Below, one piece after another: positions 1-64,000 of a stretch of DNA of 64,000 nt; positions within the stretch are counted from its first letter, which is position 1; each line of letters begins with the position of its first letter. Under the pieces are notes generated by a model. The model did not search any database, was not told where the DNA came from, and saw only the letters and a program-made list of their open reading frames with translations. Where the stretch lies: contig PKRJ02000002.1 of assembly GCA_017577365.2 (NCBI GenBank), forward strand, positions 5,921 through 69,920, written 5' to 3'. This DNA comes from Gammaproteobacteria bacterium. GTDB taxonomy: Bacteria; Pseudomonadota; Gammaproteobacteria; Steroidobacterales; Rariloculaceae. The position numbers were made by a program, and so were the translations under genes.

Positions 1-945
1 TCGGCCGAGCTCGCCGATCGTATCGACGACGAGCACACCTTGCGCTCCGGGCGGCTCGGCCCGACCCGCATCGATCTCGGTCTTGCGCACGGCCGCGAAT
101 CCCGCCGCCCTGACGCGTGCGGCCACGCTCTCGGCATCGGCGGGATAGCGAGGCACGAGGATGAGCGCGGCGTTCCGACTCCCGCGAGCGCCGACGAACG
201 CGTCGATCAGCGCCTCGTGCTCGCCGGGATGCAGGCTGCCGCCGATCACGACGAGGCAGTCGTCGCCGTACCGCAGCGTCCGCCGCACCTCGCGGCGCGC
301 CGCGGCGCCTTCGCCGGAGCCCGCGAGATCGTATTTCATGTTGCCGGTCACGTGGATACGTGCGTCCGCGACGCCGAGTCGGCGCAATCGCTCCGCGTGC
401 TCGTCGCTCTGCACCGCGATCAGCCCGAGCCCGCGCAGCACGCGCGGCACGACGACGCTTCGGCGATACGCGCGATAGGAACGCGGCGAAATCTTGCCGT
501 TGAGCACGGCCACCGGCACGCCGCGCCGCTGGGCTTCGAGCAAGAAATTCGGCCAGTACTCCGACTCGACGATCACTATGAGCCGAGGGTCGAGGCGACT
601 CATGAAGCGCCGCACGACGAACGATAGATCGAACGGAAAGAGGATCACGCGGTGGCGGGAGAACGCCTTCCTCGCCGCGGCAAGCCCGGTCGCCGTGTAA
701 GCCGAGATCACGAGCGGCACGCCCGGGCGCTCGCGCTCGAGCCGCTCCACGAGCGGTCGAAGCAACGAGACCTCGCCAGCCGACGAGCCGTGCAGCCAGA
801 TCGATCCCTCGATAGGCTCCCCGAGCCCGGCGCCGAACCTCGCCGGCAGGTCGCGCCAGCCGCCGCTTCGCACCAAGCGGTACACGAGCCACGGCGATGC
901 GACCGCGAGTCCCAGCGAATAGGCGATATCGAGGAGGAAGCGCAT
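1..945 (-). CDS. waaA: 3-deoxy-D-manno-octulosonic acid (Kdo) transferase; 3' end runs off the window
   Basis: Not in the ORF track. Manual translation from ATG 945 gives MRFLLDIAYSLG...IWLHGSSAGEV...FPFD...IVIVESEYWPN...LNGKIS...VTGNMKYD...LILVPRYP...VVDTIGEL, the typical WaaA/KdtA motif series. Confidence 0.9.
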   Translation of the reverse strand, partial: MRFLLDIAYSLGLAVASPWLVYRLVRSGGWRDLPARFGAGLGEPIEGSIWLHGSSAGEVSLLRPLVERLERERPGVPLVISAYTATGLAAARKAFSRHRVILFPFDLSFVVRRFMSRLDPRLIVIVESEYWPNFLLEAQRRGVPVAVLNGKISPRSYRAYRRSVVVPRVLRGLGLIAVQSDEHAERLRRLGVADARIHVTGNMKYDLAGSGEGAAARREVRRTLRYGDDCLVVIGGSLHPGEHEALIDAFVGARGSRNAALILVPRYPADAESVAARVRAAGFAAVRKTEIDAGRAEPPGAQGVLVVDTIGELGR

Positions 946-1030
946 CGGAAGCGTCGGAATTGGCGGGCGTTAGAGTGAATGGCCGCCCATTCTAGCCCGC
1001 CCGACTGGTCCGTGCCGTACGCGCGCGGGA

Positions 1031-2338
1031 TCAGACGGACGCGGGCTGCTCGGCGCCGGCGCTCGCAGCGACGCGGATGGCCTCGCATGACGGGCCGCGC
1101 AGCCACCGTGCGGCGAGATCCGCGCGCATCGAGCGCGCGATGAAGAAACCTTGCGCCGTATCGCAGCCGAGCGACGCGACCGCGCGCAGCGCAGCGTCGC
1201 TGTCGACGCCCTCGGCGACCGCGCTCATGCCGAACGCGCGAGCCAGCTCGACGATGACGCGCACGACTTGCCGATCCTTCTCGTCGATGGCCGCGGTGGA
1301 GACGAAGCGCCGGTCGATCTTCACCTCGGTCGCGGGGATCTCCTTGAGATAAGCGAGCGACGAGTAGCCCCGCCCGAAATCGTCGATCGACAGCCCGACG
1401 CCGAGCTTGCGCACGCGCTCGAGACAGGCCTTGGATGCGGCATCGGCGCAGACGAGGCTCTCCTCCGTCAGCTCGACGGTGAGACCGATACCCGCCGCGC
1501 GCAGCTCGTCGTGCAGCGTGCCGAGGCGGTCGAAGAACAGGGGATGTTTCAGCGCGTGCGGAGCGACGTTGACGGCGAGGGTCAGCGAGCCCTCGTGGCC
1601 GGCCCACGCCGACAGGCTTTCGCGCACCCGCTCGAAGACGAGCCACGTCAACGGGACGATCGCTCCGCAGCGCTCCGCGAGCGGCACGAACATTTCCGGC
1701 GAGACGAACGCCCCCGAACGGGTGCGCCAGCGCGCGAGCGCTTCGAACCCGCGGACTCGAAAATCGGCGAGCTCGATCTTGGGTTGAAAGTGAACCTCGA
1801 TGTCGCGGTGCTGGATTGCGCGCTCGAGATCGCTCTCGAGCTTCCACAGCGCGGCCTGCCGCCGGGTCGAATCAGGGGTGTACATTCCGATCGGCACCTC
1901 GCTCTCGCGCGCTTCGGTCAATGCGAGCTCGGCACGCCGAACGAGGCGCTCGGCGTCCTCGGCATGCGTCGGATACACGGCGACGCCGAGCGTCAGATCG
2001 ACGACGAACTCGTCTTCGTCGATCTTCACGTGCGCCCGCTCGTCCTCGACGAGTTGCGCGGCGGCGTCCATGATCGCCCCGATCGTATCGGCCGGAAGCA
2101 GCGCGATGAATCGTCGATTGCCGAGGCGAATGATCGACGCGCCCGGAGGGAGAACGCGGCGCAGCCCCTCGACGTACCCGCTGCAGAAGCGCGCCGAGAC
2201 GTCGGCGCCGAAGGTCGCGGCGAGGCGGTTGAACGCGTCGAGCTGCCCCAGCAGCAGCCCGGTCAGGCGCCCGGGCGACTGGCGCAGGCACCGTTCGATG
2301 AAGCGCGTACTCGCCTGCCCGTGGCGCAGCTCTGACAT
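1031..2338 (-). CDS. c-di-GMP phosphodiesterase (degenerate GGDEF + EAL domain)
   Basis: HFQPK, FEALARW, VELTE, DDFGRGYSSL, EVKIDR, AEGVD and AQGF motifs are present; the GGDEF position reads RLGNRRF. Confidence 0.88.
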   Translation of the reverse strand: MSELRHGQASTRFIERCLRQSPGRLTGLLLGQLDAFNRLAATFGADVSARFCSGYVEGLRRVLPPGASIIRLGNRRFIALLPADTIGAIMDAAAQLVEDERAHVKIDEDEFVVDLTLGVAVYPTHAEDAERLVRRAELALTEARESEVPIGMYTPDSTRRQAALWKLESDLERAIQHRDIEVHFQPKIELADFRVRGFEALARWRTRSGAFVSPEMFVPLAERCGAIVPLTWLVFERVRESLSAWAGHEGSLTLAVNVAPHALKHPLFFDRLGTLHDELRAAGIGLTVELTEESLVCADAASKACLERVRKLGVGLSIDDFGRGYSSLAYLKEIPATEVKIDRRFVSTAAIDEKDRQVVRVIVELARAFGMSAVAEGVDSDAALRAVASLGCDTAQGFFIARSMRADLAARWLRGPSCEAIRVAASAGAEQPASV

Positions 2339-2478
2339 CGTCGAAGATCCGCTCGCGGCCCGAAAGGCACCGGACGTGCGATTTCATCATCATCGGGCCC
2401 TGTCGGCTGTGAGAGGGGTCACGGCCGTGGCCCGCGAAGGCGTGCATAGTTCCCGCTCGGCGAACTGCGCATGGTGTT

Positions 2479-2748
2479 ATGAGACGCGAGCCCGAGCTTC
2501 GTCATACCGAAACGTATACCGAATCCAACTTTCTTCGGCTCTTCACCGCTCCGTCGCCGGCCTCCGCCGAGCGTATCGTCACGCTCGAGCACTTCCACTA
2601 TCGGCCGGCCGATTCGGGCCGATCGGGGTGGGAGTGCCGCACGATCATCGACAGGGAGCCGATGAGCAAGGAAGACGCGGTATTCATCGCCGAAGCGTTC
2701 GCCCGCGAGCACTCGATTCCCGTGATCTACGAGTGCCACGAGGGCTAG
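2479..2748 (+). CDS. Small hypothetical protein (89 aa)
   Basis: Fills the gap between two minus-strand genes and has normal globular composition, unlike the Arg-rich shadow ORFs. Confidence 0.5.
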   Translation: MRREPELRHTETYTESNFLRLFTAPSPASAERIVTLEHFHYRPADSGRSGWECRTIIDREPMSKEDAVFIAEAFAREHSIPVIYECHEG

Positions 2749-2754
2749 AACGGG

Positions 2755-4452
2755 TCAGCGCAGCGCTTCGATCGCCTGCCGACGCGCCGCTTCGAACTCG
2801 TCCCCCGAACACCACCTCGGCATCTCGTCGCCGTTCGCGACGATCAGCCCGGCCAAGAAACCGAAACGGGCATCCTCGACCATGCCGTCGAAACTCCAGT
2901 CCGGGGTCAGCTCGTCGCTCGTCCGGTGATAATGGTTCTCGTTGTACTCGTCGATTCGCGCTCGGCCCCACCCTTCGGGCCGGCCGATGAACTCGGTCCC
3001 CGTGCGGAAGTAGAATGCCGGAACGCCGATTTTCGCGAAGTTGAACTGATCCGATCTGTAGTAGTAACCCTGATCGACGTCCGGATCGGGCTTGACGACG
3101 CGTCCCTCGTGCTCCGCCACCTGCGCCGCGACCTCGTCGAGGGTGGACTTGCCGAGCCCGACGAAGGTGATGTCCTTCGTCGCACCCCAGATGTTTCCGC
3201 TGTCGTAATTCAAATTGGCGGCGATGCGGCCGGGCGGAACGGTCGGATGCCGCGCGAAATGCGCGGAGCCGAAGAGCCCCTGCTCCTCGGCTCCTGCGAA
3301 GAGCAGCATGATCGAGCGCCGCGGGGGCGCGGGCAGCGCGGCGAACGCTTCGCCGATCTCGAGGACCATCGCGACGCCGCTCGCGTTGTCTCGCGCGCCG
3401 TTGAAGACGGTATCTCCCGAGGCGTCCGCCGCCTTGCCGAGGTGATCGTGGTGCGCGGTATAGATCACGAGCTCGTCTGCGAGCACCGGATCGCTCCCGC
3501 GCAGCACGCCGAGCACGTTCGCCGTCGACGTGCGCTCGAGCTCGTTCTCGAGAGCGATCGACGTCGTCAAGCCGAGCGGGATCGGCTCGAAATCCCGGCG
3601 CCTCGCGCGCTCGACGAGGGCGTCGAGGTCGTAGCCCGCCGCGGCGACGAGCCGCCGAGCCGCGGCCTCGGTCACCCAGGCTTCGATCTCGACGCGCGGC
3701 TCGCCGACCGCCGGCAGCTCGTATTGCGTGCCCGTCCAAGAGCTTTGCACGACTTCCCACGGATACCCGGCCGACGGCGTCGTATGAACGATGATCGCCC
3801 CGGCGGCGCCCTGTCGCGCCGCGCTTTCGTATTTGTACGTCCACCGGCCGTAGTAGAGGCGCGCGGGTCCCGCGAACAGCTCCGGATCCCAATCCGGATC
3901 GTTGTTGAGCATCAGCAGGACCTTGCCTCGAAGATCCGCATCCTTGAAATCGTTCCACTCGTGCTCGGGCGCGACGATGCCGTAGCCGACGAACACGACC
4001 TCGGCAGCGTCGATCGCGGCACGCTCGCGCTGAACCCCGCTCGATGCAATGAAGTCTCGACCCTGTGAAAGGTCGACGCGCCGCTCGCCGCGAGCGAACG
4101 ACCACTTCTCCGGATGAGACGCCGTGATGCCGACGAGATCGAACGACTGTCGCCAGCTGCCGTCGGGCATGCCGGGCTCGAAGCCGAGACGCTCGAGCTC
4201 TTGCTCCAAGAAGCGCAGCGTCAGCTCGTCTCCGCGGGTTCCCGGCGCACGTCCCTCGTAGCGATCGCTCGACAGCTCGGCCACTATGCGCTCGAGGTCC
4301 GTCGCGTCGATCGCCTCGGCCGCCCTTTCGGCGTCGGCGCCGAGCGGCGTGCGCGGCTGGCCGCTTGCGGCAGCGGCGAGCAGGCCCGCGAGAGCCGCGC
4401 CGCTGAGCGTCATGACGATCGCCGCGACGCCGCTGAAGCGGATTTTGCTCAT
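2755..4452 (-). CDS. Secreted M28 family metallopeptidase with PA domain
   Basis: Signal peptide from MSKIRFSG; YEGRAPG, YYGRWTYKYE, TAHHDHLG, GARDNASG, AEEQGL, YRSDQ and YH motifs. The start is trimmed from the 859-aa track ORF. Confidence 0.9.
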   Translation of the reverse strand: MSKIRFSGVAAIVMTLSGAALAGLLAAAASGQPRTPLGADAERAAEAIDATDLERIVAELSSDRYEGRAPGTRGDELTLRFLEQELERLGFEPGMPDGSWRQSFDLVGITASHPEKWSFARGERRVDLSQGRDFIASSGVQRERAAIDAAEVVFVGYGIVAPEHEWNDFKDADLRGKVLLMLNNDPDWDPELFAGPARLYYGRWTYKYESAARQGAAGAIIVHTTPSAGYPWEVVQSSWTGTQYELPAVGEPRVEIEAWVTEAAARRLVAAAGYDLDALVERARRRDFEPIPLGLTTSIALENELERTSTANVLGVLRGSDPVLADELVIYTAHHDHLGKAADASGDTVFNGARDNASGVAMVLEIGEAFAALPAPPRRSIMLLFAGAEEQGLFGSAHFARHPTVPPGRIAANLNYDSGNIWGATKDITFVGLGKSTLDEVAAQVAEHEGRVVKPDPDVDQGYYYRSDQFNFAKIGVPAFYFRTGTEFIGRPEGWGRARIDEYNENHYHRTSDELTPDWSFDGMVEDARFGFLAGLIVANGDEMPRWCSGDEFEAARRQAIEALR

Positions 4453-4492
4453 CGGCGAGCTCCGACACGTCGGACATGCGTGGTTCGCCGGG

Positions 4493-4508
4493 TGCAAGTC
4501 GTATGCCA
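4493..4508 (-). promoter_or_regulatory. sigma54 (RpoN) -24/-12 promoter of the M28 peptidase gene
   Basis: The minus strand reads TGGCAT-ACGAC-TTGCA, 40 bp upstream of the ATG. Confidence 0.7.
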
Positions 4509-4526
4509 CGGCTCTCGCGCGCGGCG

Positions 4527-7500
4527 TCACGGCACCGGCCGCTCCGTTCGAGGAGAATCGTCGGATGCCGAGCGCTTCGAGCTCGCGAGAAGTCGGCGCA
4601 ACGCCGCGAGGTCGACGGGTTTGACCAGATGGTCGTCGAAGCCCACGTCGCGGGCGCGGCTCACGTCTTCCTGACGCCCCCACCCTGTCAACGCGACGAG
4701 CATCGTCGCACGCGTGGGAAACTCCGCGCGCAGCCGCCTCGCGACCTCGTATCCGCTCATGCCCGGCAGACCGATATCGAGCAGCACGACGTCGGGCTCG
4801 AAGCGCGCGTAAGCCGCGAGCGCCTGCGGCCCCGTCGTCGCGACGCGAACCTCCGCGCCGTTCGCTTCGAGCAGCATGCGCAGCGTCTCGGCGGTGTCCT
4901 CGTGATCCTCGACGAGGAGAACTCGACTGCCCGCGATCGAATCGGCGGCGGGCGGCTCGTCCCGCTCGCCTTCGTCGGGCGGCGGCGCGATCGGTAGCCG
5001 AACGACGAACGTGCTCCCCTTCCCCTCGCCTTCGCTGCGCGCCTCGATCGTCCCGCCGTGCATCTCCGCGAGCTGCTTCGCGAGCGCGAGGCCGATGCCG
5101 AGCCCGGAGACGCCGGATTTCTCCGCGCCGCCGACCCGGCTGAAAATCGTGAACAGCCGCGGCAGCGCATCGGGGTCGATCCCGATACCGGTGTCCGTGA
5201 CGGCGATCTCCACCTTGTCGTCGACGCGCCTCGCGACGACGCTGATCCGCCCCGGCTCGCGCGTATAGCGTGCCGCGTTGTTCAACAGGTTCGTGAAGAT
5301 CTGCACGAGCCGCATCGGGTCGCCGTCGAGCCATAGCGGCTCTTCCGGCAGGCTCGTCACGAGCTCGTGGCCCGCCGCTTCGATCAGCGAGCGGGTCGTC
5401 TCGATCGCGTCGTCGAGCACGTCGGCGAGCGCGACTCGTTGCCGGCGTATTTCGTACGTGCCGAGCCGGATCCGCGACGTCTCGTACAAATCGTTCGCCA
5501 AGCGAACGAGATGCTCGATCTGGCGGTCGATGATGTCGACGATCGTCGCGGGTGCCGCGCCGGTCGTGCCCCGGAGCAGGTCGACACTGCTCCGGAGCGA
5601 CGCGAGCGGATTTCTGAGCTCGTGCGCGAGCGTCGCGAGGAACTCGTCCTTGTGCCGGTCGGCCTCGCGCAGCGCCTGCTCGAGGCGCTTGTGCTCGGTG
5701 ATGTCCGTCAGCGTGACCAGCACTCGACCGGGCGATACGGCCTCGGGCGATCCGACGATCGTCATCGAGAGATCACGGCGCTCGCCGTCCAGCGTGCACG
5801 CGACGGTATCGGTTCGCGTAAGCGGCTGCCTCGTCGCGACGGCGACGAGCTTGTCGACGAAGGCCTGCCAGGTCTCCGGAAGAAAGATGCGCTTCAGCGA
5901 TTCGGCCAGCTCCCGCTTGTCGCGCGCGCCGAAGAGCCGCACCGTCGCCTCGTTGACGTCGGTCACGCGGATCGCGTCGCGCGCGCGGCGAAGAAACTCG
6001 GGACGCCGCTCGAGATAACTCTTGAGCTCCTCCGGTCCGTCCGCGCCGATCTCGTCGAGGATCGGCAAGGCGTCGGTGAAATCTTCCTCCCAGATCGAAA
6101 CGTCGACGCTATCGAAGATATGCCGGTAGCGCGACTCACTCTCCTCGAGCGCCGCGCGTTTGCGCACGAGCTCCGTGACGTCGCTCGCGACGATCACGAT
6201 CCGCGCGCCGTCGCCGACGTCGTCGAGACGCGCTCCGACGAACGTGAACCACGTGTCCTCGAGGCGCCCGCCGCGCTCGAGTCTCACGGCAACCTCGTGC
6301 CCGACCTCGGGCTCGCCGGTCTCGAGCACGTGCCGAAGCCGATCGGCGTATACGGCGAGCTCCGGCAGAGCGTCGAGCAGCGGCTTCCCGACGACGGCGC
6401 GGCCGCCCGATACGGCGATAGCGGCGGCGTTCGCCATTTCGACCTCGTAGGTGTCGCCGCGTACGACGACGATCGGAATCGGCGCATGCTCGATCAGCCT
6501 CGCGAGATCCGCGCAGCGCTGCTCGAGCCGCCGGCGGACGCGTTCGAGCGTGTGCTCGCGTCTCACCTGATCCTCGCGAGCGCGCGCGAGCGCTACGCCG
6601 GTTCCGATCCGTTCGGCGGCCGACTCCACGAAATCGAGGTAGTCGTCGTCGGCCTCGAGCCTCGGGCTCAAGCCCGCGATCAGGTATCCGTTGACGTCGC
6701 CCGACCGCGCGACCAGCGGACAGACGAGCGCATCGGACCAGCGTATCGGCGCTTTGAGGTCGGCCGCGTGCGCGAGCGGCCACGGCGCGTTCGCCGCGGC
6801 CGGCTCGATGATCGCCGGGACGCGAGGGTCTTCCGACACGATACCGGCGGTGCCGGCGAGCCGCGCAAGGCCGCCGACGCCGTCGGTCCGGTAGAGGATC
6901 GCGTAACGCAAGTCCGCCGGGTTCCGCTCGAGCGATGCGACCGCGGCCGCCCACGCTTCGTCCTCGTCCGCCGCTCGTGCCATCCGAGCGTCGAGCTCGT
7001 CCAGCGTCTCGCGCCGCCTGGCCGCCTGAACTTTCACGGTCGTATCGACCGCCGAGCACAGCACGCCGACCACCGCGCCGCCGCGCAGTAGCGGACTCGC
7101 AACGATCTCGAAATAGCGCTCCTCGATCGCGCTGCCCGAATCGAGCATCAGCAATCGGTCCGACAGGCAGCGCGGGCAGCCCGACAGCATGACGTTCTCG
7201 ACCGCCGCACCCACCGTCTCCCAAAGGTCGACGCGGGCCTCGCGGGCCCGTTTGCCGAAAGCGTCGGGGTGGGCTTTGCCGAGCAGCGGAATCGCGGCGT
7301 CGTTGTAGATCAACAGCGATTCAGGGCCCCACACGAGCCACATCGGTCGCGGCGCGTCCAAGCAGACGTTCGCCACGCCGAGCAGCTCGAGCGGCCAATC
7401 GCGCGGAGAGCCAAGCGCGCTTCGAGTCTCGCTCCGCAGCAGCTCGCGGATCTCACCCCGACCCGAGAGCAACTTTCGCACGAGCTCGTCGGGACGGAAC

Positions 7501-7583
7501 CCGGCGACTGCGTCTCGACCATCGTCGGAGCGACTTCCCGACCTCGCCAGCAACGCGCGCGCACCGGCAAATAATTTTTGCAT
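4527..7583 (-). CDS. Cytoplasmic hybrid sensor histidine kinase (PAS/GAF-like, HisKA, HATPase, REC)
   Basis: FLATLAHELRNPL H-box, NLLNNAARYT, DTGIGI, GLGIGL and a C-terminal receiver (LLVED, LLDIGLPGMSG, HLVKP). Confidence 0.92.
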   Translation of the reverse strand: MQKLFAGARALLARSGSRSDDGRDAVAGFRPDELVRKLLSGRGEIRELLRSETRSALGSPRDWPLELLGVANVCLDAPRPMWLVWGPESLLIYNDAAIPLLGKAHPDAFGKRAREARVDLWETVGAAVENVMLSGCPRCLSDRLLMLDSGSAIEERYFEIVASPLLRGGAVVGVLCSAVDTTVKVQAARRRETLDELDARMARAADEDEAWAAAVASLERNPADLRYAILYRTDGVGGLARLAGTAGIVSEDPRVPAIIEPAAANAPWPLAHAADLKAPIRWSDALVCPLVARSGDVNGYLIAGLSPRLEADDDYLDFVESAAERIGTGVALARAREDQVRREHTLERVRRRLEQRCADLARLIEHAPIPIVVVRGDTYEVEMANAAAIAVSGGRAVVGKPLLDALPELAVYADRLRHVLETGEPEVGHEVAVRLERGGRLEDTWFTFVGARLDDVGDGARIVIVASDVTELVRKRAALEESESRYRHIFDSVDVSIWEEDFTDALPILDEIGADGPEELKSYLERRPEFLRRARDAIRVTDVNEATVRLFGARDKRELAESLKRIFLPETWQAFVDKLVAVATRQPLTRTDTVACTLDGERRDLSMTIVGSPEAVSPGRVLVTLTDITEHKRLEQALREADRHKDEFLATLAHELRNPLASLRSSVDLLRGTTGAAPATIVDIIDRQIEHLVRLANDLYETSRIRLGTYEIRRQRVALADVLDDAIETTRSLIEAAGHELVTSLPEEPLWLDGDPMRLVQIFTNLLNNAARYTREPGRISVVARRVDDKVEIAVTDTGIGIDPDALPRLFTIFSRVGGAEKSGVSGLGIGLALAKQLAEMHGGTIEARSEGEGKGSTFVVRLPIAPPPDEGERDEPPAADSIAGSRVLLVEDHEDTAETLRMLLEANGAEVRVATTGPQALAAYARFEPDVVLLDIGLPGMSGYEVARRLRAEFPTRATMLVALTGWGRQEDVSRARDVGFDDHLVKPVDLAALRRLLASSKRSASDDSPRTERPVP

Positions 7584-7650
7584 CGTACAATAATACGCAA
7601 TACGGAAGCTTCTAGGGCGCGGCCCGGCGCGCGGCAGCGTCACGCAATCG

Positions 7651-10191
7651 TCATCCGCCTGCACGAGCGAGCAATGCGACCGGGAATCGCCGCAGAACAT
7701 CCGCGATCCCTACTTCCCCCCCTTCAACCGCCTCTCCAGTCAGCACGTTGCGCCAAATACCCGCGGGCAGGTCGAGCGTGGTGTCCCGCCATTCGCCCGC
7801 GAGCTTCAACGGCCAGCGCGGCGCGAGCGCGACGATCTCGTCGCCGCGCTCGAAGGCCACTACATGCTTTTTCTTCGAGCCGGCCGCGCGGAGCGGCCGA
7901 TACGCGCCGTCGGCGAATGCGTTCTCGTGATCTCGTCGAGCCTCGAGCCCTCGTCGAATCAACCAGAGCTTGGGCAATCCTTCGTCGGCGCGAGCGACGA
8001 TCGATTGGAGCGACAGATGATCCAGCTCGTCGAGAAGCCGCCTGCGAAGCTCGTAGTCGACGGGCCGCCGGTTGTCCGGGTCGACGAGAGAAAGATCCCA
8101 GAGCTCGGTGCCGCGGTAGAAGTCGGGCACACCCGGGCACGCGAGCTTGAGGAGCGTCAACGCGAGCGAGTTCGTGCGCCCCGCCGGGACGAGCGGCCCG
8201 ACGAAGCGCTCGAGATCGGCGACGAACTCGCGGTCGGACATGACGGCATCGACGAAATCGGCGAGGGCTTCCTCGTACTCCGCGTTCGGACGATTCCACG
8301 TCGTGTATAGCCTCGCCTCGCGAGCGGCCTTCAGCATATACGCCTTCGTGCGCGCGGGATCGATCGGCCACGCTCCGACCAGCGTCTGGTAGAGCAGGTA
8401 TTCCGCGTTGCGATCGGGCAACTCCGCGCGCCTGTAGCGCTCGTTGCGTGCGATCCAGCGCCGCACGGTCTCGGCCCAGCGTTGCGGAATCTCCGAAAGG
8501 AGCACGAGCCGCATGCGGACGTCCTCTGAGCGTTTCGTGTCGTGGGTCGACGTCGCGAGCAAAGTGCGCGGCCGGCTCGCGGCGATACGCGCGGCCCACG
8601 CGTGGAACTCGTCGACGTCGGAACCGAAGCGGTCCGCGGCGCCGCCGACCTCGTTCAGCGCGACGAGCCGGTTGTAGCGATAGAACGCCGTGTCCTCGAC
8701 CCCCTTCGCCATCGCCGGGCCGGTAAGCTGCTGGAAGCGCATGGCGAACTCGGCTTCGAGCATGCCGTCCATTTCGAGCAGCAGGATGTCGCGCAAGAAA
8801 TCGAGCAGGTCGCAATCGACGTCGGCGCGGTTTCGCTTCGCGCGCTCGATCGCTTGCTCGATGTGACGCGCGTCGTCCGGCGAAACGCGTTCCGCGGCCG
8901 GTCGGACATAGGTCCGATACACGGGGAAGCACGCGATCGTCTCTTTCAGCGCCTCGCGCAGCTCTTCGCGCGTGTAGTCCCGGTAGCGCCGATGCCGCGC
9001 CGTGATCTCCTCGAGCAAGCTCGTCAGCCGGTTCACGTCGCTGCCGAGCAGGTCGTGCAGCACCGCATGCTTCGTCTCGCGCACGAGCGACGCGTAGTCG
9101 TCGTCCCCGCCCGCCGCCTCTCGATAAAGCTCGGTCAACGGCCGTTCGCCGTGCGGATCTACGAACAACGATCCGGCGGCGTGGATGAACTCGTAGCCGG
9201 TGGTGCCCGCGACCGGCCAATCGTCCGGCAGCTCCTCGCCGGGCTCGAGGATCTTCTCGACGAGCTTCCATGCGCCGGGGCAAGCCTCGTGCAGCCGCTC
9301 GAGATACTCGAGCGGATCGTACAGCCCGTCGATATGGTCGATGCGAACGCCGTCCAGGACGCCGGAGCGCAGCCATTCGAGCACACGAACGTGGAGGTCG
9401 CGAAAGACTTCCTCGCGCTCGGTCCGCATGCCGATCAGCGTGTCGATATTGAAGAACCGCCGGTAGCCGAGCTCCCGGCTCGCGATTCGCCAGTACGCGA
9501 GCCGATAGTGTTGCCGGTCTATCACCGCGTCGAGCATATCGGGGTGCCGGTTCGCCGCTTCGATCGCGCGCTCGACGGCATCGGGTGCGTCCGGGTCGAT
9601 GCCGGTCATACCGAGCAACACGTCGACCGAGCCCGGCGCAGTCGGGAACAGATGATCGTGGTAGCGCACACGCAACGCGCCGTCCGACCGCTCGAGCCGG
9701 ATATTCCCCGCCTCGAGCTCGCGTCCGTAATGGTCGCCGAGCACCGGCAACAGCACCACGTTCTGGCCTCGCTCGTCCTCGGCGGCCCAGTCGACGTCGA
9801 AGTAGCGGGCGTAGCGGCTCGCGGGACCGTGCTCGAGCACGTCCCACCACCACGGGTTCTCGCGCACGATCGCCGTATGGTTCGGCACGATATCGAGCAG
9901 CTGTCCGAGGCCGTGCTCGGCCAGCGCGGCGCTCAACCTCGCGTGCGCTCCCTCGCCCCCGAGCTCGTCGTTGACCCGCGTCGGGTCGGCGACGTCGTAG
10001 CCGTGCTCGCTACCGGGCGCGGCCTGCATGTATGGAGAACAATAGAGATGACTGATGCCGAGGTTCGCGAGATAGGACGTGAGCGCCGCCGCGTCGACGA
10101 GGTCGAAATCGGCGTTGAGCTGCACCCGATAGGTCGCGACGGGCCGCACCGCCGGTATGCGGCCCCTGTGCTCGACGCGCGACAAGCTCAT
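7651..10191 (-). CDS. treY: Malto-oligosyltrehalose synthase (GH13)
   Basis: ATYRVQL, GSEHGYDV, DIVPNH, YRRFF, GVRIDHIDGL, VEKIL, STHDTKRSED and LVDPDNRRPVD motifs. Confidence 0.95.
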   Translation of the reverse strand: MSLSRVEHRGRIPAVRPVATYRVQLNADFDLVDAAALTSYLANLGISHLYCSPYMQAAPGSEHGYDVADPTRVNDELGGEGAHARLSAALAEHGLGQLLDIVPNHTAIVRENPWWWDVLEHGPASRYARYFDVDWAAEDERGQNVVLLPVLGDHYGRELEAGNIRLERSDGALRVRYHDHLFPTAPGSVDVLLGMTGIDPDAPDAVERAIEAANRHPDMLDAVIDRQHYRLAYWRIASRELGYRRFFNIDTLIGMRTEREEVFRDLHVRVLEWLRSGVLDGVRIDHIDGLYDPLEYLERLHEACPGAWKLVEKILEPGEELPDDWPVAGTTGYEFIHAAGSLFVDPHGERPLTELYREAAGGDDDYASLVRETKHAVLHDLLGSDVNRLTSLLEEITARHRRYRDYTREELREALKETIACFPVYRTYVRPAAERVSPDDARHIEQAIERAKRNRADVDCDLLDFLRDILLLEMDGMLEAEFAMRFQQLTGPAMAKGVEDTAFYRYNRLVALNEVGGAADRFGSDVDEFHAWAARIAASRPRTLLATSTHDTKRSEDVRMRLVLLSEIPQRWAETVRRWIARNERYRRAELPDRNAEYLLYQTLVGAWPIDPARTKAYMLKAAREARLYTTWNRPNAEYEEALADFVDAVMSDREFVADLERFVGPLVPAGRTNSLALTLLKLACPGVPDFYRGTELWDLSLVDPDNRRPVDYELRRRLLDELDHLSLQSIVARADEGLPKLWLIRRGLEARRDHENAFADGAYRPLRAAGSKKKHVVAFERGDEIVALAPRWPLKLAGEWRDTTLDLPAGIWRNVLTGEAVEGGEVGIADVLRRFPVALLARAGG

Positions 10192-10366
10192 GGCTTCGCC
10201 TCCGCCGGCGCGAGCCGGAGTCGAGAGCGTGAATTCTCGATTTCGCAATCGAAACCAAAACCCGAATCACCGACGGGACGGAGCCGTGACGCCGCGTTCG
10301 TGGCGTCGTCGCTCGGAAACATAGCTCTTGAACGCAAGAACGGACGGGAGCGCCGATGTACGATTT

Positions 10367-10382
10367 TGCAATCGTCATGCCA
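10367..10382 (-). promoter_or_regulatory. sigma54 promoter upstream of treY
   Basis: The minus strand reads TGGCAT-GACGA-TTGCA in the intergenic region. Confidence 0.7.
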
Positions 10383-10475
10383 TGACGAAGCCCGCCCCCG
10401 TCGCGCGGAGAAGAAGGTTGCGTCTCGCGAAGTTTCGTCGCGCCGCCGCGCCTCGCGGTTGCCGGGGTATGGCGG

Positions 10476-10946
10476 TCAGAAGACGTGCAGGCTCAGCCAC
10501 TCGGCGATGAGCGCCGGCTTCTCCTCGCCCTCGATCTCGATCGTCACGCCGAGCTTCATCAGCACCTGCCCGGGCTTGCGCTCCGTGACGTCGAGTAGCT
10601 CCGCTCTGGCGCGAATCCGCTTGCCGACCCGCACCGGTGCCGGGAAACGGACCTTGTCGAAGCCGTAATTGAGGAGCAGGCGGACGCCGGCGAGCTTCGG
10701 CACCATGTCGATGCAGAGCGGCACGATCAGCGACAGCGTGAGCAGGCCGTGGGCGATCGTCCCCCCGAACGGCGTCGCGGCGGCGCGCGCCGGGTCCACG
10801 TGGATGAACTGGTGGTCCTCGGTGACGTCGGCGAACGCGTCGACCCGGCGCTGGTCGACGATCATCCAGTCGGATACGCCGAGCGGCTCGCCTACGAGCG
10901 ATTCGAGCTCGTCGCGGCCGATCTCGCGGGTTCGTTCGGAGCCCAT
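10476..10946 (-). CDS. MaoC family dehydratase (hot-dog fold)
   Basis: FADVTEDHQFIHVD, FGGTIAHG and NYGFDKVRFPAPV motifs. Confidence 0.9.
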   Translation of the reverse strand: MGSERTREIGRDELESLVGEPLGVSDWMIVDQRRVDAFADVTEDHQFIHVDPARAAATPFGGTIAHGLLTLSLIVPLCIDMVPKLAGVRLLLNYGFDKVRFPAPVRVGKRIRARAELLDVTERKPGQVLMKLGVTIEIEGEEKPALIAEWLSLHVF

Positions 10947-11116
10947 CGACGACTCTCCGGCGCTCTGGTTCCACGCTAGCGTAGCATGCGCCGGTGCACG
11001 AACGGTTTGCGTTTTTCGGTCCGGCATGGCGGAATAAGCGCCCCGCCTCTCGCCGCAGGCGGCTCGGCTCTGCAGGGATGCGTCGCCCGCCGATCGACCG
11101 CAATGGGAAATTTTCG

Positions 11117-12454
11117 ATGTCCGCCGCTCCGCGAATAGGGTTCGTCAGCCTCGGCTGCCCGAAGGCGCTCGTCGATTCCGAGCGGATACTGAGCAGGCTG
11201 CGCGCCGAAGGCTACGAGACGGCAGCCGACTACGCGGGCGCCGACGTCGTGGTCGTCAACACGTGCGGCTTCCTCGACAGCGCGCGCGAAGAGTCGCTCG
11301 ACGCGATCGGCGAGGCGCTCGCCGAGAACGGGCGCGTGATCGTCACGGGATGCCTCGGCGTGCACGCGGACCTGATCCGGGCGCGGCATCCCGGCGTGCT
11401 TGCGGTCACGGGACCGCACCGGTACGAGGAAGTGATCGCCGCGATCCACGACGCGTGTCCCCCGCCGCACGCGCCGTACGCCGACCTGATTCCGCCGCAG
11501 GGCATCCGCCTGACGCCCCGGCATTACGCGTACGTGAAGATCTCGGAAGGCTGCAATCACCGTTGCAGCTTCTGCATCATCCCGAGCCTGCGGGGCCCGC
11601 TCGTGAGCCGAACCGCAACCGATGTGCTCGAGGAAGCGGAGCGGCTCGTGCGCGCCGGTGTGCGCGAGCTGCTCGTAATCTCGCAGGACACGAGCGCCTA
11701 CGGCGTGGATCTGAAGTACGCGCCGTTCGAGTGGCGAGGCCGGAACCTCCGGACGCGCCTGACCGATCTCGCCGACGCCCTCGGCGAGCTCGGTGCGTGG
11801 GTGCGGCTCCACTACGTCTATCCGTATCCGCACGTCGACGAGCTGATACCGCTGATGGCCGAAGGCAAAGTGCTCCCGTATCTCGACATTCCGTTCCAGC
11901 ACGCGAGCCCGCGCATTCTGAAGGCGATGCGCCGTCCGGCGACGGACGAGAAGACGCTCGAGCGTATCCGCGCATGGCGCGACGCGGTGCCATCGCTGAC
12001 GCTGCGCTCGTCGTTCATCGTCGGCTTTCCCGGCGAGACCGGGGCCGATTTCGAGTATCTCCTCGAGTGGCTCGACGAGGCGGAGCTCGATCGCGTCGGC
12101 TGCTTCCGCTACGAGGCCGTGGACGGCGCGGCATCGAACGCGCTGCCCGACCCGGTCCCCGCGCCCGTCATCGAGGAGCGGTGGCATCGCTTGATGGCTG
12201 CGCAACAGGCCATCAGCGCCCGCCGGCTCGCGCGTCTCGTCGGCACGCGGATCGAAGCGATCGTCGACCGCGTCGAAGAGGACCGCATCGTTGCGCGCTC
12301 GAAAGGCGACGCGCCCGAGATCGACGGCAACGTGTACCTGCCGCGGATCGACGGGATCCGACCCGGTGCGATCGTCGAAGTCGAGGTCGAAGACTCGGAC
12401 GAGTACGACCTCTACGCTTCGCCGGTCCTCGACGACGTGAGGGTTGCGTCATGA
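11117..12454 (+). CDS. rimO: Ribosomal protein S12 methylthiotransferase
   Basis: [18 protein letters not shown], radical-SAM [10 protein letters not shown] and a TRAM domain (DAPEIDG). Confidence 0.96.
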
Positions 12455-13680
12455 CCGTTCTCGTTCGCCCGTTCCGCGCGCTTCGACCGCGCCCCGAGCA
12501 CGCTTCCTCCGTCGCCGCGCCGCCGTACGACGTCGTCGATACGGACGAGGCACGCGCGCTCGCCGAAGGGAAACCGTTCTCCTTCCTGCACGTCTCGCGG
12601 CCCGAGATCGATTTGCCGCCCGGGACCGATCCGTATTCGGATGCCGTCTATTCGAAGGGCGCGGAAAATCTCGCGCGCCTGATCGAGTCCGGCGTGCTCG
12701 TGCGCGACGAGACGCCGTCGTTCTACGTCTACCGGATGGCGCTCGACGGTCACGTGCAGACCGGCGTCGCCTGCGTCGCGTCGGTTCGCGCGTACGAGGA
12801 GAATCGCATCCGCAAGCACGAGCTGACGCGGCCCGACAAAGAGAACGACCGGGTGCGTCATATCGACGCGCTGAACGCGCAGACCGGCCCGGTGCTGCTC
12901 GCGTATCGATCCACCGACCGCCTTCGCGAGCGGCTGGCCGAGCTTTCGGGCGGCGCGCCTTCGATCGATGCCGACGGCCCGCAGAACGTTCGGCACTCGC
13001 TGTGGCGGGTCTCGGATCCGGCCGTCGTCGCCGAGCTCGAGCGCGAGCTGAATGCCCTCGGCCGCTTGTACATCGCCGATGGGCATCATCGCTCCGCGGC
13101 CGCGGCGCGCGTGGCACGCGCCCGCAGGTCCGGCGATCCGCACGCGAGCCACGAATATTTCCTCGCCGTCGCGTTCCCGCACGACGAGATGCGGATCCTC
13201 GACTACAACCGCGTGATCGCCGATCTGAACGGCATGACGGTCGCCGAGCTCATCGAGCGGCTCGGTGCTCATTTCCAAGTGCGCGTCGCCGAGAAGGCGG
13301 CCAAGCCCTCGGCGCGGCGCACGTTCGGCATGTATCTCGACGGAACGTGGTACTCGCTCGCGCTCAAGTCGGGCGCGTTACCCGCCGATCCCGTCGGCCG
13401 GCTCGACGTGAGCCTCTTGCAGGCGCGCGTGATCGGCCCGCTGCTCGGCATCGACGATCCGCGCACCGACGCCCGGATCGCGTTCGTCGGCGGCGTGCGC
13501 GGGCTCGAGGAGCTCGAGCGTCTCGTCGACTCGCGACGCGCCGCCGTCGCGTTCGCGCTCCATCCGACGAGCATGGAGGAGCTCATGGACGTGGCCGATG
13601 CCGAGCTGCTGATGCCGCCGAAATCGACCTGGTTCGAGCCGAAGCTCGCCGACGGGCTGCTGTCGCACGTGCTCGATTGA
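12451..13680 (+). CDS. DUF1015 family protein
   Basis: [28 protein letters not shown] and [12 protein letters not shown] motifs; ATGA overlap with rimO. Confidence 0.9.
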
Positions 13681-13753
13681 TGCGGCGCGGCGCGGCGTCT
13701 CGTGGCCGCTGACGGCCGCTCGCGCACGACGCGCTCGACGCTCGCCCCGGGCG

Positions 13754-13769
13754 TGGCGCCGATCTTGCA
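13754..13769 (+). promoter_or_regulatory. sigma54 promoter upstream of the YohP-like gene
   Basis: TGGCGC-CGATC-TTGCA, 33 bp before ATG 13803. Confidence 0.7.
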
Positions 13770-13802
13770 TGACTCCGTGCCCGAGCTCCGTAAGGACCCG
13801 CT

Positions 13803-13889
13803 ATGTTGAAGTTCCTTGGCGGTACGATCGGCGTCATCTTCTTGATCGGGTTGCTCGTCGTCATCGGTATCCTCGCACTGATCTTTTGA
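13803..13889 (+). CDS. yohP: 28-aa single-helix membrane protein, YohP-like
   Basis: Manual translation MLKFLGGTIGVIFLIGLLVVIGILALIF with an AAGGA RBS. The core IFLIGLLVV-x-G...IF matches E. coli YohP as I recall it. Confidence 0.75.
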   Translation: MLKFLGGTIGVIFLIGLLVVIGILALIF

Positions 13890-13921
13890 GCGCCTCTGGA
13901 ACGCGAGCGCGGGCCTTGCCG

Positions 13922-14902
13922 ATGGTCTCCCGCAACTTTCGCGTCATCCTTCAGCTCGCGGTGAGCCTCGGGCTGCTGGCGCTGCTCGTCTCCCAGGTCG
14001 ACTGGTCGAGGAGCGTGCCGTTGCTCGCGCGGGCGAACCCGTGGTTGGTGCTCGCGTTGCTCGTGATCTACGCGGCCGATCGCGTGCTGATGGCGTTGAA
14101 GTGGCGGCAGCTGCTTCGCGTGCTCGATCCGCGCTTGGGCAAGCTCGGCGCGGTGCGCGTCTACTACGAGAGCACGTTCGTCGGCTTCGCGATGCCGCTC
14201 GGCGGGCTCGGGCCCGACATCGTGCGTTACGTTCGACTCACGAGGCTCGGCATCGCGCCGCACGTGACCCTGGTGTCGATGGGCATGGAGAGGCTCGTCG
14301 GTTTCGTCGCGACGATCCTGCTCGCCGCCGTCGGTCTCGCCGTCCTGTCCGCGCTGGTCTCCGGCTCGACGCTGGGCGATTTCGCGGCGGCCGCGTCGGC
14401 GTGCGCGCTCGCCGCGACGTCGCTCGCGGCGGTTGCGCTGTTTCATCCGCGCGCGATCGACGTCGGCGAACGGCTCATCGCACGTTCTCGGCGCATCGCC
14501 CATCGCGCGAAGAATTACGTGGACGCCGCTCGCGCGTTCGCGTCGCGCCGTCGGCTGCTCGTTCTGAATCTCGGGCTCTCGATGCTCGAGCAGACCACGC
14601 CCGTGTGGACGTACTGGATCGGCTCGAGGGCGCTCGAGACGCCGTTCTCGCTCGCCGCGTGCCTCGCCGTCGCGCCGGTCACGATCGTGATCCAACGGCT
14701 GCCGCTCTCCTACGGCGGCCTCGGGCTGCGCGAAGGCAGCGCGGCGGCGCTGCTCGTCGCGCTCGGCTACGACTACTCCGAGGTGCTGATCGTGCTGATG
14801 ATGCTCTTCGTCGTCTTCATCGTGTCGTTGCTGCCGGGCGCCGTGATCTTCAAGCGCAGCCCTCGGCTCGCCGAAGCGCCTACCCCTCGGGCCGCGCGCT
14901 GA
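13922..14902 (+). CDS. Lysylphosphatidylglycerol-synthase TM domain (UPF0104) flippase-like membrane protein
   Basis: Multi-pass protein with LKWRQLL, PLGGLGPD and LPLSYGGLGLRE motifs. Confidence 0.8.
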   Translation: MVSRNFRVILQLAVSLGLLALLVSQVDWSRSVPLLARANPWLVLALLVIYAADRVLMALKWRQLLRVLDPRLGKLGAVRVYYESTFVGFAMPLGGLGPDIVRYVRLTRLGIAPHVTLVSMGMERLVGFVATILLAAVGLAVLSALVSGSTLGDFAAAASACALAATSLAAVALFHPRAIDVGERLIARSRRIAHRAKNYVDAARAFASRRRLLVLNLGLSMLEQTTPVWTYWIGSRALETPFSLAACLAVAPVTIVIQRLPLSYGGLGLREGSAAALLVALGYDYSEVLIVLMMLFVVFIVSLLPGAVIFKRSPRLAEAPTPRAAR

Positions 14903-16022
14903 GGCGGCGAGAACGCTCGCGCGCGCCGCTCGAGAGCAGCGGCCGAACGAGCCGCCAGTACGCGGCGAACGTCGCGCTCAGCGTGGCGACGGCCCGGGCC
15001 GCGACGTCGAAGCCGTGCGCATGCTCGGGCCGGACGTACATCGGTCCCGCGAACAGCACGTCCCTATCCGGCACGACGCGCAGCGCTTGAACCTCGCGCC
15101 GCCTCTTCACGATGGACGGTAAAGCCAAGATTGCATCGAGCGTCCCGGCCACGTACAGATGCGGCATGCCTTTCAGCATCAGGAACGTCGCTTGCACGAT
15201 CTCGTAGAGCACGAGCGCCGGAAGGATCAGCAGCAGCGTGCGCGCCTCGTAGTGCGTCAGTAGGTAGCGCCACCGGTTACCGACCTGACCGCGCGCTCGA
15301 TACGCGCGCGTGCCGTCGAACGGCTTGTACTCGTGCAGACAGACGGCGGTCGGCACGTACAGGCACTCGTAACCCGCGAGCAGAAGCCTCTGGTGCAGCT
15401 CCACGTCGTCGCCCCACGCGAGCCGGTAGCCCTCGTCGAAGCCGCCCACCTCGGAAAGCTTGCGGCGATCGAGCAGAACGATGCCGCCGCCGATCGCCGG
15501 CCTCGGCTCGGTACGCCCGTCGAACGGCTCGTGCCGATTCGGCGCGATCGTCGCGCCGGCGTAATGAATGCGACCGCCGGCCATGTAAACGGTATCGGGC
15601 GTTTGCGCGTACATCATTCTCGGCAGACAAAGCGCGACGCGACGATCCGCGTCCATCGCACGCACCAGCTCCGCGATGCAATCGGTCTCGAATACGACGT
15701 CGTTATCCGTGACCAGGATCTTGTCGGCCGTCGCTCGAGCGAGCCCGATATTCCGCAGCCTGTTAACCTCCTTCGTATTGCGCGGCTCGCGATGAATTTC
15801 GACGGCGGGATATTGCCGAGCGATCGCGTCCGGGCTGCCGTCCGTCGAGCCGTCGTCGACAACGATCACGGACACCGCGACGCCGCGCTGACGAAAGAGC
15901 GAATCGAGCGTGTCGAGCACCGTCCTCGCGCCGTTGTAATTCACGACCACGACCGCAATCGTCCCGGGCCGTCGCTCATCGGCAACGCGTTGCACCGGCG
16001 GTTCGGCTTCCGAAGGATTCAT
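14880..16022 (-). CDS. Glycosyltransferase family 2
   Basis: VVVVNYNG, VVDDGSTDGS, TDND and GGFDE motifs. Confidence 0.9.
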   Translation of the reverse strand: MNPSEAEPPVQRVADERRPGTIAVVVVNYNGARTVLDTLDSLFRQRGVAVSVIVVDDGSTDGSPDAIARQYPAVEIHREPRNTKEVNRLRNIGLARATADKILVTDNDVVFETDCIAELVRAMDADRRVALCLPRMMYAQTPDTVYMAGGRIHYAGATIAPNRHEPFDGRTEPRPAIGGGIVLLDRRKLSEVGGFDEGYRLAWGDDVELHQRLLLAGYECLYVPTAVCLHEYKPFDGTRAYRARGQVGNRWRYLLTHYEARTLLLILPALVLYEIVQATFLMLKGMPHLYVAGTLDAILALPSIVKRRREVQALRVVPDRDVLFAGPMYVRPEHAHGFDVAARAVATLSATFAAYWRLVRPLLSSGARERSRRLSARPEG

Positions 16023-16055
16023 AGGCGGACCCGCTCTTCAGGCGTGGCCGGGCAA

Positions 16056-16071
16056 TGCAAGGCACATGCCA
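16056..16071 (-). promoter_or_regulatory. sigma54 promoter of the GT2 gene
   Basis: The minus strand reads TGGCAT-GTGCC-TTGCA, 33 bp upstream of ATG 16022. Confidence 0.7.
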
Positions 16072-16151
16072 TCTGGCCCGAAACTTGAATGAGTCGCCCC
16101 GCGCGGCCCACGAGCGAGGGATCGGCTCGCAGCGTGTTGGAGGACGATGAC

Positions 16152-17144
16152 TTGAACAGGAAGGTTCTCGTCACAGGAGCGACGGGCTTTATCGGGCAAG
16201 CGCTGACTCGAAAGCTCCTCCAGCGGGGCGAGGACGTGCGAGTCCTTGTCCGCGATCCGGCAAAGCTCGCGGCGCTCGACTTCCCCCCTCTCGATGCGGT
16301 CTTCGGTGATATCACCGACCCCGAAACGGTCGATCGAGCGACGCGCGGCGTCGATCTGGTCTATGCGATCGCGGGCACGTTCCGAGAGCCGGGTCTCTCC
16401 GACGCCCGATATCGCGAGGTCAACGTCGAATCGGTGCGGATGATGCACGACGCGGCAAGACGTAACGGCGTTCGACGCATCGTGCACTGCAGCACGTGCG
16501 GTATCCACGGCAGCATCAACGGATCTCCGGCCGACGAGACGCATCCGGTCAGGCCCGTCGGCATCTACGAGCAAACGAAGGCGGACGGCGAGCGCCTCGC
16601 GCTCGAGCTCGGCGCTCGGAACGGCGTCGAGGTCACGGTCCTACGGCCGACGCCGGTTTACGGGCCGGGCGATACGCGTCTGCTGAAGCTATTCAAGCTC
16701 GCGAGTCGCCGGCCGATGATCACGATCGGCGACGGCAAGGTCGGCTATCATCTCGTCTACATCGAGGATTTGACCGACGCCTTCATCCTCGCGGCTTCGG
16801 AGCCCGGCGCGGCCGGAGAAGCGTTCCTGATCGGCGGCCCCGATATCCCGTCTCTGAACGAGATCTTCGAGCTGGTGGCGTCGTTGGCCGGCAACGGCGG
16901 AAAACCCGGCGTCGTGCGGCTGCCCGCGCGGCCGATCTGGCTCGCCGGGTGGCTTTGCGAGGCGATGTGCCGGCCGCTCGGCGTCGATCCGCCGATTCAC
17001 CGGCGCCGGGTCGAGTTCTTCACGAACAATCGCGCCTACCGAATCGACAAGGCCCGCGCCCTGCTCGGCTACTCGCCGAAGGTCGGCGTCGAAGACGGCC
17101 TGCGCCGCACCGCGGAGTGGTATCGGAGCCAGGGATTGCTCTGA
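16152..17144 (+). CDS. NAD-dependent epimerase/dehydratase (extended SDR)
   Basis: VTGATGFIG, YEQTK (YxxxK) and VYGPGD motifs. TTG start chosen after GGAGGA; the alternative is ATG 16089. Confidence 0.88.
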   Translation: MNRKVLVTGATGFIGQALTRKLLQRGEDVRVLVRDPAKLAALDFPPLDAVFGDITDPETVDRATRGVDLVYAIAGTFREPGLSDARYREVNVESVRMMHDAARRNGVRRIVHCSTCGIHGSINGSPADETHPVRPVGIYEQTKADGERLALELGARNGVEVTVLRPTPVYGPGDTRLLKLFKLASRRPMITIGDGKVGYHLVYIEDLTDAFILAASEPGAAGEAFLIGGPDIPSLNEIFELVASLAGNGGKPGVVRLPARPIWLAGWLCEAMCRPLGVDPPIHRRRVEFFTNNRAYRIDKARALLGYSPKVGVEDGLRRTAEWYRSQGLL

Positions 17145-17160
17145 CTCCCGCGCGGAGCCG

Positions 17161-18522
17161 TCACGGACCGGCTCCGGCCGTCACGCCGCCGACCGGCTTC
17201 GGGCCGCCCCGTTGCGGGGCACGCGCCGGCGCACGCCGCAGAGCGCGATGCTCGCGCCGCAAGAGATGCGCGCGCCGCGCGACGAATCCCGCGTAGAACA
17301 TCAGCGGGAACATGATCTCGTTCATCGCGAGCACCGCGTGATACAGGAAGGACATCGCGAAAAGAACCACGATCGCGCCCCAGCATTGACCGATCGCGGC
17401 ATGCGAGCCGCCGGCCTTCGCGAGCGTCACCGCGTCGCGCAGCATCGCGAACAGCAACAGACCGTAGACGGCGACGCCGGCGAACCCCATGTTCCATAGC
17501 AGCATCGTGACCTGCGTGAACCACACCCGATACTTCTCGTAGTAGTGCGCGTACTCGCCCTCGAAGCCAGGCAGCATCGCGGGTGAGACGTTTCCGATAC
17601 CGAGGCCGAACACCGCGCGGAGGGGCGTTTGCGAGATCGTGCGCACGGCGATCTGCATACTGTCGAAGCGGCCGACGCGCGGGTCGCCTTCGACGGCGCC
17701 GCGGTACATGTAATCCTGCACGCGCCCTTCGAGCCAGAAGTCCTCGAGCGTCGTTCCCGATGCTCGGTTCTGGATCAGGTAGTCGTAAGTCGCGACGAAA
17801 CCCGCGCCGCAGATCGTGAAGATCGCGACGATCGGCACGAGGCGCCGCAGCGGCTGCTCGGACCTTCGCATCAGGAGAATGGGCGCGAACATCGCGACGG
17901 GCAGCATCACGATGGTCGCCTTCGTCTCGTTCACCGCGGTCGGCACGAGCATCAGCCCCGTGCAGGTCAGATAGGGCAGCAGCGACAGCTTCCTGCGCAG
18001 GTACAGCACTGTCAGCAGCGTGATGCCCGATATCATGACCACGCTCAAGACGCCCGAGTTCGTCACCGTGCCGGTCACGACGTCTCCGGTGTGCATCTTG
18101 TGCGCGAACTGCCAGAACCGCTGATAGACCGCGAGAGGGATCTGAATCGCGAGAAGCGCGATCAGCACGACGAGCTGGCTGCGGATCTCCCGCCCTTTGA
18201 ACGGATAGACGGCGCCGAGCAGCAGCAGCGGCAGCGCCGGCAGATAGGTGCGGAGACCGGACACGACAGGACCCGCGGGCACGCCCTCGACGACGGCGCC
18301 CATCGCCATCGTCATCAGCAGCGCGACGATGAATACGATGTACTTGCCGTCGAGCTCGAGCCGCTTGCCGACGATCAGCCGCGCGATCACTACGAGCAGC
18401 ACGATACCGCTCAAGAGCTCCGGCAGCACGACGAAATAGACGCTGACGACGTTCAGCTTCTTCGCGAAGAACGCCGCGAGGAAGCACGAGAGAAACGTCA
18501 CGATGACGAGCGCGTTGATCAT
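17161..18522 (-). CDS. Polysaccharide polymerase / O-antigen ligase-like membrane protein
   Basis: About 10 hydrophobic segments, a late periplasmic loop and FGLGIGN; coupled to the upstream GT4. Confidence 0.6.
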   Translation of the reverse strand: MINALVIVTFLSCFLAAFFAKKLNVVSVYFVVLPELLSGIVLLVVIARLIVGKRLELDGKYIVFIVALLMTMAMGAVVEGVPAGPVVSGLRTYLPALPLLLLGAVYPFKGREIRSQLVVLIALLAIQIPLAVYQRFWQFAHKMHTGDVVTGTVTNSGVLSVVMISGITLLTVLYLRRKLSLLPYLTCTGLMLVPTAVNETKATIVMLPVAMFAPILLMRRSEQPLRRLVPIVAIFTICGAGFVATYDYLIQNRASGTTLEDFWLEGRVQDYMYRGAVEGDPRVGRFDSMQIAVRTISQTPLRAVFGLGIGNVSPAMLPGFEGEYAHYYEKYRVWFTQVTMLLWNMGFAGVAVYGLLLFAMLRDAVTLAKAGGSHAAIGQCWGAIVVLFAMSFLYHAVLAMNEIMFPLMFYAGFVARRAHLLRREHRALRRAPARAPQRGGPKPVGGVTAGAGP

Positions 18523-19760
18523 CGCTCGGCCTCCGGCTCCCCGAACAGCCGAGCGTAAACCTCGAGCAGCTTCGGCGCTTGGTGGTCCCACGACAGCTCT
18601 CGCTCGATCCGCGCCCGTCCTATGCGCCCCATTTCCGCGCGCTTCTCGGGATCGTCGAGCAGCTCGATGAGCTTCTCCGCGAAGCTTCGCGGATCGTTCG
18701 GCCGCGCGTACAGCGCCGCGCCGGCCGCGGAGACGCGGCCCTCGGTCGTATCGAACTGCACGACCGGCTTGCCGAGCGCCATGTACTCCATGATCTTGTT
18801 CATCGTCGACTTGTCGTTCATCTCGTTGACGACGTCGGGATTCACGCAGACGTCCGCGGTGTTCAACACCTCGAGAAGCTCCTCGTCCGAAAGACGTCCG
18901 GTGAACGTCACGTCGCCGTCGAGCTCGAGCGCGTGCGCGAGCCGCTTCAGGTTCTCGAGCTCCGTGCCGCCGCCGACGAGCGTGAAATGCACGTCGTCGC
19001 GCCCGGCGTCGCGCACGACGTGTCTCGCCGCGCGAAGGAGCATATCCACCCCTTCCTGCTTGCCGATCACCCCGACGTAGCCGACGAGGTGACGCTTGCC
19101 GAACCGCCATTTGGGCACCGGCGGCCCGACGCGCATCCTCTCGAGCGAGGGGCCGCTCCTGACCACCGCGACCTCCGCCGGGCTCTTGCCGCCGCGCTCG
19201 ACGGCGATGCGGCGATACGAGTCGTTCGTCGCGATGGCCCGGTCCGCGACACGGTACGTCGACCGCTCGAGCGCGAGCAGGAGCCGGTAGAACACGTCCC
19301 GCTTGCCGAACTTCGCCTCGTAAAGCTCCGGATTGATGTCGTGGTGGTCGAACACGAATTTCTTGCCGAAAAGCTTGAACGGCAGCGCCACGAGGAAGAT
19401 CAGATCCGGCGGATTGCACGCGTGGATGACGTCGACGCCGCGCGTCAACGCGACGCGCACGGCGAGCACCAGCTCGAAGAACAGAGCGACGGCGTACTCG
19501 GCCGCGTAGCCGAGCGGGCCGTCGGCCTCGACAGGCAGCGGATGCCTATACACGTGCACGCCTTCGAGCACCTCGTAGCTCTTCCTGTAGTCGCCCCGCT
19601 TCGGGGATATCACCGACACGTCGTAGCCGGCCGCCTGGAGCGTCGTCGCCTCCTGCCAGACGCGGCGATCGAAGGGAACGGGCAGATTCTCGACGATGAT
19701 CAGCACGCGGCGCCGGCGGCGATTTACCAGCAGATGCCCTGATAGTCCATCCGATCGCAT
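18519..19760 (-). CDS. Glycosyltransferase family 4
   Basis: IIVENLPVPFDRRVWQE, HACNPPD and KIMEYMALGKPVV motifs. Confidence 0.9.
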   Translation of the reverse strand: MRSDGLSGHLLVNRRRRRVLIIVENLPVPFDRRVWQEATTLQAAGYDVSVISPKRGDYRKSYEVLEGVHVYRHPLPVEADGPLGYAAEYAVALFFELVLAVRVALTRGVDVIHACNPPDLIFLVALPFKLFGKKFVFDHHDINPELYEAKFGKRDVFYRLLLALERSTYRVADRAIATNDSYRRIAVERGGKSPAEVAVVRSGPSLERMRVGPPVPKWRFGKRHLVGYVGVIGKQEGVDMLLRAARHVVRDAGRDDVHFTLVGGGTELENLKRLAHALELDGDVTFTGRLSDEELLEVLNTADVCVNPDVVNEMNDKSTMNKIMEYMALGKPVVQFDTTEGRVSAAGAALYARPNDPRSFAEKLIELLDDPEKRAEMGRIGRARIERELSWDHQAPKLLEVYARLFGEPEAER

Positions 19761-21043
19761 AGCTCCGCGCCGATCCTTGCGCGCACCAGATCCAGAATCA
19801 TCGTCCCTTGCGGCACGTTGCGCACGAGCTCGGAGAACTCGGGCTCCGCCGTGCCGATCACCAGAATCTGCGAGTCTTCGATCAAGCGATTCGGGTCATC
19901 GACCATCAACCTCTCGATATGCGGAATATGTCGAAGGATGTAATCGCGATTCGCGCCGATCAGCTTCGCCAAGCTGACGTTGCGGTCGTAGATCGCGACC
20001 TCGTATCCCTTGCCGATGAGGCGCTCGATCAGTCCGACGAGCGGGCTTTCGCGCAGATCGTCCGTGCCCGCCTTGAAGCTCAGCCCCAGCACGCCGACGC
20101 GGCACCGCCCGTGCCGTTGCAGCATGTCGAAGGCCCGGGCGATCTGCAGCTCGTTGCTCGGAAGAATCGACGAAAGCACCGGCGTCTCGAGGTCGTGGGA
20201 GCGCGCGTAGTACGTCAACGCTCGGACGTCCTTCGGCAGGCACGATCCGCCGAACGCGAAGCCGGGCTTGAGGTAACAGGGGGAAAGATTCAGCTTCGTA
20301 TCGCGGCAGAAGATGTCCATCACGGCGTGACTATCCACGCCGCAGCTCTTGCTGATGTTGCCGATCTCGTTGGCGAACGCGATCTTGAGCGCGTGCCACG
20401 CGTTGTCGACGTATTTCACCATCTCGGCGGTCGCGAGATCGGTGCGGAACTTCGGTCCGGGGAGGGGGGCGTAGAGGCGCTCGAGCACGTCGCCGCTTCG
20501 CTCGTCGAGCTCGCCGATCACGGTCTTCGGCGGATCCTCGTAGTCTTTGACCGCGCTGCCTTCCCGCAAGAACTCGGGATTGAAGCACACGCCGAAGTCG
20601 ACGCCGGCCGTCTTGCCCGAGGCGGCTTCGAGCGCCGGGATCACCGTCTCGCGCATGGAGCCCGGCAGCATCGTGCTGCGAATCGCCACGAGATGCCATC
20701 CGGAGACTTCCGCGAGCGCCGCGCCTATATCGCGGCAGACGCGGTCCACGAACTCGAGGCTCAAGCTGCCGTTGCCGTTGCCGGGCGTGCCGACGCAGAC
20801 GAACGACAACTCCGTCTCCGCAACCGCCTCCGTCGCGTCCACGGTCGCGCGCAGCGCACCCGTGCGCACCGCGTCGCCGATCATCTCCGCGAGGCCGGCT
20901 TCGACGATCGGGCTCGCGCCGTCGTTGACGAGCTCGACCTTGATACGGTTCGTGTCGACGCCGATGACGCGATGCCCGTCGCGGGCGAGGCATGCCGCCG
21001 ACACGATTCCGACGTATCCCAATCCGAACACCGCGATTCTCAT
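19724..21043 (-). CDS. algD: GDP-mannose 6-dehydrogenase (UDP-glucose/GDP-mannose dehydrogenase family)
   Basis: FGLGYVG, FNPEFLREG, KPGFAFGGSCLPKD, DDLRESP and an AlgD-like C-terminus GICW. Confidence 0.85.
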   Translation of the reverse strand: MRIAVFGLGYVGIVSAACLARDGHRVIGVDTNRIKVELVNDGASPIVEAGLAEMIGDAVRTGALRATVDATEAVAETELSFVCVGTPGNGNGSLSLEFVDRVCRDIGAALAEVSGWHLVAIRSTMLPGSMRETVIPALEAASGKTAGVDFGVCFNPEFLREGSAVKDYEDPPKTVIGELDERSGDVLERLYAPLPGPKFRTDLATAEMVKYVDNAWHALKIAFANEIGNISKSCGVDSHAVMDIFCRDTKLNLSPCYLKPGFAFGGSCLPKDVRALTYYARSHDLETPVLSSILPSNELQIARAFDMLQRHGRCRVGVLGLSFKAGTDDLRESPLVGLIERLIGKGYEVAIYDRNVSLAKLIGANRDYILRHIPHIERLMVDDPNRLIEDSQILVIGTAEPEFSELVRNVPQGTMILDLVRARIGAELCDRMDYQGICW

Positions 21044-21218
21044 CCGGGCTCCCCGCATCCGCGATGCACGACGTTGCGTCGCGCTCGTTCACGAGTTCGC
21101 CGCAGTTGCCGCTGCCGCAACTTGCGTGTCAGGATGCTTGGGTGTTGCAACCACAACCGCACAAATCGCCCGTTCCTCACGTCCGTGGGCGAACGCCGAC
21201 TTCGCCGGTCGATCGCCG

Positions 21219-22748
21219 ATGACGATCTACAGCAAACAGCGTGCCAGACGAGCGGTCTTCCATACGCTCGCCCTGCGCCCGCCGGGCCAGATCGCGACGG
21301 TCGTCGGCTACGTGCTCCTCGTCAGGCTGCTGAGCGAAGCCGAATACGGGATCTACAACCTGTTCTACGCGCTGTTGCCGCTCCTCGCTTCCGGTGCGTC
21401 GTTCGGGCTCGAGCACACGCTCCGGCGCTATCAGCCGGAGTACCTCAAGGCCGGGGAGCACCGCCTCGCGGATCTCCTCGTGCGGCGGATCGGACTGCTC
21501 AGGCTCGCCTCGACCGCGGCCGTGCTGGGGCTGGTGTACGCGTTCTGGGCGGACCTCGCGCCGATCTTCAAGATCGAAGACTACCGTTCGCTGTTCCTGC
21601 TGTTCGCCGTCATCGCGCTGACGCACTTTCAGTGCTCGATCCTCACGATCGCGCTGTCGTCGCATCTGCTCCAGAAGCACAGCATGGGCGTGCAAGCGGC
21701 ATTCGCGGTGCTCAAAGCCGTCGCGTACGCCGCGGTCGGATACGGATGGGGCCTCGACCTCCGGCTCGTATTCTGGATCGACCTCGCGGCGTATCTCGTC
21801 CTTTACGCCGGTATGAAGTACTACTACGTGACGTGCGCGGAGCGATCGCGCGGCGCGCAAGAGGGCCTGCCTCGCAGCGAGCGCTGGCGGCTCTTCAAGT
21901 ACGGGTTCTTCTACAATTTCAACGACGCGGGCACGCTGCCGCTTCAGACCCGCACGGACAATTTCTTCATCGTCTACTACTTGGACCCGGTCGCCGTCGG
22001 CGCGTACTCGTTCGCGACCCGTTTGAGCACGATGATCTATAGAGTCACGCCGCTCAAGTTCCTCGAGTCGGTCGTGCGTCCCCTGTTCTTCTCCCTCGAC
22101 TATCGTGCGAACGCCGAGCGCGTCAAGAGCTACTTCACGCTGCTGATGAACGCGTCGCTGCTCTTCATGGTCCCCATCGCGCTCTTCGTCGCGTGCTTTC
22201 ACCGGCCGCTCGTCGACGTGGTGTTCGCGGGCAGGTTTCTCGAATACTCGCCTCTCCTCACGATCGTGTTCGCGTTCGCGGCATTGAACGCGATCGACGT
22301 GCCGGTCACGCTGGTCGCGCAGCTGAAGGAAAAGGCGCACGTGCTCCTCGCGAGCAAGATCTTCGGGCTCTACAACATCGCCGGCCTGGTCGTGCTGATT
22401 CCGATGCTGGGAATCGCGGGCGCGATGCTCGCGTCCGGCAGCGCCGTGCTGATGAAGAATCTCTTCATCTGGTGGTTCGTGCGAGATATCGCCGTCTGGA
22501 AAGACGCTTCCCGTTTCCTCGGCGTGACGTTGCTCATCTGGCTGCCGTTCGTCGGCGCCGCGGCGCTCGTGCGCCTTCTCGAAACCCCGCCGCTCGCCGA
22601 GCTCGTGATCGGCGCGGGAGTCTGGGCAGCGTTCTTCGGAGCGTACGTGCGTTTCGGCGCGCTGTCCGCCGAGCAGCGCAAGCTGATCTCGACGCTCTTC
22701 CCGGGCCGCGAGACGAAGCTCTTGAGGGCGTTCGGCTTCGTGCACTGA
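21219..22748 (+). CDS. Wzx-type oligosaccharide flippase (MOP superfamily)
   Basis: About 12-14 TM segments, RLLSEAEYGIY and VGAYSFA motifs, glycan-locus context. Confidence 0.8.
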   Translation: MTIYSKQRARRAVFHTLALRPPGQIATVVGYVLLVRLLSEAEYGIYNLFYALLPLLASGASFGLEHTLRRYQPEYLKAGEHRLADLLVRRIGLLRLASTAAVLGLVYAFWADLAPIFKIEDYRSLFLLFAVIALTHFQCSILTIALSSHLLQKHSMGVQAAFAVLKAVAYAAVGYGWGLDLRLVFWIDLAAYLVLYAGMKYYYVTCAERSRGAQEGLPRSERWRLFKYGFFYNFNDAGTLPLQTRTDNFFIVYYLDPVAVGAYSFATRLSTMIYRVTPLKFLESVVRPLFFSLDYRANAERVKSYFTLLMNASLLFMVPIALFVACFHRPLVDVVFAGRFLEYSPLLTIVFAFAALNAIDVPVTLVAQLKEKAHVLLASKIFGLYNIAGLVVLIPMLGIAGAMLASGSAVLMKNLFIWWFVRDIAVWKDASRFLGVTLLIWLPFVGAAALVRLLETPPLAELVIGAGVWAAFFGAYVRFGALSAEQRKLISTLFPGRETKLLRAFGFVH

Positions 22749-22820
22749 CCTCGCCCGCGCCCCGCGAGCCTTCGCGCAGCGAGCGCTGCGCGGGCGCCCG
22801 GCGCCCGGCGTCGTCGAAGT

Positions 22821-22836
22821 TGGCCCGCGTTTCGCA
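22821..22836 (+). promoter_or_regulatory. Probable sigma54 promoter
   Basis: TGGCCC-GCGTT-TCGCA with GG-N10-GC spacing, upstream of the sulfotransferase. Confidence 0.55.
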
Positions 22837-22862
22837 AGGCGAGCGGTCCGGAGAAGGAGCTC

Positions 22863-23699
22863 ATGCGGGGGGCGGTGATGGACGACCGCAACGTCATCTG
22901 GCGCGGGCCTCGAGTCCACACGTGGGCGGAGTTCTCGCGTGTCGTCAAGCGGCCGGGCCGGCGGCTGCTCGCGCGGATCGACTCGTTCTCTCGGCCGATA
23001 CTCATCGCCGGCTGTCAGCGCTCGGGGACCACGGCCGTCGCGCGGCTCGTATCGAGCGCCGACGGCATGGGCGATTTCCGCTTCGGCGACGACGACGAGC
23101 TCGACGCGGCGCTGATCCTCGCGGGTCAAGTCGAGACGGCCGCGCGAGGCCGGCTCGCGTTCCAGACGACGTATCTCAACGATCGGTTCCGCGAATACTT
23201 CGAGCACGACGACTTCCGCCTCGTCTGGGTCGTCCGCGAGCCGTTGTCGGTGGTGCGCTCGATGCTGCACCACTGGCGGCGCGCCGCCCTGAATCGCCTC
23301 TACGTCGCGTGCGGCGCGCCGGCCGTGCCTCGCGCGGGCAACATGCGGGCCCGCACGCCGCGGTCGCTGTTCCCGCCGTCGCGCCTCGAGAAGGCGTGCG
23401 CGTCGTACGTCGGCAAGGTCGGACAGACCTTCGAGCTCGTCGAGCGGCTCGCGCCGGAGCGCATGATCGTCGTCGACTACGACGAGCTCGTGTTGCACAA
23501 GGAAGCGCTCCTCCCGGCCGTCTTCGAGTTTCTCGATCTGCCCTACCGTCCGGAGCTCGGGGGACTCCTGCACGCGCGGAGCGTGAACAAAGGCCGGCTG
23601 TTGCCGGCCGCGCAGGCCGCGTACGTCGAAGAGACGTGCCGAAACGTCTACGAGCGCGCCCGCGAGGCGCGGCTTCGAGCTCGGGAGGCCGCGGCATGA
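22863..23699 (+). CDS. PAPS-dependent sulfotransferase
   Basis: 5'-PSB loop IAGCQRSGTT; VVREP; VDYDEL. Confidence 0.78.
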   Translation: MRGAVMDDRNVIWRGPRVHTWAEFSRVVKRPGRRLLARIDSFSRPILIAGCQRSGTTAVARLVSSADGMGDFRFGDDDELDAALILAGQVETAARGRLAFQTTYLNDRFREYFEHDDFRLVWVVREPLSVVRSMLHHWRRAALNRLYVACGAPAVPRAGNMRARTPRSLFPPSRLEKACASYVGKVGQTFELVERLAPERMIVVDYDELVLHKEALLPAVFEFLDLPYRPELGGLLHARSVNKGRLLPAAQAAYVEETCRNVYERAREARLRAREAAA

Positions 23700-24988
23700 A
23701 CGCCGAACGAGCGAGACTCCGGCTGCTGTTGATGACGTCGGACATGTTCCCGCCGTTCCGCCCGGCCGCGAAAGCGATCTTCGGCGACGAGTTCGCGGCG
23801 CGCGGCCACGTCGTCGACTGGCTGCTGCGCCCCGATCCCCGTCATGACAGCCGCGGCGGCGCGCGGCCTTTCGGCCTCGGCGTCGCGTACGTCGCCGACA
23901 CGGATCCCGGGAGAGCACGCCGCCATCGGTTCCGCAAGCACTGGCTCGCGTTCGTCAACGACCTGCGCACGTTCGCGCTGCTCGAGAAAGGCGACTACGA
24001 CCTGGTTCAGGTGAAGGACAAATACTTGGGCGCGCTGGTCGCGATCGCGGCGTGCAAGCTGCACGACGTGCCGTTCTTCTACTGGATCGCGTTTCCGCAT
24101 TCGGAGTCCGCGCTATACAACGCGCGGCGAGCCTTCGCACGATACCGCTGGCTGTATCTGCTCCGCGGCGCGTTGCAGAAGACGATCCTCCACCGCGTGA
24201 TCCTGCCGAGCGCCCGGCACGTGTTCGTGCAGAGCGAGCAGATGCGTCGGGACATGGCGGCCGAGGGCGTTCCCATCGAGAAGATGACGCCGGTGCCTAG
24301 CTCTCTGAACCTCGCGCGGCTCGACGCGAGCGTCGGCGTCGGCGTCGACAAGCCTTCGAACGAACGCTGGATCGTCTACCTCGGCACGCTGCTGCGCCAA
24401 CGGCAGCTCGAGTTCCTCGTGCGCGTGCTCGCGCGAGTCGTGGAGCGCGAGCCGCGCGCAAGGCTGCTCTTCGTGGGCAAGGGCGGCATGGCCGGGGACG
24501 AGCGCGCGCTGACCGACGAGGCGCGCCGTCTCGGCGTCGAGCACGCGGTCACGATCACCGGCTGGCTCGACGAACCGCGCGCGTGGGACTACGTCCGCGC
24601 GGCGGACGTCTGCGTATCGCCCTATGCGCCGATTCCGCTGCTCTTGTCGACGTCGCCGACGAAGCTCATCGAGTACATGGCGCTCGGGCGTCCGGTCGTC
24701 GCCAGCACGCATCCCGAGCAAACGCCGATCCTGCGCGACAGCGGCGCGGGGCTTCTCGCGGATTGGGACGAAGACGAGTTCGCGGTCGCGATCCTGCACG
24801 TGCTCGCGCATCCGGACGAGGCGGCGGAGATGGGCCGAGCGGGGCGTCGGTTCGTCGAGCGATTCCGCACGCACCGCCGCATGGCGGACCTCGTCGAGGA
24901 AACCTATTTTCGGGTGCTTTCGACCGATCAGCCGGGCACGGCCGGTTTCAAGCGCGGACGGCCATCGCTGCGCAACGTGGTGCGATAG
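23696..24988 (+). CDS. Glycosyltransferase family 4
   Basis: SPTKLIEYMALGRPVV motif; ATGA overlap with the sulfotransferase. Confidence 0.88.
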   Translation: MNAERARLRLLLMTSDMFPPFRPAAKAIFGDEFAARGHVVDWLLRPDPRHDSRGGARPFGLGVAYVADTDPGRARRHRFRKHWLAFVNDLRTFALLEKGDYDLVQVKDKYLGALVAIAACKLHDVPFFYWIAFPHSESALYNARRAFARYRWLYLLRGALQKTILHRVILPSARHVFVQSEQMRRDMAAEGVPIEKMTPVPSSLNLARLDASVGVGVDKPSNERWIVYLGTLLRQRQLEFLVRVLARVVEREPRARLLFVGKGGMAGDERALTDEARRLGVEHAVTITGWLDEPRAWDYVRAADVCVSPYAPIPLLLSTSPTKLIEYMALGRPVVASTHPEQTPILRDSGAGLLADWDEDEFAVAILHVLAHPDEAAEMGRAGRRFVERFRTHRRMADLVEETYFRVLSTDQPGTAGFKRGRPSLRNVVR

Positions 24989-26046
24989 ACCTCGACGAGC
25001 CGATCGAGAAGCGCATCCAGCTCGAAATGCTTCTCCATCAGCTCGCGGCTGCGCCGTCCCATGCGATCGCGCAGCCCAGCATCGAGCACGAGCCTGCGCA
25101 GACGATCGTGGAGCGCGTCGATATCGCCCGGCGCGACGAGATAGCCGTTGTGGCCGTCGATGACCGCTTCGGGGATCCCCCCGACCGGCGTCGAGACGAT
25201 CGGCGCGCCGGCGGCCATCGCCTCGACGATCGACGCGGGCAGCCCCTCGTGATACGACGGCAACACGTAGATATCCGTTCTGTTGAACACGTCGAGCTTG
25301 TCCGCCCCCGCGAGCCAGCCGGTCACCGTGACCCGCCCTTCGAGGCCGTCGCGCGCGACGATCCGCCGCGCCTTCTCCGTCTCGCCGTCGCCGCCGAGGA
25401 TGAGGCGCACGTTCGGCACCTCGCCCGCGAGCCGCCTGAACGCCTCGAGCAGATCCCACGTCCCTTTGCGATCGCCGAGGCGTCCCATGAACGAGATCAC
25501 GATCTCTTCGCCGTTGCTCGCGCGCGGCCCGAACATCGCCTTCGTCGCGCCGTTGTGCAGGATGTGCACGTTCGGATTCGACGAGATGCCGTGCACGAAA
25601 TCGCGCCATGCCGCGGAAAGAACGATCACGGCGTCGGCGCGATCGAGAACCCGGCGGATCAGCCGCACGCGGCGTCGCGATCCGTGCGCGTAGAACTCCA
25701 TGAAGCGCGAGCCGTGCAGGTGCACGACGGTCTTGAGCCTTCTGAGCCGCGCGGCCTCGAGGATCCCGAGCTTGCGGTAGAAGCTCGCGCCGGTCGACAA
25801 GTGCACGTGCACGATATCGACCGTCCGCGTCAGGGCTTCGCGCGCGAACGACGCATACGCGCGCGCGCAGCTTCCGAGCTTTCGTGCCGGGCGATCCGCG
25901 TCGCGGCCGTCGAGCGTCGCGATATAGCGAAGCGTGACGCGCTCGTCGAGCCCGGCCGCGAGCCAATGGTTCACGACCGCCGAGATCCCCCCGGCGACGT
26001 CGAGCCCCGGTCCGACCATGAGCACGTTCAACCGCTCGTCCGTCAC
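24928..26046 (-). CDS. Glycosyltransferase family 4
   Basis: GGIS, HLHG and LPSYHEGLPASIVEAMAAG motifs; GTG start inferred. Confidence 0.88.
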   Translation of the reverse strand: MTDERLNVLMVGPGLDVAGGISAVVNHWLAAGLDERVTLRYIATLDGRDADRPARKLGSCARAYASFAREALTRTVDIVHVHLSTGASFYRKLGILEAARLRRLKTVVHLHGSRFMEFYAHGSRRRVRLIRRVLDRADAVIVLSAAWRDFVHGISSNPNVHILHNGATKAMFGPRASNGEEIVISFMGRLGDRKGTWDLLEAFRRLAGEVPNVRLILGGDGETEKARRIVARDGLEGRVTVTGWLAGADKLDVFNRTDIYVLPSYHEGLPASIVEAMAAGAPIVSTPVGGIPEAVIDGHNGYLVAPGDIDALHDRLRRLVLDAGLRDRMGRRSRELMEKHFELDALLDRLVEVYRTTLRSDGRPRLKPAVPG

Positions 26047-26264
26047 GCCGCATCCGTTTCGAAGCTTCGTCCCGCGGCCTATCCAAGAATCGCGCCGTGC
26101 CGTCGCGCGCCGCGCGACACCGGCTTGCCGACCCGGTCCACGCGACGCGAGGACCACCACCGTCGTCGCAAGAGACGCGAGCGATCCCAAGATTTGCAAT
26201 CGAGCCGGCGTGCCGCGCTCGGCCCGGCCCATGGGCGAGGACCCGCGTGTCGGTTCAGGCGCCG

Positions 26265-26280
26265 TGGCACCCGCCTTGCA
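26265..26280 (+). promoter_or_regulatory. sigma54 promoter of the second sulfotransferase operon
   Basis: TGGCAC-CCGCC-TTGCA, a perfect consensus 28 bp before ATG 26309. Confidence 0.75.
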
Positions 26281-26308
26281 TTCGCCGTGCAACGACGAGA
26301 TCGACTCG

Positions 26309-27337
26309 ATGACCGACGGAGCACCACGGATGCGGACCGATGGAGCCAATTGGGAAGGACCGCTTTTCGTCATCGGCATGCCGCGCTCCGGCACGAAGCT
26401 CTTGCGCAATCTTCTCGATCGCCACCCGCGCATCCGGATCCTGCCGTGGGAAACGGACTTCTTGCCGTTCATCGATGCATGGGTCGCGTCGCGGGGAGAG
26501 CCGCGGACCGAAGCCGAGCTCGCGCGGCTCGCGAGCGCCTTGCGCAAGTCGCCGTACTTCGACTATCGGCAAAAGGCGCGCGGACCGCTCTCGGTCGAGC
26601 TCTGGCATAGGGCGTGCCGCGGCAGGTTCGACGCCGCCGGCTTGTTCGAGGGGTTCGTGCGCGCGGAGCTCGAGGCGGAGCCGGGCTCCGGCGTCATCTG
26701 GGGCGACAAGACGCCCGGCTATGTCGAGCACGTCGACACGCTCACACGCCTGTTTCCCCGCGCACGGCTGATCCACATCGTCCGCGACGTGCGCGACTAC
26801 TGTCTCTCGATGCGCGAAAGTTTCGGCAAGGACATGCGTCGCGCGGCGCACCGTTGGAACGATGCGATGCTGCGCATCGCCGAGCTCGTCGAACGAGGCA
26901 CGCCGGCGCTCGCGTGCGTGCATTACGAGGCGTTGCTGACCGATCCGTCCGCCGAGCTCGGTCGATTGTGCAACCACCTCGGCGTCGAGTTCACCGAATC
27001 GATGCTCGCGCTAGACCGGCCCGTGGAGAATCACGGCTCGACGAAGGGGCGAACCGGCATCGTCTCGACGAATCTCGGCCGCTGGCGGCGTGCGCTCGAG
27101 CCGCGCATGGTCCGCGAGATCGAGTCGATCGCGTGGGACGCGATGCACGCGCTCGGCTACGAGCCGGAGCTCGCACGCGGCCCCCGGAGCCTCAACCGCC
27201 CCGTGCTCGAGCTGCTGCGCGTGAAGGACGGTCTCACGCTGATCACGCGAGACGTCGAGAAGCGCGGGCTGGTGCGCTCCGCAGCCGTCTACCTCGGCCA
27301 CTATCTGATCAGAAGACGCCCGGAGGCGGCCCCATGA
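26309..27337 (+). CDS. PAPS-dependent sulfotransferase
   Basis: VIGMPRSGTKLL, WGDKTP, IHIVRDVRD and HYEALL motifs. Confidence 0.9.
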   Translation: MTDGAPRMRTDGANWEGPLFVIGMPRSGTKLLRNLLDRHPRIRILPWETDFLPFIDAWVASRGEPRTEAELARLASALRKSPYFDYRQKARGPLSVELWHRACRGRFDAAGLFEGFVRAELEAEPGSGVIWGDKTPGYVEHVDTLTRLFPRARLIHIVRDVRDYCLSMRESFGKDMRRAAHRWNDAMLRIAELVERGTPALACVHYEALLTDPSAELGRLCNHLGVEFTESMLALDRPVENHGSTKGRTGIVSTNLGRWRRALEPRMVREIESIAWDAMHALGYEPELARGPRSLNRPVLELLRVKDGLTLITRDVEKRGLVRSAAVYLGHYLIRRRPEAAP

Positions 27338-28587
27338 CGGAGACCGAGGACGACGCGCGGACCGCCGCCTCGAGCGGCGCAGTTTCGAACGCGGACGGCG
27401 CGGTGGTCGCGGAGCGGCGGCGGACTCGGATCGCGCTCGTCATCGACTCGCACTGGGAAGCGCTGATGGGAGGCGCGCAGTATCAAGCGCGATGCCTGCT
27501 CGAGCTCCTCCGCCCGCGCCGCGACGTCGAGATCCTTTTCGTGACTCGTAACGCGCCGGAAAACCGCGAGCGCGACGGTTATCGCATCGTCACGTTCGGC
27601 TCGAGCGGCAACCAGGGCCGACTGCGAATGCTGCTCGACCTGCCTTCGCTCGTGCGTACGCTGCGCGAGCTCGAGCCCGACGTCGTCTACCAGCGATGTC
27701 TGATGCCGTTCACCGGTGCCTGCGCCTGGTACTGCCGCGGACACGGCGCGAAGCTCGTCTATCACGTGGCCTCGGATCGCGACGTGGAGAAGGCGGTGCC
27801 ATTCGAGTGGAGCCGCTATGGGCTCGTGAAATGGGTCGCGCGGCGAGTCGGTCTCTACGGCATGCGCCGCGCCGACGCGATCGTCGCTCAGACGGAGCAG
27901 CAGGCGCGCATGCTCAAATCCGCGCACGGGCTCGACGCGACGCTCGTCGTGCGCAACTTCCAGCCGATTCCGGATCTGTGCCGGTCCGCCGAGGAGCCCG
28001 CGCGCGTGCGGGTCGTTTGGATCGCGAACTTCAAGCCGCTGAAGCGCCCCGAGGTCTTCGTCGATCTCGCCGAGGCGCTCTCGCACCGCGACGACGTCGA
28101 GTTCGTGATGATCGGTCGGCCGGGGCCGCGAGCGCGTTTCGGTGCGCTGCACGAGCGGATCGCGCGGCTTTCGAACCTGCGCTATCTCGGCGAGCTGCCG
28201 ATCGAGCAGGTCGAGCGGGAGCTCGAGGCGAGCGACTTGCTCGTGAATACGAGCCTGTGGGAGGGATTCCCGAATACGTTCATCCAGGCATGGCTACGCG
28301 GCGTGCCGGTCGTGAGCTGCTTCGTCGATCCCGACGGCTGCCTGTCGCGCGGCGGCGCGGGCGTCTTCGTCGGCAGCGACGAGCGGCTCGTCGACGCCGT
28401 CGCCTCGCTGCTCCACGACCGCACGCGCCTTCGCGAGCTCGGCCGCGCGGCGCGGGCCTACGCCGTCCGCCATCATTCGCCGGAGAGCGCCCTGCCGCTC
28501 GTCGAGTTGCTCACCGCACCCGAGCGGCTCCGCAAGAACGCGTTGGAACCCGTTCTGGCGAATCGAGTCGGAGCGAAAGTCCGCTGA
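27334..28587 (+). CDS. Glycosyltransferase family 4
   Basis: GGAQ, KRPE and EGFPNTFIQAW motifs. Confidence 0.88.
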   Translation: MTETEDDARTAASSGAVSNADGAVVAERRRTRIALVIDSHWEALMGGAQYQARCLLELLRPRRDVEILFVTRNAPENRERDGYRIVTFGSSGNQGRLRMLLDLPSLVRTLRELEPDVVYQRCLMPFTGACAWYCRGHGAKLVYHVASDRDVEKAVPFEWSRYGLVKWVARRVGLYGMRRADAIVAQTEQQARMLKSAHGLDATLVVRNFQPIPDLCRSAEEPARVRVVWIANFKPLKRPEVFVDLAEALSHRDDVEFVMIGRPGPRARFGALHERIARLSNLRYLGELPIEQVERELEASDLLVNTSLWEGFPNTFIQAWLRGVPVVSCFVDPDGCLSRGGAGVFVGSDERLVDAVASLLHDRTRLRELGRAARAYAVRHHSPESALPLVELLTAPERLRKNALEPVLANRVGAKVR

Positions 28588-28926
28588 GAATTCGCAGCGA
28601 GCCGGTGTAGGGCGGGCTCGCCCTACCAGCCCGGCCGCCAACGTCATTCTGCGCGCGTCGTCTCGCGCGCAGCGCAGAACCGTCGCCGATTGCGTACAGT
28701 TTTCAGGATGGTATTCGGCGTGATAGGGTTGCCGCCTCCCGCGGGGGCCTGGCGCGAAATGCGCCGAATCCGAGAAACGCGGCATGACGCGCCGCGATGA
28801 AAGCCGCTTCATACGGCTCGAACCCGAGCTCGCGGAGCCGAAGTCGCCGAGATCCGCACGGCGAACGTCCGAGATCGTTGCGCTCCGCGCTCGCGAACCC
28901 GCGCCGAAGCCCACGGAGAAGTCACG

Positions 28927-30609
28927 ATGCCGAAGCCGATGCGCACCGCATTCTCGTTGCTCTTCACGATCACGCTCGCCTTCTGCGCCTCGCTGGCGTC
29001 CGCGGCCGACTACTACGTTTCACCGCAAGGCAACGACGACAACGACGGCACGAGCGCATCCGCGCCGTGGCGCACGATCGCCAAAGCGAACCGTTCGGTT
29101 CGACCCGGCGACGTCGTGCATCTGCTCGGTGGGAAATACGTCAACGACCCGATCCGTCCGGAGCAAAGCGGCACGCCGGAGGCGCCGATTCGCTATCGGG
29201 CCTACGGCGACGGCGAACCGGTGCTGACGTCCGACGAGCCGCGAGGGCTCGAGATCGCGATCGACCTCCGCAATCGCTCGCACATCAGGATCGAAGGCAT
29301 CCACGTCGACGGCGTCGAGGGACATCCGAAGGCGCGCGTGCAGCATTTCGTGGAGATCGAGAAGGGCAGCTACAACACGATCGCGGGCTCGTCGTTCCGC
29401 TACGCGTACGGGTGGCACGGCATCCGCATCGGCGAAGGCTCGCACAACAACAAGCTGGTCAACAACGTCATCGACTTCGTCGGCGTGTTTCGGGACGAGA
29501 ACGGCCAGGACTACGGGGACAGCATCCAAATCAACGGCGGCGCGACCAGCAATCTGCTCCAGGGCAACGTCGTGACGCGCGGCGCGCACAACCTGCTGCA
29601 GGTCAAGGGCGACCGCAACGTGATTCGCCGCAACGTTTTCGACAACGACTGGTCCGCGGTCGCGGGCAAGGGCGCCGGCGGACGCAACCTGTCGCTGATG
29701 GGCCGAAGCAACCTGTTCGAGGAGAACATCGTCCGGAACGCCGGTCGCTCCGCCGACGTGCCGAGCAACGCCGGCATGAAAACCGAGGGCGAGCGCAACA
29801 TCGTGCGGCGCAATCTCATCTACGCGAACAGCAAGGAAGGCATCACGTCGGAAAGCCGTAGCGGCTCGAAGATCGCGAGAGACAATCGAATCTATCACAA
29901 CACCTTCTACGGCAACGGCGGGCCGGCATGGGGACTCGTCTTCTACGAGGGCGGCGAAGGCGTGACCGGCAACGTCTTCAAGAACAACATCGTGTACGGC
30001 AACCGCCGCGATCCGAGCATTACCGAAGGCGATCTCCTGTTTCGGCTCGAGTCGAATCCGTCCGGCGAAGTGGGCCAGTCGATCATCGAAGGCAATCTGA
30101 TCGCCAAGAGCTCGGGGAACGACGCGACGATCGAGCTGCGCGGCGTCGGTGCCGCGCTCGACCTCGCCGAGGCGGAGAAGCGCTTCGACGCGCATTTCCG
30201 CGGCAATATCGAGGCCGAGCCGATCTTCGCCTCGCCGGATCCGCAAGAGCCGCAGGACTTCGCGCTGCAGCCGGGAAGCCCCGGCATCGACGCCGCGGTT
30301 CCGCTCACGTACACGCGTGCGGGCGGCTCGGGCAAAGTCGTCCCGATCGAGGATCCGGCGTATTTCACCGACGGCTTCGGCGTGACGCTCGGCGACGTGA
30401 TCCGCATCGGCAAGAGCCGTCCCACGCGCGTCATGAAGGTCGACTACGAGGCGAGCACGCTGACGCTCGCGGACCCCGTGCAGTGGTCGCAAGGCGAGCC
30501 GGTCACGCTCGACTATCGCGGCTCCGGACCCGATATCGGCGCGGTCGAAAGCGGTCTGGAGTTTCGCCGTCCGAAGTCGCCGGGCGGCGTGACGGCATGG
30601 ATACGCTGA
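28927..30609 (+). CDS. Secreted right-handed parallel beta-helix protein (polysaccharide lyase-like)
   Basis: Signal peptide; YYVSPQGNDDNDGTSASAPWRTI; Asn-ladder repeats; LQPGSPGIDA and PDIGAVE. Confidence 0.8.
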   Translation: MPKPMRTAFSLLFTITLAFCASLASAADYYVSPQGNDDNDGTSASAPWRTIAKANRSVRPGDVVHLLGGKYVNDPIRPEQSGTPEAPIRYRAYGDGEPVLTSDEPRGLEIAIDLRNRSHIRIEGIHVDGVEGHPKARVQHFVEIEKGSYNTIAGSSFRYAYGWHGIRIGEGSHNNKLVNNVIDFVGVFRDENGQDYGDSIQINGGATSNLLQGNVVTRGAHNLLQVKGDRNVIRRNVFDNDWSAVAGKGAGGRNLSLMGRSNLFEENIVRNAGRSADVPSNAGMKTEGERNIVRRNLIYANSKEGITSESRSGSKIARDNRIYHNTFYGNGGPAWGLVFYEGGEGVTGNVFKNNIVYGNRRDPSITEGDLLFRLESNPSGEVGQSIIEGNLIAKSSGNDATIELRGVGAALDLAEAEKRFDAHFRGNIEAEPIFASPDPQEPQDFALQPGSPGIDAAVPLTYTRAGGSGKVVPIEDPAYFTDGFGVTLGDVIRIGKSRPTRVMKVDYEASTLTLADPVQWSQGEPVTLDYRGSGPDIGAVESGLEFRRPKSPGGVTAWIR

Positions 30610-30630
30610 CCGTCGCTCGGCCGTGCGGCG

Positions 30631-32643
30631 TCAAACGGCGGAGGGTGCGGACGAGCGAACGCGGCGGATCGAGATCCGCGTCCTGAGCTCCGCGGTGCCG
30701 ACGGCTTCGCTTCGATAGACGAGCGTCGTCGTCGGCGCCTTGCGGCCGAAGCCTCGCGAGATCCAGCCGCCGAGCGGCGAGTCGCTGCCCGACAGAAGCT
30801 CGGGGCGCGCGTCCACCTCGTCGACGTCGATGCGGATCTCGATCTCACCGTCGGTCGAGACGGCCGCGCGGCCGTCGAGCGCGACGCGGCAGGTTTCGGC
30901 GAAATGCCAGAACCGCTCGACGAGATGTCGGCCCTGGCCCTCGATGCGATCGACGACCTCGAGCACGTCGTTCGCCTTCTCGAATCGCACCTCGCGACGG
31001 TGGCGCACCGGATCGGCGAGACGAAGATAACCGTCGTGCGACGCGATCAACCGGTCGTGCTCGTCGGTGCGCTCGAAGCGCTCCACCGTGGCCTCGGCTC
31101 TCGACGTCCACAAGAACGGTCCGCCGATCACCGACTGATCCTCGCCGTCGATGCGCACCGTGTTGTGCGCGGCCGTCCCGCGGAAATAGTCCCGCCAATG
31201 TCGATCGGAGTGATAGACGTACGTGCCGGGGTCGACGAGCTGCTCTCTGCCGCCGACCGATAACGTGACGGACAGACAATCGGCGTGACCGTGGCCCGCG
31301 ATGCTCAAGAAGCCGAGCGGCCCGGCGTCGACGACCGCACGGGCTTCGTCCGACGCGCCGAGGTCACGGCCGAGCACGTAATAGCCGCCGTCCGGGAAAG
31401 CGAAACGGTCGGCCCTCCGATAGGAAGACGCCGGCGCGACGTCGCGCAGCGGCTCGACGCCGGCGCACAGCCACTCGGCGGTCGTCGTGTGACCGCTTGC
31501 CTGACTCCGCCAGAGCTCGTCGTCGAACAGCACGGCACCCGCGCCGAGCAGCGATCGGAACGGATCGAGCGTTCGTCTGGGCTCGAGCGCGAACGCGAGC
31601 CCGTCGTCGGCATCGCCGATCATCGGCATGTTGCCGCCGACGTCGATCATCGCCGAGACGAACTCGATCATTCTGCCGAGCGACTGCCAGTAGTCGGGCG
31701 TGAACGCGATACCGGCCCGCCGTCCGGCGACGCCCGCGACGAGGAACAGCGACGCGACGAATTGCTGATACCACGTGGTCTGCTCCTTGTCGACGCCGTC
31801 CGCATGGACCTGTCGCCGCATCTCGCGCTCGAGGATCGTACGCGCGTCGTCGCGCCATTTGCGCGACTCGGGCCAGCACGGCCACGTGCAGCACGCGACG
31901 AAGACTCCCGCGGCCTCGCCGATCAGGTGATTGTTCGACGACGACGCGTAAGTCGACAGATGCCCCATGACGAAACGATTGTGCCGATGGATCGAGCGCA
32001 GCCATTCGTCACGGAAGCGACGCCCCTCCGCGCCGTCGAACAGCGGCGACTCCGCCCCCCCGCTGATCACGTAGGCGAGATGCCAGTTGATCAGGCGGAT
32101 CGCGACCTCGAGCGAGCTGCACCAGTTCGCGCCTCGGAGGTACGGGCATTGCCGCATCCAGCTCTCGAGCAGCTCGCGGAGCGTATCGACGTGAGCGCGA
32201 TCGCCGGTCAACCGATAAGCCTGCGCGAGCGAGACGAGCTCGAGATGCCGGTTGAGCTCCCACAGGTGCTTGACGTCGCCGACGAGGCCGGGATCGCGAT
32301 GGTCGAGAGTCTTGCCGTAGGTAAGCGGCGCGGTCGTTCCCGTCAGCGGATCGGTACTCCATTGCGGAGGAAAGCCGAGCGAGAAGCTTCGCCCGAAGAA
32401 CGAGAACACCCCCCGACGAACGTCGTCGGCAACGGCGAGATACGGCTCGGGATCGAGCTCGACGGCGGGCTGCGGAACGCTCTCGATGCCGCCGCGCGGC
32501 GGCCACTCGGCGGGCGCGGCGTCGCGACGCCCGACGAGCCCGAGGCGCTCCGCGCCGAAGCGCAGCTGCCGCCACGCGCGAGCGGCGATCTCCTCGGCCG
32601 GCATCGCTCTCGCACGATTCAAATACCATTGCAAACTTTGCAT
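30631..32643 (-). CDS. Heparinase II/III family protein (alginate-lyase-like N-terminal domain)
   Basis: WELNRH, NNHL, GHGHAD, DPGTYVY and AHNTV motifs. Confidence 0.88.
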   Translation of the reverse strand: MQSLQWYLNRARAMPAEEIAARAWRQLRFGAERLGLVGRRDAAPAEWPPRGGIESVPQPAVELDPEPYLAVADDVRRGVFSFFGRSFSLGFPPQWSTDPLTGTTAPLTYGKTLDHRDPGLVGDVKHLWELNRHLELVSLAQAYRLTGDRAHVDTLRELLESWMRQCPYLRGANWCSSLEVAIRLINWHLAYVISGGAESPLFDGAEGRRFRDEWLRSIHRHNRFVMGHLSTYASSSNNHLIGEAAGVFVACCTWPCWPESRKWRDDARTILEREMRRQVHADGVDKEQTTWYQQFVASLFLVAGVAGRRAGIAFTPDYWQSLGRMIEFVSAMIDVGGNMPMIGDADDGLAFALEPRRTLDPFRSLLGAGAVLFDDELWRSQASGHTTTAEWLCAGVEPLRDVAPASSYRRADRFAFPDGGYYVLGRDLGASDEARAVVDAGPLGFLSIAGHGHADCLSVTLSVGGREQLVDPGTYVYHSDRHWRDYFRGTAAHNTVRIDGEDQSVIGGPFLWTSRAEATVERFERTDEHDRLIASHDGYLRLADPVRHRREVRFEKANDVLEVVDRIEGQGRHLVERFWHFAETCRVALDGRAAVSTDGEIEIRIDVDEVDARPELLSGSDSPLGGWISRGFGRKAPTTTLVYRSEAVGTAELRTRISIRRVRSSAPSAV

Positions 32644-32693
32644 GGCCCGGTCTTGTGGAACTCCCCGTTTTGCGTTCCTACGGGACGCGATCA

Positions 32694-32709
32694 AGCACAT
32701 TCCGTGCCT
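32694..32709 (-). promoter_or_regulatory. Possible sigma54 promoter of the heparinase-family gene
   Basis: The minus strand reads AGGCAC-GGAAT-GTGCT (GG-N10-GC conserved). Confidence 0.45.
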
Positions 32710-32715
32710 CAGGAA

Positions 32716-32731
32716 TGGCCCACAACTTGCA
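32716..32731 (+). promoter_or_regulatory. sigma54 promoter of the GT4/GT-C operon
   Basis: TGGCCC-ACAAC-TTGCA. Confidence 0.65.
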
Positions 32732-32915
32732 GCGGGCGGCGCGGTTCATGGGGCGACCCGACCGCCGCGCCGAGAGCGACAAACGGCGATAGCTCGGTCG
32801 AGAGCATCGAAGAGCCCGGAAAAGCGCGGTCCAATGTGCCGTTCGACGACTGGCGTCTCGCGTCGCGCTCTCGCGCTCGACCGCGGAACGAACTCGAACG
32901 AGGAAGCGACCGAAA

Positions 32916-34172
32916 GTGAAAATCGCCTACCTGTCTCACAGCCCACTGCGGACGCAGGTCGCGAACGCGATCCACGTGATGCAGATGTGCGCGGCTTTCG
33001 CCGGCCTCGGCCACGAGGTGTGCCTCTACGCGAGAGGACGTCCGGGTCGTACGGAGGAATTGTTCCGCGCTTACGGGCTCGAGCCCGCGCGTTTCCGAAT
33101 AGCGCTCTTGCCGCGCGGGCCTTGGAGGCTCGTCGGACGCTCGATCTACGCGCTGATGCAGGTCGTGCGCGCCCGCGTGCGCGACGAGCCCGAGCTCTAC
33201 TATGCGAGATGTCCCGCTTCGGCGGCGTTCGCGCTGCTCTTCGGCGGCGTCGTGCTCGAGATCCACGAGCTGCCGAGAACCGGCCTGGAGAAACGGCTCC
33301 AGCGCTTCACGCTGGAGCATCCGCGTCTCAAGCGCGTGGTCACGATCTCCCGCGCACTGCTCGACGATCTCGAGCGCGAGCACCCCGGCCTGCTCGCTCG
33401 CGTCGATTGCATCGTCGCGCCGGACGGCGCAACTCTTCGGCCCGTTGCGATGCCGTTCCAGCTTCGGCGAGGGCCCGGCCGACAGATCGGGTATGCCGGC
33501 GGCTTGAGGCCCGGTAACGGCATCGGCACGATCATCGCGCTCGCCGAAGCCCTGCCGCAGGACACCTTCCACGTTCTCGGCGGAAGCGAGGACGATGTCG
33601 CCGCATGGCGCGCGCGGCAGAGAAGCTCGAACATCGTCTGGTACGGACACCGCGACCCGGCTTGCGTCCCTGCGTTTCTCGAGTCGTGCGACGTGCTGCT
33701 CGCGCCGTACGAGAATGGGCCGAAGACCGTGAGCGGCCAGGATACGTCCCGATGGATGTCGCCGCTCAAGATCTTCGAGTATATGGCCGCGGGACGGGCG
33801 ATGGTCGTCTCCGATTATCCGGTGCTGCGCGAAGTGCTCGCGGACGATTTCGCGGAGCTCGTGCCGCCGGGCGACGTCGACGCTTGGCTCGATGCGCTCC
33901 ATAGGCTCGAAGATCCGGCGGCTCGTGCGCGGCTCGGCGAACGCGCGCGCGGCGTGCTCGCGCAACGCTATACATGGACCGCGCGCGCCGCGAGCGTGCT
34001 CGCCGGGCTCGAGCAGGCGGCGCCGGCCGCCGCGGCGCGGGACGCCTCCTCGAGCGCAGCGTCACAAGCGTCCGAAGCCGCCGCTTCGCCGGCGTGGCGC
34101 GCAACTTGCACCTCGCCGTCGGCGAGCGAGCGTGAACCCATCTCGGTCGCGCTCGTCGAAGGCGAAAAATAA
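32916..34172 (+). CDS. Glycosyltransferase family 4
   Basis: ANAIHVMQM and MSPLKIFEYMAAG motifs. Confidence 0.88.
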   Translation: MKIAYLSHSPLRTQVANAIHVMQMCAAFAGLGHEVCLYARGRPGRTEELFRAYGLEPARFRIALLPRGPWRLVGRSIYALMQVVRARVRDEPELYYARCPASAAFALLFGGVVLEIHELPRTGLEKRLQRFTLEHPRLKRVVTISRALLDDLEREHPGLLARVDCIVAPDGATLRPVAMPFQLRRGPGRQIGYAGGLRPGNGIGTIIALAEALPQDTFHVLGGSEDDVAAWRARQRSSNIVWYGHRDPACVPAFLESCDVLLAPYENGPKTVSGQDTSRWMSPLKIFEYMAAGRAMVVSDYPVLREVLADDFAELVPPGDVDAWLDALHRLEDPAARARLGERARGVLAQRYTWTARAASVLAGLEQAAPAAAARDASSSAASQASEAAASPAWRATCTSPSASEREPISVALVEGEK

Positions 34173-34189
34173 TCACGGGGAGCAGCGCC

Positions 34190-36250
34190 TTGCCGCAGCC
34201 CAAGAACGGGCGAACCGGGCTCAAGATCGAGGCCGCGTGGATTCTCGCTCTGCTCGTGGCGGCCGGCGCCGTGCTTCGGCTCGTCGACCTCGGCGCGATC
34301 TCGTTTCATTGGGACGAGGATCTGTCCGCCCTCGCGGCCAAGGCCATCGCCGAGCACGGAATCCCCGAGTTGCCCAGCGGCATGATCTACCTGAGAGGTC
34401 TCGCGTTCTCGTACGCGATGGCCGCGAGCGGCATGTGGCTCGGATTCGACGAGGCGGCACTGCGACTGCCCGCCGCTCTCTTCGGGATTGCGCTCATTCC
34501 GCTTTCCTTCGTGTTCGGGAAACGCCTGTTCGGAGCTTCCGTCGGGCTCGTGCTGGCCGCGCTCGTCACGTTCTCCTTCTGGGATATCGAGTTTTCGCGT
34601 TACGCGCGGATGTACGCGCCGTTCGGATTCCTCTACCTGCTGACGCTGCTCTTGATCTGGCGCTATCGCGTCGTCGAGACCAGCTTCGCAGGCGGTGCCC
34701 TCGCGCTCGTATCGGCGCTGCTCGCCATATCGCTGCATGAGCTGGGCTACACGCTGGCGCTCGCATTTCTCCTCCCCGTGGCGATTCGAGGCCGCGAGGC
34801 GTTCTCGTCACCGCGCGGACTGATTTTCCCCGTCACCGCCTGCGGCATCGCGGCGGCCGCGTTCTTCGTCTGGCAACGCATTCAGGACCGCTATTACTAC
34901 CGCGCCGCGTCCCTCGCGAGCGCGGAAGCCGCGCCGTCGGGCGAAGGAGCCGGCCAGGCGATCCCCGGCAGTGCCGGCGCGGACGGGGATGCGGGGCTCA
35001 TCGAGCGCATCCTCGATTCGGTCCGGCTCCCGGACTTGCCGCTCTTCTCGGCGCTCTACGACGCCGCGCCGTGGGCCGCGATCGGTCTCGTCGCCGCGGC
35101 CCTCGGATTCGCCGCGGTCGTTCTCGTCGCCGCTCGACGCGTTTCGGTCGGCGAGCGACTGCTGCTCGGCGCCGTCGCGCTTTGCTGCGCGCTACAACTG
35201 TTCAACGTCGCGCTGCTCGCCGGGATCGCGCTCGCTTTCGCGAAACGCCGCGGGCTCGCCGGCCTCCGCGAGCCCGACGTCGTCACGGCGATCGCGATGA
35301 TCGGCACCGGCTTCGCCGCATGGCTCGTGCTCGCGCTCGGTCTCGATCTCGTCGGCGATCTTCGGGCCACGGCTGCCGCGAAGGAAACCGTCAAACGGTT
35401 GCTCGACTACCCGAGCTTCTTCGTATTCTGGGGATTCCCCTCCGAGTATCCGCTGATGTCGATCCCCGCGCTGATCGGCCTGTTATGGGCGTTCGACCGC
35501 GCGGCAAGACCGGAGCCCGATCGGCCCGCCCTCTTCCTGCTCGCGGCATTCGCGCTGCCGGTCGTGTTGAACGGCTTGTTCGAGTCGCGCTACGGCTTCT
35601 TCCGCTACAACGTGCCATTCGGGCCGCTCTTCTTCGCGTTCGTCGCCCTCGGCCTCGTCCGCTGGACGGACGTCTTCGACGCCTGGCGGCCGTCGGCTCG
35701 ACCGCTCACCAGGGCGGGCGTCACGGCCGGCACCGCGGCGCTGGCCGCGCTCGTCGTCGTCTACGACGCAAGTCCGCTGCGCGGCTGGCTCGTCGCGCAG
35801 CGCGAGCACGACGATCGAAGTGCGCTTTCCGATGCGTTCAAGATACGCGGCTTCAGGGACTACCGCTCGGCCGCGGAGCACGTGCTGCAGCACGCCGCCC
35901 CGGGCGACGAGATTCTGACCTTCGAATGCCGAGAGTATTTCAACTATATCGGGCGGCTCGACTACTGCCTCATCTCGGGCACCTATCGATCCGGCGACGA
36001 GCTGATCCAGACCTACGTCCACGATGGGGTGCTGCGGGATCTCTATGTCGCCGTTCCCCTGATCACGAGCGCGAAGGAGCTCGAGCGGACGCTGCGCAAG
36101 ACGCCCGGCACGAAATGGTTGCTCGCGTCGACGTCGGTATTGGATAACGACCAAGCGATCGGCGCGGACTTCCGCCGACTGCTCGAGGACAACGCGCACC
36201 GCGTCGTACACGTCGCCCGCGACGGCGACACGATGGTCTATCGATTCTGA
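34190..36250 (+). CDS. GT-C fold membrane glycosyltransferase (ArnT/PMT, GT39-like)
   Basis: First-loop SFHWDE motif, SRYARMY, many TM helices and a C-terminal soluble domain. Confidence 0.75.
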   Translation: MPQPKNGRTGLKIEAAWILALLVAAGAVLRLVDLGAISFHWDEDLSALAAKAIAEHGIPELPSGMIYLRGLAFSYAMAASGMWLGFDEAALRLPAALFGIALIPLSFVFGKRLFGASVGLVLAALVTFSFWDIEFSRYARMYAPFGFLYLLTLLLIWRYRVVETSFAGGALALVSALLAISLHELGYTLALAFLLPVAIRGREAFSSPRGLIFPVTACGIAAAAFFVWQRIQDRYYYRAASLASAEAAPSGEGAGQAIPGSAGADGDAGLIERILDSVRLPDLPLFSALYDAAPWAAIGLVAAALGFAAVVLVAARRVSVGERLLLGAVALCCALQLFNVALLAGIALAFAKRRGLAGLREPDVVTAIAMIGTGFAAWLVLALGLDLVGDLRATAAAKETVKRLLDYPSFFVFWGFPSEYPLMSIPALIGLLWAFDRAARPEPDRPALFLLAAFALPVVLNGLFESRYGFFRYNVPFGPLFFAFVALGLVRWTDVFDAWRPSARPLTRAGVTAGTAALAALVVVYDASPLRGWLVAQREHDDRSALSDAFKIRGFRDYRSAAEHVLQHAAPGDEILTFECREYFNYIGRLDYCLISGTYRSGDELIQTYVHDGVLRDLYVAVPLITSAKELERTLRKTPGTKWLLASTSVLDNDQAIGADFRRLLEDNAHRVVHVARDGDTMVYRF

Positions 36251-36515
36251 TCGCTACCGCCGAACGAGCACACCGCAACGTCCAAGAGGGCAACCTCAAA
36301 GCCCAAGAGGGCATCGCGCTGTCGATCCTTCGCGGGAGCGTCCGCGGCAGGGACGCCGCGGACGCAGCGCACGCAGACGTATTCACAGCGGTCCCGCGAA
36401 GGGTCGATAGCGCCATGCCCGCCCTCGTGTCCCCTTTAGCAACCGCGTTGCGCCGACGATTCGCTTGACGGGTTCGCTTCGGCCAGGCATCAATGGCGGG
36501 ACGGAGGATTCGCCG

Positions 36516-37304
36516 ATGCCCCGGACGCCGAGATCGAAACCTCGAACGCAAAGGCTCGCGGCTCTGCTCCTCGGGCTCGGGGCGGGACTCGCGAGCGGCC
36601 AGAGCCGGCTCGGCGAAGGGACGATCTCGGCCGAACCGCCCGAGGCCGAGTTCCACATGGCGCGGCTCGCCTACGACACGCGAGGCTGCGCGGGCTCCCG
36701 CGGCTGGTGCAATCCGCTCTGGGCGGTCGATTATCCGCACGCGGAAGCGCATTTTCTGCCTGCGCTCGCGCGCATGACGCGCGTCGACGTCGCGTCGGAC
36801 AGCCGGCATCTCACGCTCGACGACGATCGGATCTTCGACTATCCGTGGCTGTTCGTGCAGCAGGTCGCACAAGGGCGCTGGCAGCCCGCGCGGCGCGAGA
36901 TCGAACGGCTCAGGGAGTATCTGCTGCGCGGCGGTTTTCTCGTGTTCGACGATTTTCACGGCGAGAGCGAGTGGTGGTATTTCGAGAGCGTGATGCGGGA
37001 AGTTTTACCCGGGCGCCCGATCGTCGACATCCCGCAGGACGACGCACTGATGAACCTCCTGTTCAGCCTCGACAAACGCACGCAGATTCCGGGCGAGCGT
37101 CATCTCCGCTGGCAGCGCATGCAGGGTCCGCCGCACTGGCGCGGCATCTATGACGAAAGCGGCCGACTCATGGTCGCGATCAACCATAACATCGACATGG
37201 GCGACGCGTGGGAGCACGCCGACGACCCGTACTATCCCGCGCCGATGACCGCGACCGCGTATCGCTTCGGCGTCAACTACGTGATCTACGCGATGACGCA
37301 TTGA
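36516..37304 (+). CDS. DUF4159 family protein
   Basis: WAVDYP, LREYLLRGGFLVFDDF, DMGDAWE and FGVNYVIYAMTH motifs. Confidence 0.85.
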   Translation: MPRTPRSKPRTQRLAALLLGLGAGLASGQSRLGEGTISAEPPEAEFHMARLAYDTRGCAGSRGWCNPLWAVDYPHAEAHFLPALARMTRVDVASDSRHLTLDDDRIFDYPWLFVQQVAQGRWQPARREIERLREYLLRGGFLVFDDFHGESEWWYFESVMREVLPGRPIVDIPQDDALMNLLFSLDKRTQIPGERHLRWQRMQGPPHWRGIYDESGRLMVAINHNIDMGDAWEHADDPYYPAPMTATAYRFGVNYVIYAMTH

Positions 37305-37685
37305 GTGCGTACTGCGCCGTTCCGCGGCGCATGCGTGCATCACTTTCGAGCGACTCTTCCGCGAACGGCCTCCTGCAGGCGCGCTCACGCCCCGATCGAG
37401 AGCGAGCGACGGCGGCGCGTGCCACAGCGTGAAGCAATCGCGTTCCGACTTGCATTCGGTTCGCGCAACGTCTCGACGACGCGTGCCCGAGCGTGATCCG
37501 ATGCGACTTCGCGGACGTCGCTTCGCATCGCGATGCTCTTCACGTCGCATCTCCTTCTCGCTTTCGTCGAGAAGCTTCGTCTTGATGCAACGCAAGTCGA
37601 GAAACGCCCTCATGCGGAACATTTTCTCGGCGTGCATGTCGCGCCGTTTTCACTAAGTCATTGTTCGATCTTGCATCGGTCCTCT

Positions 37686-37701
37686 TGGCACGACGATTGC
37701 T
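37686..37701 (+). promoter_or_regulatory. sigma54 promoter of the TonB receptor/ureohydrolase operon
   Basis: TGGCAC-GACGA-TTGCT, a perfect consensus, with an IHF-like TAAGTCATTGTT at 37654 and palindromes at 37500-37551. Confidence 0.78.
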
Positions 37702-37844
37702 GGAACCTTTTCGCCACGGCACACAAAGCGATCGCAGGCAGCACTCGTTGTTGCAATGCAATCGTCGCGTCGTGCGCGGAGCCATCACACAGAACGTCGA
37801 TCACAAGGAAGCGTCGAGAACTTCCTTCGCGCAGCGGAGCGACC

Positions 37845-40800
37845 ATGACCAGCATCGACAATCTTGCCCGGAGCCGGCTGAGCTATTTGATCGCACTCTG
37901 CACAGGCACTGCAGTTGCGCCGGCCGCCGACGCTCAGGAAGTGCCTTCCAGGACCCTCGATGGTTTCGTCGAGGAAGTCGTAGTGACCGGCAGCCGAATG
38001 GTGCGGTCCAACGCGAACACGGCTCAGCCGATCTCGACGATCAGCGCGGAGACGCTGAGACAGACCGGCACGACGGACATCGGCGAGATCCTCAACGACA
38101 ACCCGGCGCTCTTGTCGTCGATCACGTCGAGCAATTCGCTGGACAACGAGCCGGGAAACGTCGGAGCCGCCGACAACGTCGGCGGAAGCGCGCTCGATCT
38201 CAGGGGACTCGGTTTCCATCGGACGTTGACGCTCGTGAACGGGCGTCGGCACGTATCGGGAATCGAAGGAACGTTGGCGGTAGACATATCGACCATCCCT
38301 TCGGCATTGATCGAAAGCGTCGAGGTGCTCACCGGCGGTGCGTCCGCGGTGTACGGAGCCGACGCGGTGACCGGCGTCGTCAACATCGTGCTCAAAGACG
38401 ACTTCGAGGGATTCGAGCTCGATCTCCGTCCGGGCGTCTCCGGCGAAGGCGACGCGGAGACGTCGAGCCTCAGCCTGCTCTTCGGCCGGAACTTCAACGA
38501 GCGACACGGAAACGTGATCGTCTCGTTCCAGCACGAGTACAGCGCCGGGCTGCGTCAGGGTGATCGCGACTTTCTCGCGAACGACGGCATGCACGACGAC
38601 GACGCGAACCCCGCTCTGCGTTTTCAGCACGGCGACATCGATGCGGCGTCGACGCCGAACTTCAGCAGATACTACGACTTCTCCAACACCGGCTTGTATC
38701 CGGCCGGGTTACGCATTCCGACCGCGGAGAGCTTCATTGCGCAGTACGAGCAGGCATTCGGTGAAACGCCTGCGTTGACTGCAGCCGAGCTCGCGTTGAT
38801 CGAAAGAGCGGCGACCGCGCCCCCGCGAGTCTTCTTGCCCGGGCGGACGTTCAACGTGACGTCGCCTTACGGCGTCGTCGCCATCGGCACTTTCGGCACC
38901 GGCTCGATTCCCCTCGGCGCGGAGCCGGATGTCGACGGCGACGGCACGCCCGATTGCCTGCAGAGCTTTACCGGATACAACTCCACGTTCGCGGGCGCGG
39001 CTTCGTTCGGCGGAGCCGGCGGGTGCTGGTTTCTCGACGAGTCCGGCAATCCCGTTCCGTACAAGGACGGCTTGATAGCCAGCAACTTCAACCAGTTCGG
39101 GGCATCGCAGAGCTTCATCGCGCCGAACTCGCCCTACGTTCTGCCCAAGGAGGAAAAGTACGCGGTCAATTTCAACGGCCGTTACGAGTTCTCGCCCAAA
39201 GCGGAGCTTTTCTGGGAATCGAAATACGTCTATCACGAGGTGGAGTTCGGCGGCGGCGGCCACAATTTCACGGATTTGCTCTACGGCGCGCCGGACAACC
39301 CGTTCTTGCCGGAAGCGCTGAAGCCCTATGCCGACAACGAAGGTCATCCTGTCGTGGGGCCCGGCGGCCTGTACATTTCCCGCGATTCCGACGATTGGGG
39401 GCCGAACATCTCGACGAACGAGCGCACGACATACAGGTTGGTAACCGGCGCTCGCGGCTCCTTCGACAAGCCCGCGCTCGATTACGAGATCTCGGCGAAT
39501 TTCGGTCGGTTCGAGCGAAAGCTGATCGATCGCGAGGCGATGATCACGGACCGCTTCTTCGCCGCGATCGACGTCGTCACGCATCCGGAGACGGGCGAGC
39601 CCGTCTGTCGCTCGGATCTCGATCCTACCGCGTATCCTCCGACGACCCCCTTCAACATTCCGACCTACGTGGGCGGCGGCGCGCCTTCTCCCTTCTTCAC
39701 GTTCACGCCGGGCGACAGGCAGTGTAAACCGGCGAACATCTGGGGCGGACGCGGCGCGATCAGCCAGGAAGCGATCGACTTCTTCACGTATGACCGGATT
39801 GTCGAGGAGAGCATCGAGCAGAGCGTCGTCACGGGCTTCATCAGCGGCGACAGCAGTCGGCTGTTCTCCCTGCCCGGCGGTCCGGTCGGTTTCGTGCTCG
39901 GCGCGGAATGGCGTGAAGAGAAAAGCCGGCAGACGTTCGACGAGTACGATCGCGGCATCATTCAGGTGGCCGGCGTCACGCCGGACGGCACGCCCTACTC
40001 CCCTGGAGATTTCGTCGGCGACGTGAGCAATGCCGCCGCGCTCGGCGCGGATCCGTCGACGACGCTCGCGAATACCGATGCGAGCTACGACGTGTGGGAC
40101 GTGTTCGCGGAGCTCTCGTTGCCCTTGCTCGCGTCGAAGCCTTTCGCGGACGAGTTGACGATCGACGCGGCCGTGCGGCGAGCCGACTACTCGACGTTCG
40201 GCAATAACACGACGTATCGCTACGGCTTGGTCTGGGCGCCGGTGAGCGACGTTCGTTTCCGCGCGAACTACAGCAGGGCGATACGAGTACCGAACCTGTT
40301 CGAGCTGTACTCGCCTGAGCAGGGTCAGCGTTTCCGCCCCGTGGATCCGTGCGACGCCGGCCAGATCTCCCAGGCGCCCGATCCCGCGCTCAGGCAGGCG
40401 AACTGCGTCGCTCACCTCGCGTCGTTCAACGTGCCTCTGGAGAACGTCTTCGATGCCTCCGGCAACTACATCTTCGACGATCCGCTGTCGGCCGGCTTCC
40501 CGGGAGTCATAGGCGGAAATCCCAATCTCGAGCCGGAAGACGCGACGACGAAGACTTTCGGAGTCGTGCTCCAGCCGCCGAAGGTCGACCGCCTGGTTCT
40601 GTCGCTCGACTATTGGGATATCGTCATCGACGACGCGATCTCCAGCATCTCCGCGCAGAACATCGTCAACGGCTGTTACGACGCGCCGTCGATCAACAAT
40701 CCGTTCTGCGAGCTGATCCAGCGAAACTCGAATCCGACCTCGGCGCAGGCGGGCGGATTCACGTTCCTACGTCAGACCATGCTGAACTTCGGCGCCGCCG

Positions 40801-41288
40801 AGGCGTCGGGCTGGGATTTCAACGCGTCTTACACGCTGGAAGCCGGACGATTCATCGTCGGAATCGACGGTATCGTGACGAAACAGAACAAGCTGAAGTT
40901 CATCGAGCCGACGAATCCGGGCGAACCTCCGTCGATCGACGACGAGCTCGGCGAGATGCGCCGGCCCGAATGGTCTTCGCAGCTTTCCGTGAACGTCTCG
41001 ACCGGTCGAATCTCGGCGTCCTGGCAGACGCAGTACTTGAGCGAGCAGGTGCTCGGATACGAGGACGGCGGTGAGATCGAAACGGCGCTGCAGAACTTCG
41101 GCCCGGCTGCCTTCACGGACGACGTGCTCATCCACAACGTCAGCGGTGCGTACGACGCGAGCGACAGGCTGCGGCTCTACGGCGGTATCGCCAACGTCAC
41201 CGACGTGAAGCCCTTCGTGACGGAGCGGTCGTATCCGGTCAGCCCCGTCGGCCGGGCGTTCTACGTCGGCGTGAACTTCAGGCTCTAG
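37845..41288 (+). CDS. TonB-dependent outer-membrane receptor (about 1147 aa)
   Basis: Signal peptide; TonB box EEVVVTGS; plug RTLTLVNGRRH...IESVEVLTGGASAVYGADAVTGVVN; GNPNLEPE; C-terminal GRAFYVGVNFRL. Confidence 0.95.
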   Translation: MTSIDNLARSRLSYLIALCTGTAVAPAADAQEVPSRTLDGFVEEVVVTGSRMVRSNANTAQPISTISAETLRQTGTTDIGEILNDNPALLSSITSSNSLDNEPGNVGAADNVGGSALDLRGLGFHRTLTLVNGRRHVSGIEGTLAVDISTIPSALIESVEVLTGGASAVYGADAVTGVVNIVLKDDFEGFELDLRPGVSGEGDAETSSLSLLFGRNFNERHGNVIVSFQHEYSAGLRQGDRDFLANDGMHDDDANPALRFQHGDIDAASTPNFSRYYDFSNTGLYPAGLRIPTAESFIAQYEQAFGETPALTAAELALIERAATAPPRVFLPGRTFNVTSPYGVVAIGTFGTGSIPLGAEPDVDGDGTPDCLQSFTGYNSTFAGAASFGGAGGCWFLDESGNPVPYKDGLIASNFNQFGASQSFIAPNSPYVLPKEEKYAVNFNGRYEFSPKAELFWESKYVYHEVEFGGGGHNFTDLLYGAPDNPFLPEALKPYADNEGHPVVGPGGLYISRDSDDWGPNISTNERTTYRLVTGARGSFDKPALDYEISANFGRFERKLIDREAMITDRFFAAIDVVTHPETGEPVCRSDLDPTAYPPTTPFNIPTYVGGGAPSPFFTFTPGDRQCKPANIWGGRGAISQEAIDFFTYDRIVEESIEQSVVTGFISGDSSRLFSLPGGPVGFVLGAEWREEKSRQTFDEYDRGIIQVAGVTPDGTPYSPGDFVGDVSNAAALGADPSTTLANTDASYDVWDVFAELSLPLLASKPFADELTIDAAVRRADYSTFGNNTTYRYGLVWAPVSDVRFRANYSRAIRVPNLFELYSPEQGQRFRPVDPCDAGQISQAPDPALRQANCVAHLASFNVPLENVFDASGNYIFDDPLSAGFPGVIGGNPNLEPEDATTKTFGVVLQPPKVDRLVLSLDYWDIVIDDAISSISAQNIVNGCYDAPSINNPFCELIQRNSNPTSAQAGGFTFLRQTMLNFGAAEASGWDFNASYTLEAGRFIVGIDGIVTKQNKLKFIEPTNPGEPPSIDDELGEMRRPEWSSQLSVNVSTGRISASWQTQYLSEQVLGYEDGGEIETALQNFGPAAFTDDVLIHNVSGAYDASDRLRLYGGIANVTDVKPFVTERSYPVSPVGRAFYVGVNFRL

Positions 41289-41371
41289 TGCAACGGCGTC
41301 GGCCGGCCGAACGCGTGCGGCACAGCGCACCCGGCCGGCCGCGCGAAACGAACAAGGACAGGACTCGAGCG

Positions 41372-42796
41372 ATGCATGTTCGTGCTTCATCGGCGCGCCG
41401 GCTCGCGCGCCACGCCGCCGCGGCCTGTATCTCGGCCGTGGCCGCTCCCGCGATCGCGCAGGTCGATCTTCCGGACTCGCTGCGCCCCAAGCTCGAGCTG
41501 CTCACTCCCGAGCAGCGCGAGTTCCTCGGAAGCGATTTCGTCGAGCGGTTCGCGCCGAGCCGAGAAAAGCTGATCGAAGCGCTCGAAAAGCGCTCGCCCG
41601 AGGAGGTCAAGGCGTACGTCGACGCGATGATGTGGGTCGAGCGTCAACAGAAATTCGAGGCAGACCGTGACTTCGCCGCGATCCCGCTGAATACCGAATC
41701 GCCGACCTTCAACGCATGGAAGATTCGCCGGCCGCGAAGCTTCGATCCGCCTCGGGAGCCTGGACCGATCGACCTTTCGCGCTACATGGGAGGCGGGAGC
41801 GGCATTCCGACGTTCGCGGGCGCGCCGGTAGCGCTGACGCCCGAAGATCTCGTCGCCGGTAACGTCGAGGTGGCGATCGTCGGCGCGCCGCTCAACATGG
41901 GGTCCGGTTGGCGGGACGCTGACCACGGCCCGCTCGCGCTGCGGCTCATGGGCCGTTACATGGCGGGCAACGACCAGTATACGCAGGTGAACCCGTCGGA
42001 GGTGCTCAACATCGTCGACTACGGCGACATCGCCATCGACAACGACAGCACGGAGCGCAGCATGCAGCACGTGCGCGAGGTGGTCAGAGAGATCGCCCAG
42101 ACGGGCGCGATTCCCGTGATCATCGGCGGCGATCACTCGCTCGAGTATCCGGACGTCGCCGCGATGATCGACGTGTACGGCAAAGGCAACGTCACGATCA
42201 TTCACTTCGACGCCCACTACGACATCGGACGCAACCGGCCTCATCTCATCGATCACGGGCAGCCGATCTATCGCTTGCTGTCGGAAGGCCTCATCAAGGG
42301 CGGCGATTACATCCAGGTCGGTCTGCGCGCGAGCGGACCGGACGAAAAGACGTACCGATGGATGCGCGAGGAAGGCTTCCGCTATCACACGATGGCCGAG
42401 GTCGAGCGGTACGGATGGGACCACGTTCTCGAGGAGGTCCTGGCGGAGGCCAAAGCGAACGGCCGCAGGCTCTTCATCTCGTTCGACGTGGACGTGCTCG
42501 ACCCGTCGTACATCGCCGGCACCGGGACGCCGGTGCCGGGCGGGCTGACGCCGCGGGAGGCGATTCCGATCGTGCGTCGGCTCTGCGCGGAGAACGACAT
42601 GGTCGGCTTCGACCTGGTCGAGGTCGCTCCCGAGCTCGATCCGACGTATGTGACGAGCCTGCACAGCGCGTTCATCGTCAAGGCATGCCTGACCGGAATC
42701 GCCATGAGAAAGCTCGGGCTCACGGAGCCGCACTACCTGAATCCCGTGACGCTCGATCACGCGCAGGACGGTCGCCGCGAGGAGAACGAACGATGA
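41372..42796 (+). CDS. Secreted agmatinase/ureohydrolase family protein with N-terminal extension; metal site intact
   Basis: Signal peptide ending AIA-Q; GGDHS, HFDAHYD, DHG, IQVGLR, SFDVDVLDP, PGGLT and DLVEVAP motifs. Confidence 0.9.
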   Translation: MHVRASSARRLARHAAAACISAVAAPAIAQVDLPDSLRPKLELLTPEQREFLGSDFVERFAPSREKLIEALEKRSPEEVKAYVDAMMWVERQQKFEADRDFAAIPLNTESPTFNAWKIRRPRSFDPPREPGPIDLSRYMGGGSGIPTFAGAPVALTPEDLVAGNVEVAIVGAPLNMGSGWRDADHGPLALRLMGRYMAGNDQYTQVNPSEVLNIVDYGDIAIDNDSTERSMQHVREVVREIAQTGAIPVIIGGDHSLEYPDVAAMIDVYGKGNVTIIHFDAHYDIGRNRPHLIDHGQPIYRLLSEGLIKGGDYIQVGLRASGPDEKTYRWMREEGFRYHTMAEVERYGWDHVLEEVLAEAKANGRRLFISFDVDVLDPSYIAGTGTPVPGGLTPREAIPIVRRLCAENDMVGFDLVEVAPELDPTYVTSLHSAFIVKACLTGIAMRKLGLTEPHYLNPVTLDHAQDGRREENER

Positions 42797-43668
42797 CGAA
42801 GACAACGCGCGGCTTCCTGTTCGCCGCGACTTTCTGCTTGCTGCAGCTCGGAGGCGCGACGGCATCGGCCGACGACGTGACCGCGCCGGTCGAGCCGAGC
42901 CTCGAGCACAAGCTGAAGGCGCTCTCTCCGAAGCAGCGCGAGTTTCTCGAAGGGCCGGGTCCCCTGCGGCTCTTTCCGAGTCGCGGAAAGCTCGTCGAGG
43001 AGCTCGAGCGGCGGTCGCCGGACGAGGTGAGACAGCTCGTCGCCGACATGATGGCCGCGGTGGCCGCGTTCGCCTACCGGCCCGGCGAGGACATGGGTGC
43101 GATTCCGTTGAATCCCGAGTCGCCGCAGTTCAACTCGTTCAAGGTGCTGAAGCCGCGCGCCCTCGACGAGCTCGAGCGCGCGCCGGGCCCCTTCAGCGTC
43201 AAGCGTTACATCTACGAGAGAGGAGGCATACCCACGTTCGCCGGCGCGCCCGTGGCGCTGACTCCCGAGGATCTCGTCGCCGGTGCGGTCGACGTCGCGA
43301 TCGCCGGCATCCCGCAGAACATGAGCAGCGGAAAGCGGGACGCTCGCAACGGTCCGAACGCGATGCGCGCGATGCACGGCATCGCCGATCGCGACCTCTA
43401 CTCGATGATCGATCCGGGCGCCGTGCTGAACATCGTCGATTACGGCGACTTCGCCGTCGATCGAATGAGCCTCGAGCGCGGTCTCGATCATGCCTACGAC
43501 ATGGTGCTCGACGTCGTCGCCGCGGGCGCCGTGCCGTTCCTCGTCGGCGGCGATCACTCGCTCATGTATCCGAGCGTCAAGGCCGTGCGCGACGTGCGTC
43601 CCGGCGAGCCGCTCGGCGTCGTGCATTTCGGCGCGCACCACAACGCCGAGCGCGACGGTTCTCGCTCG
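42793..43668 (+). pseudogene. Second ureohydrolase paralogue, N-terminal part (interrupted)
   Basis: Collinear with the upstream paralogue (GIPTFAGAPVALTPEDLVAG identical; GGDHS), then homology stops after HFGAHHNAER. Confidence 0.85.
43662..43668 (+). repeat. 7-bp direct repeat TCGCTCG at the left junction of the inserted block
   Basis: The same heptamer occurs at 57813-57819. It lies in a 9-bp inverted repeat, CGCCGAGCG-N10-CGCTCGGCG. Confidence 0.6.
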
Positions 43669-43745
43669 GCGGCGGGCGGAGCGGCTCCGCCGCCGACGCC
43701 GCGCCGCCTCCGCCTGCGCTGCCGACGTCGACCGAGATTCCAGGC

Positions 43746-44579
43746 GTGATCGCGGGCGGCGAGACATGGCGCGTCGTCTGGTCCTGGGAAGGCAACAATG
43801 CGGACGGCATCATCGCGGACGACGGCGGCAGGATGCTCTTCGCGAACAACGATGCGAGCAACGTGATGCGCCTCGACCCGGCGACCGGGCTCGCCGAGAT
43901 CATTCACGAGGACACGCGGACCGGCGGCGCGCTGTCGCGCAACAAGACCGGCGCGCTGTTCGTCGCCGCGCGCGGATTGCGCTCGGGGATCATTCAGCTC
44001 GAGCCCGAGCGCAGGGAGCTCGCGGCCTCGTTTCGCGGCGAGCCGCTCGAGTGCGTCGGCGGTGTGCTGAACGACCTCGCCGCCGACGCTCGCGGCGGCG
44101 TCTATTTCACGGTCACCGGAACGGGGCTTTTCTACGCGAACCCGCAGGGCGAGGTCACGCAGTACGGCGAGGGGATCACGGCCGCGAACGGCGTCGTGCT
44201 GAGCCCGGACGAGACGACGCTCTACGTCACGAACGGGGAGGTCGTGCTCGCGTTCGACGTCGAGGCCGACGGTGCGCTCGCGAACGGGCGCGAGTTCGGG
44301 CGGCTTCGCGGCGGACGGAGCGGCGACGGCTCGGCGGTCGACAGCGAAGGGCGCCTCTACGTTTCCACCGGCTCGTCCGTCGACGTCTTTGCGCCGGACG
44401 GGGAGTTCCTCGGGTCGATCCCGGGCCCGCAGGGCATTCACGGCGTCGCCTTCGGCGGCCCGGACAAGAAGACGCTGTTCGGCATCGTGTTCTACGGCGG
44501 CTGGGGCACGCCGAGCGCGCGCAATCAGGTCGTCGCGATCCCGATGATCGCGCAAGGCTACTTGGGGCGAGCGAAGTAG
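43746..44579 (+). CDS. SMP-30/gluconolactonase family protein, probably 5'-truncated
   Basis: NADG, LNDL, ANGVVLSPDE and GDGSAVDSEGRLY motifs. The frame continues upstream as a Pro/Ala linker to the junction with no RBS or signal peptide. Confidence 0.85.
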   Translation: MIAGGETWRVVWSWEGNNADGIIADDGGRMLFANNDASNVMRLDPATGLAEIIHEDTRTGGALSRNKTGALFVAARGLRSGIIQLEPERRELAASFRGEPLECVGGVLNDLAADARGGVYFTVTGTGLFYANPQGEVTQYGEGITAANGVVLSPDETTLYVTNGEVVLAFDVEADGALANGREFGRLRGGRSGDGSAVDSEGRLYVSTGSSVDVFAPDGEFLGSIPGPQGIHGVAFGGPDKKTLFGIVFYGGWGTPSARNQVVAIPMIAQGYLGRAK

Positions 44580-44663
44580 CCCGGCGGGGACGTGCCGCGG
44601 GAGGTTTACGATCGAGCGGCGCGTTCGGTATAAGCACGCCTTCGCCGAAGGAGAGGGGGGTCC

Positions 44664-45821
44664 GTGTCTCAACGTGCTTCGGGTCTCGATCCGGATCGCC
44701 TCGCCCATCTCAGGGCCGTCATCGAAGCGGATATCGCCGCAGGCCGCTATTTCGGCGCGGTGATCGCGGTCGCGCGGCACGGCGAGCTTGGTTTCTTCGA
44801 GGCGATCGGCCACGGCGACGAGGCGAAAACGCTCCCGCTCGCAAAGGATTCGGTCTTCTCGCTGTTCTCGCTGACGAAAGCTTTCACGAACGTGCTCGTG
44901 TTCCGCGCGATCGAGCTCGGGCAGTTCGCGTTGACGACGCGCGTCAGCGACATCATCCCCGAGTTCAAGGGCGGGCCGCGCGAGCGCGTGACGTTCTTCC
45001 ACTTGCTGACCCACACGTCGGGGCTTCCGCCCGTGTGGATTCCGAAGCCCGGGATGTACATCGATCGCCTCGACGAGATCATCCAGGCGATCTGCGAGAA
45101 CATCCACTCCATCGCACCGCCCGGCGAGCGCGTGCACTATTCGCCGCTCGTGCACCATGCGCTGATGGGCGAGGCCGTGCGGCGCTGCGATCCGCGAGGC
45201 AGAACCTATCGGCAGCTCCTCGAGGACGAGGTGCTGACGCCGCTCGGCATGAAGGACACCTCGATCGGCGTGCGCAAGGATCTCGCCGAACGGCATATCT
45301 TCCCGGACTTCCGCGGCAAGCCGCCCCAGGAGCACCTGAGCCGAAACTGCCCGGGCCCGCAGGGCGCGTTCGCGGACGAGCACGCGGAGATGCCGTGGGT
45401 CGGCGCCGTGTCCACGGTGCCCGATCTGTTCCGCTTCGCCGAGATGCTGCGCCGCGGCGGCACGCTCGACGGCCGGCGCATCGTGTCCCCGGCGATGCTG
45501 AAGCTCGCAACGCGCAACTGGACCGGGGACAAGCCGAACGAGCTCTACAAGGGCATCGCGATCAATCACGGGTGGGAGCCTTACCCGGCCTATATCGGGC
45601 TCGGCTTCAACCTCGCCGGCGAGAACGTCTGCCCGAACCTGTTCGGGACGCTCACGTCTCCGCGCACGTTCGGCAACTACGGCTCGGGCTCGACGCTCTT
45701 CTGGGTCGATCCCGAGCTCGACATGACGTTCGTCGCGTTGACCGCGGGCGTGATGCAGCCCGCGCCGAACATCGAGCGGTTCCAACGCCTGTCGGACATC
45801 GCAGCGTCGGCCGCGCTCTAG
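44664..45821 (+). CDS. Serine hydrolase, beta-lactamase class C / esterase family
   Basis: SxxK (FSLTK), LLTHTSG, PGERVHYS and PLGMKDT motifs. Confidence 0.88.
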   Translation: MSQRASGLDPDRLAHLRAVIEADIAAGRYFGAVIAVARHGELGFFEAIGHGDEAKTLPLAKDSVFSLFSLTKAFTNVLVFRAIELGQFALTTRVSDIIPEFKGGPRERVTFFHLLTHTSGLPPVWIPKPGMYIDRLDEIIQAICENIHSIAPPGERVHYSPLVHHALMGEAVRRCDPRGRTYRQLLEDEVLTPLGMKDTSIGVRKDLAERHIFPDFRGKPPQEHLSRNCPGPQGAFADEHAEMPWVGAVSTVPDLFRFAEMLRRGGTLDGRRIVSPAMLKLATRNWTGDKPNELYKGIAINHGWEPYPAYIGLGFNLAGENVCPNLFGTLTSPRTFGNYGSGSTLFWVDPELDMTFVALTAGVMQPAPNIERFQRLSDIAASAAL

Positions 45822-45960
45822 CGGATCGGCATTTGCCAGGCCGCCGTCGCCTCGCGTCTGATCGGCCGTCGTCGTTTCGTTATACTGCAGCGCAACGCAC
45901 GGCGCAGGTGCACGCGCCTGCGGCGGACGCGATCGATCGGCGACGGCTTGGGGCGGCGAC

Positions 45961-47652
45961 TTGAACACGAGCACGCAATTCGACCGAGACTACGACTACA
46001 TCGTGATCGGCGCGGGGACCGCGGGCTGCGTGCTCGCGGCTCGGCTGTCCGAGGATCCGCGGCACCGGGTCTGCCTGATCGAGGCCGGCGGATCGGAGCA
46101 GCATCCGTTCATCCGGATCCCGGCGGCCGTCGGCGCCGCGATCATGAGCCCGAAGTTCGGCTGGGGGCTGACGACGGTGCCGCAGCCTCACGTGAACGAT
46201 CGACGCATCCCGTTGCCGCGCGGCAAAGTCATCGGCGGCTCGGGCTCGATCAACGGCATGGCGTACTATCGCGGGCCCGCACAGGATTTCGACGACTGGG
46301 CTGCGATGGGGAATCCGGGCTGGTCGTATGCGGAGCTTCTGCCGTATTTCCTGCGCTCGGAGCACAACCCCGAGTACGCCGGCTCGCCGTACCACGCGAC
46401 GGGCGGCCCGATGGGCGTGAGCTTCCCGACGAGCCGTAACCGCCTCTGCGAAGCGTTCAACGCCGGCATCGCCGCGCTCGGCTACGAGTATTGCGAGGAC
46501 TTCAATGCGCCCGAGCCGCATGGCTACGGCTACCGGCAGGGCACGATCTGGAAAGGCCGACGCGTGTCCACCGCGAGCGCTTACTTGAGGCCCGCGATGC
46601 GGCGGCCGAACCTCGAGGTGCTGACCAGGACGCACGCGCGGCGGATCCTGCTCGACGGCAGACGCGCGGTCGGCGTCGAGATCCAGACGGGCGAAGGCGT
46701 GCGCAGGCTCGGAGCCCGCAAGGAAGTCGTCCTCTGCGGAGGCGCGTACCATTCGCCGCACGTGCTGATGCATTCCGGTATCGGCGACGAGCGGGACCTC
46801 AAGTCGTGGGGCATCGAGCCCCGGCACCATCTCCCGGCCGTCGGCCGCAATCTGCACGACCATCCTTCCGCGTTCGTCGTGATGGACATGGACGACCCGA
46901 CGTCGTACGGCGTGTCATGGAAGGCGCTGCCGCGCGACATCGCGAACATCGCGCAGTATCTCGTGAAGCGCACGGGGCCGCTCGCGAGCAACCTGTTCGA
47001 GACGAACGCGTACATCAAGACGCGGCCCGGCCTCGATCGGCCGGACATGCAGGTCGTCTTTCAACCGGCGAGGCGCAACATCAAGCCGTTCCCGATCCCG
47101 ATCGGGCACGGTTTCGTCGTCGCGGTCGTGTGTCTCTATCCGAAGAGCCGCGGGCGCGTGCGGCTCGCGGGCCCCGATCCGCTCGCGGCGCCGCTGATCG
47201 ATCCGGCTCTCTTGAGCGACGATGCCGACCTCGATGCGCTGATCCGCGGGCTGAAGCTCGCGAGACGAATCATCGCGCACGAAGCGTTCGCGAAGTACGA
47301 CGCGCGCGAGCGCGCACCGGGAGCATCGGTCACGGACGACGACGGCCTCGCAGCCTATATCCGGGAGACGCTCGTCACCGTGCACCATCCCGGCTCGACG
47401 TGCCGGATGGGGCCGCGCGGCGACGATACGGTCGTCGATCACGAGCTCAAGGTTCACGGCCTCGAAGGCTTGCGTGTCGCCGACGCGTCGGTCTATCCGC
47501 GCGTCGTCGGCGGCAACACGAACGCAAGCATCGTCGCGATCGCCGAGAAGGCGTCCGATATGATTCTCGGCAAGCCCGCGCCTGCGCCGATCGAGCGGCG
47601 TGCAGCCGCCGCGCCGGAAGCGGCCGACGCGCGCGAGCCGGTCGAAGCCTGA
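45961..47652 (+). CDS. GMC family oxidoreductase (choline-dehydrogenase-like)
   Basis: GAGTAG, RGKVIGGSGSINGM, GRNLHDH, HPGSTCRMG and GLRVADAS...GNTNA motifs. Confidence 0.92.
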   Translation: MNTSTQFDRDYDYIVIGAGTAGCVLAARLSEDPRHRVCLIEAGGSEQHPFIRIPAAVGAAIMSPKFGWGLTTVPQPHVNDRRIPLPRGKVIGGSGSINGMAYYRGPAQDFDDWAAMGNPGWSYAELLPYFLRSEHNPEYAGSPYHATGGPMGVSFPTSRNRLCEAFNAGIAALGYEYCEDFNAPEPHGYGYRQGTIWKGRRVSTASAYLRPAMRRPNLEVLTRTHARRILLDGRRAVGVEIQTGEGVRRLGARKEVVLCGGAYHSPHVLMHSGIGDERDLKSWGIEPRHHLPAVGRNLHDHPSAFVVMDMDDPTSYGVSWKALPRDIANIAQYLVKRTGPLASNLFETNAYIKTRPGLDRPDMQVVFQPARRNIKPFPIPIGHGFVVAVVCLYPKSRGRVRLAGPDPLAAPLIDPALLSDDADLDALIRGLKLARRIIAHEAFAKYDARERAPGASVTDDDGLAAYIRETLVTVHHPGSTCRMGPRGDDTVVDHELKVHGLEGLRVADASVYPRVVGGNTNASIVAIAEKASDMILGKPAPAPIERRAAAAPEAADAREPVEA

Positions 47653-47803
47653 TCCTGCCCGGTTTCTTCATTCGCCGTCATCGAGCGCGGCGGCGACCGC
47701 GGCAAGGTCGGCGACGAGATGCTCGAATGCGGTGTCGCGCTCGCCCACCGAGCCGAACGGCACGGTCTTGCCCGAGCCTCTGTGTCGAGGCTACGCTCGC
47801 GCC

Positions 47804-48076
47804 ATGGCCGTAGGTTGGGCCCGCGACGGGGCCGTTCAGGAACAAATCGACGCGAACGTCGAGGACGCGATCAACGCCGCGCGCAGCAGGCTGCCGACGG
47901 GCGAGAGCCTGGAGCATTGCGAAGACTGCGGCAGCGAGATCCCGAAGGCGAGGCGCGATGCGCTGCCGGGTGTTCGTCGCTGCGTGACCTGCCAGGCCGC
48001 GATCGACGACGCGGAACGCGCGGCGCCGCGCGCCGGCTACAACCGGCGCGGCAACAAGGACAGCCAGCTCCGCTAG
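47804..48076 (+). CDS. DksA/TraR family C4-type zinc-finger protein (YbiI-like)
   Basis: MAVGWARDGAVQEQID, CEDC...CVTC and YNRRGNKDSQLR. Confidence 0.9.
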   Translation: MAVGWARDGAVQEQIDANVEDAINAARSRLPTGESLEHCEDCGSEIPKARRDALPGVRRCVTCQAAIDDAERAAPRAGYNRRGNKDSQLR

Positions 48077-48404
48077 CGGGAGCGGCGCCTGCGGCGAAAC
48101 GAGAGCGAACCGCAAGCAGGCCTTCCTCGAACCTCGAACACTCAGCCTGTCTATCTTCTGGCCCATCAGGCAGAGGCGGCCGGCTCCCGTGCCGCTCGAT
48201 CGGCGCACGTTTCCGCTGCGGCCGCGCCTCGACATCGGCGTGCGGCAGTGACCGGCGGCAGCGCCGCTCTTCGCGCCGAAGCGCTTGATTTCATTGTGTT
48301 AACAACGTTAAGGCTACCGTTAATTACTTATCCCGGAATTCGCAGCCGCTAGGCTTTCCGACAACGCAACCGCGGGCTGACGATCCCGCTCACCCGTCGT
48401 TCCG

Positions 48405-50297
48405 ATGTCGGAAAGAAAAATCTCTACACAGCAGCCCGCCGCGCCGCGATGGATCGCAGTCCTCGTCGGTGCGGCATGCGCCGTCGGCGCGGCAGGCGTC
48501 CGTGCCCAGGGAGCGTCGAGCCTCGAGGAAATCGTCGTCACGTCGAGCGTCGTCGAGACGCCGCGCCGTCAGATCGGCGCCGCTGTGTCGGTCATCGACG
48601 GCGGCGAGATCGAGCTTCGCGGCTATCACTCGATCGCGGACGTGCTCCGGACGCAACCTGGAATCAGTGTCACGACGAGCGGCGGGCAGGGTAAGACGAC
48701 CTCCCTCAGAATCCGCGGCGAGGAAGCGCATCGGACGCTCCTCGTGATCGATGGCGTGAAGTCGATCGATCCGAGCAGCACGCAAGCGCAGCCGGTCTTC
48801 GACAGCTTGTTGACGACGGGGGACCTCGAGCGCATCGAGGTGCTGCGTGGGCCGCAGGGGTTCATGTACGGTGCCGACGCAGGCGGGGTCGTCAACGTGA
48901 TCACGCGCCGCGGCGAAGGCGATCTGGACGGCCGTATCGGCATCGAGCAGGGACCTTTCGACACGCGCAAGCTCGACGGCAGCGTCGCAGCCGGCAACGA
49001 GAAGGGGGACTTCTACGTTTCCATCACGGAGCTCGATACCAGAGGCTTCAACGCGATGACCTCGGATACCGTCCTCGCCGACGACGACGGCGCGGAGAAC
49101 ACGACGGTGCACGCCAAGCTCGGCTTGAATGCGGCGAGCAATCTGCGTGTGCAGCTCGTCGCGAGAGACATCGACGCGTTCACGGAATACGACGGTTGCT
49201 TCGGCGCGAATGGGCCGACGCACGTCTGCACCGGGACGATCGAGCAGAGGACCTACCGCGTCTCCGCGGACCACGACGGCGATCGTCTTGCGAATCGGAT
49301 CGCTTACAGCGAAATCGACATCGTCCGCGATGACTTCGCCGACGGAGAGCTTTCGTTCGGCACTCGGGGTGAGATCGCTCGGTTCGAGTATTCCGGCAGT
49401 TACCGTCCGACGGCCGGCACCACGATCGCTTACGGCGTGGATTTCCAGGACGAGCGCATGACGACGGCGACCGGAACGGAGCAGCGCGACCAGCGCGGTT
49501 ACTATGCCGAGTATCAGGGCGGGTTTGCCGATCGCTTCTACGTGTCGGCCGGCGTCCGGTACGACGACAACGAGGATTTCGGCACGCACACGAGCGTCAG
49601 GCTGAGTGCCGCGTACGTTCAGGATCTCGTGAGCGGCGCATCGCTGAAGTACCGCGCGAGCTACGGGACCGGATTCCGCGCCCCGAGCCTTTACGAGGTT
49701 GCCTATAATCGTGAGAGCGACACGCCGCCGGCCGCCGACACGGTGCTGCGCGAGGAACAGAGCCGCGGCTACGACGTCGGCGTCGAATATGACGGCCCCG
49801 GCGGCATGCACGTCGAGATCACGTATTTCCACCAGCGCGTGACGGACGAGATCTTTTTCGACCTCGAGGCTTTCTCCGGGTATCTCCAGTCGACGGGCAC
49901 GAGCGCGTCGAAAGGCGTCGAGCTCGCGGTGCGCGGAATCGTCCGCGAGCGCTGGCAGCTGTACGGCAATTGGACCTACAACGACACGCGGAACACGGAC
50001 GACCGGCAGCGCTGGCGCCGTCCGCGTCACCTCGCGAACGTCGGGGTGCTGTACGCGGCGCTCGACGACCGCCTGCGGATCTCCGCGAACTACAGAATAT
50101 CGAAGGACTCGATCGACATCGGCGACGTCGCGCTCGACGATTACGGCGTTCTCGACCTGTCCGCCGCGTACACGCTCGGCGAGCGCATCGAGCTCTTCGG
50201 CCGGATCGAGAATGCCGGCGACCGGGAGTACGAGGAGCTGATCGGTTATCGCACGGCGGGCCGGTCGCTGTACGCCGGCTTGCGTCTGCGGTTCTGA
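48405..50297 (+). CDS. TonB-dependent receptor, BtuB/heme-receptor size class (630 aa)
   Basis: EEIVVTS, ERIEVLRGPQGFMYGADAGGVVN, GFRAPSLYE and a C-terminal Phe. Confidence 0.92.
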   Translation: MSERKISTQQPAAPRWIAVLVGAACAVGAAGVRAQGASSLEEIVVTSSVVETPRRQIGAAVSVIDGGEIELRGYHSIADVLRTQPGISVTTSGGQGKTTSLRIRGEEAHRTLLVIDGVKSIDPSSTQAQPVFDSLLTTGDLERIEVLRGPQGFMYGADAGGVVNVITRRGEGDLDGRIGIEQGPFDTRKLDGSVAAGNEKGDFYVSITELDTRGFNAMTSDTVLADDDGAENTTVHAKLGLNAASNLRVQLVARDIDAFTEYDGCFGANGPTHVCTGTIEQRTYRVSADHDGDRLANRIAYSEIDIVRDDFADGELSFGTRGEIARFEYSGSYRPTAGTTIAYGVDFQDERMTTATGTEQRDQRGYYAEYQGGFADRFYVSAGVRYDDNEDFGTHTSVRLSAAYVQDLVSGASLKYRASYGTGFRAPSLYEVAYNRESDTPPAADTVLREEQSRGYDVGVEYDGPGGMHVEITYFHQRVTDEIFFDLEAFSGYLQSTGTSASKGVELAVRGIVRERWQLYGNWTYNDTRNTDDRQRWRRPRHLANVGVLYAALDDRLRISANYRISKDSIDIGDVALDDYGVLDLSAAYTLGERIELFGRIENAGDREYEELIGYRTAGRSLYAGLRLRF

Positions 50298-50328
50298 CCT
50301 CGCCCGCCCGGCGCGTTACGACGGAGTC

Positions 50329-50907
50329 ATGCTGCTCCACGTTCTCGGTATCGTCTGCGGGCTTGCGGTCGTAGTGCTCGCCGCGCTCGAGCCGCGCCGC
50401 CTTGATACGGGCCTCGCGTTCTGCGCAGGGCTCGTCGCTGCGGCGATCGTGATCGGCGCGACGCACGTGCCGGATCCCGTCTGGGGCGCTGCGCTCACCG
50501 CGGCCGGCGCCGCGGTCGCGCTCTGGACGCCTCGTGCCGCGTGGATGGCGTTCGCGTGCGGCGGCGTGCTCGCGGCCGTTTGGGCGTCGGTGCTCGCGGC
50601 CCAGGGTCTCGCGGTACCCGTCGCGTATGCGCTCGTCACCGTCGTCGCGGCGGCGTCGAGCGGTCTCGCGGCTTTCCGTCCCCGGTTCGCGCCGTCGAGC
50701 CTGCGCGAGGAGGCGCTCGTGCTCGTCGCGGCGCTCGCGGTGCTCGTCGCCGCGGCGCCCGCGGTCTCGGCGGGATGGCATTCGGCCGCGACGCTGCGCG
50801 GCTCGCCGCTCGAGCCGCCGGCCACCGCGTCCGCGGCCTGGGCGTTCGCGCTGGCCGCCTGCGCCCTCGTGTGCGGGGCGATTCATGCGTTATGGAGGAG
50901 ACGATGA
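50329..50907 (+). CDS. Hypothetical multi-pass membrane protein (HmuT-like position)
   Basis: Highly hydrophobic 192-aa protein with an ATGA overlap to the ExbB-like gene. Confidence 0.65.
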   Translation: MLLHVLGIVCGLAVVVLAALEPRRLDTGLAFCAGLVAAAIVIGATHVPDPVWGAALTAAGAAVALWTPRAAWMAFACGGVLAAVWASVLAAQGLAVPVAYALVTVVAAASSGLAAFRPRFAPSSLREEALVLVAALAVLVAAAPAVSAGWHSAATLRGSPLEPPATASAAWAFALAACALVCGAIHALWRRR

Positions 50908-51530
50908 ATCTTCTCGAACTTCTCGAGAATGGACTGTTCGCGCTCGGTCAGGTGCTGCGGCTGCCGGTGATGGCGCTGCTTTGGATCTGCGTGGCCGCGG
51001 CGCTCTTCATGGCGGGCTCCGCAATCGTCGATGCGCTCGCGCGGCGCCGCGAGCGGCAGGGCTTCGACGTCGAGCGGTGGCTCAAGAAGGGGCCGGTGCT
51101 CGAGGCCAGCGCGGCGCGCGAGGCCGAGCTGCCCGCGACGCTCAGGCGGATGCTCGCTCAGATCAAGTCGGCCCATGCGGAAGCCGGCCTCGCGAACGGC
51201 GGGCTCGAGCATATTCTGCTCGCGCACGAGGAGCGTATCCGCGCGCGCGTCACTGCGCCCCGGGTGCTGGTCAAGGTCGGTCCGAGCCTCGGCCTCGTCG
51301 GGACGCTGATCCCGATGGGTACCGCGCTCGCAGCGCTCGCGAGCGGCAACCTCGAGGCGATGGCGGGGCAGATGATCGTCGCGTTCACGACGACGATCAT
51401 CGGCATCGTGTGCGGCACGATTGCCTTCGTGATCCTGACCATCCGGCAGGGGTGGGTCGGCGAGACGATCAGGGAGCTCCGCTTCGTCGCGGAGCGGGTC
51501 GCCGCGGAGCTCGAGGCGGCTAAGGCGTAG
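50904..51530 (+). CDS. MotA/TolQ/ExbB proton channel family protein
   Basis: GPSLGLVGTLIPM and AFTTT motifs. Confidence 0.88.
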   Translation: MNLLELLENGLFALGQVLRLPVMALLWICVAAALFMAGSAIVDALARRRERQGFDVERWLKKGPVLEASAAREAELPATLRRMLAQIKSAHAEAGLANGGLEHILLAHEERIRARVTAPRVLVKVGPSLGLVGTLIPMGTALAALASGNLEAMAGQMIVAFTTTIIGIVCGTIAFVILTIRQGWVGETIRELRFVAERVAAELEAAKA

Positions 51531-51543
51531 GAGGAACGGACCT

Positions 51544-51876
51544 ATGGCGAGGTTCCTGAATTTGCCGCCGCCCGGAGGTGAGCCCGAGGACGATCCGCTC
51601 GCGGGCGTCGCGAACCTGTTCGACGTCTCGGTCGTGTTCATCGTCGCGCTGATGGTCACGCTGTTCTCGGTCTACCGCATCGGTGACCTGCTCGACCCGG
51701 AGGCCGAGCTCACGATGGTCATGACGAAGCCGAACGGGATGAGCGAGATCATCGTGAAGCGCGGCACCGAGATCGAAGCGTACGAGGTCACCGGCGAGAC
51801 GCTTTCCGGCGACGGCGAGCGGCTCGGTTCCGCGTACCGGCTCGCGAACGGGCAGATCATCTATGTTCCGGACTGA
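51544..51876 (+). CDS. DUF2149 family protein
   Basis: EDDPLAGVANLFDVSVVF and G...LGSAYRLANGQIIYVP motifs. Confidence 0.88.
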   Translation: MARFLNLPPPGGEPEDDPLAGVANLFDVSVVFIVALMVTLFSVYRIGDLLDPEAELTMVMTKPNGMSEIIVKRGTEIEAYEVTGETLSGDGERLGSAYRLANGQIIYVPD

Positions 51877-54800
51877 GCGCGTGCTCGCCGGTCTCGGGAT
51901 CCGCTTTCCGTCGTGGTGCCGGATTGCTGCGGCCGCGGCGACGCTGTTGCTCGCGTGCGCCGCCCGCGCGGACGACGCGATCCGCCTGACGTATCTCTTC
52001 TCCGACGGGCAGATGCCGGTCACGCTGCAGGCGTTCAAGGCGGTGCTCGCGGAGCACCCGGACCTCCGCGGCCGCGTCGAGCTCGCGTTCGTGACGGAAT
52101 CGACGCGGGCGAGGCTCGAGACGGAAACGCTTGCTTCGACCGACGTGCTCGTCGTCGACATGATGAACGAGCAGATGCTCGATCAGGTCGGCGCGGAGCA
52201 CGGCCTCGATCTGATCGCGCACGTCGCGGCACGCGGCGCCGTGCTCGTCGTCGGCGTCGGCTTGTCGGCGACGGAAAAGTTCACCGCAAAGGGCGCCGTC
52301 TTCGACGAGCGCGCGCACGCGTACTGGCAGCATTCGGGCTTCGCGAACCATGTCGGGCTCGTGAAGCTCGCGCTGACGAAGGCGGGCATCGACGGGCTCG
52401 CGCTGCCGGAGCCCCAGCCGAGCCTCGAGCTCGGCTACTACTATCCGGATCCGCAAAGCGGGTCCGGCGGCCGCGTCTTCGCGTCGTGGGCCGAGTTCGA
52501 CGCGTGGCGGCGCGCCGCGGGGAAGCACCGCCCGGGCGCGCCGAGGATCGCCGTCGGGTTCTACAAAGCAAACTACTACTCGGGCGACACGCAGGCGCTC
52601 GATGCCGTGATCGGCGAGATCGAGCGGCAGGGCGCCGAGGCGATCCCGGTGTTCGGTTATCCCGGCGCGTACGCGTTCGAGGAGCTGCTCATCGACGAGC
52701 ACGGCGTGCCGCGAGTCGACGTCGCGATGGCGTTCCTGTTCCGCTTCTCGGACTTCGAGACCGCGACCCATCTCGCCAAGCTCGACGTGCCGGTCATGAA
52801 CCTCGTGACGCTCTACGGGCGAAGCCAGCGCGAGTGGCGCGAGTCGAAGACGGGGCTCTCTATCTTCGAGGGCACGTTTCAGGTCGCGGTGCCGGAGCTC
52901 GCGGGTCTCGTGTCGCCGATCGTCGTCGGCAGCCGGGAGCGGCGCTTCGACCTCGAGACCGGCGTCTCGGTCGTGACGAGCGAGCCGATCACGTCGCGGA
53001 TCGAGATGGGCGTGAAGCGCGCGCGCCGCTTCGCGGCGCTTCGCTCGAAGCCGAACGCCGAGAAGCGCATTGCGCTGATGTACTACAACTACCCGCCCGG
53101 CAAGGCCAACATCGGTGCGAGCTATCTGAACGTCGCCGAGTCGCTCGCGAACGTGCTCGACCGCCTCGCGGCCGAAGGGTATGACGTCGGGGCAGCGTCC
53201 GACCGGTCGCCGGAAGCCGTGCTCGGCGCGATCACGACGAAGGCGCGGAACGTAGGCGGCTACGCGCCCGGCGAGCTCGATGCGTTGGTCGCCGAAGGCG
53301 ACGCGGCGCTCGTGCCGGTCGCGGACTACGAGCGCTGGCTCGCGGAGCTCGCGCCGGCGCTGCGCGAAAAGATCGTCGCGGACTGGGGCGAGCCCCGCGA
53401 CTCGAGCCTGATGGCGGTCGGTGAAGGCGCCGGGAAGCGCTTCGTCGTGCCGATCGTCCGTTATGGCAACGTGGTTCTGCTGCCGCAGCCGTCGCGCGCG
53501 TGGGGCGAGGATGGCGACAAGCTCTACCACGCGAAGGATCTCGCGCCGCATCACCAGTACGTCGCGACGTACGAATGGCTGCGCCGCGAGTTCGGCGCGG
53601 ACGCGATCGTGCATGTCGGCACGCACGGCACGCACGAGTGGCTCGACGGCAAGGACGTCGGCCAGACCGAGGAGGACGCGTCCGATGCGCTGATCGCGGA
53701 TCTCCCGAACGTCTACATCTACAACGTCGACGTCGTCGGCGAAGGCCTCATCGCACGGCGGCGCGGCCTCGCGACGCTCGTCGATCACATGGTGCCGCCG
53801 TTCGTCGAAGGCGGGCTCTATGCGGAGCTCGCGGCGCTCAACGAGCGGATCAACGATTACGACGCGGCGCTGCACAGGAATCCCGTGCTGGCCGAGGCGT
53901 TCGCCGAGGAGATTCGTGCGCAGGTCATCGCGCTCGGCATCGACAAGGATCTCGGCCTCGATCTCGGCGCGGGGCTCGATCACGAAGCGGTGCACGAGAT
54001 CATCGGGTATCTCCAGGAGCTTCGCGGGCAGAACATCCCGTACGGGCTTCATACGTTCGGTACCGCGCCCGAAGGCAAAGCGCTCGAGTCGACTGTCGAT
54101 GCGATCGTCGGCACGGACCGGAGCCTCCTGCCGAACGACGCGAAGGTCCTCGCCGACGACATGAGGGCTCGGATCGCGCAGTCGGCCTCGCGCGAGCTCG
54201 ACAGCCTCGTTGCCGCGCTCGGCGGGCGGTTCATCCCGGTAGGCACCGGGGGCGAGCCGATTCGGAATCCCGACGCGTATCCCACCGGCAAGAACTTCTA
54301 CAGCATCGATCCGGACAAGGTGCCGAAGCGTGCCGCATGGGAGCTCGGCGTGAAGCTCGCCGACGAGATGCTCGCGCAGCATCTCGAGGAGCACGGCCGC
54401 TACCCCGAGAAGGTGTCGTTCGTGATCTGGGGCGACGAGACCCTGCGCCACGAGGGCGTCGTCGAGTCGCAGATCTTTCATCTGCTCGGCACACGGCCGG
54501 TCTGGGACGAGCGCGACAAGGTCGTCGGCATCGACGTCGTGCCCCGGAGCCTGCTCGGCAGGCCGCGTATCGATATCGTCGTCGCGAGCGCGGCCGAGGG
54601 CATGTTCAGCAACGTGACGCTCCTGATCGACGAGGCCGTGCAGCGCGTGAAGATGCTCGACGAGGCGGACAACCTCGTGCGCCGGCACTATCTCGCGACG
54701 CGCGCGGCGCTGCTCGAGCGCGGCTACTCGGAGGAGCAGGCCGACCGTCGCGCCGGCGTTCGCATCTTCGACGAGCCGCCCGGCACGTACAACCTCGCCG

Positions 54801-55900
54801 TGTCGAAGATCGCCGAGTCGAGCGGCACATGGGACTCGGATCGCGCGCTCGGCGACGACTACCTGCGTCGCATGGGGCACGGCTTCGGCAACGGTTTCTG
54901 GGGCGAGCCGATGGAGGACGTGTTCCGGCTCGCGCTCTCGGGCACCGAGAAGGTCGTGCACTCGAGCTCGACGATGCTCTACGGCGCGCTCGACAACGAC
55001 GACTTCTATATGTACATGGGCGGGCTCGCGAGCGCGATCCGCAACCTCGACGGCGCTACGCCGGATCTCGTCGTCACCAATACGCGCGATCCGTCGAATC
55101 CGCAGATGACGTCCCTCGAGAAGTTCATCGGCGGCGAGTTCCGCAGCCGTTACGTGAACCCGACCTGGATCGAGGGCATGCAGGCCGAAGGCTACGCCGG
55201 CGCCGGTGCGATGCGCGAGTTCGTCGAGTACATGTGGGGCTGGGACGCGACCGTCACGGACGTCATCGACGACGCGATGTGGCAGGAGGTCTTCGACGTC
55301 TACGTCGCGGACAAGCACGACCTCGGCATGCGGGAGTTCTTCGCCGAGCACTCGCCGGCCGCGTTCCAGGACATCACGGCACGGATGCTCGAGACGGTGC
55401 GCAAGGCGTACTGGGCCGCGGACGAGGCGACGGTCGCGGCGCTCGTCGAGGCGCACATCGAGACCGTGCTCGAGCACGGCATCGCGTGCTCGGACACGAC
55501 CTGCGGCAATCCGCGTCTCTTGCGATTCATCGTCGAGCAGGCCGTCGCGGCAGGCGTGCCCGCTCCGGCCGTCGAGGCGTACGTCGACGCGCTCGAGCGC
55601 GTGATCGGCGCGCCGATAGAGGAGCTCGCGGCCGCGGCGGAGGCCTGGGCACGGCAGAACGACGCGCGCATCGCGAGCCGCGTGATCCCCGGCGCGGAAT
55701 CGCTCGCCGAGGAGTCGGTCGATTCCGCCGAGCTTCGCGGCTACCTGTTGCAGTCCGTCGAGCGGGGCGCGCCGAAGGATGCCGGCGAGCCGCGGCGGCT
55801 TGCACGCGTGGAGCCGGGCACGACCGGCGTGCTCTGGTTCGGCGCGTTCGTGATCGGCGTCCTGCTCTTATGGCGGGCACGTCACCGTTACGCCGCGTGA
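51863..55900 (+). CDS. cobN: CobN/Mg-chelatase H family protein with signal peptide and C-terminal membrane anchor
   Basis: YNYPPGK, LPQP, PHHQY, HVGTHGTHEWL, PTGKNF, RPRID and NPTWIEGM...GYAGA motifs; the start may instead be GTG 51881. Confidence 0.9.
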   Translation: MFRTERVLAGLGIRFPSWCRIAAAAATLLLACAARADDAIRLTYLFSDGQMPVTLQAFKAVLAEHPDLRGRVELAFVTESTRARLETETLASTDVLVVDMMNEQMLDQVGAEHGLDLIAHVAARGAVLVVGVGLSATEKFTAKGAVFDERAHAYWQHSGFANHVGLVKLALTKAGIDGLALPEPQPSLELGYYYPDPQSGSGGRVFASWAEFDAWRRAAGKHRPGAPRIAVGFYKANYYSGDTQALDAVIGEIERQGAEAIPVFGYPGAYAFEELLIDEHGVPRVDVAMAFLFRFSDFETATHLAKLDVPVMNLVTLYGRSQREWRESKTGLSIFEGTFQVAVPELAGLVSPIVVGSRERRFDLETGVSVVTSEPITSRIEMGVKRARRFAALRSKPNAEKRIALMYYNYPPGKANIGASYLNVAESLANVLDRLAAEGYDVGAASDRSPEAVLGAITTKARNVGGYAPGELDALVAEGDAALVPVADYERWLAELAPALREKIVADWGEPRDSSLMAVGEGAGKRFVVPIVRYGNVVLLPQPSRAWGEDGDKLYHAKDLAPHHQYVATYEWLRREFGADAIVHVGTHGTHEWLDGKDVGQTEEDASDALIADLPNVYIYNVDVVGEGLIARRRGLATLVDHMVPPFVEGGLYAELAALNERINDYDAALHRNPVLAEAFAEEIRAQVIALGIDKDLGLDLGAGLDHEAVHEIIGYLQELRGQNIPYGLHTFGTAPEGKALESTVDAIVGTDRSLLPNDAKVLADDMRARIAQSASRELDSLVAALGGRFIPVGTGGEPIRNPDAYPTGKNFYSIDPDKVPKRAAWELGVKLADEMLAQHLEEHGRYPEKVSFVIWGDETLRHEGVVESQIFHLLGTRPVWDERDKVVGIDVVPRSLLGRPRIDIVVASAAEGMFSNVTLLIDEAVQRVKMLDEADNLVRRHYLATRAALLERGYSEEQADRRAGVRIFDEPPGTYNLAVSKIAESSGTWDSDRALGDDYLRRMGHGFGNGFWGEPMEDVFRLALSGTEKVVHSSSTMLYGALDNDDFYMYMGGLASAIRNLDGATPDLVVTNTRDPSNPQMTSLEKFIGGEFRSRYVNPTWIEGMQAEGYAGAGAMREFVEYMWGWDATVTDVIDDAMWQEVFDVYVADKHDLGMREFFAEHSPAAFQDITARMLETVRKAYWAADEATVAALVEAHIETVLEHGIACSDTTCGNPRLLRFIVEQAVAAGVPAPAVEAYVDALERVIGAPIEELAAAAEAWARQNDARIASRVIPGAESLAEESVDSAELRGYLLQSVERGAPKDAGEPRRLARVEPGTTGVLWFGAFVIGVLLLWRARHRYAA

Positions 55901-55946
55901 TTCGGGCCTGCTGGTCACCGGGCACGTTCGGCGATAGAGTGCGCGC

Positions 55947-56849
55947 ATGATGACGCGCCGAACCCTCCTCGCGCTGCCGTTCGCGGCCGGCCTCGCGCAG
56001 ATGCTGCACGCGCAGCCCGCGGGCCGCATGCAGCTCGCGCTGCATCAGAACACTTCGGGCGGCGCCGGCTTTCGCGGTTCGCTCGAAGGCTGGGCGCGCG
56101 CCGGCATCCGCTACGTCGAGCTGACGGACGTGCTGCTCGACGAGTTTCTCGAGAACGATACGCTCGACGGCGCGCGCCGGCTCCTCGCCGACCTCGGCCT
56201 GACCCCGGTGTCCGCGGCCGCCGTGCTGCCTGACGTATGGATACCGGGTCCCGAGCGCGAGGCATCGCTCGAGACGTGGCGCAAGCGCTGCGAGCAGTTC
56301 GCCGCGCTCGGGCTCGACAGGATCTACTGCCCGTCGATCACGACGCGGCCCGTCACGGCCGAGGATTTCGCGGCGACGCCGGACTGCATCCGCGAGGTCG
56401 GCGAGATCACGCGAGGCTTCGGTCTCACGGCGATGATCGAGTTCGCGCGGACGTCGACGCATCTCGCGACACTGCCGTCTACGCTCGCGGTGATCCGCGA
56501 GGCCGCGCATCCGAACGTCCGGCCGATGCTCGACTTCTTCCATTTCTGGTCCGGGCTCGGGAAGTTCGAGGATCTCGATCTCATCGAGCACGGCGAGCTC
56601 GCGCACGTGCACTTCCAGGATCTGAAGGACGGGCCGCGCGAGCTGATCGACAACGACTGGCGCCTGATTCCGGGCGACGGCGTCGCGCCGGTCGTGCGGA
56701 TCCTGCGCAAGCTCGCCGAGAAGGGCTACTCGGGGCCGCTGTCCGTCGAGCTCTTCCGCAGCGAGTTCGTCGACGGTGATCCGTTCGAGGTCGCCCGGGA
56801 GATCCGCGAGAAGTGCGAGGCGGTCATGAGCGCCGCCGGCGTGCTGTGA
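55947..56849 (+). CDS. Sugar phosphate isomerase/epimerase (xylose-isomerase-like TIM barrel) with a Tat-like signal
   Basis: TRRTLL N-terminus; MIEF, DFFH, HVHFQD, PGDG and SVELF motifs. Confidence 0.85.
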   Translation: MMTRRTLLALPFAAGLAQMLHAQPAGRMQLALHQNTSGGAGFRGSLEGWARAGIRYVELTDVLLDEFLENDTLDGARRLLADLGLTPVSAAAVLPDVWIPGPEREASLETWRKRCEQFAALGLDRIYCPSITTRPVTAEDFAATPDCIREVGEITRGFGLTAMIEFARTSTHLATLPSTLAVIREAAHPNVRPMLDFFHFWSGLGKFEDLDLIEHGELAHVHFQDLKDGPRELIDNDWRLIPGDGVAPVVRILRKLAEKGYSGPLSVELFRSEFVDGDPFEVAREIREKCEAVMSAAGVL

Positions 56850-56866
56850 TCGACTGACGCGGCCGG

Positions 56867-57814
56867 TCAGCGCGACTTCTTGGTCGGCTTCTTTTTCGCC
56901 GCCTTCTTCCGAGTCGCCTTCGCAGTCCGCTTCTTCGCGGCCTTTTTCGCGCGGGTTTTCTTCGCCGCACGCTTGGCCGGACGGCGTTGTGACTGCTTCG
57001 CGGTCTTTTTGGTGGTCTTCTTGGCAGTCTTCTTGGCGGTCTTGGTCGTCTTCTTGGCCGTCTTCTTCGCTGCCTTTTTAGCCGCCTTCTTAGCCGTCTT
57101 CTTAGCCGTCTTCTTTTTCGACTTCTTCGCTGTCTTCTTGCCGGCGCTCGCCTTCGTGGTCCTCTTACCTTTCGTGGAGGTGGTCTTGGCCTTCGTTGCT
57201 TTCTGCGCCGATGCTTTCTTCGCGGCCTTCTTCTTTGCAGCCTTCTTGTTTGCGGCCTTCTTTCTCTCCGCCTTCTTCGGGGGCGCCTCCTCTCCCGCAG
57301 GCGTCCTCGTCGCTGCCTTCTTCGTCGCCCGCTTCTCCTTCGCAGCCTTCACTGCCTCCGGCGCGGTCTCTTCCGCCGGCGCGTCGGTCCAGACCGGCGT
57401 CGAGCGCGCTTCGTACTCCGCCGTCGTGCCGCCGTCCGACCGTAAAGCCGCATCCGCGTCGGATTCGTCCGCGTCGGATGCATTCGTGTCGCCGCCGGAC
57501 GAGGGCGCCGCGTCCGCGGCGACGACGTGCAGCGCGAATGCCGCGCCGTACGGATCGAGCACCTGGGCGATGCGGTCTCCGTTCGGGACGTCCATCGGGC
57601 CGTTCTGCACGGATCCGCGCGCGGCCTCGAGCTTATCGAGCGTCGCCGCGAGGTCGGTCACCCGAACGTAGCTGAGCCACGCCGGGTCGCCGGCATCCTT
57701 GTCGTAAATGCCGCCGAGCTCCGTGTCGCCGCGGCCGAAGATCAGATACACGCCCGTCGGCCCGACGTCGGGCTCGCGGATCTTCTCCCAGCCGAAGAGC
57801 TCGCTGTAGAAGTC
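56867..57814 (-). CDS. VOC/glyoxalase-domain protein with a Lys/Ala-rich histone-H1-like tail, 5'-truncated
   Basis: The frame extends upstream of the track start as DFYSELFGWEK...WLSYVRV...GPMDVPNGDRIAQVLDPYGAAFAL, then KKAA/KKTA repeats. Homology is lost above about 57815. Confidence 0.8.
   Translation of the reverse strand, partial: DFYSELFGWEKIREPDVGPTGVYLIFGRGDTELGGIYDKDAGDPAWLSYVRVTDLAATLDKLEAARGSVQNGPMDVPNGDRIAQVLDPYGAAFALHVVAADAAPSSGGDTNASDADESDADAALRSDGGTTAEYEARSTPVWTDAPAEETAPEAVKAAKEKRATKKAATRTPAGEEAPPKKAERKKAANKKAAKKKAAKKASAQKATKAKTTSTKGKRTTKASAGKKTAKKSKKKTAKKTAKKAAKKAAKKTAKKTTKTAKKTAKKTTKKTAKQSQRRPAKRAAKKTRAKKAAKKRTAKATRKKAAKKKPTKKSR
56880..57260 (-). repeat. Coding low-complexity repeats (KKTA/KKAA tetrapeptides)
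   Basis: Recurrent 12-bp-period units such as TCTTAGCCGTCT on the plus strand. Confidence 0.8.
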
Positions 57815-57819
57815 GCTCG
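57813..57819 (+). repeat. 7-bp direct repeat TCGCTCG at the right junction of the inserted block
   Basis: Matches 43662-43668; the offset of 14151 bp is a multiple of 3. Confidence 0.6.
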
Positions 57820-58362
57820 CACACGATCTCCGACCGCCAGGCCGTCTACCGGCTGCTCGCCGAGGGCGTGATCGAGGGCAAGCACCTGATCCAGGTCGGC
57901 CTGCGCGGACCGCAGCTCGACCTCGAGACGCTCGAGTGGATGCGCGAGCAGGGCATTCGCTACCACACGATGGCGGAGGTGGCCTACCGCGGCTGGGACG
58001 CCGTCATGGAGCGCGTGCTCGCCGAGGCCAAGGCCGGGCCGGACCGCGTCTACGTGTCGTTCGACGTGAGCGTCATCGACCCGGTCGAGCTCGCGGCCGC
58101 CGGCCGCGCCGTTCCGGGCGGCTTGATGCTTCGCGAGGTCATTCCGCTCGTGCGGCGGCTCTGCGCCGAAACGCGGATCGTCGGGTTCGAGATCATGGAT
58201 CTCGCGCCGATGCTCGATCTGAGCTACCGGAGCGCGATGAACGCGAACTACGTGATGAACGCGTGTCTCTCCGGTATCGCGATGCGGAAGATGGGCGTGA
58301 CCGAGGAGAATTACATGCATCCTCTCGTTCTCGACCACGGCCAGGGAACGCCGGCGGAGTAG
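57820..58362 (+). pseudogene. Second ureohydrolase paralogue, C-terminal part
   Basis: HTISDRQAVYRLLAEGVIEGKHLIQVGLRGP...SFDVSVIDP...ACLSGIAMRKMG aligns with the first paralogue from where 42793-43668 stops. Confidence 0.85.
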
Positions 58363-58419
58363 TCGCGACTCGCGACTCCCCGCGTCCGACGCATCGCTAG
58401 TCGAGCTTTCGAAGACCGC

Positions 58420-59328
58420 ATGACCGACGAGGATTCTCGCGAATCGAAGCCGTCGCTGCACGGTCGACGGCTGCCGAGCGAGCCGACCGTGATCTTTCTG
58501 CTCTTGGCCGTCGCCATCTTCGCGTACGACGCGCTCGTCTCCGCGAAGCCGACGTCCGCCGACCTCGAGCACGACGGGGCGAGCCGCACCGTCGTCGTCA
58601 CGGACGCCATCCAGTCCGCCCTCGAGAGCGACTTCGAGTGGCTCTACGGTCGGCCGCCGAACGAGGACGAAAGGCGTCTTCTCGTTCGGCAATGGATCGA
58701 CGAGGAAGTCGTGTTCCGCAAAGCGCTCGCGGAAGGTTTGCACTTGAGCGACTCCAAGGTGCGCTCGCATCTCGTCGACAAGCTGCGCCTCCTCTGGGGC
58801 GGCACGCCCGAGCCTCCGGACGAAGCCGAGCTCTTCGAGTTCTACGTCGAGAACATCGAGGACTACTACAGCGAGACGCGCATCAGCTTCGATCAAGTCT
58901 TCTTCGCGGCGCGTCCTGAACGTCCCGGCGAGATTCGCGCGCGGCTCGCGGCCGGCGAGCGGATCGTCGGCGACAGCCACTGGCTCGGCAGCCGCCTGGA
59001 TCGTTATGCCGAGAGCGTTCTGCGGACCACGTTCGGCGGCGCTTTCTACGAGCGTCTGCTGTCCTCGGCGCCGGGGGAATGGATCGGTCCTCTCGAGTCT
59101 CCCAGAGGCTACCACTTCGTCCGCGTCATCGAGGTGACGAAACCGCAACCGATCCCTTACGCGGAGCTTCGGGAAAGACTCACGATGGACTACGTCTCGG
59201 CGGTACGCGAAGAGCGGATCGCGGCGAAGGTCGCCGAGCTTCGAGACGGCTACGAGATCGTCATCGAGCAGCGCGCAGCCCGCGACGGGCTCGACGACGC
59301 GCGAGCCGCGCGATGGGGCGCGGAATGA
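58420..59328 (+). CDS. Peptidyl-prolyl isomerase, PpiC/SurA-like, membrane-anchored
   Basis: N-terminal TM helix; EEVVFRKALAEGL; WIGPLESPRGYHFVRV. Confidence 0.8.
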   Translation: MTDEDSRESKPSLHGRRLPSEPTVIFLLLAVAIFAYDALVSAKPTSADLEHDGASRTVVVTDAIQSALESDFEWLYGRPPNEDERRLLVRQWIDEEVVFRKALAEGLHLSDSKVRSHLVDKLRLLWGGTPEPPDEAELFEFYVENIEDYYSETRISFDQVFFAARPERPGEIRARLAAGERIVGDSHWLGSRLDRYAESVLRTTFGGAFYERLLSSAPGEWIGPLESPRGYHFVRVIEVTKPQPIPYAELRERLTMDYVSAVREERIAAKVAELRDGYEIVIEQRAARDGLDDARAARWGAE

Positions 59329-60350
59329 CGTTCTCCGCCAGACTCATCGCGTGGCTCGCGACATGCGCCGCGGGCGCCGCGTTATCCGGGCCGGCGTGCG
59401 CCGACTATCTCGATATCGCACGGTTCGAGGTCACGGAGGACGGGAACGGCCGTTACCGCGTGGCGGCGACGCTGTCCGTCGCCGCGAATACCGAGCTCAA
59501 GGCGACGTGGCCCGCGAGTTGCACGCCTCTCTCTCGCGAGGTGCGCCGCCTTCACGATGGAAGCCTGGTCGAGTTCCACGTCGACTGTAGCCGGGCGTCG
59601 CCGACCGACATGAAGATCGGCATGCCGTGGGGGCGAGACGGCGCGATGCTCGAATGGGTACGCGGAGACGGTGTCGTCGAGTCGCGAATACTGCCCGGCG
59701 GATCGACCGGCAGCGTGATCGATCTGTCGGAACGCGACGCGGAAGGAGCTCCCGCCGGCTTCTGGACGACCGCGTGGCAGTACCTCGCGCTCGGCACCGA
59801 GCACGTGCTGATCGGATGGGATCACCTCGCGTTCGTCTTCTGTCTCGGCATGCTCGCCTCGGGCACGCGGCTCGCGTGGCTGATCTCCGCGTTCACGATC
59901 GGTCACTCGATCTCTCTGGCGCTCGCCCACTACGGCGTGCTGCGCATTCCGATCGGTCCCGTCGAGGCGCTCATCGCGTTGTCGGTCGTGCTCATGGCGC
60001 GTGAGGCGCTGCTGCGGCTTCGCGGCGCGACCGGTGCGCCGGACGCGGAAGGGCGCTCGTCCGAGCGGTATCGGCAGGTTTTCGTGACGGCTGCATTCGG
60101 TCTCGTGCACGGCCTCGGTTTCGCGAGCGTGCTCGGAGGGCTCGGCGTATCGCCGACTCGCACGGCAACAGCGCTCGCGTTCTTCAACGTCGGCGTCGAG
60201 ATCGGACAGCTGCTGTTCGTCGCCTCCGTGCTCCTCGCGATTCTCGGGCTCCGCAAGGTGCGGATCGACCGCGTCGCGTCACGAGCCGCGACGGCCTTCG
60301 TCGGCGGTCTCGGGCTCTACTGGACCGTCGAGCGCGTGATCGGATTCTGA
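59325..60350 (+). CDS. HupE/UreJ family protein (long form with an N-terminal periplasmic domain)
   Basis: GTEHVLIGWDHLAF, FTIGHSISL, FGLVHGLGFA and FNVGVEIGQ motifs. Confidence 0.88.
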   Translation: MTFSARLIAWLATCAAGAALSGPACADYLDIARFEVTEDGNGRYRVAATLSVAANTELKATWPASCTPLSREVRRLHDGSLVEFHVDCSRASPTDMKIGMPWGRDGAMLEWVRGDGVVESRILPGGSTGSVIDLSERDAEGAPAGFWTTAWQYLALGTEHVLIGWDHLAFVFCLGMLASGTRLAWLISAFTIGHSISLALAHYGVLRIPIGPVEALIALSVVLMAREALLRLRGATGAPDAEGRSSERYRQVFVTAAFGLVHGLGFASVLGGLGVSPTRTATALAFFNVGVEIGQLLFVASVLLAILGLRKVRIDRVASRAATAFVGGLGLYWTVERVIGF

Positions 60351-60380
60351 GGCGGCGTTGCCTCGAACGATGAGCTGGGT

Positions 60381-62339
60381 ATGAGCGAAAAAGTGAAACG
60401 GAAACTAGCGAAGGGAATCGGGAGCGCTTTGCTCGGCGCGGCGATCGCGACGGCGGACGCGACGGAGCACCCGTTGGATCCGCTGTCGTTCGACGAGCAC
60501 TGGGACGTGCTCCAAATCCTCTACGACGCGGGCAAGGTCGATCCCGACACGAAGTTCTCGGGCATTCACCTCTACGAGCCCGACAAAGCCGACGTTCTCG
60601 CGTGGACGCCCGGATCGCCGCGCCCCCGGCAGGCAAAGGCCGTCGTGCGGAACGGCGGCGAGGCCTTCGAAGCCGTGATCGATCTCGAGCGCCGGCGGCT
60701 CGAGTCGTACGAGAAGCTCGAAGGGGTTCAGCCCTATTTCACGTCCGGCGAAGACAGGAAGGTCCTCGACAAGATGCTCGAGCACCCCGACTTCGTCGCA
60801 GCGATCAAGCGCCGCGGCTACGAGGACACGACGTTCCTTCGCTGCTCGATCGGGCCTCCGGGCTACTTCGGAACGGACGAGCAGCGCGGTCGTCGGATCG
60901 GTCACGGCAGCTGCCGGGACGTGCGCGGCGTGCGCAACGGCTGGGTGCGGGGGCTCGCCGGGCTCGACGTGGTCGTCGACATGACCAATCAGGAAGTCAT
61001 CCGCGTCGTCGACGAGGGCATCGTGCCGATGCCGAAGACGAAGGCGGATTTCGATCGCACCTCGACCCCGCCTCCGCGCGAGGTTCCGAGCCCGATTCTC
61101 GTCAGTCAGCCCGGCGGGCCCGGTTTCGAGGTCGACGGGCACTGGATCTCATGGCAGAACTGGCGCTTCCATCTGCGTGCGGACCAGCGGGTCGGTCCCG
61201 TGCTGTCGATGGTCACGTACAAGGATGGCAACGACGTTCGCAGCGTCCTCTACCAAGCCTCGCTTTCCGAGATCTTCGTGCCGTATTCGGATCCGTCGTT
61301 TCATTGGTATCACCGCAATTTCCTCGATGCCGGCGAGTTCGCGGCACCCGGCCTGATGAAGCCTCTCGTCGCGGGCGCGGACTGCCCCGTTCACGCCAAG
61401 TATTTCAGCGCGTTGATCTCGAACGAGTCGGGGCACCCGCAAACGCGGCCGAACATCTATTGCGTGTTCGAGCGGGAAACCGGGGACCCGGCTTGGCGGC
61501 ACCTGAGCGACGAGCTCGATATCGCGCTCAAACGCGATCTCGTGGTTCGCAGCGTCGCGGTGATCGGTAACTACGACTACATCTTCGACTGGGTCTTCCA
61601 ACAGGACGGGTCCATCCACGTCGGTGTCGGCGCGACGGGCATCGTCGAGGCGAAAACGGTCGAAGCCCGAGATGCCCGCGCGGGAAGCAAAGATGACGAA
61701 TACGGTCGCTTCGTCGACGAGCACATCGTCGGCGTCAATCACGACCACTACTTCGCGTTCCGGCTCGATCTCGACGTCGACGGCACGCGGAACGACTTCG
61801 TCGTGGACCGCCTCGTCACGGAGATCCTGCCGCCGGAATCACCGCGACGGAGCGTGTGGAAGCGTGAGGCTTGGCAACCGCGCACCGAGCTCGAAGCGCG
61901 GTTGAACATGCATCACGACCATCCCGGGCTTTGGCGCTTCCTCAGCACGACGCGCACGACCCGCCTGGGTTATCCGACGAGCTATCAGATCAGACCGGGC
62001 ATGACGGCGGGCGTGCTGCTCAGCGAGGACGACTATCCGAGGCGCCGCGCCGGATTCATCGAGTACCACTTGTGGGTCACGCCGTACGATCGTGACGAGC
62101 TCTACGCGGCCGGGGATTATCCGACCCTCAGCGAGCCCGGCATGGGGCTGCCCGCGTGGACGAAAGCGAATCGCGACATCGTCGGCAAGGATATCGTCGC
62201 TTGGTATACCGTCGGGATGCACCACTTGGTTCGTGCCGAAGACTGGCCGGTCATGCCGGTGCTGTGGCACTGGTTCGAGATTCGCCCCTTCGACTATTTC
62301 GACGGGAATCCCGCGCTCGACTTGCCGCGTCCGCACTGA
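60381..62339 (+). CDS. tynA: Copper-containing primary amine oxidase, secreted
   Basis: HPLDPL; TPQ consensus GNYDY; Cu ligands NHDH and HH in GMHHLVRAEDWPVMP; signal peptide. Confidence 0.93.
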   Translation: MSEKVKRKLAKGIGSALLGAAIATADATEHPLDPLSFDEHWDVLQILYDAGKVDPDTKFSGIHLYEPDKADVLAWTPGSPRPRQAKAVVRNGGEAFEAVIDLERRRLESYEKLEGVQPYFTSGEDRKVLDKMLEHPDFVAAIKRRGYEDTTFLRCSIGPPGYFGTDEQRGRRIGHGSCRDVRGVRNGWVRGLAGLDVVVDMTNQEVIRVVDEGIVPMPKTKADFDRTSTPPPREVPSPILVSQPGGPGFEVDGHWISWQNWRFHLRADQRVGPVLSMVTYKDGNDVRSVLYQASLSEIFVPYSDPSFHWYHRNFLDAGEFAAPGLMKPLVAGADCPVHAKYFSALISNESGHPQTRPNIYCVFERETGDPAWRHLSDELDIALKRDLVVRSVAVIGNYDYIFDWVFQQDGSIHVGVGATGIVEAKTVEARDARAGSKDDEYGRFVDEHIVGVNHDHYFAFRLDLDVDGTRNDFVVDRLVTEILPPESPRRSVWKREAWQPRTELEARLNMHHDHPGLWRFLSTTRTTRLGYPTSYQIRPGMTAGVLLSEDDYPRRRAGFIEYHLWVTPYDRDELYAAGDYPTLSEPGMGLPAWTKANRDIVGKDIVAWYTVGMHHLVRAEDWPVMPVLWHWFEIRPFDYFDGNPALDLPRPH

Positions 62340-62368
62340 ATGCGGGGCTCGAGCACCCATGACGAAGA

Positions 62369-62394
62369 GCCGGGCCGCAACGGCGCGGCCCGGC
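62369..62394. terminator. GC-rich hairpin between convergent genes
   Basis: GCCGGGCCGC-aacggc-GCGGCCCGGC, a 10-bp stem with no U-tract. Confidence 0.4.
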
Positions 62395-62402
62395 CGTAAC
62401 GC

Positions 62403-63965
62403 TCATTGGATCGAGCTGCGAGCCGCCGCTTCGAGCGTCTCGAACGGCACGACGCCGCCGTGCCCATCGACGATCGAGCGGACCTCGAGCCCGCGCTCGC
62501 GAATCGCTTCGTAGAGCGCGGTCGCGTCGGGGCTCGGCGCGCCGAAGAAGATGTCACTCTGGAAGATCGCGCCCGCATGAGGCACGTATGCGAGCACTTT
62601 CGGCTCGACGTGCGGAATACCGGAGACCTCGTAGAGCTCGAGCCGGCGGTCGCCTTCCTCGATCACGCGCTCGCCGGTGAACACCTCGATGCCGCCGACC
62701 CGCTCGCCCGCTGCGCGCCGCCGCGCGAGCTCGTCGGGCGGATTCGTATGCGGGGCCTCGATCACGGCGCGCAGCTCGACCTCGTGCCCGGCGGCAAGTA
62801 TCGCCGTCGCACCGGCGGCCACGAGACGACGCAACGCACCCGTATGATCCCAGTGCGGGTGACTCGGAATCACGTAGCGGATCGGCTTGCCGAAGCGCTC
62901 GCCGATCGCCCGCACGAGCGTCTCGCCCTGCACCTCGGTATACGCCGCCTCGACGACTGCGACGAAGCTCGGAAACTCGACGACCATGCCGTGATGCGAG
63001 TAGCCGACCGCATGATAGACGCCGGGTGCGACCTCGTTCAGCGTGAGCGGCGACCACGAGCCCTCCGTGGACACGACCTGCCTCGCCTGCTCGAGCGCCG
63101 CTGCCGGCACCTCGAAGATCGACAACGCGGAAGCATCGTTCACCGAGATCGACTCGTACGTGAGCGACGAGAATGGGCGGCCCTCCTTGCGGATGGTGAC
63201 CGAATGCGGCAGCGTCACGTTGCCGACAGGGCGCCAGTCGTCGAGCAGATACTCGGCCACGACGTCGCCGAGCATCGGCTCGGTGTCGAGCGCGGTATAG
63301 GCGTTGAGCAAGCCGCTTTCGGGATCGAAATAAAGTCCGATCTCTTCGCCCGACGGCAGTCGCGCCGTCCCGTGGAGCGACGCGCGTCCACCGATTTCCT
63401 TTTCGACGGCCGGCTGATCCGACGCCGTCGCGGCCGCCGCGAGCGCGACCGTGATCACGTTGCGCCGCAACAGCATCTGCGGCGAGTTCTGCGTCGCCCA
63501 GCTGAAGAGGCCGTTCGGCGACGTCGCGATCTGCGGCCGCCCCGGCCCGGTGTTCCAACCGATCGGCTGGCCTTCGAACGACGTGTAGACCTCGGTGCGT
63601 TGCATGTTGAACTGGTCGTTCGAGATCGTGTACTCGAACGCGGCACGGCCGTTCGCGAGATCGATCGTCTCGGTCTGCTCGACGCGCAAGGTCCAGTCCT
63701 CGCCGCCCGCGATGCGGATTTGACCGATGCGGGTGCGCATCCCGCTGCCGCGGCCGACGAGCGTCTCGACGCCGTTCAACGCATCGATGCCGCCCATTCT
63801 TTCGACGAGCCGCTGCGCGAGCGCCGCCGTCGTCGGAGGCGCGCTCGCCCCTTCGTCTCGACTATGCCCCGGGTGCTCGCTCGGCGAGCACGCAGCGATG
63901 CCGACGCCGGCAAGCACGGCCGCGAGCACGCGGCCGCGACGCGAGGTGCGTGGTCGATACGTCAT
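62403..63965 (-). CDS. Metallo-beta-lactamase-fold hydrolase, lipoprotein
   Basis: Lipobox IAAC; SHPHWDH, FQSD and GHG motifs. Confidence 0.85.
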   Translation of the reverse strand: MTYRPRTSRRGRVLAAVLAGVGIAACSPSEHPGHSRDEGASAPPTTAALAQRLVERMGGIDALNGVETLVGRGSGMRTRIGQIRIAGGEDWTLRVEQTETIDLANGRAAFEYTISNDQFNMQRTEVYTSFEGQPIGWNTGPGRPQIATSPNGLFSWATQNSPQMLLRRNVITVALAAAATASDQPAVEKEIGGRASLHGTARLPSGEEIGLYFDPESGLLNAYTALDTEPMLGDVVAEYLLDDWRPVGNVTLPHSVTIRKEGRPFSSLTYESISVNDASALSIFEVPAAALEQARQVVSTEGSWSPLTLNEVAPGVYHAVGYSHHGMVVEFPSFVAVVEAAYTEVQGETLVRAIGERFGKPIRYVIPSHPHWDHTGALRRLVAAGATAILAAGHEVELRAVIEAPHTNPPDELARRRAAGERVGGIEVFTGERVIEEGDRRLELYEVSGIPHVEPKVLAYVPHAGAIFQSDIFFGAPSPDATALYEAIRERGLEVRSIVDGHGGVVPFETLEAAARSSIQ

Positions 63966-64000
63966 CCGGTACTCCTCGACTAGTGTCGTCGCAGGCGGCA

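Follow-up and report, generated by a model that had tools for sequence, protein, structure and literature searches.

A predicted exported ureohydrolase module next to a TonB receptor in marine bacteria, and its disruption by an inserted block in one gammaproteobacterium

Contig PKRJ02000002.1 carries a run of genes in which a large TonB-dependent receptor precedes two arginase-family products with signal-like N termini. This raises the question of whether guanidino compounds are cleaved to urea outside the cytoplasm and, if so, which of the neighboring genes belong to such a system. We analyzed 64,000 nucleotides of this contig (positions 5,921 to 69,920, forward strand), and this whole stretch is referred to as the window. 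The reading that we favor, with moderate confidence, is a nitrogen-regulated system that would act outside the cytoplasm, splitting off urea from guanidino compounds, and that is disrupted in this organism by a block of DNA inside one of the ureohydrolase genes. We infer substrate, metal, location and subunit contact from sequence and genomic context.

Gene order, conservation and the amine oxidase

The locus begins with an intergenic sigma-54 type promoter element on the plus strand (TGGCACGACGATTGCT, 37686 to 37701), an exact match to TGGCAC-N5-TTGCW that reads TGGCAC-N5-TTGCT and lies 144 nt upstream of the ATG of the receptor gene. It is one of three exact consensus matches in the window, where sites with two or fewer mismatches number 23 against 12.5 expected. 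The genes described next are all on the plus strand. The first encodes a TonB-dependent outer-membrane receptor of 1,147 aa (37845 to 41288; Pfam Plug and TonB_dep_Rec_b-barrel; signal-like N terminus). It is followed by ureohydrolase A, of the alpha or catalytic type (41372 to 42796; 474 aa; Pfam Arginase, E = 4e-73), and ureohydrolase B, of the beta or degenerate type, which is present as an N-terminal part of 292 codons (42793 to 43668; Arginase profile positions 2 to 125) and a C-terminal part of 182 codons (57813 to 58362; profile positions 148 to 276, from 57868). Next come a PpiC-type (Rotamase_2) protein with an N-terminal membrane anchor (58420 to 59328; 302 aa; PF13145, E = 3.7e-11), a HupE/UreJ-2 permease (HupE_UreJ_2; 59313 to 60350; 345 aa; PF13795, E = 1.3e-39), here called HupE-2, and a copper (TPQ) amine oxidase (60381 to 62339; 652 aa; Pfam Cu_amine_oxid, E = 1.6e-126). 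The stop of A and the start of B overlap by 4 nt, and the PpiC-like and HupE-2 genes overlap by 16 nt.

The initial annotation had given this same order from promoter to oxidase, and Pfam matches and coordinates recovered it. The tight co-directional packing that it described also stood, but the 14-kb block that it placed between genes sits inside gene B. It had further assigned an export signal or anchor to every product; by inspection by eye and hydrophobicity only, all six N termini are signal- or anchor-like: each opens with charged residues, followed by a hydrophobic run and an AxA-like site (best 12-mer Kyte-Doolittle scores of 1.76 to 3.32). Synteny with congeners ends at 37305 and picks up again near 64304, and the nine other genomes of the genus have no orthologue of either A or the amine oxidase. 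Leaving out the inserted block, we read the locus as an accessory island some 12.8 kb long.

We compared 79 genome loci around homologues of A and 80 metagenome loci around homologues of HupE-2. The synteny on which the initial annotation relied was kept for all but the amine oxidase: the receptor, A, B (joined by another A or A-B set), the PpiC-like protein and HupE-2 occur in this order in 12 of the 79 genome loci (L013 to L024), which are not 12 independent observations because these related Pseudohongiella-type genomes include near-duplicates (L015 and L016 resemble L013, and L020 and L021 are from one MAG). The same order was found in metagenome locus L104. The assigned sigma-54 promoter was likewise conserved, with a site of at most one mismatch 107 to 196 nt upstream of all 12 receptor genes of L013 to L024. 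In these Pseudohongiella-type loci, Urt and urease genes lie directly downstream of the module on the same strand. UrtA follows HupE-2 in 11 of the 12, the twelfth locus ending early; UrtA, UrtB and UrtC of L013 score above their NCBIfam cut-offs, and a urease alpha subunit above its cut-off lies on the same contig, 1 to 4 kb past the locus, in all five module-bearing genomes checked. The genome studied here (93.6% complete) has UrtABC on a separate 4.2-kb contig that does not adjoin the module; urease was not found in it, and urea carboxylase fell below its cut-off. Marine bacteria conserve the module, which seems not to have been described before. The literature searched contained no description of an exported guanidino/ureohydrolase system of this kind, in agreement with the novelty first claimed for it.

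The amine oxidase was not part of this conserved order. It had been counted as a member of the system, in a pathway in which a guanidino-amine is imported, urea is removed and the oxidase turns the freed amine into ammonia in the periplasm. That chemistry is plausible; enzymes of the agmatinase type yield a primary amine, and the E. coli amine oxidase is periplasmic. The window's enzyme is intact: among solved structures it is closest to that of the E. coli enzyme (E = 1.2e-111), to which its GNYDY (TPQ) and HDH (HxH) motifs align. Its 582 bits fall short of the NCBIfam primary-amine oxidase cut-off of 651. It has a signal-like N terminus, its gene follows HupE-2 on the same strand after a gap of 30 nt, and no terminator-like site was found; it is probably co-transcribed with HupE-2. 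It also shares a variable region with the module, and both are without an orthologue in the genus. However, an amine oxidase was found in none of the 79 genome loci or the 80 metagenome loci and in none of the five module-bearing genomes, which have Urt and urease in its place, and across 400 genomes of the class, the closest relative is just 38% identical (the count is 8 of 401 with the unpublished genome G079 included). The oxidase is a lineage-specific add-on in a variable region, not a defining part of the module. Since relatives lack it, a second periplasmic step would be particular to this genome at best, and we regard the full pathway as unlikely. Given the short gap, the lack of a terminator-like site and the common variable region, the oxidase may have been co-acquired with the module and may have a local functional link to it.

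The ureohydrolases, the receptor and the HupE-2 pair

A has intact GGDHS, DAHYD and DVDVLD motifs and all six metal ligands. It consists of a signal peptide, a helical N-terminal domain of about 65 aa and an arginase fold (structure model pLDDT 79.5, helices at residues 35 to 100). Among solved structures, it is closest to guanidinobutyrase 3nio (E = 7.5e-44), compared with E = 2e-18 for the metformin hydrolase alpha subunit (MfmA), and it falls under the NCBIfam agmatinase cut-offs (195 bits versus 302 and 148 versus 174). In a tree, the window's A is sister to 14 Pseudohongiella-type A proteins.

B begins with the signal peptide MTKTTRGFLFAATFCLLQLGGATASA. Its N-terminal half reads HFGAHHN where HFDAHYD would be expected, and its C-terminal half reads SFDVSVIDP where SFDVDVLDP would be expected. 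In every B-type protein (24 intact proteins and the split one of the window), G or S takes the place of the first Asp of DAHxD and S that of the second Asp of DxDxxD; in most, the last Asp of DAHxD is N. Two or three metal ligands are thus missing throughout the B type, while all 32 A-type proteins keep all of these Asp ligands. A and B fall into separate clades (SH-aLRT of 97 and 100), with the window's A and B at matching positions. The initial annotation had spoken of a ureohydrolase pair. The consistent loss of ligands from B-type proteins, which recalls the inactive beta subunit of metformin/dimethylguanidine hydrolase, suggests that A and B are probably one heteromeric enzyme, with B as its beta subunit, rather than two steps. 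N termini are signal-like or lipoprotein-like in all A and B homologues of 19 pair loci, and a hydrophobic N-terminal stretch is present in 51 of 66 further homologues. Export signals in the window and its relatives, judged by sequence inspection, support the claim that the enzymes are secreted.

In 12 loci, the gene immediately before an A/B pair encodes a receptor that is 63 to 67% identical; in nine loci with no HupE-2 nearby, a receptor of 42 to 46% identity immediately precedes a single exported ureohydrolase. In total, a related receptor precedes one or more exported ureohydrolases in 21 of the 79 genome loci. The PpiC-like protein has PTVIFLLLAVAIFAYDALV as its N-terminal anchor, and in 63 of the 80 metagenome loci the gene immediately before HupE-2 encodes a homologue of it. 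The two occur together widely, in most cases next to exported DUF3604 proteins or by themselves. They are a generic accessory pair, not specific to the A/B enzyme, and the dedicated folding and metal-loading module of the initial annotation is not supported. HupE-2 itself has a signal peptide, a periplasmic beta-sandwich (“anglerase”-like) domain and six transmembrane helices (structure model pLDDT 88.8). The beta-sandwich matched the structures of ZrgA (Z = 9.1), PA4063 (Z = 8.3) and 9gce, which is Ang-1 of a HupE/UreJ-2 protein (Z = 6.8). The predicted mature N terminus is Asp, not His; among 49 relatives, this residue is His in 28 and Asp in 21.

We propose that the operon would be driven by the sigma-54 promoter, as its site indicates, and that the large receptor would take a guanidino compound across the outer membrane, as its conserved adjacency suggests. 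A and B, exported through Sec, would form one enzyme in which A has six ligands and B, minus three, would be a structural partner, as in metformin/dimethylguanidine hydrolase; the degenerate site and the export signals are seen directly, and the heteromer is predicted. This enzyme would release urea in the periplasm. In Pseudohongiella-type loci, the gene order points to uptake of the urea by UrtABC and its splitting by urease, a flux that is likewise predicted. The anchored PpiC-like protein and HupE/UreJ-2, with its periplasmic domain of a metal-binding type, would be a generic pair that serves other exported metal hydrolases as well, and it would either supply metal to the periplasmic enzyme or import metal into the cell.

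A different role for the receptor has to be weighed. Receptor and HupE/UreJ-2 could form a metal-supply line for nickel, cobalt or copper, with a small ureohydrolase substrate entering via porins; the receptor would import a metal complex, and HupE-2 would pass the metal to the cytoplasm and urease or hold it for the exported enzyme. HupE/UreJ is a nickel permease family, urease requires nickel, and the HupE-2 genes of the Pseudohongiella type lie between the ureohydrolases and the Urt/urease genes. The periplasmic domain matches zinc-binding ZrgA, PA4063 and Ang-1, and Ang-1 is reported to bind Cu2+ (Kd of 74 nM) and Ni2+ (220 nM) (PMC12537917). A hupE gene is also reported from the metformin hydrolase operon (PMC11399263). 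However, the nine loci that have a receptor beside a ureohydrolase and no HupE-2 link the receptor with the enzyme and not with the permease, and the PpiC-like/HupE-2 pair mostly occurs without a receptor, which was present in 1 of 80 loci. The receptor reached no NCBIfam equivalog cut-off, siderophore and B12 equivalogs included, and its match to solved receptors is limited to the plug. The window's HupE-2 also lacks the N-terminal His that binds metal in Ang-1. We give a complete metal-supply line little credence; as for the cargo, it could be a metal complex rather than the substrate. Uptake of a guanidino compound by the receptor remains the reading that we prefer.

Disruption of gene B

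The inserted block (43669 to 57812, about 14.15 kb) lies between the two halves of B and is flanked by the 7-nt repeat TCGCTCG (43662 to 43668 and 57813 to 57819). The N-terminal frame of B enters the block and meets a stop at 43749, and the C-terminal part has its codon frame from 57814 without a start of its own. Summed, the halves equal the length of an intact B homologue to within 2 residues. With the block inside it, B is a broken gene: it is a pseudogene in this genome, and the PpiC-like, HupE-2 and oxidase genes are severed from the promoter.

The block encodes an SMP-30-type lactonase without its N terminus, a beta-lactamase-fold protein, a GMC oxidoreductase, a second TonB receptor, an ExbB-like protein, a CobN-like chelatase, a TIM-barrel protein and, on the minus strand, a VOC/glyoxalase protein without its N terminus. 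It is 98 to 99% identical to native DNA on three contigs of congener G006, in which the lactonase and VOC genes, cut at the block ends in the window, are complete. This identity begins at 43658 and ends at 57815; the native copies of four block genes in G000 are only 75 to 85% identical. The joins share only 3 to 11 nt. We propose that a piece of a congener's chromosome, about 14.15 kb long, was joined into the middle of B via very short sequence matches.

Fourteen runs contained 0.96 of the words of the junction stretch, and 20 runs from 11 studies contained it whole or in part. Contigs bridge the left junction in four of four runs from four studies (X1, 42600 to 44584; X2, 42600 to 44912; X7, 43247 to 44236; X11, 42600 to 43714). 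At the right junction, one of the four has a contig that crosses with 31 nt or more on either side (X7, 57457 to 58036); the other three show only unitigs that overlap by 30 nt and break at 57786 to 57815, where the assembly graph branches. No direct joint from 43668 to 57813 was among the 15 of 48 joints listed. The 214 contigs of the genome assembly, the near identity to another species of the genus that possibly shares the habitat and the breaks at the right junction might suggest an assembly or binning artefact, with an undamaged B in the actual organism. We regard this as highly improbable, since contigs cross both junctions, the assembly re-enters gene B at the very codon where it left it 14 kb earlier, the joins have too little in common for assemblers to join on, and no direct joint is among those listed.

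Comparison with known systems

UrtABCDE and urease adjoin the module in Pseudohongiella-type loci, not in the window. Like E. coli TynA/ECAO (1d6u), the window's oxidase has the TPQ motif, copper ligands and a predicted export signal, and its residues 27 to 647 align; unlike ECAO, it has no extra N-terminal domain, the alignment beginning at ECAO residue 91. HupE-2 resembles the Ang-1/Ang-2 HupE/UreJ-2 permeases in its signal peptide, periplasmic beta-sandwich and PF13795 transmembrane domain (PMC12537917; PDB 9GCE). Its sequence shows no detectable similarity to the solved Ang-1 domain, with no hit at all in a profile search of the PDB at E values up to 10, and HupE-2 has Asp as its first mature residue, where His is reported to be invariant (PMC12537917). 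The main text of that paper makes no mention of a PpiC-like partner or of arginase or DUF3604 neighbors.

For A, the best sequence matches are GbuA (3nio), guanidinopropionase and the agmatinase SpeB (E = 7.5e-44 to 1e-32), which have the same six metal ligands and release urea from a guanidino group. These are cytoplasmic homo-oligomers of about 310 to 330 aa, whereas A adds a signal peptide and about 140 N-terminal residues.

Metformin hydrolase (MefH/MfmAB/MetCaCb) and dimethylguanidine hydrolase (DmgH) are heteromeric Ni-dependent ureohydrolases. As in the module described here, metformin/dimethylguanidine hydrolase is encoded by tandem arginase-family genes, one with a complete binuclear site and one degenerate, with a hupE-type gene in the operon and a link to urea or urease genes. 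MefH and DmgH are reported to be active only as alpha/beta heteromers, with four of six ligands mutated in beta, and DmgH to cluster with urease genes (PMC11399263). In contrast to the window's locus, which has no HypA or HypB, these enzymes are cytoplasmic and HypA/HypB dependent; both subunits in the window carry, at their N termini, signal peptides and an additional helical domain, and they are linked with a TonB receptor and a PpiC-like protein. A is distant from MfmA, so the alpha/beta split would have arisen independently, and the heteromer analogy is one of convergent features, not of descent.

Layout and conservation of the operon

We drew up the gene list from Pfam and NCBIfam scans and from direct reading of the sequence. 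An exact match to the sigma-54 type consensus (TGGCAC-N5-TTGCT, 37686-37701) precedes a TonB-dependent receptor of 1147 aa (37845-41288), the arginase-family genes A (41372-42796; PF00491) and B (two pieces, with Pfam profile matches before 43668 and from 57868), a PpiC-type (Rotamase_2) protein (58420-59328), a HupE/UreJ-2 permease (HupE-2; 59313-60350; PF13795), and a copper amine oxidase (60381-62339; PF01179), all on the plus strand. The components named in the initial annotation were all recovered in this way. The receptor has a plug followed by a beta-barrel domain (PF07715, 63.6 bits; PF00593, 113.2 bits) and reached no specific NCBIfam equivalog cut-off. A and B overlap by 4 nt and the PpiC-like gene and HupE-2 by 16 nt, with 30 nt between HupE-2 and the oxidase. 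This spacing agrees with the earlier description of a tightly packed operon, which had missed that B itself is split by a 14-kb block.

Judged by sequence, the sigma-54 site has GG at -24 and GC at -12 in the TGGCAC-N5-TTGC spacing, on the correct strand and upstream of the first gene. A site with at most one mismatch was present 107 to 196 nt before the receptor gene in all 12 Pseudohongiella-type genome loci that carry the module (L013-L024). At up to two mismatches, the window holds 23 matches versus 12.5 expected, and none of the shuffles reached 23. Two more exact sigma-54-type sites (21231-21246, minus strand; 26265-26280, plus strand) lie in the exopolysaccharide gene region. A scan of 57700-62600 for sigma-70 promoters and terminators found none, with shuffles giving 0.3 and 2.6, and its simple consensus may not suit a genome of 67% G+C.

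Synteny was drawn from wide scans of genomes and metagenomes, the genome scan taking one genome per species. The genome scan gave 79 loci with A homologues. In 12 of these (L013-L024, from Pseudohongiella and allies, some being near-duplicates), the order is receptor, A, B, often a second A or A-B set, PpiC-like gene, and HupE-2. The receptors are 63 to 67% identical to that of the window, and B is intact in every one of the 12. A related receptor (42 to 46% identity) stands upstream of single exported ureohydrolases in nine further loci. The locus L022 (2306-9749) has two large TonB receptors in tandem before A/B, 63% and 51% identical to the window's, each with its own exact sigma-54 site. 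In another group of loci (L025-L029, L067, L075, and L105), a receptor-less pair has the B-type gene first and the A-type gene second, the B-type protein carrying SAHPD and GGDTS.

Among 40 relatives, no A orthologue was found; the best matches, 28 to 36% identical, were ordinary agmatinase-like genes. The oxidase was absent from all nine of the other genomes of the genus. Synteny with congeners ends at 37305 and resumes near 64304, which places the module and the oxidase together in a single variable region. The congener G004 shares, at 82%, the metallo-beta-lactamase-fold gene at 62403-63965.

The oxidase scored 423 bits against PF01179, and its GNYDY, HDH, and third His regions align with those of the E. 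coli amine oxidase. With the profile match, the Tyr of N-Y-D/E that is the precursor of TPQ, and the three copper-binding His residues all present, it is by sequence an intact TPQ enzyme that most resembles the periplasmic enzyme of E. coli. Among 400 genomes sampled from the class, the closest relative is 38% identical, and 8 of 401 genomes, counting the unpublished G079, have a match at E of 1e-100 or below. The position of the gene suggests co-transcription with HupE-2, and the proposed oxidation of an amine product is plausible. Conservation gives no support to the oxidase as a core part, since it was found in 0 of the 79 genome loci, 0 of 80 metagenome loci around HupE-2 relatives, and 0 of 5 module-bearing genomes. 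Of the gene neighbourhood first proposed, the receptor, A, B, PpiC-like gene, and HupE-2 are thus the part that is syntenic.

Disruption of gene B by a 14-kb block

The block of about 14.15 kb (43669-57812) had been described as intervening. It splits B, so that the operon is broken in this genome (G000). The Pfam arginase profile matches with its positions 2-125 immediately ahead of 43668 and with 148-276 from 57868 onward. The first half of B reads ...HFGAHHNAERDGSRS and continues out of frame until a stop codon at 43749; the second half picks up at ...RSHTISDRQAVYRLL. The summed length of the halves equals that of intact B homologues to within two residues. The 7-nt sequence TCGCTCG occurs at both joins (43662-43668 and 57813-57819) and was the sole repeat found at the block ends.

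The block encodes an SMP-30-type lactonase, a beta-lactamase-fold protein, a GMC oxidoreductase, a second TonB receptor, an ExbB-like protein, a CobN-like chelatase, a TIM-barrel protein, and, on the minus strand, a VOC protein. Its first and last genes (lactonase and VOC) lack their N-termini. The stretch at 48405-55900 brings together the TonB receptor (630 aa), the ExbB/MotA-like protein, and the CobN-type chelatase (1345 aa), with no cobalamin or chlorophyll genes nearby; it occurs at 73 to 82% identity in the congeners G004, G007, and G008 and is missing from G005 between the same flanking genes. The VOC/glyoxalase-fold gene (56867-57812), whose N-terminus was cut off by the insertion, encodes a long Lys/Ala-rich tail with AKKAAKK repeats, like histone H1-like DNA-binding tails.

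Three contigs of the congener G006 match the block at 98 to 99% identity, and the lactonase and VOC genes are complete there. This identity runs from window position 43658 to 57815, so that about 11 and about 3 bases are shared at the two joins. G000 has its own copies of four block genes elsewhere, only 75 to 85% identical. Our conclusion is that illegitimate recombination placed a piece of a related species' chromosome inside B.

An origin of the block in faulty assembly is unlikely. For the left-junction stretch, 0.96 of its words were found in 14 sequencing runs, and all or part of it in 20 runs from 11 studies (compost, soil, or fertiliser where the source was given). Contigs of four of four runs, from four studies, bridged the left join. 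The right join was bridged in one of the four, by a contig (X7) covering 57457-58036 with at least 31 nt on each side; in the other three, unitigs overlapped by 30 nt and broke at 57786-57815. These breaks fit a graph branch from a related VOC gene of other community members. No joint restoring an intact B was present among the 15 joints listed, of 48. A transposon, integron, or genomic island was rejected: no transposase or integrase family was among the Pfam matches in the block, which has no mobility genes, two truncated end genes, and only the 7-nt repeat.

The receptor, A, PpiC-like, HupE-2, and oxidase genes are all full-length in G000, and the insertion of the fragment into B therefore looks recent. 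If B is needed as its counterpart is in the heteromeric metformin hydrolase (MefH), the A/B enzyme would be inactive in this genome. The insertion is a clear example from nature of a 14-kb stretch of foreign chromosome being joined through a few matching bases.

The PpiC-like protein and HupE-2

The PpiC-like protein and HupE-2 had been taken for a folding and metal-loading module dedicated to this operon. Our scan with the HupE-2 alignment yielded 80 metagenome loci, and the PpiC-like gene was directly upstream of HupE-2 in 63. An A-type gene was nearby in just 5 of the 80, the receptor in 1, and the oxidase in 0. In 32 of the 80, a DUF3604 gene whose N-terminus shows a signal or lipobox lay no more than 1.5 kb from the pair, although just 29 of the 80 loci reach at least 2 kb upstream. 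A second PpiC-like/HupE-2 pair in G000 (contig C63, 2126-4026; 33% and 43% identical to the window's) neighbours a Na:alanine symporter, a GDSL lipase, and a DegP-like protease, with no adjoining metal hydrolase. From these neighbourhoods and the second pair, the pair is generic, not dedicated. Exported DUF3604 proteins of about 630 aa are its commonest neighbours (e.g., L112, L119, L141, L143, and L182), with a GDTHxHT motif near the N-terminus in L112 and L182 and two tandem copies in L119.

HupE-2 scored 135.8 bits against PF13795 (cut-off, 24.5). Its structural model (pLDDT, 88.8) has a signal peptide, a beta-sandwich at residues 36-137, and six helices at 150-344, so that HupE-2 is predicted to have the periplasmic beta-sandwich of anglerase-type HupE/UreJ-2 proteins. 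In a wide VIA search with the model, the sandwich matched the periplasmic zinc-binding proteins ZrgA (Z, 9.1; rmsd, 2.9; 99 aligned) and PA4063 (Z, 8.3). A further match was the Ang-1 domain, with bound copper, of a HupE/UreJ-2 protein (9gce; Z, 6.8; rmsd, 3.4; 102 aligned). Foldseek of the model against the PDB gave no match at E of 0.001 or below, and a profile of 49 HupE-2 proteins gave none against PDB sequences at E of 10 or below.

Anglerase domains have been proposed to catch metal by an invariant N-terminal His and then feed the permease, and the Ang-1 family is reported to have 100% His at the mature N-terminus (PMC12537917). In contrast to Ang-1, the subfamily of the window's HupE-2 has either His or Asp: with the cleavage site placed by eye from the AxA pattern, 28 of 49 aligned proteins (the window's and 48 relatives) have His as the first mature residue and 21 have Asp. 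The window's HupE-2 has no mono-histidine brace, as its predicted mature protein starts DYLDIARF, with Asp first. The His/Asp split may mark different metals. PpiC-like, arginase, and DUF3604 neighbours go unmentioned in the main text of that report.

Complex prediction for HupE-2 with the PpiC-like protein, each entered as its alignment, gave a median score of 0.60 (runs, 0.60, 0.63, and 0.52) versus 0.00 for the best of three controls, graded as weak support. In the calibration, the passes at or below 0.60 were 7 of 80 solved complexes and both of the 2 passing mismatched pairs (of 110), and we take the score as evidence neither for nor against a complex. At least 64% of contacts recurred between runs, and partner pLDDT was at least 82. 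The pair may load the exported enzymes with metal or may import metal. The link of this pair to exported metal hydrolases provides a testable role for PF13795 partners and DUF3604, families of unknown function, and bears on how metal enzymes that are exported unfolded get the right metal.

A ureohydrolase pair with export signals and known heteromeric hydrolases

The products of the operon had been described as exported. As judged from the residue pattern, each begins with charged residues followed by a hydrophobic segment and an AxA-like site, or, in the PpiC-like protein, with a membrane anchor. All homologues in the pair loci begin with Sec-type or lipoprotein-type signals. Another 66 homologues were drawn from Gammaproteobacteria, Alphaproteobacteria, Gemmatimonadota, Acidobacteriota, and other groups, and 51 of them are hydrophobic over a stretch at the N-terminus. 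Export thus appears to be a trait of this ureohydrolase family, as far as N-terminal patterns can tell. Tat export of A was considered for its SARRLAR stretch; the homologues show ordinary N-termini that would suit Sec or lipoprotein export. To our knowledge, all characterised bacterial ureohydrolases are cytoplasmic. Our literature search found no paper on a periplasmic, secreted, or exported agmatinase, arginase, or ureohydrolase, none describing a TonB-coupled periplasmic guanidino-nitrogen system, and none on the PF13795/HupE UreJ 2 family or PF12228 by those names, with DUF3604 only in passing mentions. The initial annotation appears to be right that this is an exported, receptor-coupled guanidino-nitrogen system, seemingly undescribed.

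Against PF00491 (cut-off, 22 bits), A scored 246.7 and the B halves 74.7 and 96.9. A fell below the agmatinase cut-offs (TIGR01230, 147.7 versus 174.3; NF002564, 195.4 versus 302) and was not assigned as an agmatinase. We take the six binuclear-metal ligands to be the His of GGDHS and the residues of Asp-x-His-x-Asp and Asp-x-Asp. A retains all six (GGDHS, DAHYD, and DVDVLD), and 3 of the 6 are changed in B (GAHHN and DVSVID). We compared these motifs in 32 A-type and 24 intact B-type proteins, plus the two B halves of the window. All 32 A-type proteins keep GGDHS, DAHxD, and DxDxxD. In every B-type protein, DAHxD has Gly or Ser in place of its first Asp and DxDxxD has Ser in place of its second, and in most, Asn replaces the last Asp of DAHxD; the metal site is degenerate at two to three or more positions in each. 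Two successive enzymatic steps had been proposed; with B-type proteins always degenerate at metal ligands, A and B are probably one heteromeric enzyme.

In our tree, A, B, and single-gene forms fell into separate clades (SH-aLRT, 97, 100, and 98). The window's A and B are each sister to all Pseudohongiella-type proteins of their kind (support, 99 and 96), and these matching positions imply that the pair is old and was inherited together. A helical N-terminal domain of about 65 residues is common to A and B and absent from the single forms.

Urea handling genes accompany the module elsewhere. UrtA lies downstream of HupE-2 in 11 of the 12 Pseudohongiella-type loci, the twelfth ending early; UrtA, UrtB, and UrtC pass NCBIfam cut-offs; and urease alpha follows 1 to 4 kb further on the same contig in all five module-bearing genomes checked. 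In G000, UrtABC is on a separate 4.2-kb contig (C98), its UrtA being 78.7% identical to that of Pseudohongiella sp. O18. Neither urease alpha nor urea carboxylase exceeded its cut-off in G000, which at 93.6% completeness is no proof of absence. Within the genus, urea genes were found only in G000 and in G006, the congener that matches the block, where urea transporter and urease genes are split over the ends of three contigs (C118, C157, and C206).

Taken together, these data allow a two-part reading that we offer tentatively, as a possibility we would not yet bet on. First, marine and sediment bacteria would share an undescribed, widespread periplasmic scavenging of guanidino nitrogen, by TonB-dependent import, a Sec-exported alpha/beta ureohydrolase with an independently evolved inactive partner, and passage of urea to Urt and urease. 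Second, the PpiC-like protein and the HupE/UreJ-2 "anglerase" would be a general periplasmic machine folding and metal-loading Sec-exported binuclear hydrolases (arginase-fold or DUF3604), with the His/Asp N-terminus setting the metal. Guanidino compounds (agmatine, guanidino acids, methylguanidines, guanidine, and metformin-like drugs) are a poorly mapped organic nitrogen pool. If the reading is true, an exported enzyme tied to a TonB receptor, a sigma-54 promoter, a urea transporter, and urease would give bacteria a new means of harvesting their nitrogen, import of the carbon skeleton would not be required, and the PpiC-like/HupE-2 pair would correspond, in the periplasm, to HypA/HypB or UreEFG.

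The closest known designs are MefH and the dimethylguanidine hydrolase DmgH. Published work (PMC11399263) describes both as active only as an alpha/beta heteromer whose beta subunit has 4 of 6 ligands mutated, metformin hydrolase as needing nickel, its operon as holding hypA, hypB, and hupE, and DmgH as clustering with urease genes. Like these, A/B is a tandem pair with one degenerate subunit, the stop of A overlapping the start of B. MefH and DmgH are cytoplasmic and matured by HypA/HypB encoded alongside, whereas both A and B have signal peptides, and HypA/HypB-type genes were absent among the Pfam matches of the window locus and of two Pseudohongiella-type loci (L013 and L017). A is nearer to guanidinobutyrase (E, 7.5e-44) than to the metformin hydrolase alpha subunit (E, 2e-18), and the active/inactive subunit design thus arose independently. 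By this analogy, A/B would work like MefH and DmgH from outside their clade; if so, the pairing of an active with an inactive subunit, known from metformin hydrolase, would have originated a second time, independently.

What the first reader, a model, noticed from the sequence alone, without database searches (positions are those of the whole stretch)
42793..58362. Ureohydrolase B looks like a pseudoenzyme partner (active + inactive heteromer)
Seen: relative to paralogue A, B changes DAHYD to GAHHN, DHG to SDR, DVD to DVS and DLVE to EIMD, losing three metal-ligand aspartates and the conserved His while the scaffold is preserved. Its start overlaps A's stop (ATGA). Known: metformin hydrolase MfmAB is a Ni-dependent ureohydrolase heteromer of an active and an inactive subunit encoded in tandem. 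Inference: a comparable A/B heteromer, but exported, with HupE/UreJ hinting at nickel. The SDR change is next to the junction and is less certain.
Basis: partly seen in the sequence, partly recalled or inferred. Interest (0 to 1): 0.7.

Follow-up and report, generated by a model that had tools for sequence, protein, structure and literature searches.

The report
Exported ureohydrolase pair; partner gene interrupted
A secreted urea-releasing enzyme gene sits next to a conserved sister gene that has lost its metal-binding residues and probably serves as a non-catalytic partner, but in this genome the sister gene has recently been cut in two by 14 kb of DNA from a related species.

Summary
Gene A (41372-42796) keeps all six metal ligands. 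Gene B starts on A's stop (ATGA) and shows GAHHN, SDR, DVS and EIMD in place of DAHYD, DHG, DVD and DLVE. B is not decaying. It belongs to a single, old clade of degenerate paralogues (76 of 161 arginase-family ORFs in 70 loci). In that set, 74 of 76 B-type genes lie directly beside an A-type gene, and B is under purifying selection (window vs an 83% orthologue: dN/dS 0.18 for B, 0.15 for A).

Both proteins carry signal peptides and a family-specific N-terminal helical domain. The duplication is separate from that of metformin hydrolase MfmAB/MefH. The active-plus-pseudoenzyme reading is therefore well supported by comparative evidence. Physical binding was not tested because the complex predictor was unavailable.

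The nickel hint is ambiguous. In the closest loci, HupE/UreJ lies with urea-transporter and urease-accessory genes.

In this genome B is broken. A 14,157-bp fragment (43659-57815) is inserted between codons 289 and 290. It is 98-99% identical to another species of the same genus, has truncated genes at both ends, and has no target duplication. An intact allele and orthologous empty sites exist, and independent runs bridge the junctions.

The parts
37533..41288 (+). TonB-dependent outer-membrane receptor, first gene of the operon. The ORF is given as listed; homology to the orthologous locus L105 begins at 37870, so the true start is probably near 37.8 kb.
   Evidence: Pfam Plug 2.8e-17 and TonB_dep_Rec_b-barrel 3.7e-32. 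The orthologous receptor precedes the pair in 17 of 70 loci and in L105.
41372..42796 (+). Ureohydrolase A: predicted catalytic subunit, exported. Coordinates run from Met29 of the listed ORF 41288-42796.
   Evidence: PF00491 4e-73. All six metal ligands plus the His of DHG and the Glu of DLVE are present. N-terminus MHVRASSARRLARHAAAACISAVAAPAIAQ. Best solved relative is guanidinobutyrase 3nio, 8.6e-44.
42793..43658 (+). Ureohydrolase B, 5' part (codons 1-288 and two bases of codon 289). Contains the signal peptide, the helical N-domain, GGDHS and HFGAHHN. In the window the frame runs on into the insert and stops at 43747-43749.
   Evidence: Identical to residues 1-289/290 of the intact allele P0127.
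43659..57815 (.). 14,157-bp foreign insert that splits B. Its genes are: a 5'-truncated SGL/gluconolactonase-like gene, a beta-lactamase-family gene, a GMC oxidoreductase, an unknown ORF, a TonB receptor, a MotA/ExbB-like gene, DUF2149, a CobN-like gene, a xylose-isomerase-like TIM barrel, and a 5'-truncated glyoxalase-domain gene on the minus strand.
   Evidence: Pfam. 98-99% identical to congener G006, which has different flanks. The end genes are cut. Orthologous empty sites in L104 and L105. Junctions are bridged in independent records.
57816..58362 (+). Ureohydrolase B, 3' part (last base of codon 289, codons 290-470 and the stop). Contains TISDRQA, SFDVSVIDP and GFEIMDLAP.
   Evidence: Identical to the last 180/181 residues of P0127.
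58420..59328 (+). PPIC-type PPIase (SurA/PpiD-like periplasmic chaperone candidate).
   Evidence: PF13145 3.7e-11. Found in 24 of 70 related loci. Follows the pair in the window's clade.
59079..60350 (+). HupE/UreJ_2 membrane protein. The ORF is given as listed; it overlaps the PPIase ORF and the L036 homologue is 344 aa, so the true start is probably near 59.3 kb.
   Evidence: PF13795 2.2e-39. Found in 20 of 70 related loci.
60381..62339 (+). Copper amine oxidase, last gene of this version of the operon.
   Evidence: PF01179 1.6e-126. NCBIfam primary-amine oxidase 582 bits, below the cutoff of 651. Present in L105 and L106. Found in 0 of 70 genome loci.

Best explanation
A and B belong to a widespread family of Sec-exported ureohydrolases that exist as gene pairs. 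A-type members keep the binuclear metal site and are the catalysts. B-type members arose once by duplication of an exported A-type gene and lost, in most members, three of the six ligands plus the catalytic His and Glu equivalents. They have since been kept, next to and co-inherited with an A-type gene, as a non-catalytic partner.

Inferred by analogy with MfmAB/MefH/MetCaCb: B assembles with A in the periplasm into a hetero-oligomer that stabilises A and shapes its pocket.

Inferred from context: the operon TBDR-A-B-PPIase-HupE(-amine oxidase) takes up a guanidino compound through the TonB-dependent receptor. The compound is hydrolysed in the periplasm to urea plus an amine. The urea then goes to Urt/urease in relatives, and the amine goes to the copper amine oxidase in this lineage.

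Shown: in this genome the system is freshly inactivated. A 14,157-bp chromosomal fragment from another species of the same genus was ligated into B between codons 289 and 290. There was no target duplication or loss, which is consistent with end-joining repair of a break. An intact allele still circulates.
For: **Motifs and overlap.**

**Conservation in homologues.** Of 118 homologues, 112 are B-type with G/S, N/D, SD[RQ], D-x-S and E-x-x-D, and 6 are A-type. In 70 genome loci there are 85 A-type and 76 B-type ORFs. In the B-type ORFs that cover the site, Asp2 of DxD is Ser in 75 of 75. The number of ligands replaced is 1 in 2 ORFs, 2 in 8, 3 in 54, 4 in 9 and 5 in 3.

**Adjacency.** 74 of 76 B-type genes are adjacent on the same strand to an A-type gene. 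The two misses are one at a contig edge and one overlapping ORF call. At A-to-b junctions, 17 of 32 show a 4- or 1-nt stop/start overlap. In two b-A loci the pair is the only conserved unit.

**Phylogeny.** B forms one clade with SH-like support 100 in FastTree (63 A, 63 B, 11 outgroup rows). SH-aLRT is 100 in IQ-TREE on a third of the rows. The clade is nested within the A-types. The window's A and B fall in matching 14-row clades made of the same 13 loci.

**Selection.** Window vs L105: A has dN/dS 0.149 and B 0.182, at dS about 0.6. In the closest locus pairs, omega is 0.04-0.13 for B and 0.03-0.09 for A. P0127 agrees with 111 of 113 family-conserved columns.

**Fold.** The B model has pLDDT 85.7 and an arginase fold, with TM 0.73-0.89 to ureohydrolases.

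**Export.** 103 of 116 family proteins pass a crude signal-peptide rule.

**Context.** Urt or urease-accessory genes lie within 10 kb in 21 of 70 loci.

**Precedent.** MetCb is a metal-free pseudoenzyme binder, either subunit alone is inactive, and the complex is alpha2beta4 (passages of PMC11271267 and PMC11399263).

**Insertion.**. Two Ku genes are present in G000.
Against: Seven of 85 A-type genes have no adjacent B-type gene (L081, L088, L090, L094, L095), so A-types can apparently stand alone in some lineages.

Most B-types keep three ligands (the His of DAHxD in 69 of 76, Asp1 of DxD in 75 of 76). The residues that replace the catalytic ones are themselves highly conserved. A one-metal or otherwise altered activity is therefore not excluded.

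The 70 loci were retrieved with B-type motifs and include near-duplicates, so the counts overstate independence. dS is near saturation for most locus pairs. Signal peptides were judged by eye and by a crude rule, not by a trained predictor. The substrate and the metal are unknown. No urease alpha subunit was found in this genome, which is 93.6% complete.
Confidence: 0.6

Rival explanations
1. B-type proteins are neo-functionalised, stand-alone periplasmic proteins of the same pathway that do not form an obligatory hetero-oligomer with A. They could be, for example, a binding or sensor protein for the guanidino substrate or the product, or an enzyme using one metal or none.
For: B keeps half of the ligand set. 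It has its own strongly conserved replacement residues SD[RQ], D-x-S and E-x-x-D. It has its own signal peptide. Some A-types occur without B. Arginase-fold proteins commonly form homo-oligomers; MetCb alone forms a homohexamer (PMC11271267 passage).
Against: 74 of 76 B-type genes are adjacent to A, stop/start overlaps are frequent, and the A and B clades match. The only characterised degenerate ureohydrolase paralogues, MefH beta/MetCb, are obligate partners.
Confidence: 0.25
2. The ligand losses are decay of this particular copy, that is, B is simply a drifting pseudogene.
For: In this genome B is interrupted and cannot make a full-length protein.
Against: The same substitutions are present in 112 of 118 homologues and 76 of 161 locus ORFs. 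dN/dS is 0.18. 111 of 113 conserved columns are kept and neither half has an internal stop. An intact, otherwise identical allele exists.
Confidence: 0.01
3. The split of B is an assembly or binning artefact of a metagenome-assembled genome.
For: G000 is a 214-contig draft. The insert is 98-99% identical to another species that co-occurs in some runs. Unitigs break at the right junction in X3 and X9.
Against: Both junctions fall at the same codon of B with at most 1 nt of shared sequence. The left junction is bridged by 7.3-kb and 7.6-kb contigs in two runs of different studies. The right junction is bridged by L106 at 99.9% identity. The junction stretch is held at 0.91 or more of its words in 16 runs; 20 holders come from 11 studies, and 2 runs may be the source. 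Truncated proteins with the junction tail lie on 8 contigs.
Confidence: 0.02
4. The insert is a mobile element (a transposon or integrative island) that targeted B.
For: It is a discrete 14-kb block with clean junctions.
Against: There is no target-site duplication. No transposase or integrase family was found among its ORFs. None of the listed direct or inverted repeats pairs its two ends; the 20 largest of at least 60 direct families and the 25 longest of 214 inverted pairs were shown. Both terminal genes are truncated relative to the donor: about 52 and about 165 codons are lost. In G006 and G005 the same genes continue into ordinary flanks.
Confidence: 0.03

Closest known systems
Metformin hydrolase MfmAB / MefH / MetCaCb and dimethylguanidine hydrolase DmgH (PDB 8snf, 8ryi, 8x3g)
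   Same: Both have tandem, co-oriented ureohydrolase genes: one subunit with the full binuclear site and one conserved paralogue with a degenerate site. A hupE gene is in or near the operon, and there is a link to urea/urease genes (DmgH). (Passages of PMC11399263 and PMC11271267; this work.)
   Different: They are not orthologous. A and B match each other at 48-54% identity (E 1e-74 and 1e-62) and both match GbuA best. They match MefH alpha/beta only at E 1e-15 to 1e-22. B arose inside the exported clade, after the signal peptide and N-terminal domain were acquired.

This pair is exported rather than cytoplasmic. It has an extra N-terminal domain of about 140 residues. No HypA/HypB was seen among the operon ORFs scanned. 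B mostly loses 3 of 6 ligands, against 4-5 of 6 in MefH beta/MetCb. The family is widespread and old rather than recent. Its substrate and metal are unknown.
Guanidinobutyrase GbuA and guanidinopropionase GpuA of Pseudomonas aeruginosa (3nio, 3nip)
   Same: These are the best sequence and structure matches of both A and B. They share the same fold and, for A, the same ligand set.
   Different: GbuA and GpuA are cytoplasmic homo-oligomers of about 320 residues with no signal peptide and no N-terminal domain. A and B score below every NCBIfam cutoff.
Ni-dependent guanidine hydrolases GdmH (7esr) and Nitrospira guanidinase (9fek)
   Same: Arginase fold. They are among the top structural matches of the B model.
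   Different: They are single-gene, cytoplasmic enzymes. That GdmH uses dedicated nickel chaperones is recalled, not checked here.
A second tandem ureohydrolase arrangement in putative Limnocylindrales, mentioned in PMC11399263
   Same: Another tandem pair, said in that paper to have evolved independently (passage).
   Different: It is only mentioned there. I did not see its sequences or the supplementary tree, so its relation to this family is unknown.

Membership tests
Arginase/ureohydrolase superfamily (PF00491) | Profile match above the gathering score | tested here: met
   A scores 246.7 bits. The B 5' part scores 74.7 bits and the 3' part 96.9 bits. The cutoff is 22.
Arginase/ureohydrolase superfamily (PF00491) | Three-layer alpha/beta arginase fold | tested here: met
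   The model of intact B (pLDDT 85.7) matches 3nip, 9fek, 7esr, 3nio and 8snk at E 1e-20 to 4e-23, with TM (target) 0.73-0.89. A was not modelled.
Catalytically competent ureohydrolase | Six binuclear-site ligands (His; Asp-x-His-x-Asp; Asp-x-Asp), corresponding to H158, D183, H185, D187, D276 and D278 of MetCa | tested here: met
   For A, all six are present, plus the His of DHG and the Glu of DLVE. The ligand list is from a PMC11271267 passage.
Catalytically competent ureohydrolase | The same six ligands in B | tested here: not met
   B has H, G, H, N, D, S, so three of six are replaced. The His of DHG is Asp and the Glu of DLVE is Asp.
MfmAB/MefH-type heteromeric ureohydrolase | Tandem genes for a ligand-complete subunit and a conserved ligand-degenerate subunit | tested here: met
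   ATGA overlap in the window. 74 of 76 B-type genes are adjacent to an A-type gene.
MfmAB/MefH-type heteromeric ureohydrolase | Physical alpha/beta hetero-oligomer that is required for activity | not testable with these tools
This needs co-purification and assays.
MfmAB/MefH-type heteromeric ureohydrolase | Orthology to MefH alpha and beta (descent from the same duplication) | tested here: not met
   A matches B at E 8.9e-74. A matches MefH alpha at 2.5e-18 and beta at 7e-17. A B orthologue matches beta at 4.6e-22 and alpha at 3.9e-15. B is nested within the exported A-types. No tree containing MefH sequences was built.
MfmAB/MefH-type heteromeric ureohydrolase | Nickel dependence with HypA/HypB chaperones in the operon | tested here: inconclusive
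   No HypA/HypB family was found among the operon ORFs scanned. HupE_UreJ_2 is present, but in relatives it adjoins Urt and UreD genes. The metal itself cannot be tested here.
Agmatinase, formimidoylglutamase and arginase equivalogs (NCBIfam) | Score above the curated cutoff | tested here: not met
   The best hit for A is 195 bits against a cutoff of 302. The best hit for B is 131 bits against 302.
Transposon or integrative element (for the 14-kb insert) | Target-site duplication, terminal repeats, or a recombinase gene | tested here: not met
   Empty sites in L104 and L105 equal the left flank plus the right flank, with no duplication. No end-pairing repeat is listed. No transposase or integrase Pfam hit was found. 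The end genes are truncated.

The most novel reading that the evidence does not exclude
Pseudo-subunit-dependent ureohydrolases are not a recent oddity of metformin degraders. They would be an old, independently evolved and widespread design: a Sec-exported A/B hetero-oligomer with a family-specific N-terminal helical domain, metallated in the periplasm. It would form the core of a previously undescribed periplasmic route by which marine and soil Proteobacteria scavenge nitrogen from a TonB-imported guanidino compound, passing the urea to Urt/urease. The interrupted and intact alleles in compost communities would be a natural knock-out pair for testing it.
Probability: 0.45. Interest if true: 0.75.

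Novelty: new variant of a known kind. Interest (0 to 1): 0.62.

Why it matters
[quoted passage not shown] The pair described here would be a second, independent and far more widespread origin of that design, and an exported one. That raises the question of how a binuclear metal site is loaded outside the cytoplasm.

It also points to an unrecognised periplasmic step in the use of guanidino nitrogen, linked to urea transporters and urease in marine Gammaproteobacteria. Several cultured carriers are available for direct tests: Gluconacetobacter johannae DSM 13595, Sphingobium algorifonticola TLA-22, Alteromonas confluentis KCTC 42603, Thalassotalea mangrovi ZS-4, Paraglaciecola marina D3211 and Pseudohongiella sp. 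O18.

The insertion is a clean, datable example of inter-species DNA captured at a break without any mobile-element machinery.

Tried and rejected
**Complex prediction (A with intact B).**
- A shorter version (catalytic domains only) met a full queue.
- The tool was then declared unavailable. Nothing was folded, so there is no verdict.

**Relatives.** 40 genomes of the same genus, family or order have no orthologue of B. The best match is E 1.5e-16, over the catalytic domain only. The purifying-selection test therefore had to use distant carriers.

**Read laying.** None of the 15 joints shown joins 43658 to 57816 in the four runs laid; 40 more joints were not shown. The intact allele was not seen there; it is known from P0127 and P0125.

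**G006's native flanks** are not in G000 above about 80% identity.

**NCBIfam.** No family is above cutoff for A, B, the PPIase or HupE.

**Neighbours of two b-A loci** (L044, L058) gave no shared functional clue.

**The search of earlier findings.** Nothing was found by place, sequence or words.

**Literature.** Three searches listed no paper on an exported or periplasmic ureohydrolase pair. Only listings and abstract starts were seen for most papers. The supplements of PMC11399263 (its tree with the Limnocylindrales pair) were not opened.

**Tree with MefH alpha/beta.** It was not built because I held no MefH sequences. The preprint 10.1101/2025.04.28.651035 gave protein accessions only.

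**Depths** were not used as evidence.

**Rejected readings.** Tat export for A: its RR motif is not shared by the other A-types. Decay of this copy and assembly artefact are covered under the rival explanations.


Full report
**1. What is at the coordinates.**

The region holds one operon on the + strand (Pfam):
- a TonB-dependent receptor (37533-41288);
- ureohydrolase A (ORF listed as 41288-42796; the likely start is Met29 at 41372);
- ureohydrolase B;
- a PPIC-type PPIase (58420-59328);
- a HupE/UreJ_2 membrane protein (59079-60350 as listed);
- a copper amine oxidase (60381-62339).

B is in two pieces. Arginase profile positions 2-125 lie upstream of 43658 and positions 148-276 lie downstream of 57816. 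The 14 kb between them encodes unrelated proteins.

**2.

Translations and an alignment with 118 homologues confirm each stated change:

| Site | A | B |
|---|---|---|
| first ligand His | GGDHS | GGDHS |
| DAHxD | HFDAHYD | HFGAHHN |
| DHG | LIDHGQP | TISDRQA |
| DxD | SFDVDVLDP | SFDVSVIDP |
| DLVE | GFDLVEVAP | GFEIMDLAP |

Measured against the ligand list of MetCa (H158, D183, H185, D187, D276, D278; passage of PMC11271267), B keeps His, His and Asp and loses three Asp. It also replaces the His of DHG and the Glu of DLVE. That these two correspond to the catalytic His141 and Glu277 of rat arginase is recalled, not tested.

B's ATG overlaps A's TGA (ATGA at 42793-42796), and GAGGAG lies 8 nt upstream. 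Within the genome, A matches the two B pieces at 48% and 54% identity.

**3. These substitutions are the signature of a conserved clade, not decay.**

- Of the 118 listed homologues of 160-511 aa, 112 are B-type. One of these is C-terminally truncated. They carry [GS] and [ND] in the DAHxD motif, SD[RQ..], D-x-S and E-x-x-D. Six are A-type with every ligand.
- A scan of one genome per species returned 70 loci. They hold 161 arginase-family ORFs: 85 A-type (HDHDDD plus His and Glu) and 76 B-type.
- Among the B-types, Asp2 of DxD is Ser in all 75 that cover the site. The number of ligands replaced is 1 (2 ORFs), 2 (8), 3 (54), 4 (9) or 5 (3).
- In trees rooted on 10-11 conventional arginase-family proteins from relatives, B-types form one clade. 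FastTree (63 A, 63 B, 11 outgroup rows) gives SH-like support 100. IQ-TREE on every third row, with one long outgroup row left out, gives SH-aLRT 100.
- The B clade is nested among the A-types. Its sister is a group of 7 A rows and 1 A row with support 96.

B therefore arose once, from an already exported A-type gene.

**4. Pairing with A.**

- 74 of 76 B-type genes lie directly beside an A-type gene on the same strand. The two exceptions are a contig edge and an overlapping ORF call.
- Conversely, 78 of 85 A-types have a B neighbour. Seven in five loci do not.
- Gene order is b-A in 34 loci and A-b in the window's clade. That clade is often TBDR-A-b-(A-b)-PPI-HupE.
- 17 of 32 A-to-b junctions have a start codon overlapping the upstream stop by 4 or 1 nt. 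The nearest-start heuristic used is lenient.
- The window's A and B sit in matching 14-row clades (support 99 and 98) made of the same 13 loci.
- In two b-A loci examined, nothing else in the neighbourhood is shared.

Caveats: the loci were retrieved with B-type motifs, so the presence of B is by construction, though adjacency to A is not. Several loci are near-duplicates.

**5. Selection.**

Against the 80-84% identical orthologous locus L105, A has dN/dS 0.149 (dS 0.60). The two B parts, counted separately and summed, have dN/dS 0.182 (dS 0.56).

Among distant carriers, 50 of 435 locus pairs passed the dS filter. Median omega is 0.16 for A and 0.21 for B. The closest pairs give 0.03-0.09 for A and 0.04-0.13 for B. 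dS is near saturation for most pairs.

The intact allele of the window's B agrees with 111 of 113 columns that are at least 90% conserved in the other 62 B-types.

**6. Relation to MfmAB/MefH.**

The papers confirm the precedent. The complex is alpha2beta4, metal is bound only in alpha, and beta is a metal-free pseudoenzyme. Either subunit alone is inactive, alpha is poorly soluble alone, and beta's N-terminus caps alpha's pocket. hypA, hypB and hupE are in the operon (passages of PMC11399263 and PMC11271267).

The pair here is not orthologous to it:
- Both A and a B orthologue match guanidinobutyrase 3nio best (8.6e-44 and 9.4e-36).
- They match MefH subunits only at 1e-15 to 1e-22, whereas A matches B at 1e-74.
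- Both A and B share a signal peptide and an N-terminal extension of about 140 residues that the solved ureohydrolases lack. Only about 312-326 columns of the 470-residue B model align to them. Residues 35-92 form a confident helical domain.

The B orthologue does score higher against MefH beta than against alpha (81.7 vs 58.9 bits). I read that as a side effect of divergence. A tree with MefH sequences was not built.

**7. Export, context and nickel.**

All inspected family members begin with a basic stretch, a hydrophobic stretch and an AxA-like stretch. 103 of 116 pass a crude rule, and most of the rest fail only through one polar residue, B itself included. No trained predictor was available.

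The RR in A's leader is not shared by other A-types, so Sec is the likelier route. The metal would then be acquired in the periplasm (inference).

In L036 the same TBDR-A-b-PPI-HupE block is followed by a urea ABC transporter. In L041 the pair abuts ureD/E/F. Urt or urease-accessory genes lie within 10 kb in 21 of 70 loci. HupE is present in 20, the PPIase in 24, the receptor in 17 and the amine oxidase in 0 of 70.

HupE/UreJ may therefore serve urease rather than the ureohydrolase, so the nickel hint is ambiguous.

G000 has a UrtA homologue (77% identity) at a contig edge. No urease alpha hit was found; the genome is 93.6% complete.

The proposed pathway is an inference from this context: receptor uptake, periplasmic hydrolysis to urea plus amine, urea import, and amine oxidation.

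**8. The interruption of B.**

*Origin of the insert.*
- Window 43651-57815 matches congener G006 at 98-99% identity on three contigs whose flanks differ from the window's.
- The rest of the window left of 37305 is syntenic with G006 at only 67-82%.
- The operon flanks have no DNA match in five congeners.
- G000 also holds its own 75-84% identical copies of several insert genes on other contigs.
- In the donor the end genes are whole: an SGL gene of 360 codons and a 476-codon gene on the minus strand. The insert lacks their first ~52 and ~165 codons.

*Evidence for an intact site.*
- The protein cluster of the window's B contains an intact 470-aa allele, P0127, on 5 contigs. It equals the window's first 289/290 plus last 180/181 residues. 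The cluster also holds a partial intact form (P0125) and truncated forms carrying the junction tail (P0126 on 8 contigs, P0124).
- Orthologous loci L105 (TBDR-A-B-PPI-HupE-CuAO) and L104 align to window ...43658 and then directly to 57815/6....
- The insert is therefore 43659-57815 (14,157 bp, give or take 1 nt of shared G). There is no target duplication or loss.

*Nature of the insert.*
- None of the repeats listed pairs its ends.
- It carries no recombinase family.

*It is not an assembly artefact.*
- The junction stretch is held at 0.91 or more of its words in 16 runs. There are 20 holders from 11 studies, and 2 may be the source.
- Contigs of 7.3 and 7.6 kb bridge the left junction in X3 and X9.
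- X18 and X19 carry the donor arrangement running on past both ends.
- L106 bridges the right junction at 99.9% identity.

G000 has two Ku genes. End-joining capture of foreign DNA at a break is a plausible but unproven mechanism.

**9. Not obtained.**

Substrate, metal and stoichiometry remain open.

**10. Verdict.**

The pseudoenzyme-partner reading is well supported at family level by conservation, single origin, adjacency, co-inheritance and purifying selection, but binding is not shown.

It is an independent, exported variant of the MfmAB design. In this genome it is a freshly broken copy.

Noticed in passing
window 48405-55900: Inside the insert is a module of a TonB-dependent receptor, a MotA/ExbB-like protein (50541-51530), DUF2149 (51544-51876) and a CobN-like chelatase subunit of 1345 aa. 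The related locus of congener G005 has the flanking genes but lacks this module.
   Followed up: partly
window 56876-57158 (minus-strand ORF 56867-57751): The 3' part of the truncated glyoxalase-domain gene has a 12-nt periodic repeat (17 copies in family D1). Runs X18 and X19 (donor type) lack 12 nt at 57015.
   Followed up: no
window 60381-62339: A copper amine oxidase closes the operon here and in L105 and L106. It was found in 0 of 70 genome loci of the family. It is a lineage-specific addition that hints the amine product is oxidised in the periplasm.
   Followed up: partly
window about 37305: Synteny with congeners (67-82% identity) ends after the DUF4159 gene. From there to at least 64000, apart from the insert, no DNA match was found in five congeners. 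The whole ureohydrolase operon therefore lies in an accessory island.
   Followed up: partly
window 43709: A 3-nt insertion (CCG) occurs in runs X3 and X9. It corresponds to the extra Arg in the junction tail of P0126 and P0004 compared with the window's P0002.
   Followed up: no
L027, L028, L029, L037-L040 (also L026, L030, L032, L075): Pseudohongiella-type loci carry two successive A-b pairs, or A-b-A, between the receptor and PPI-HupE. These are possible multi-isozyme systems.
   Followed up: no
L081, L088, L090, L094, L095: Seven A-type genes lack an adjacent B-type gene, arranged as A-A or as single A beside PPI/HupE. They would be useful for testing whether A can work alone.
   Followed up: no
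G000:C93:6259-7582: Two tandem Ku homologues, at 145.6 and 108.8 bits.
   Followed up: no
G000:C98:3-1205: A UrtA-like urea-binding protein, 77% identical to that of gammaproteobacterial locus L036, is cut by a contig start. No Urease_alpha hit was found in the genome.
   Followed up: no
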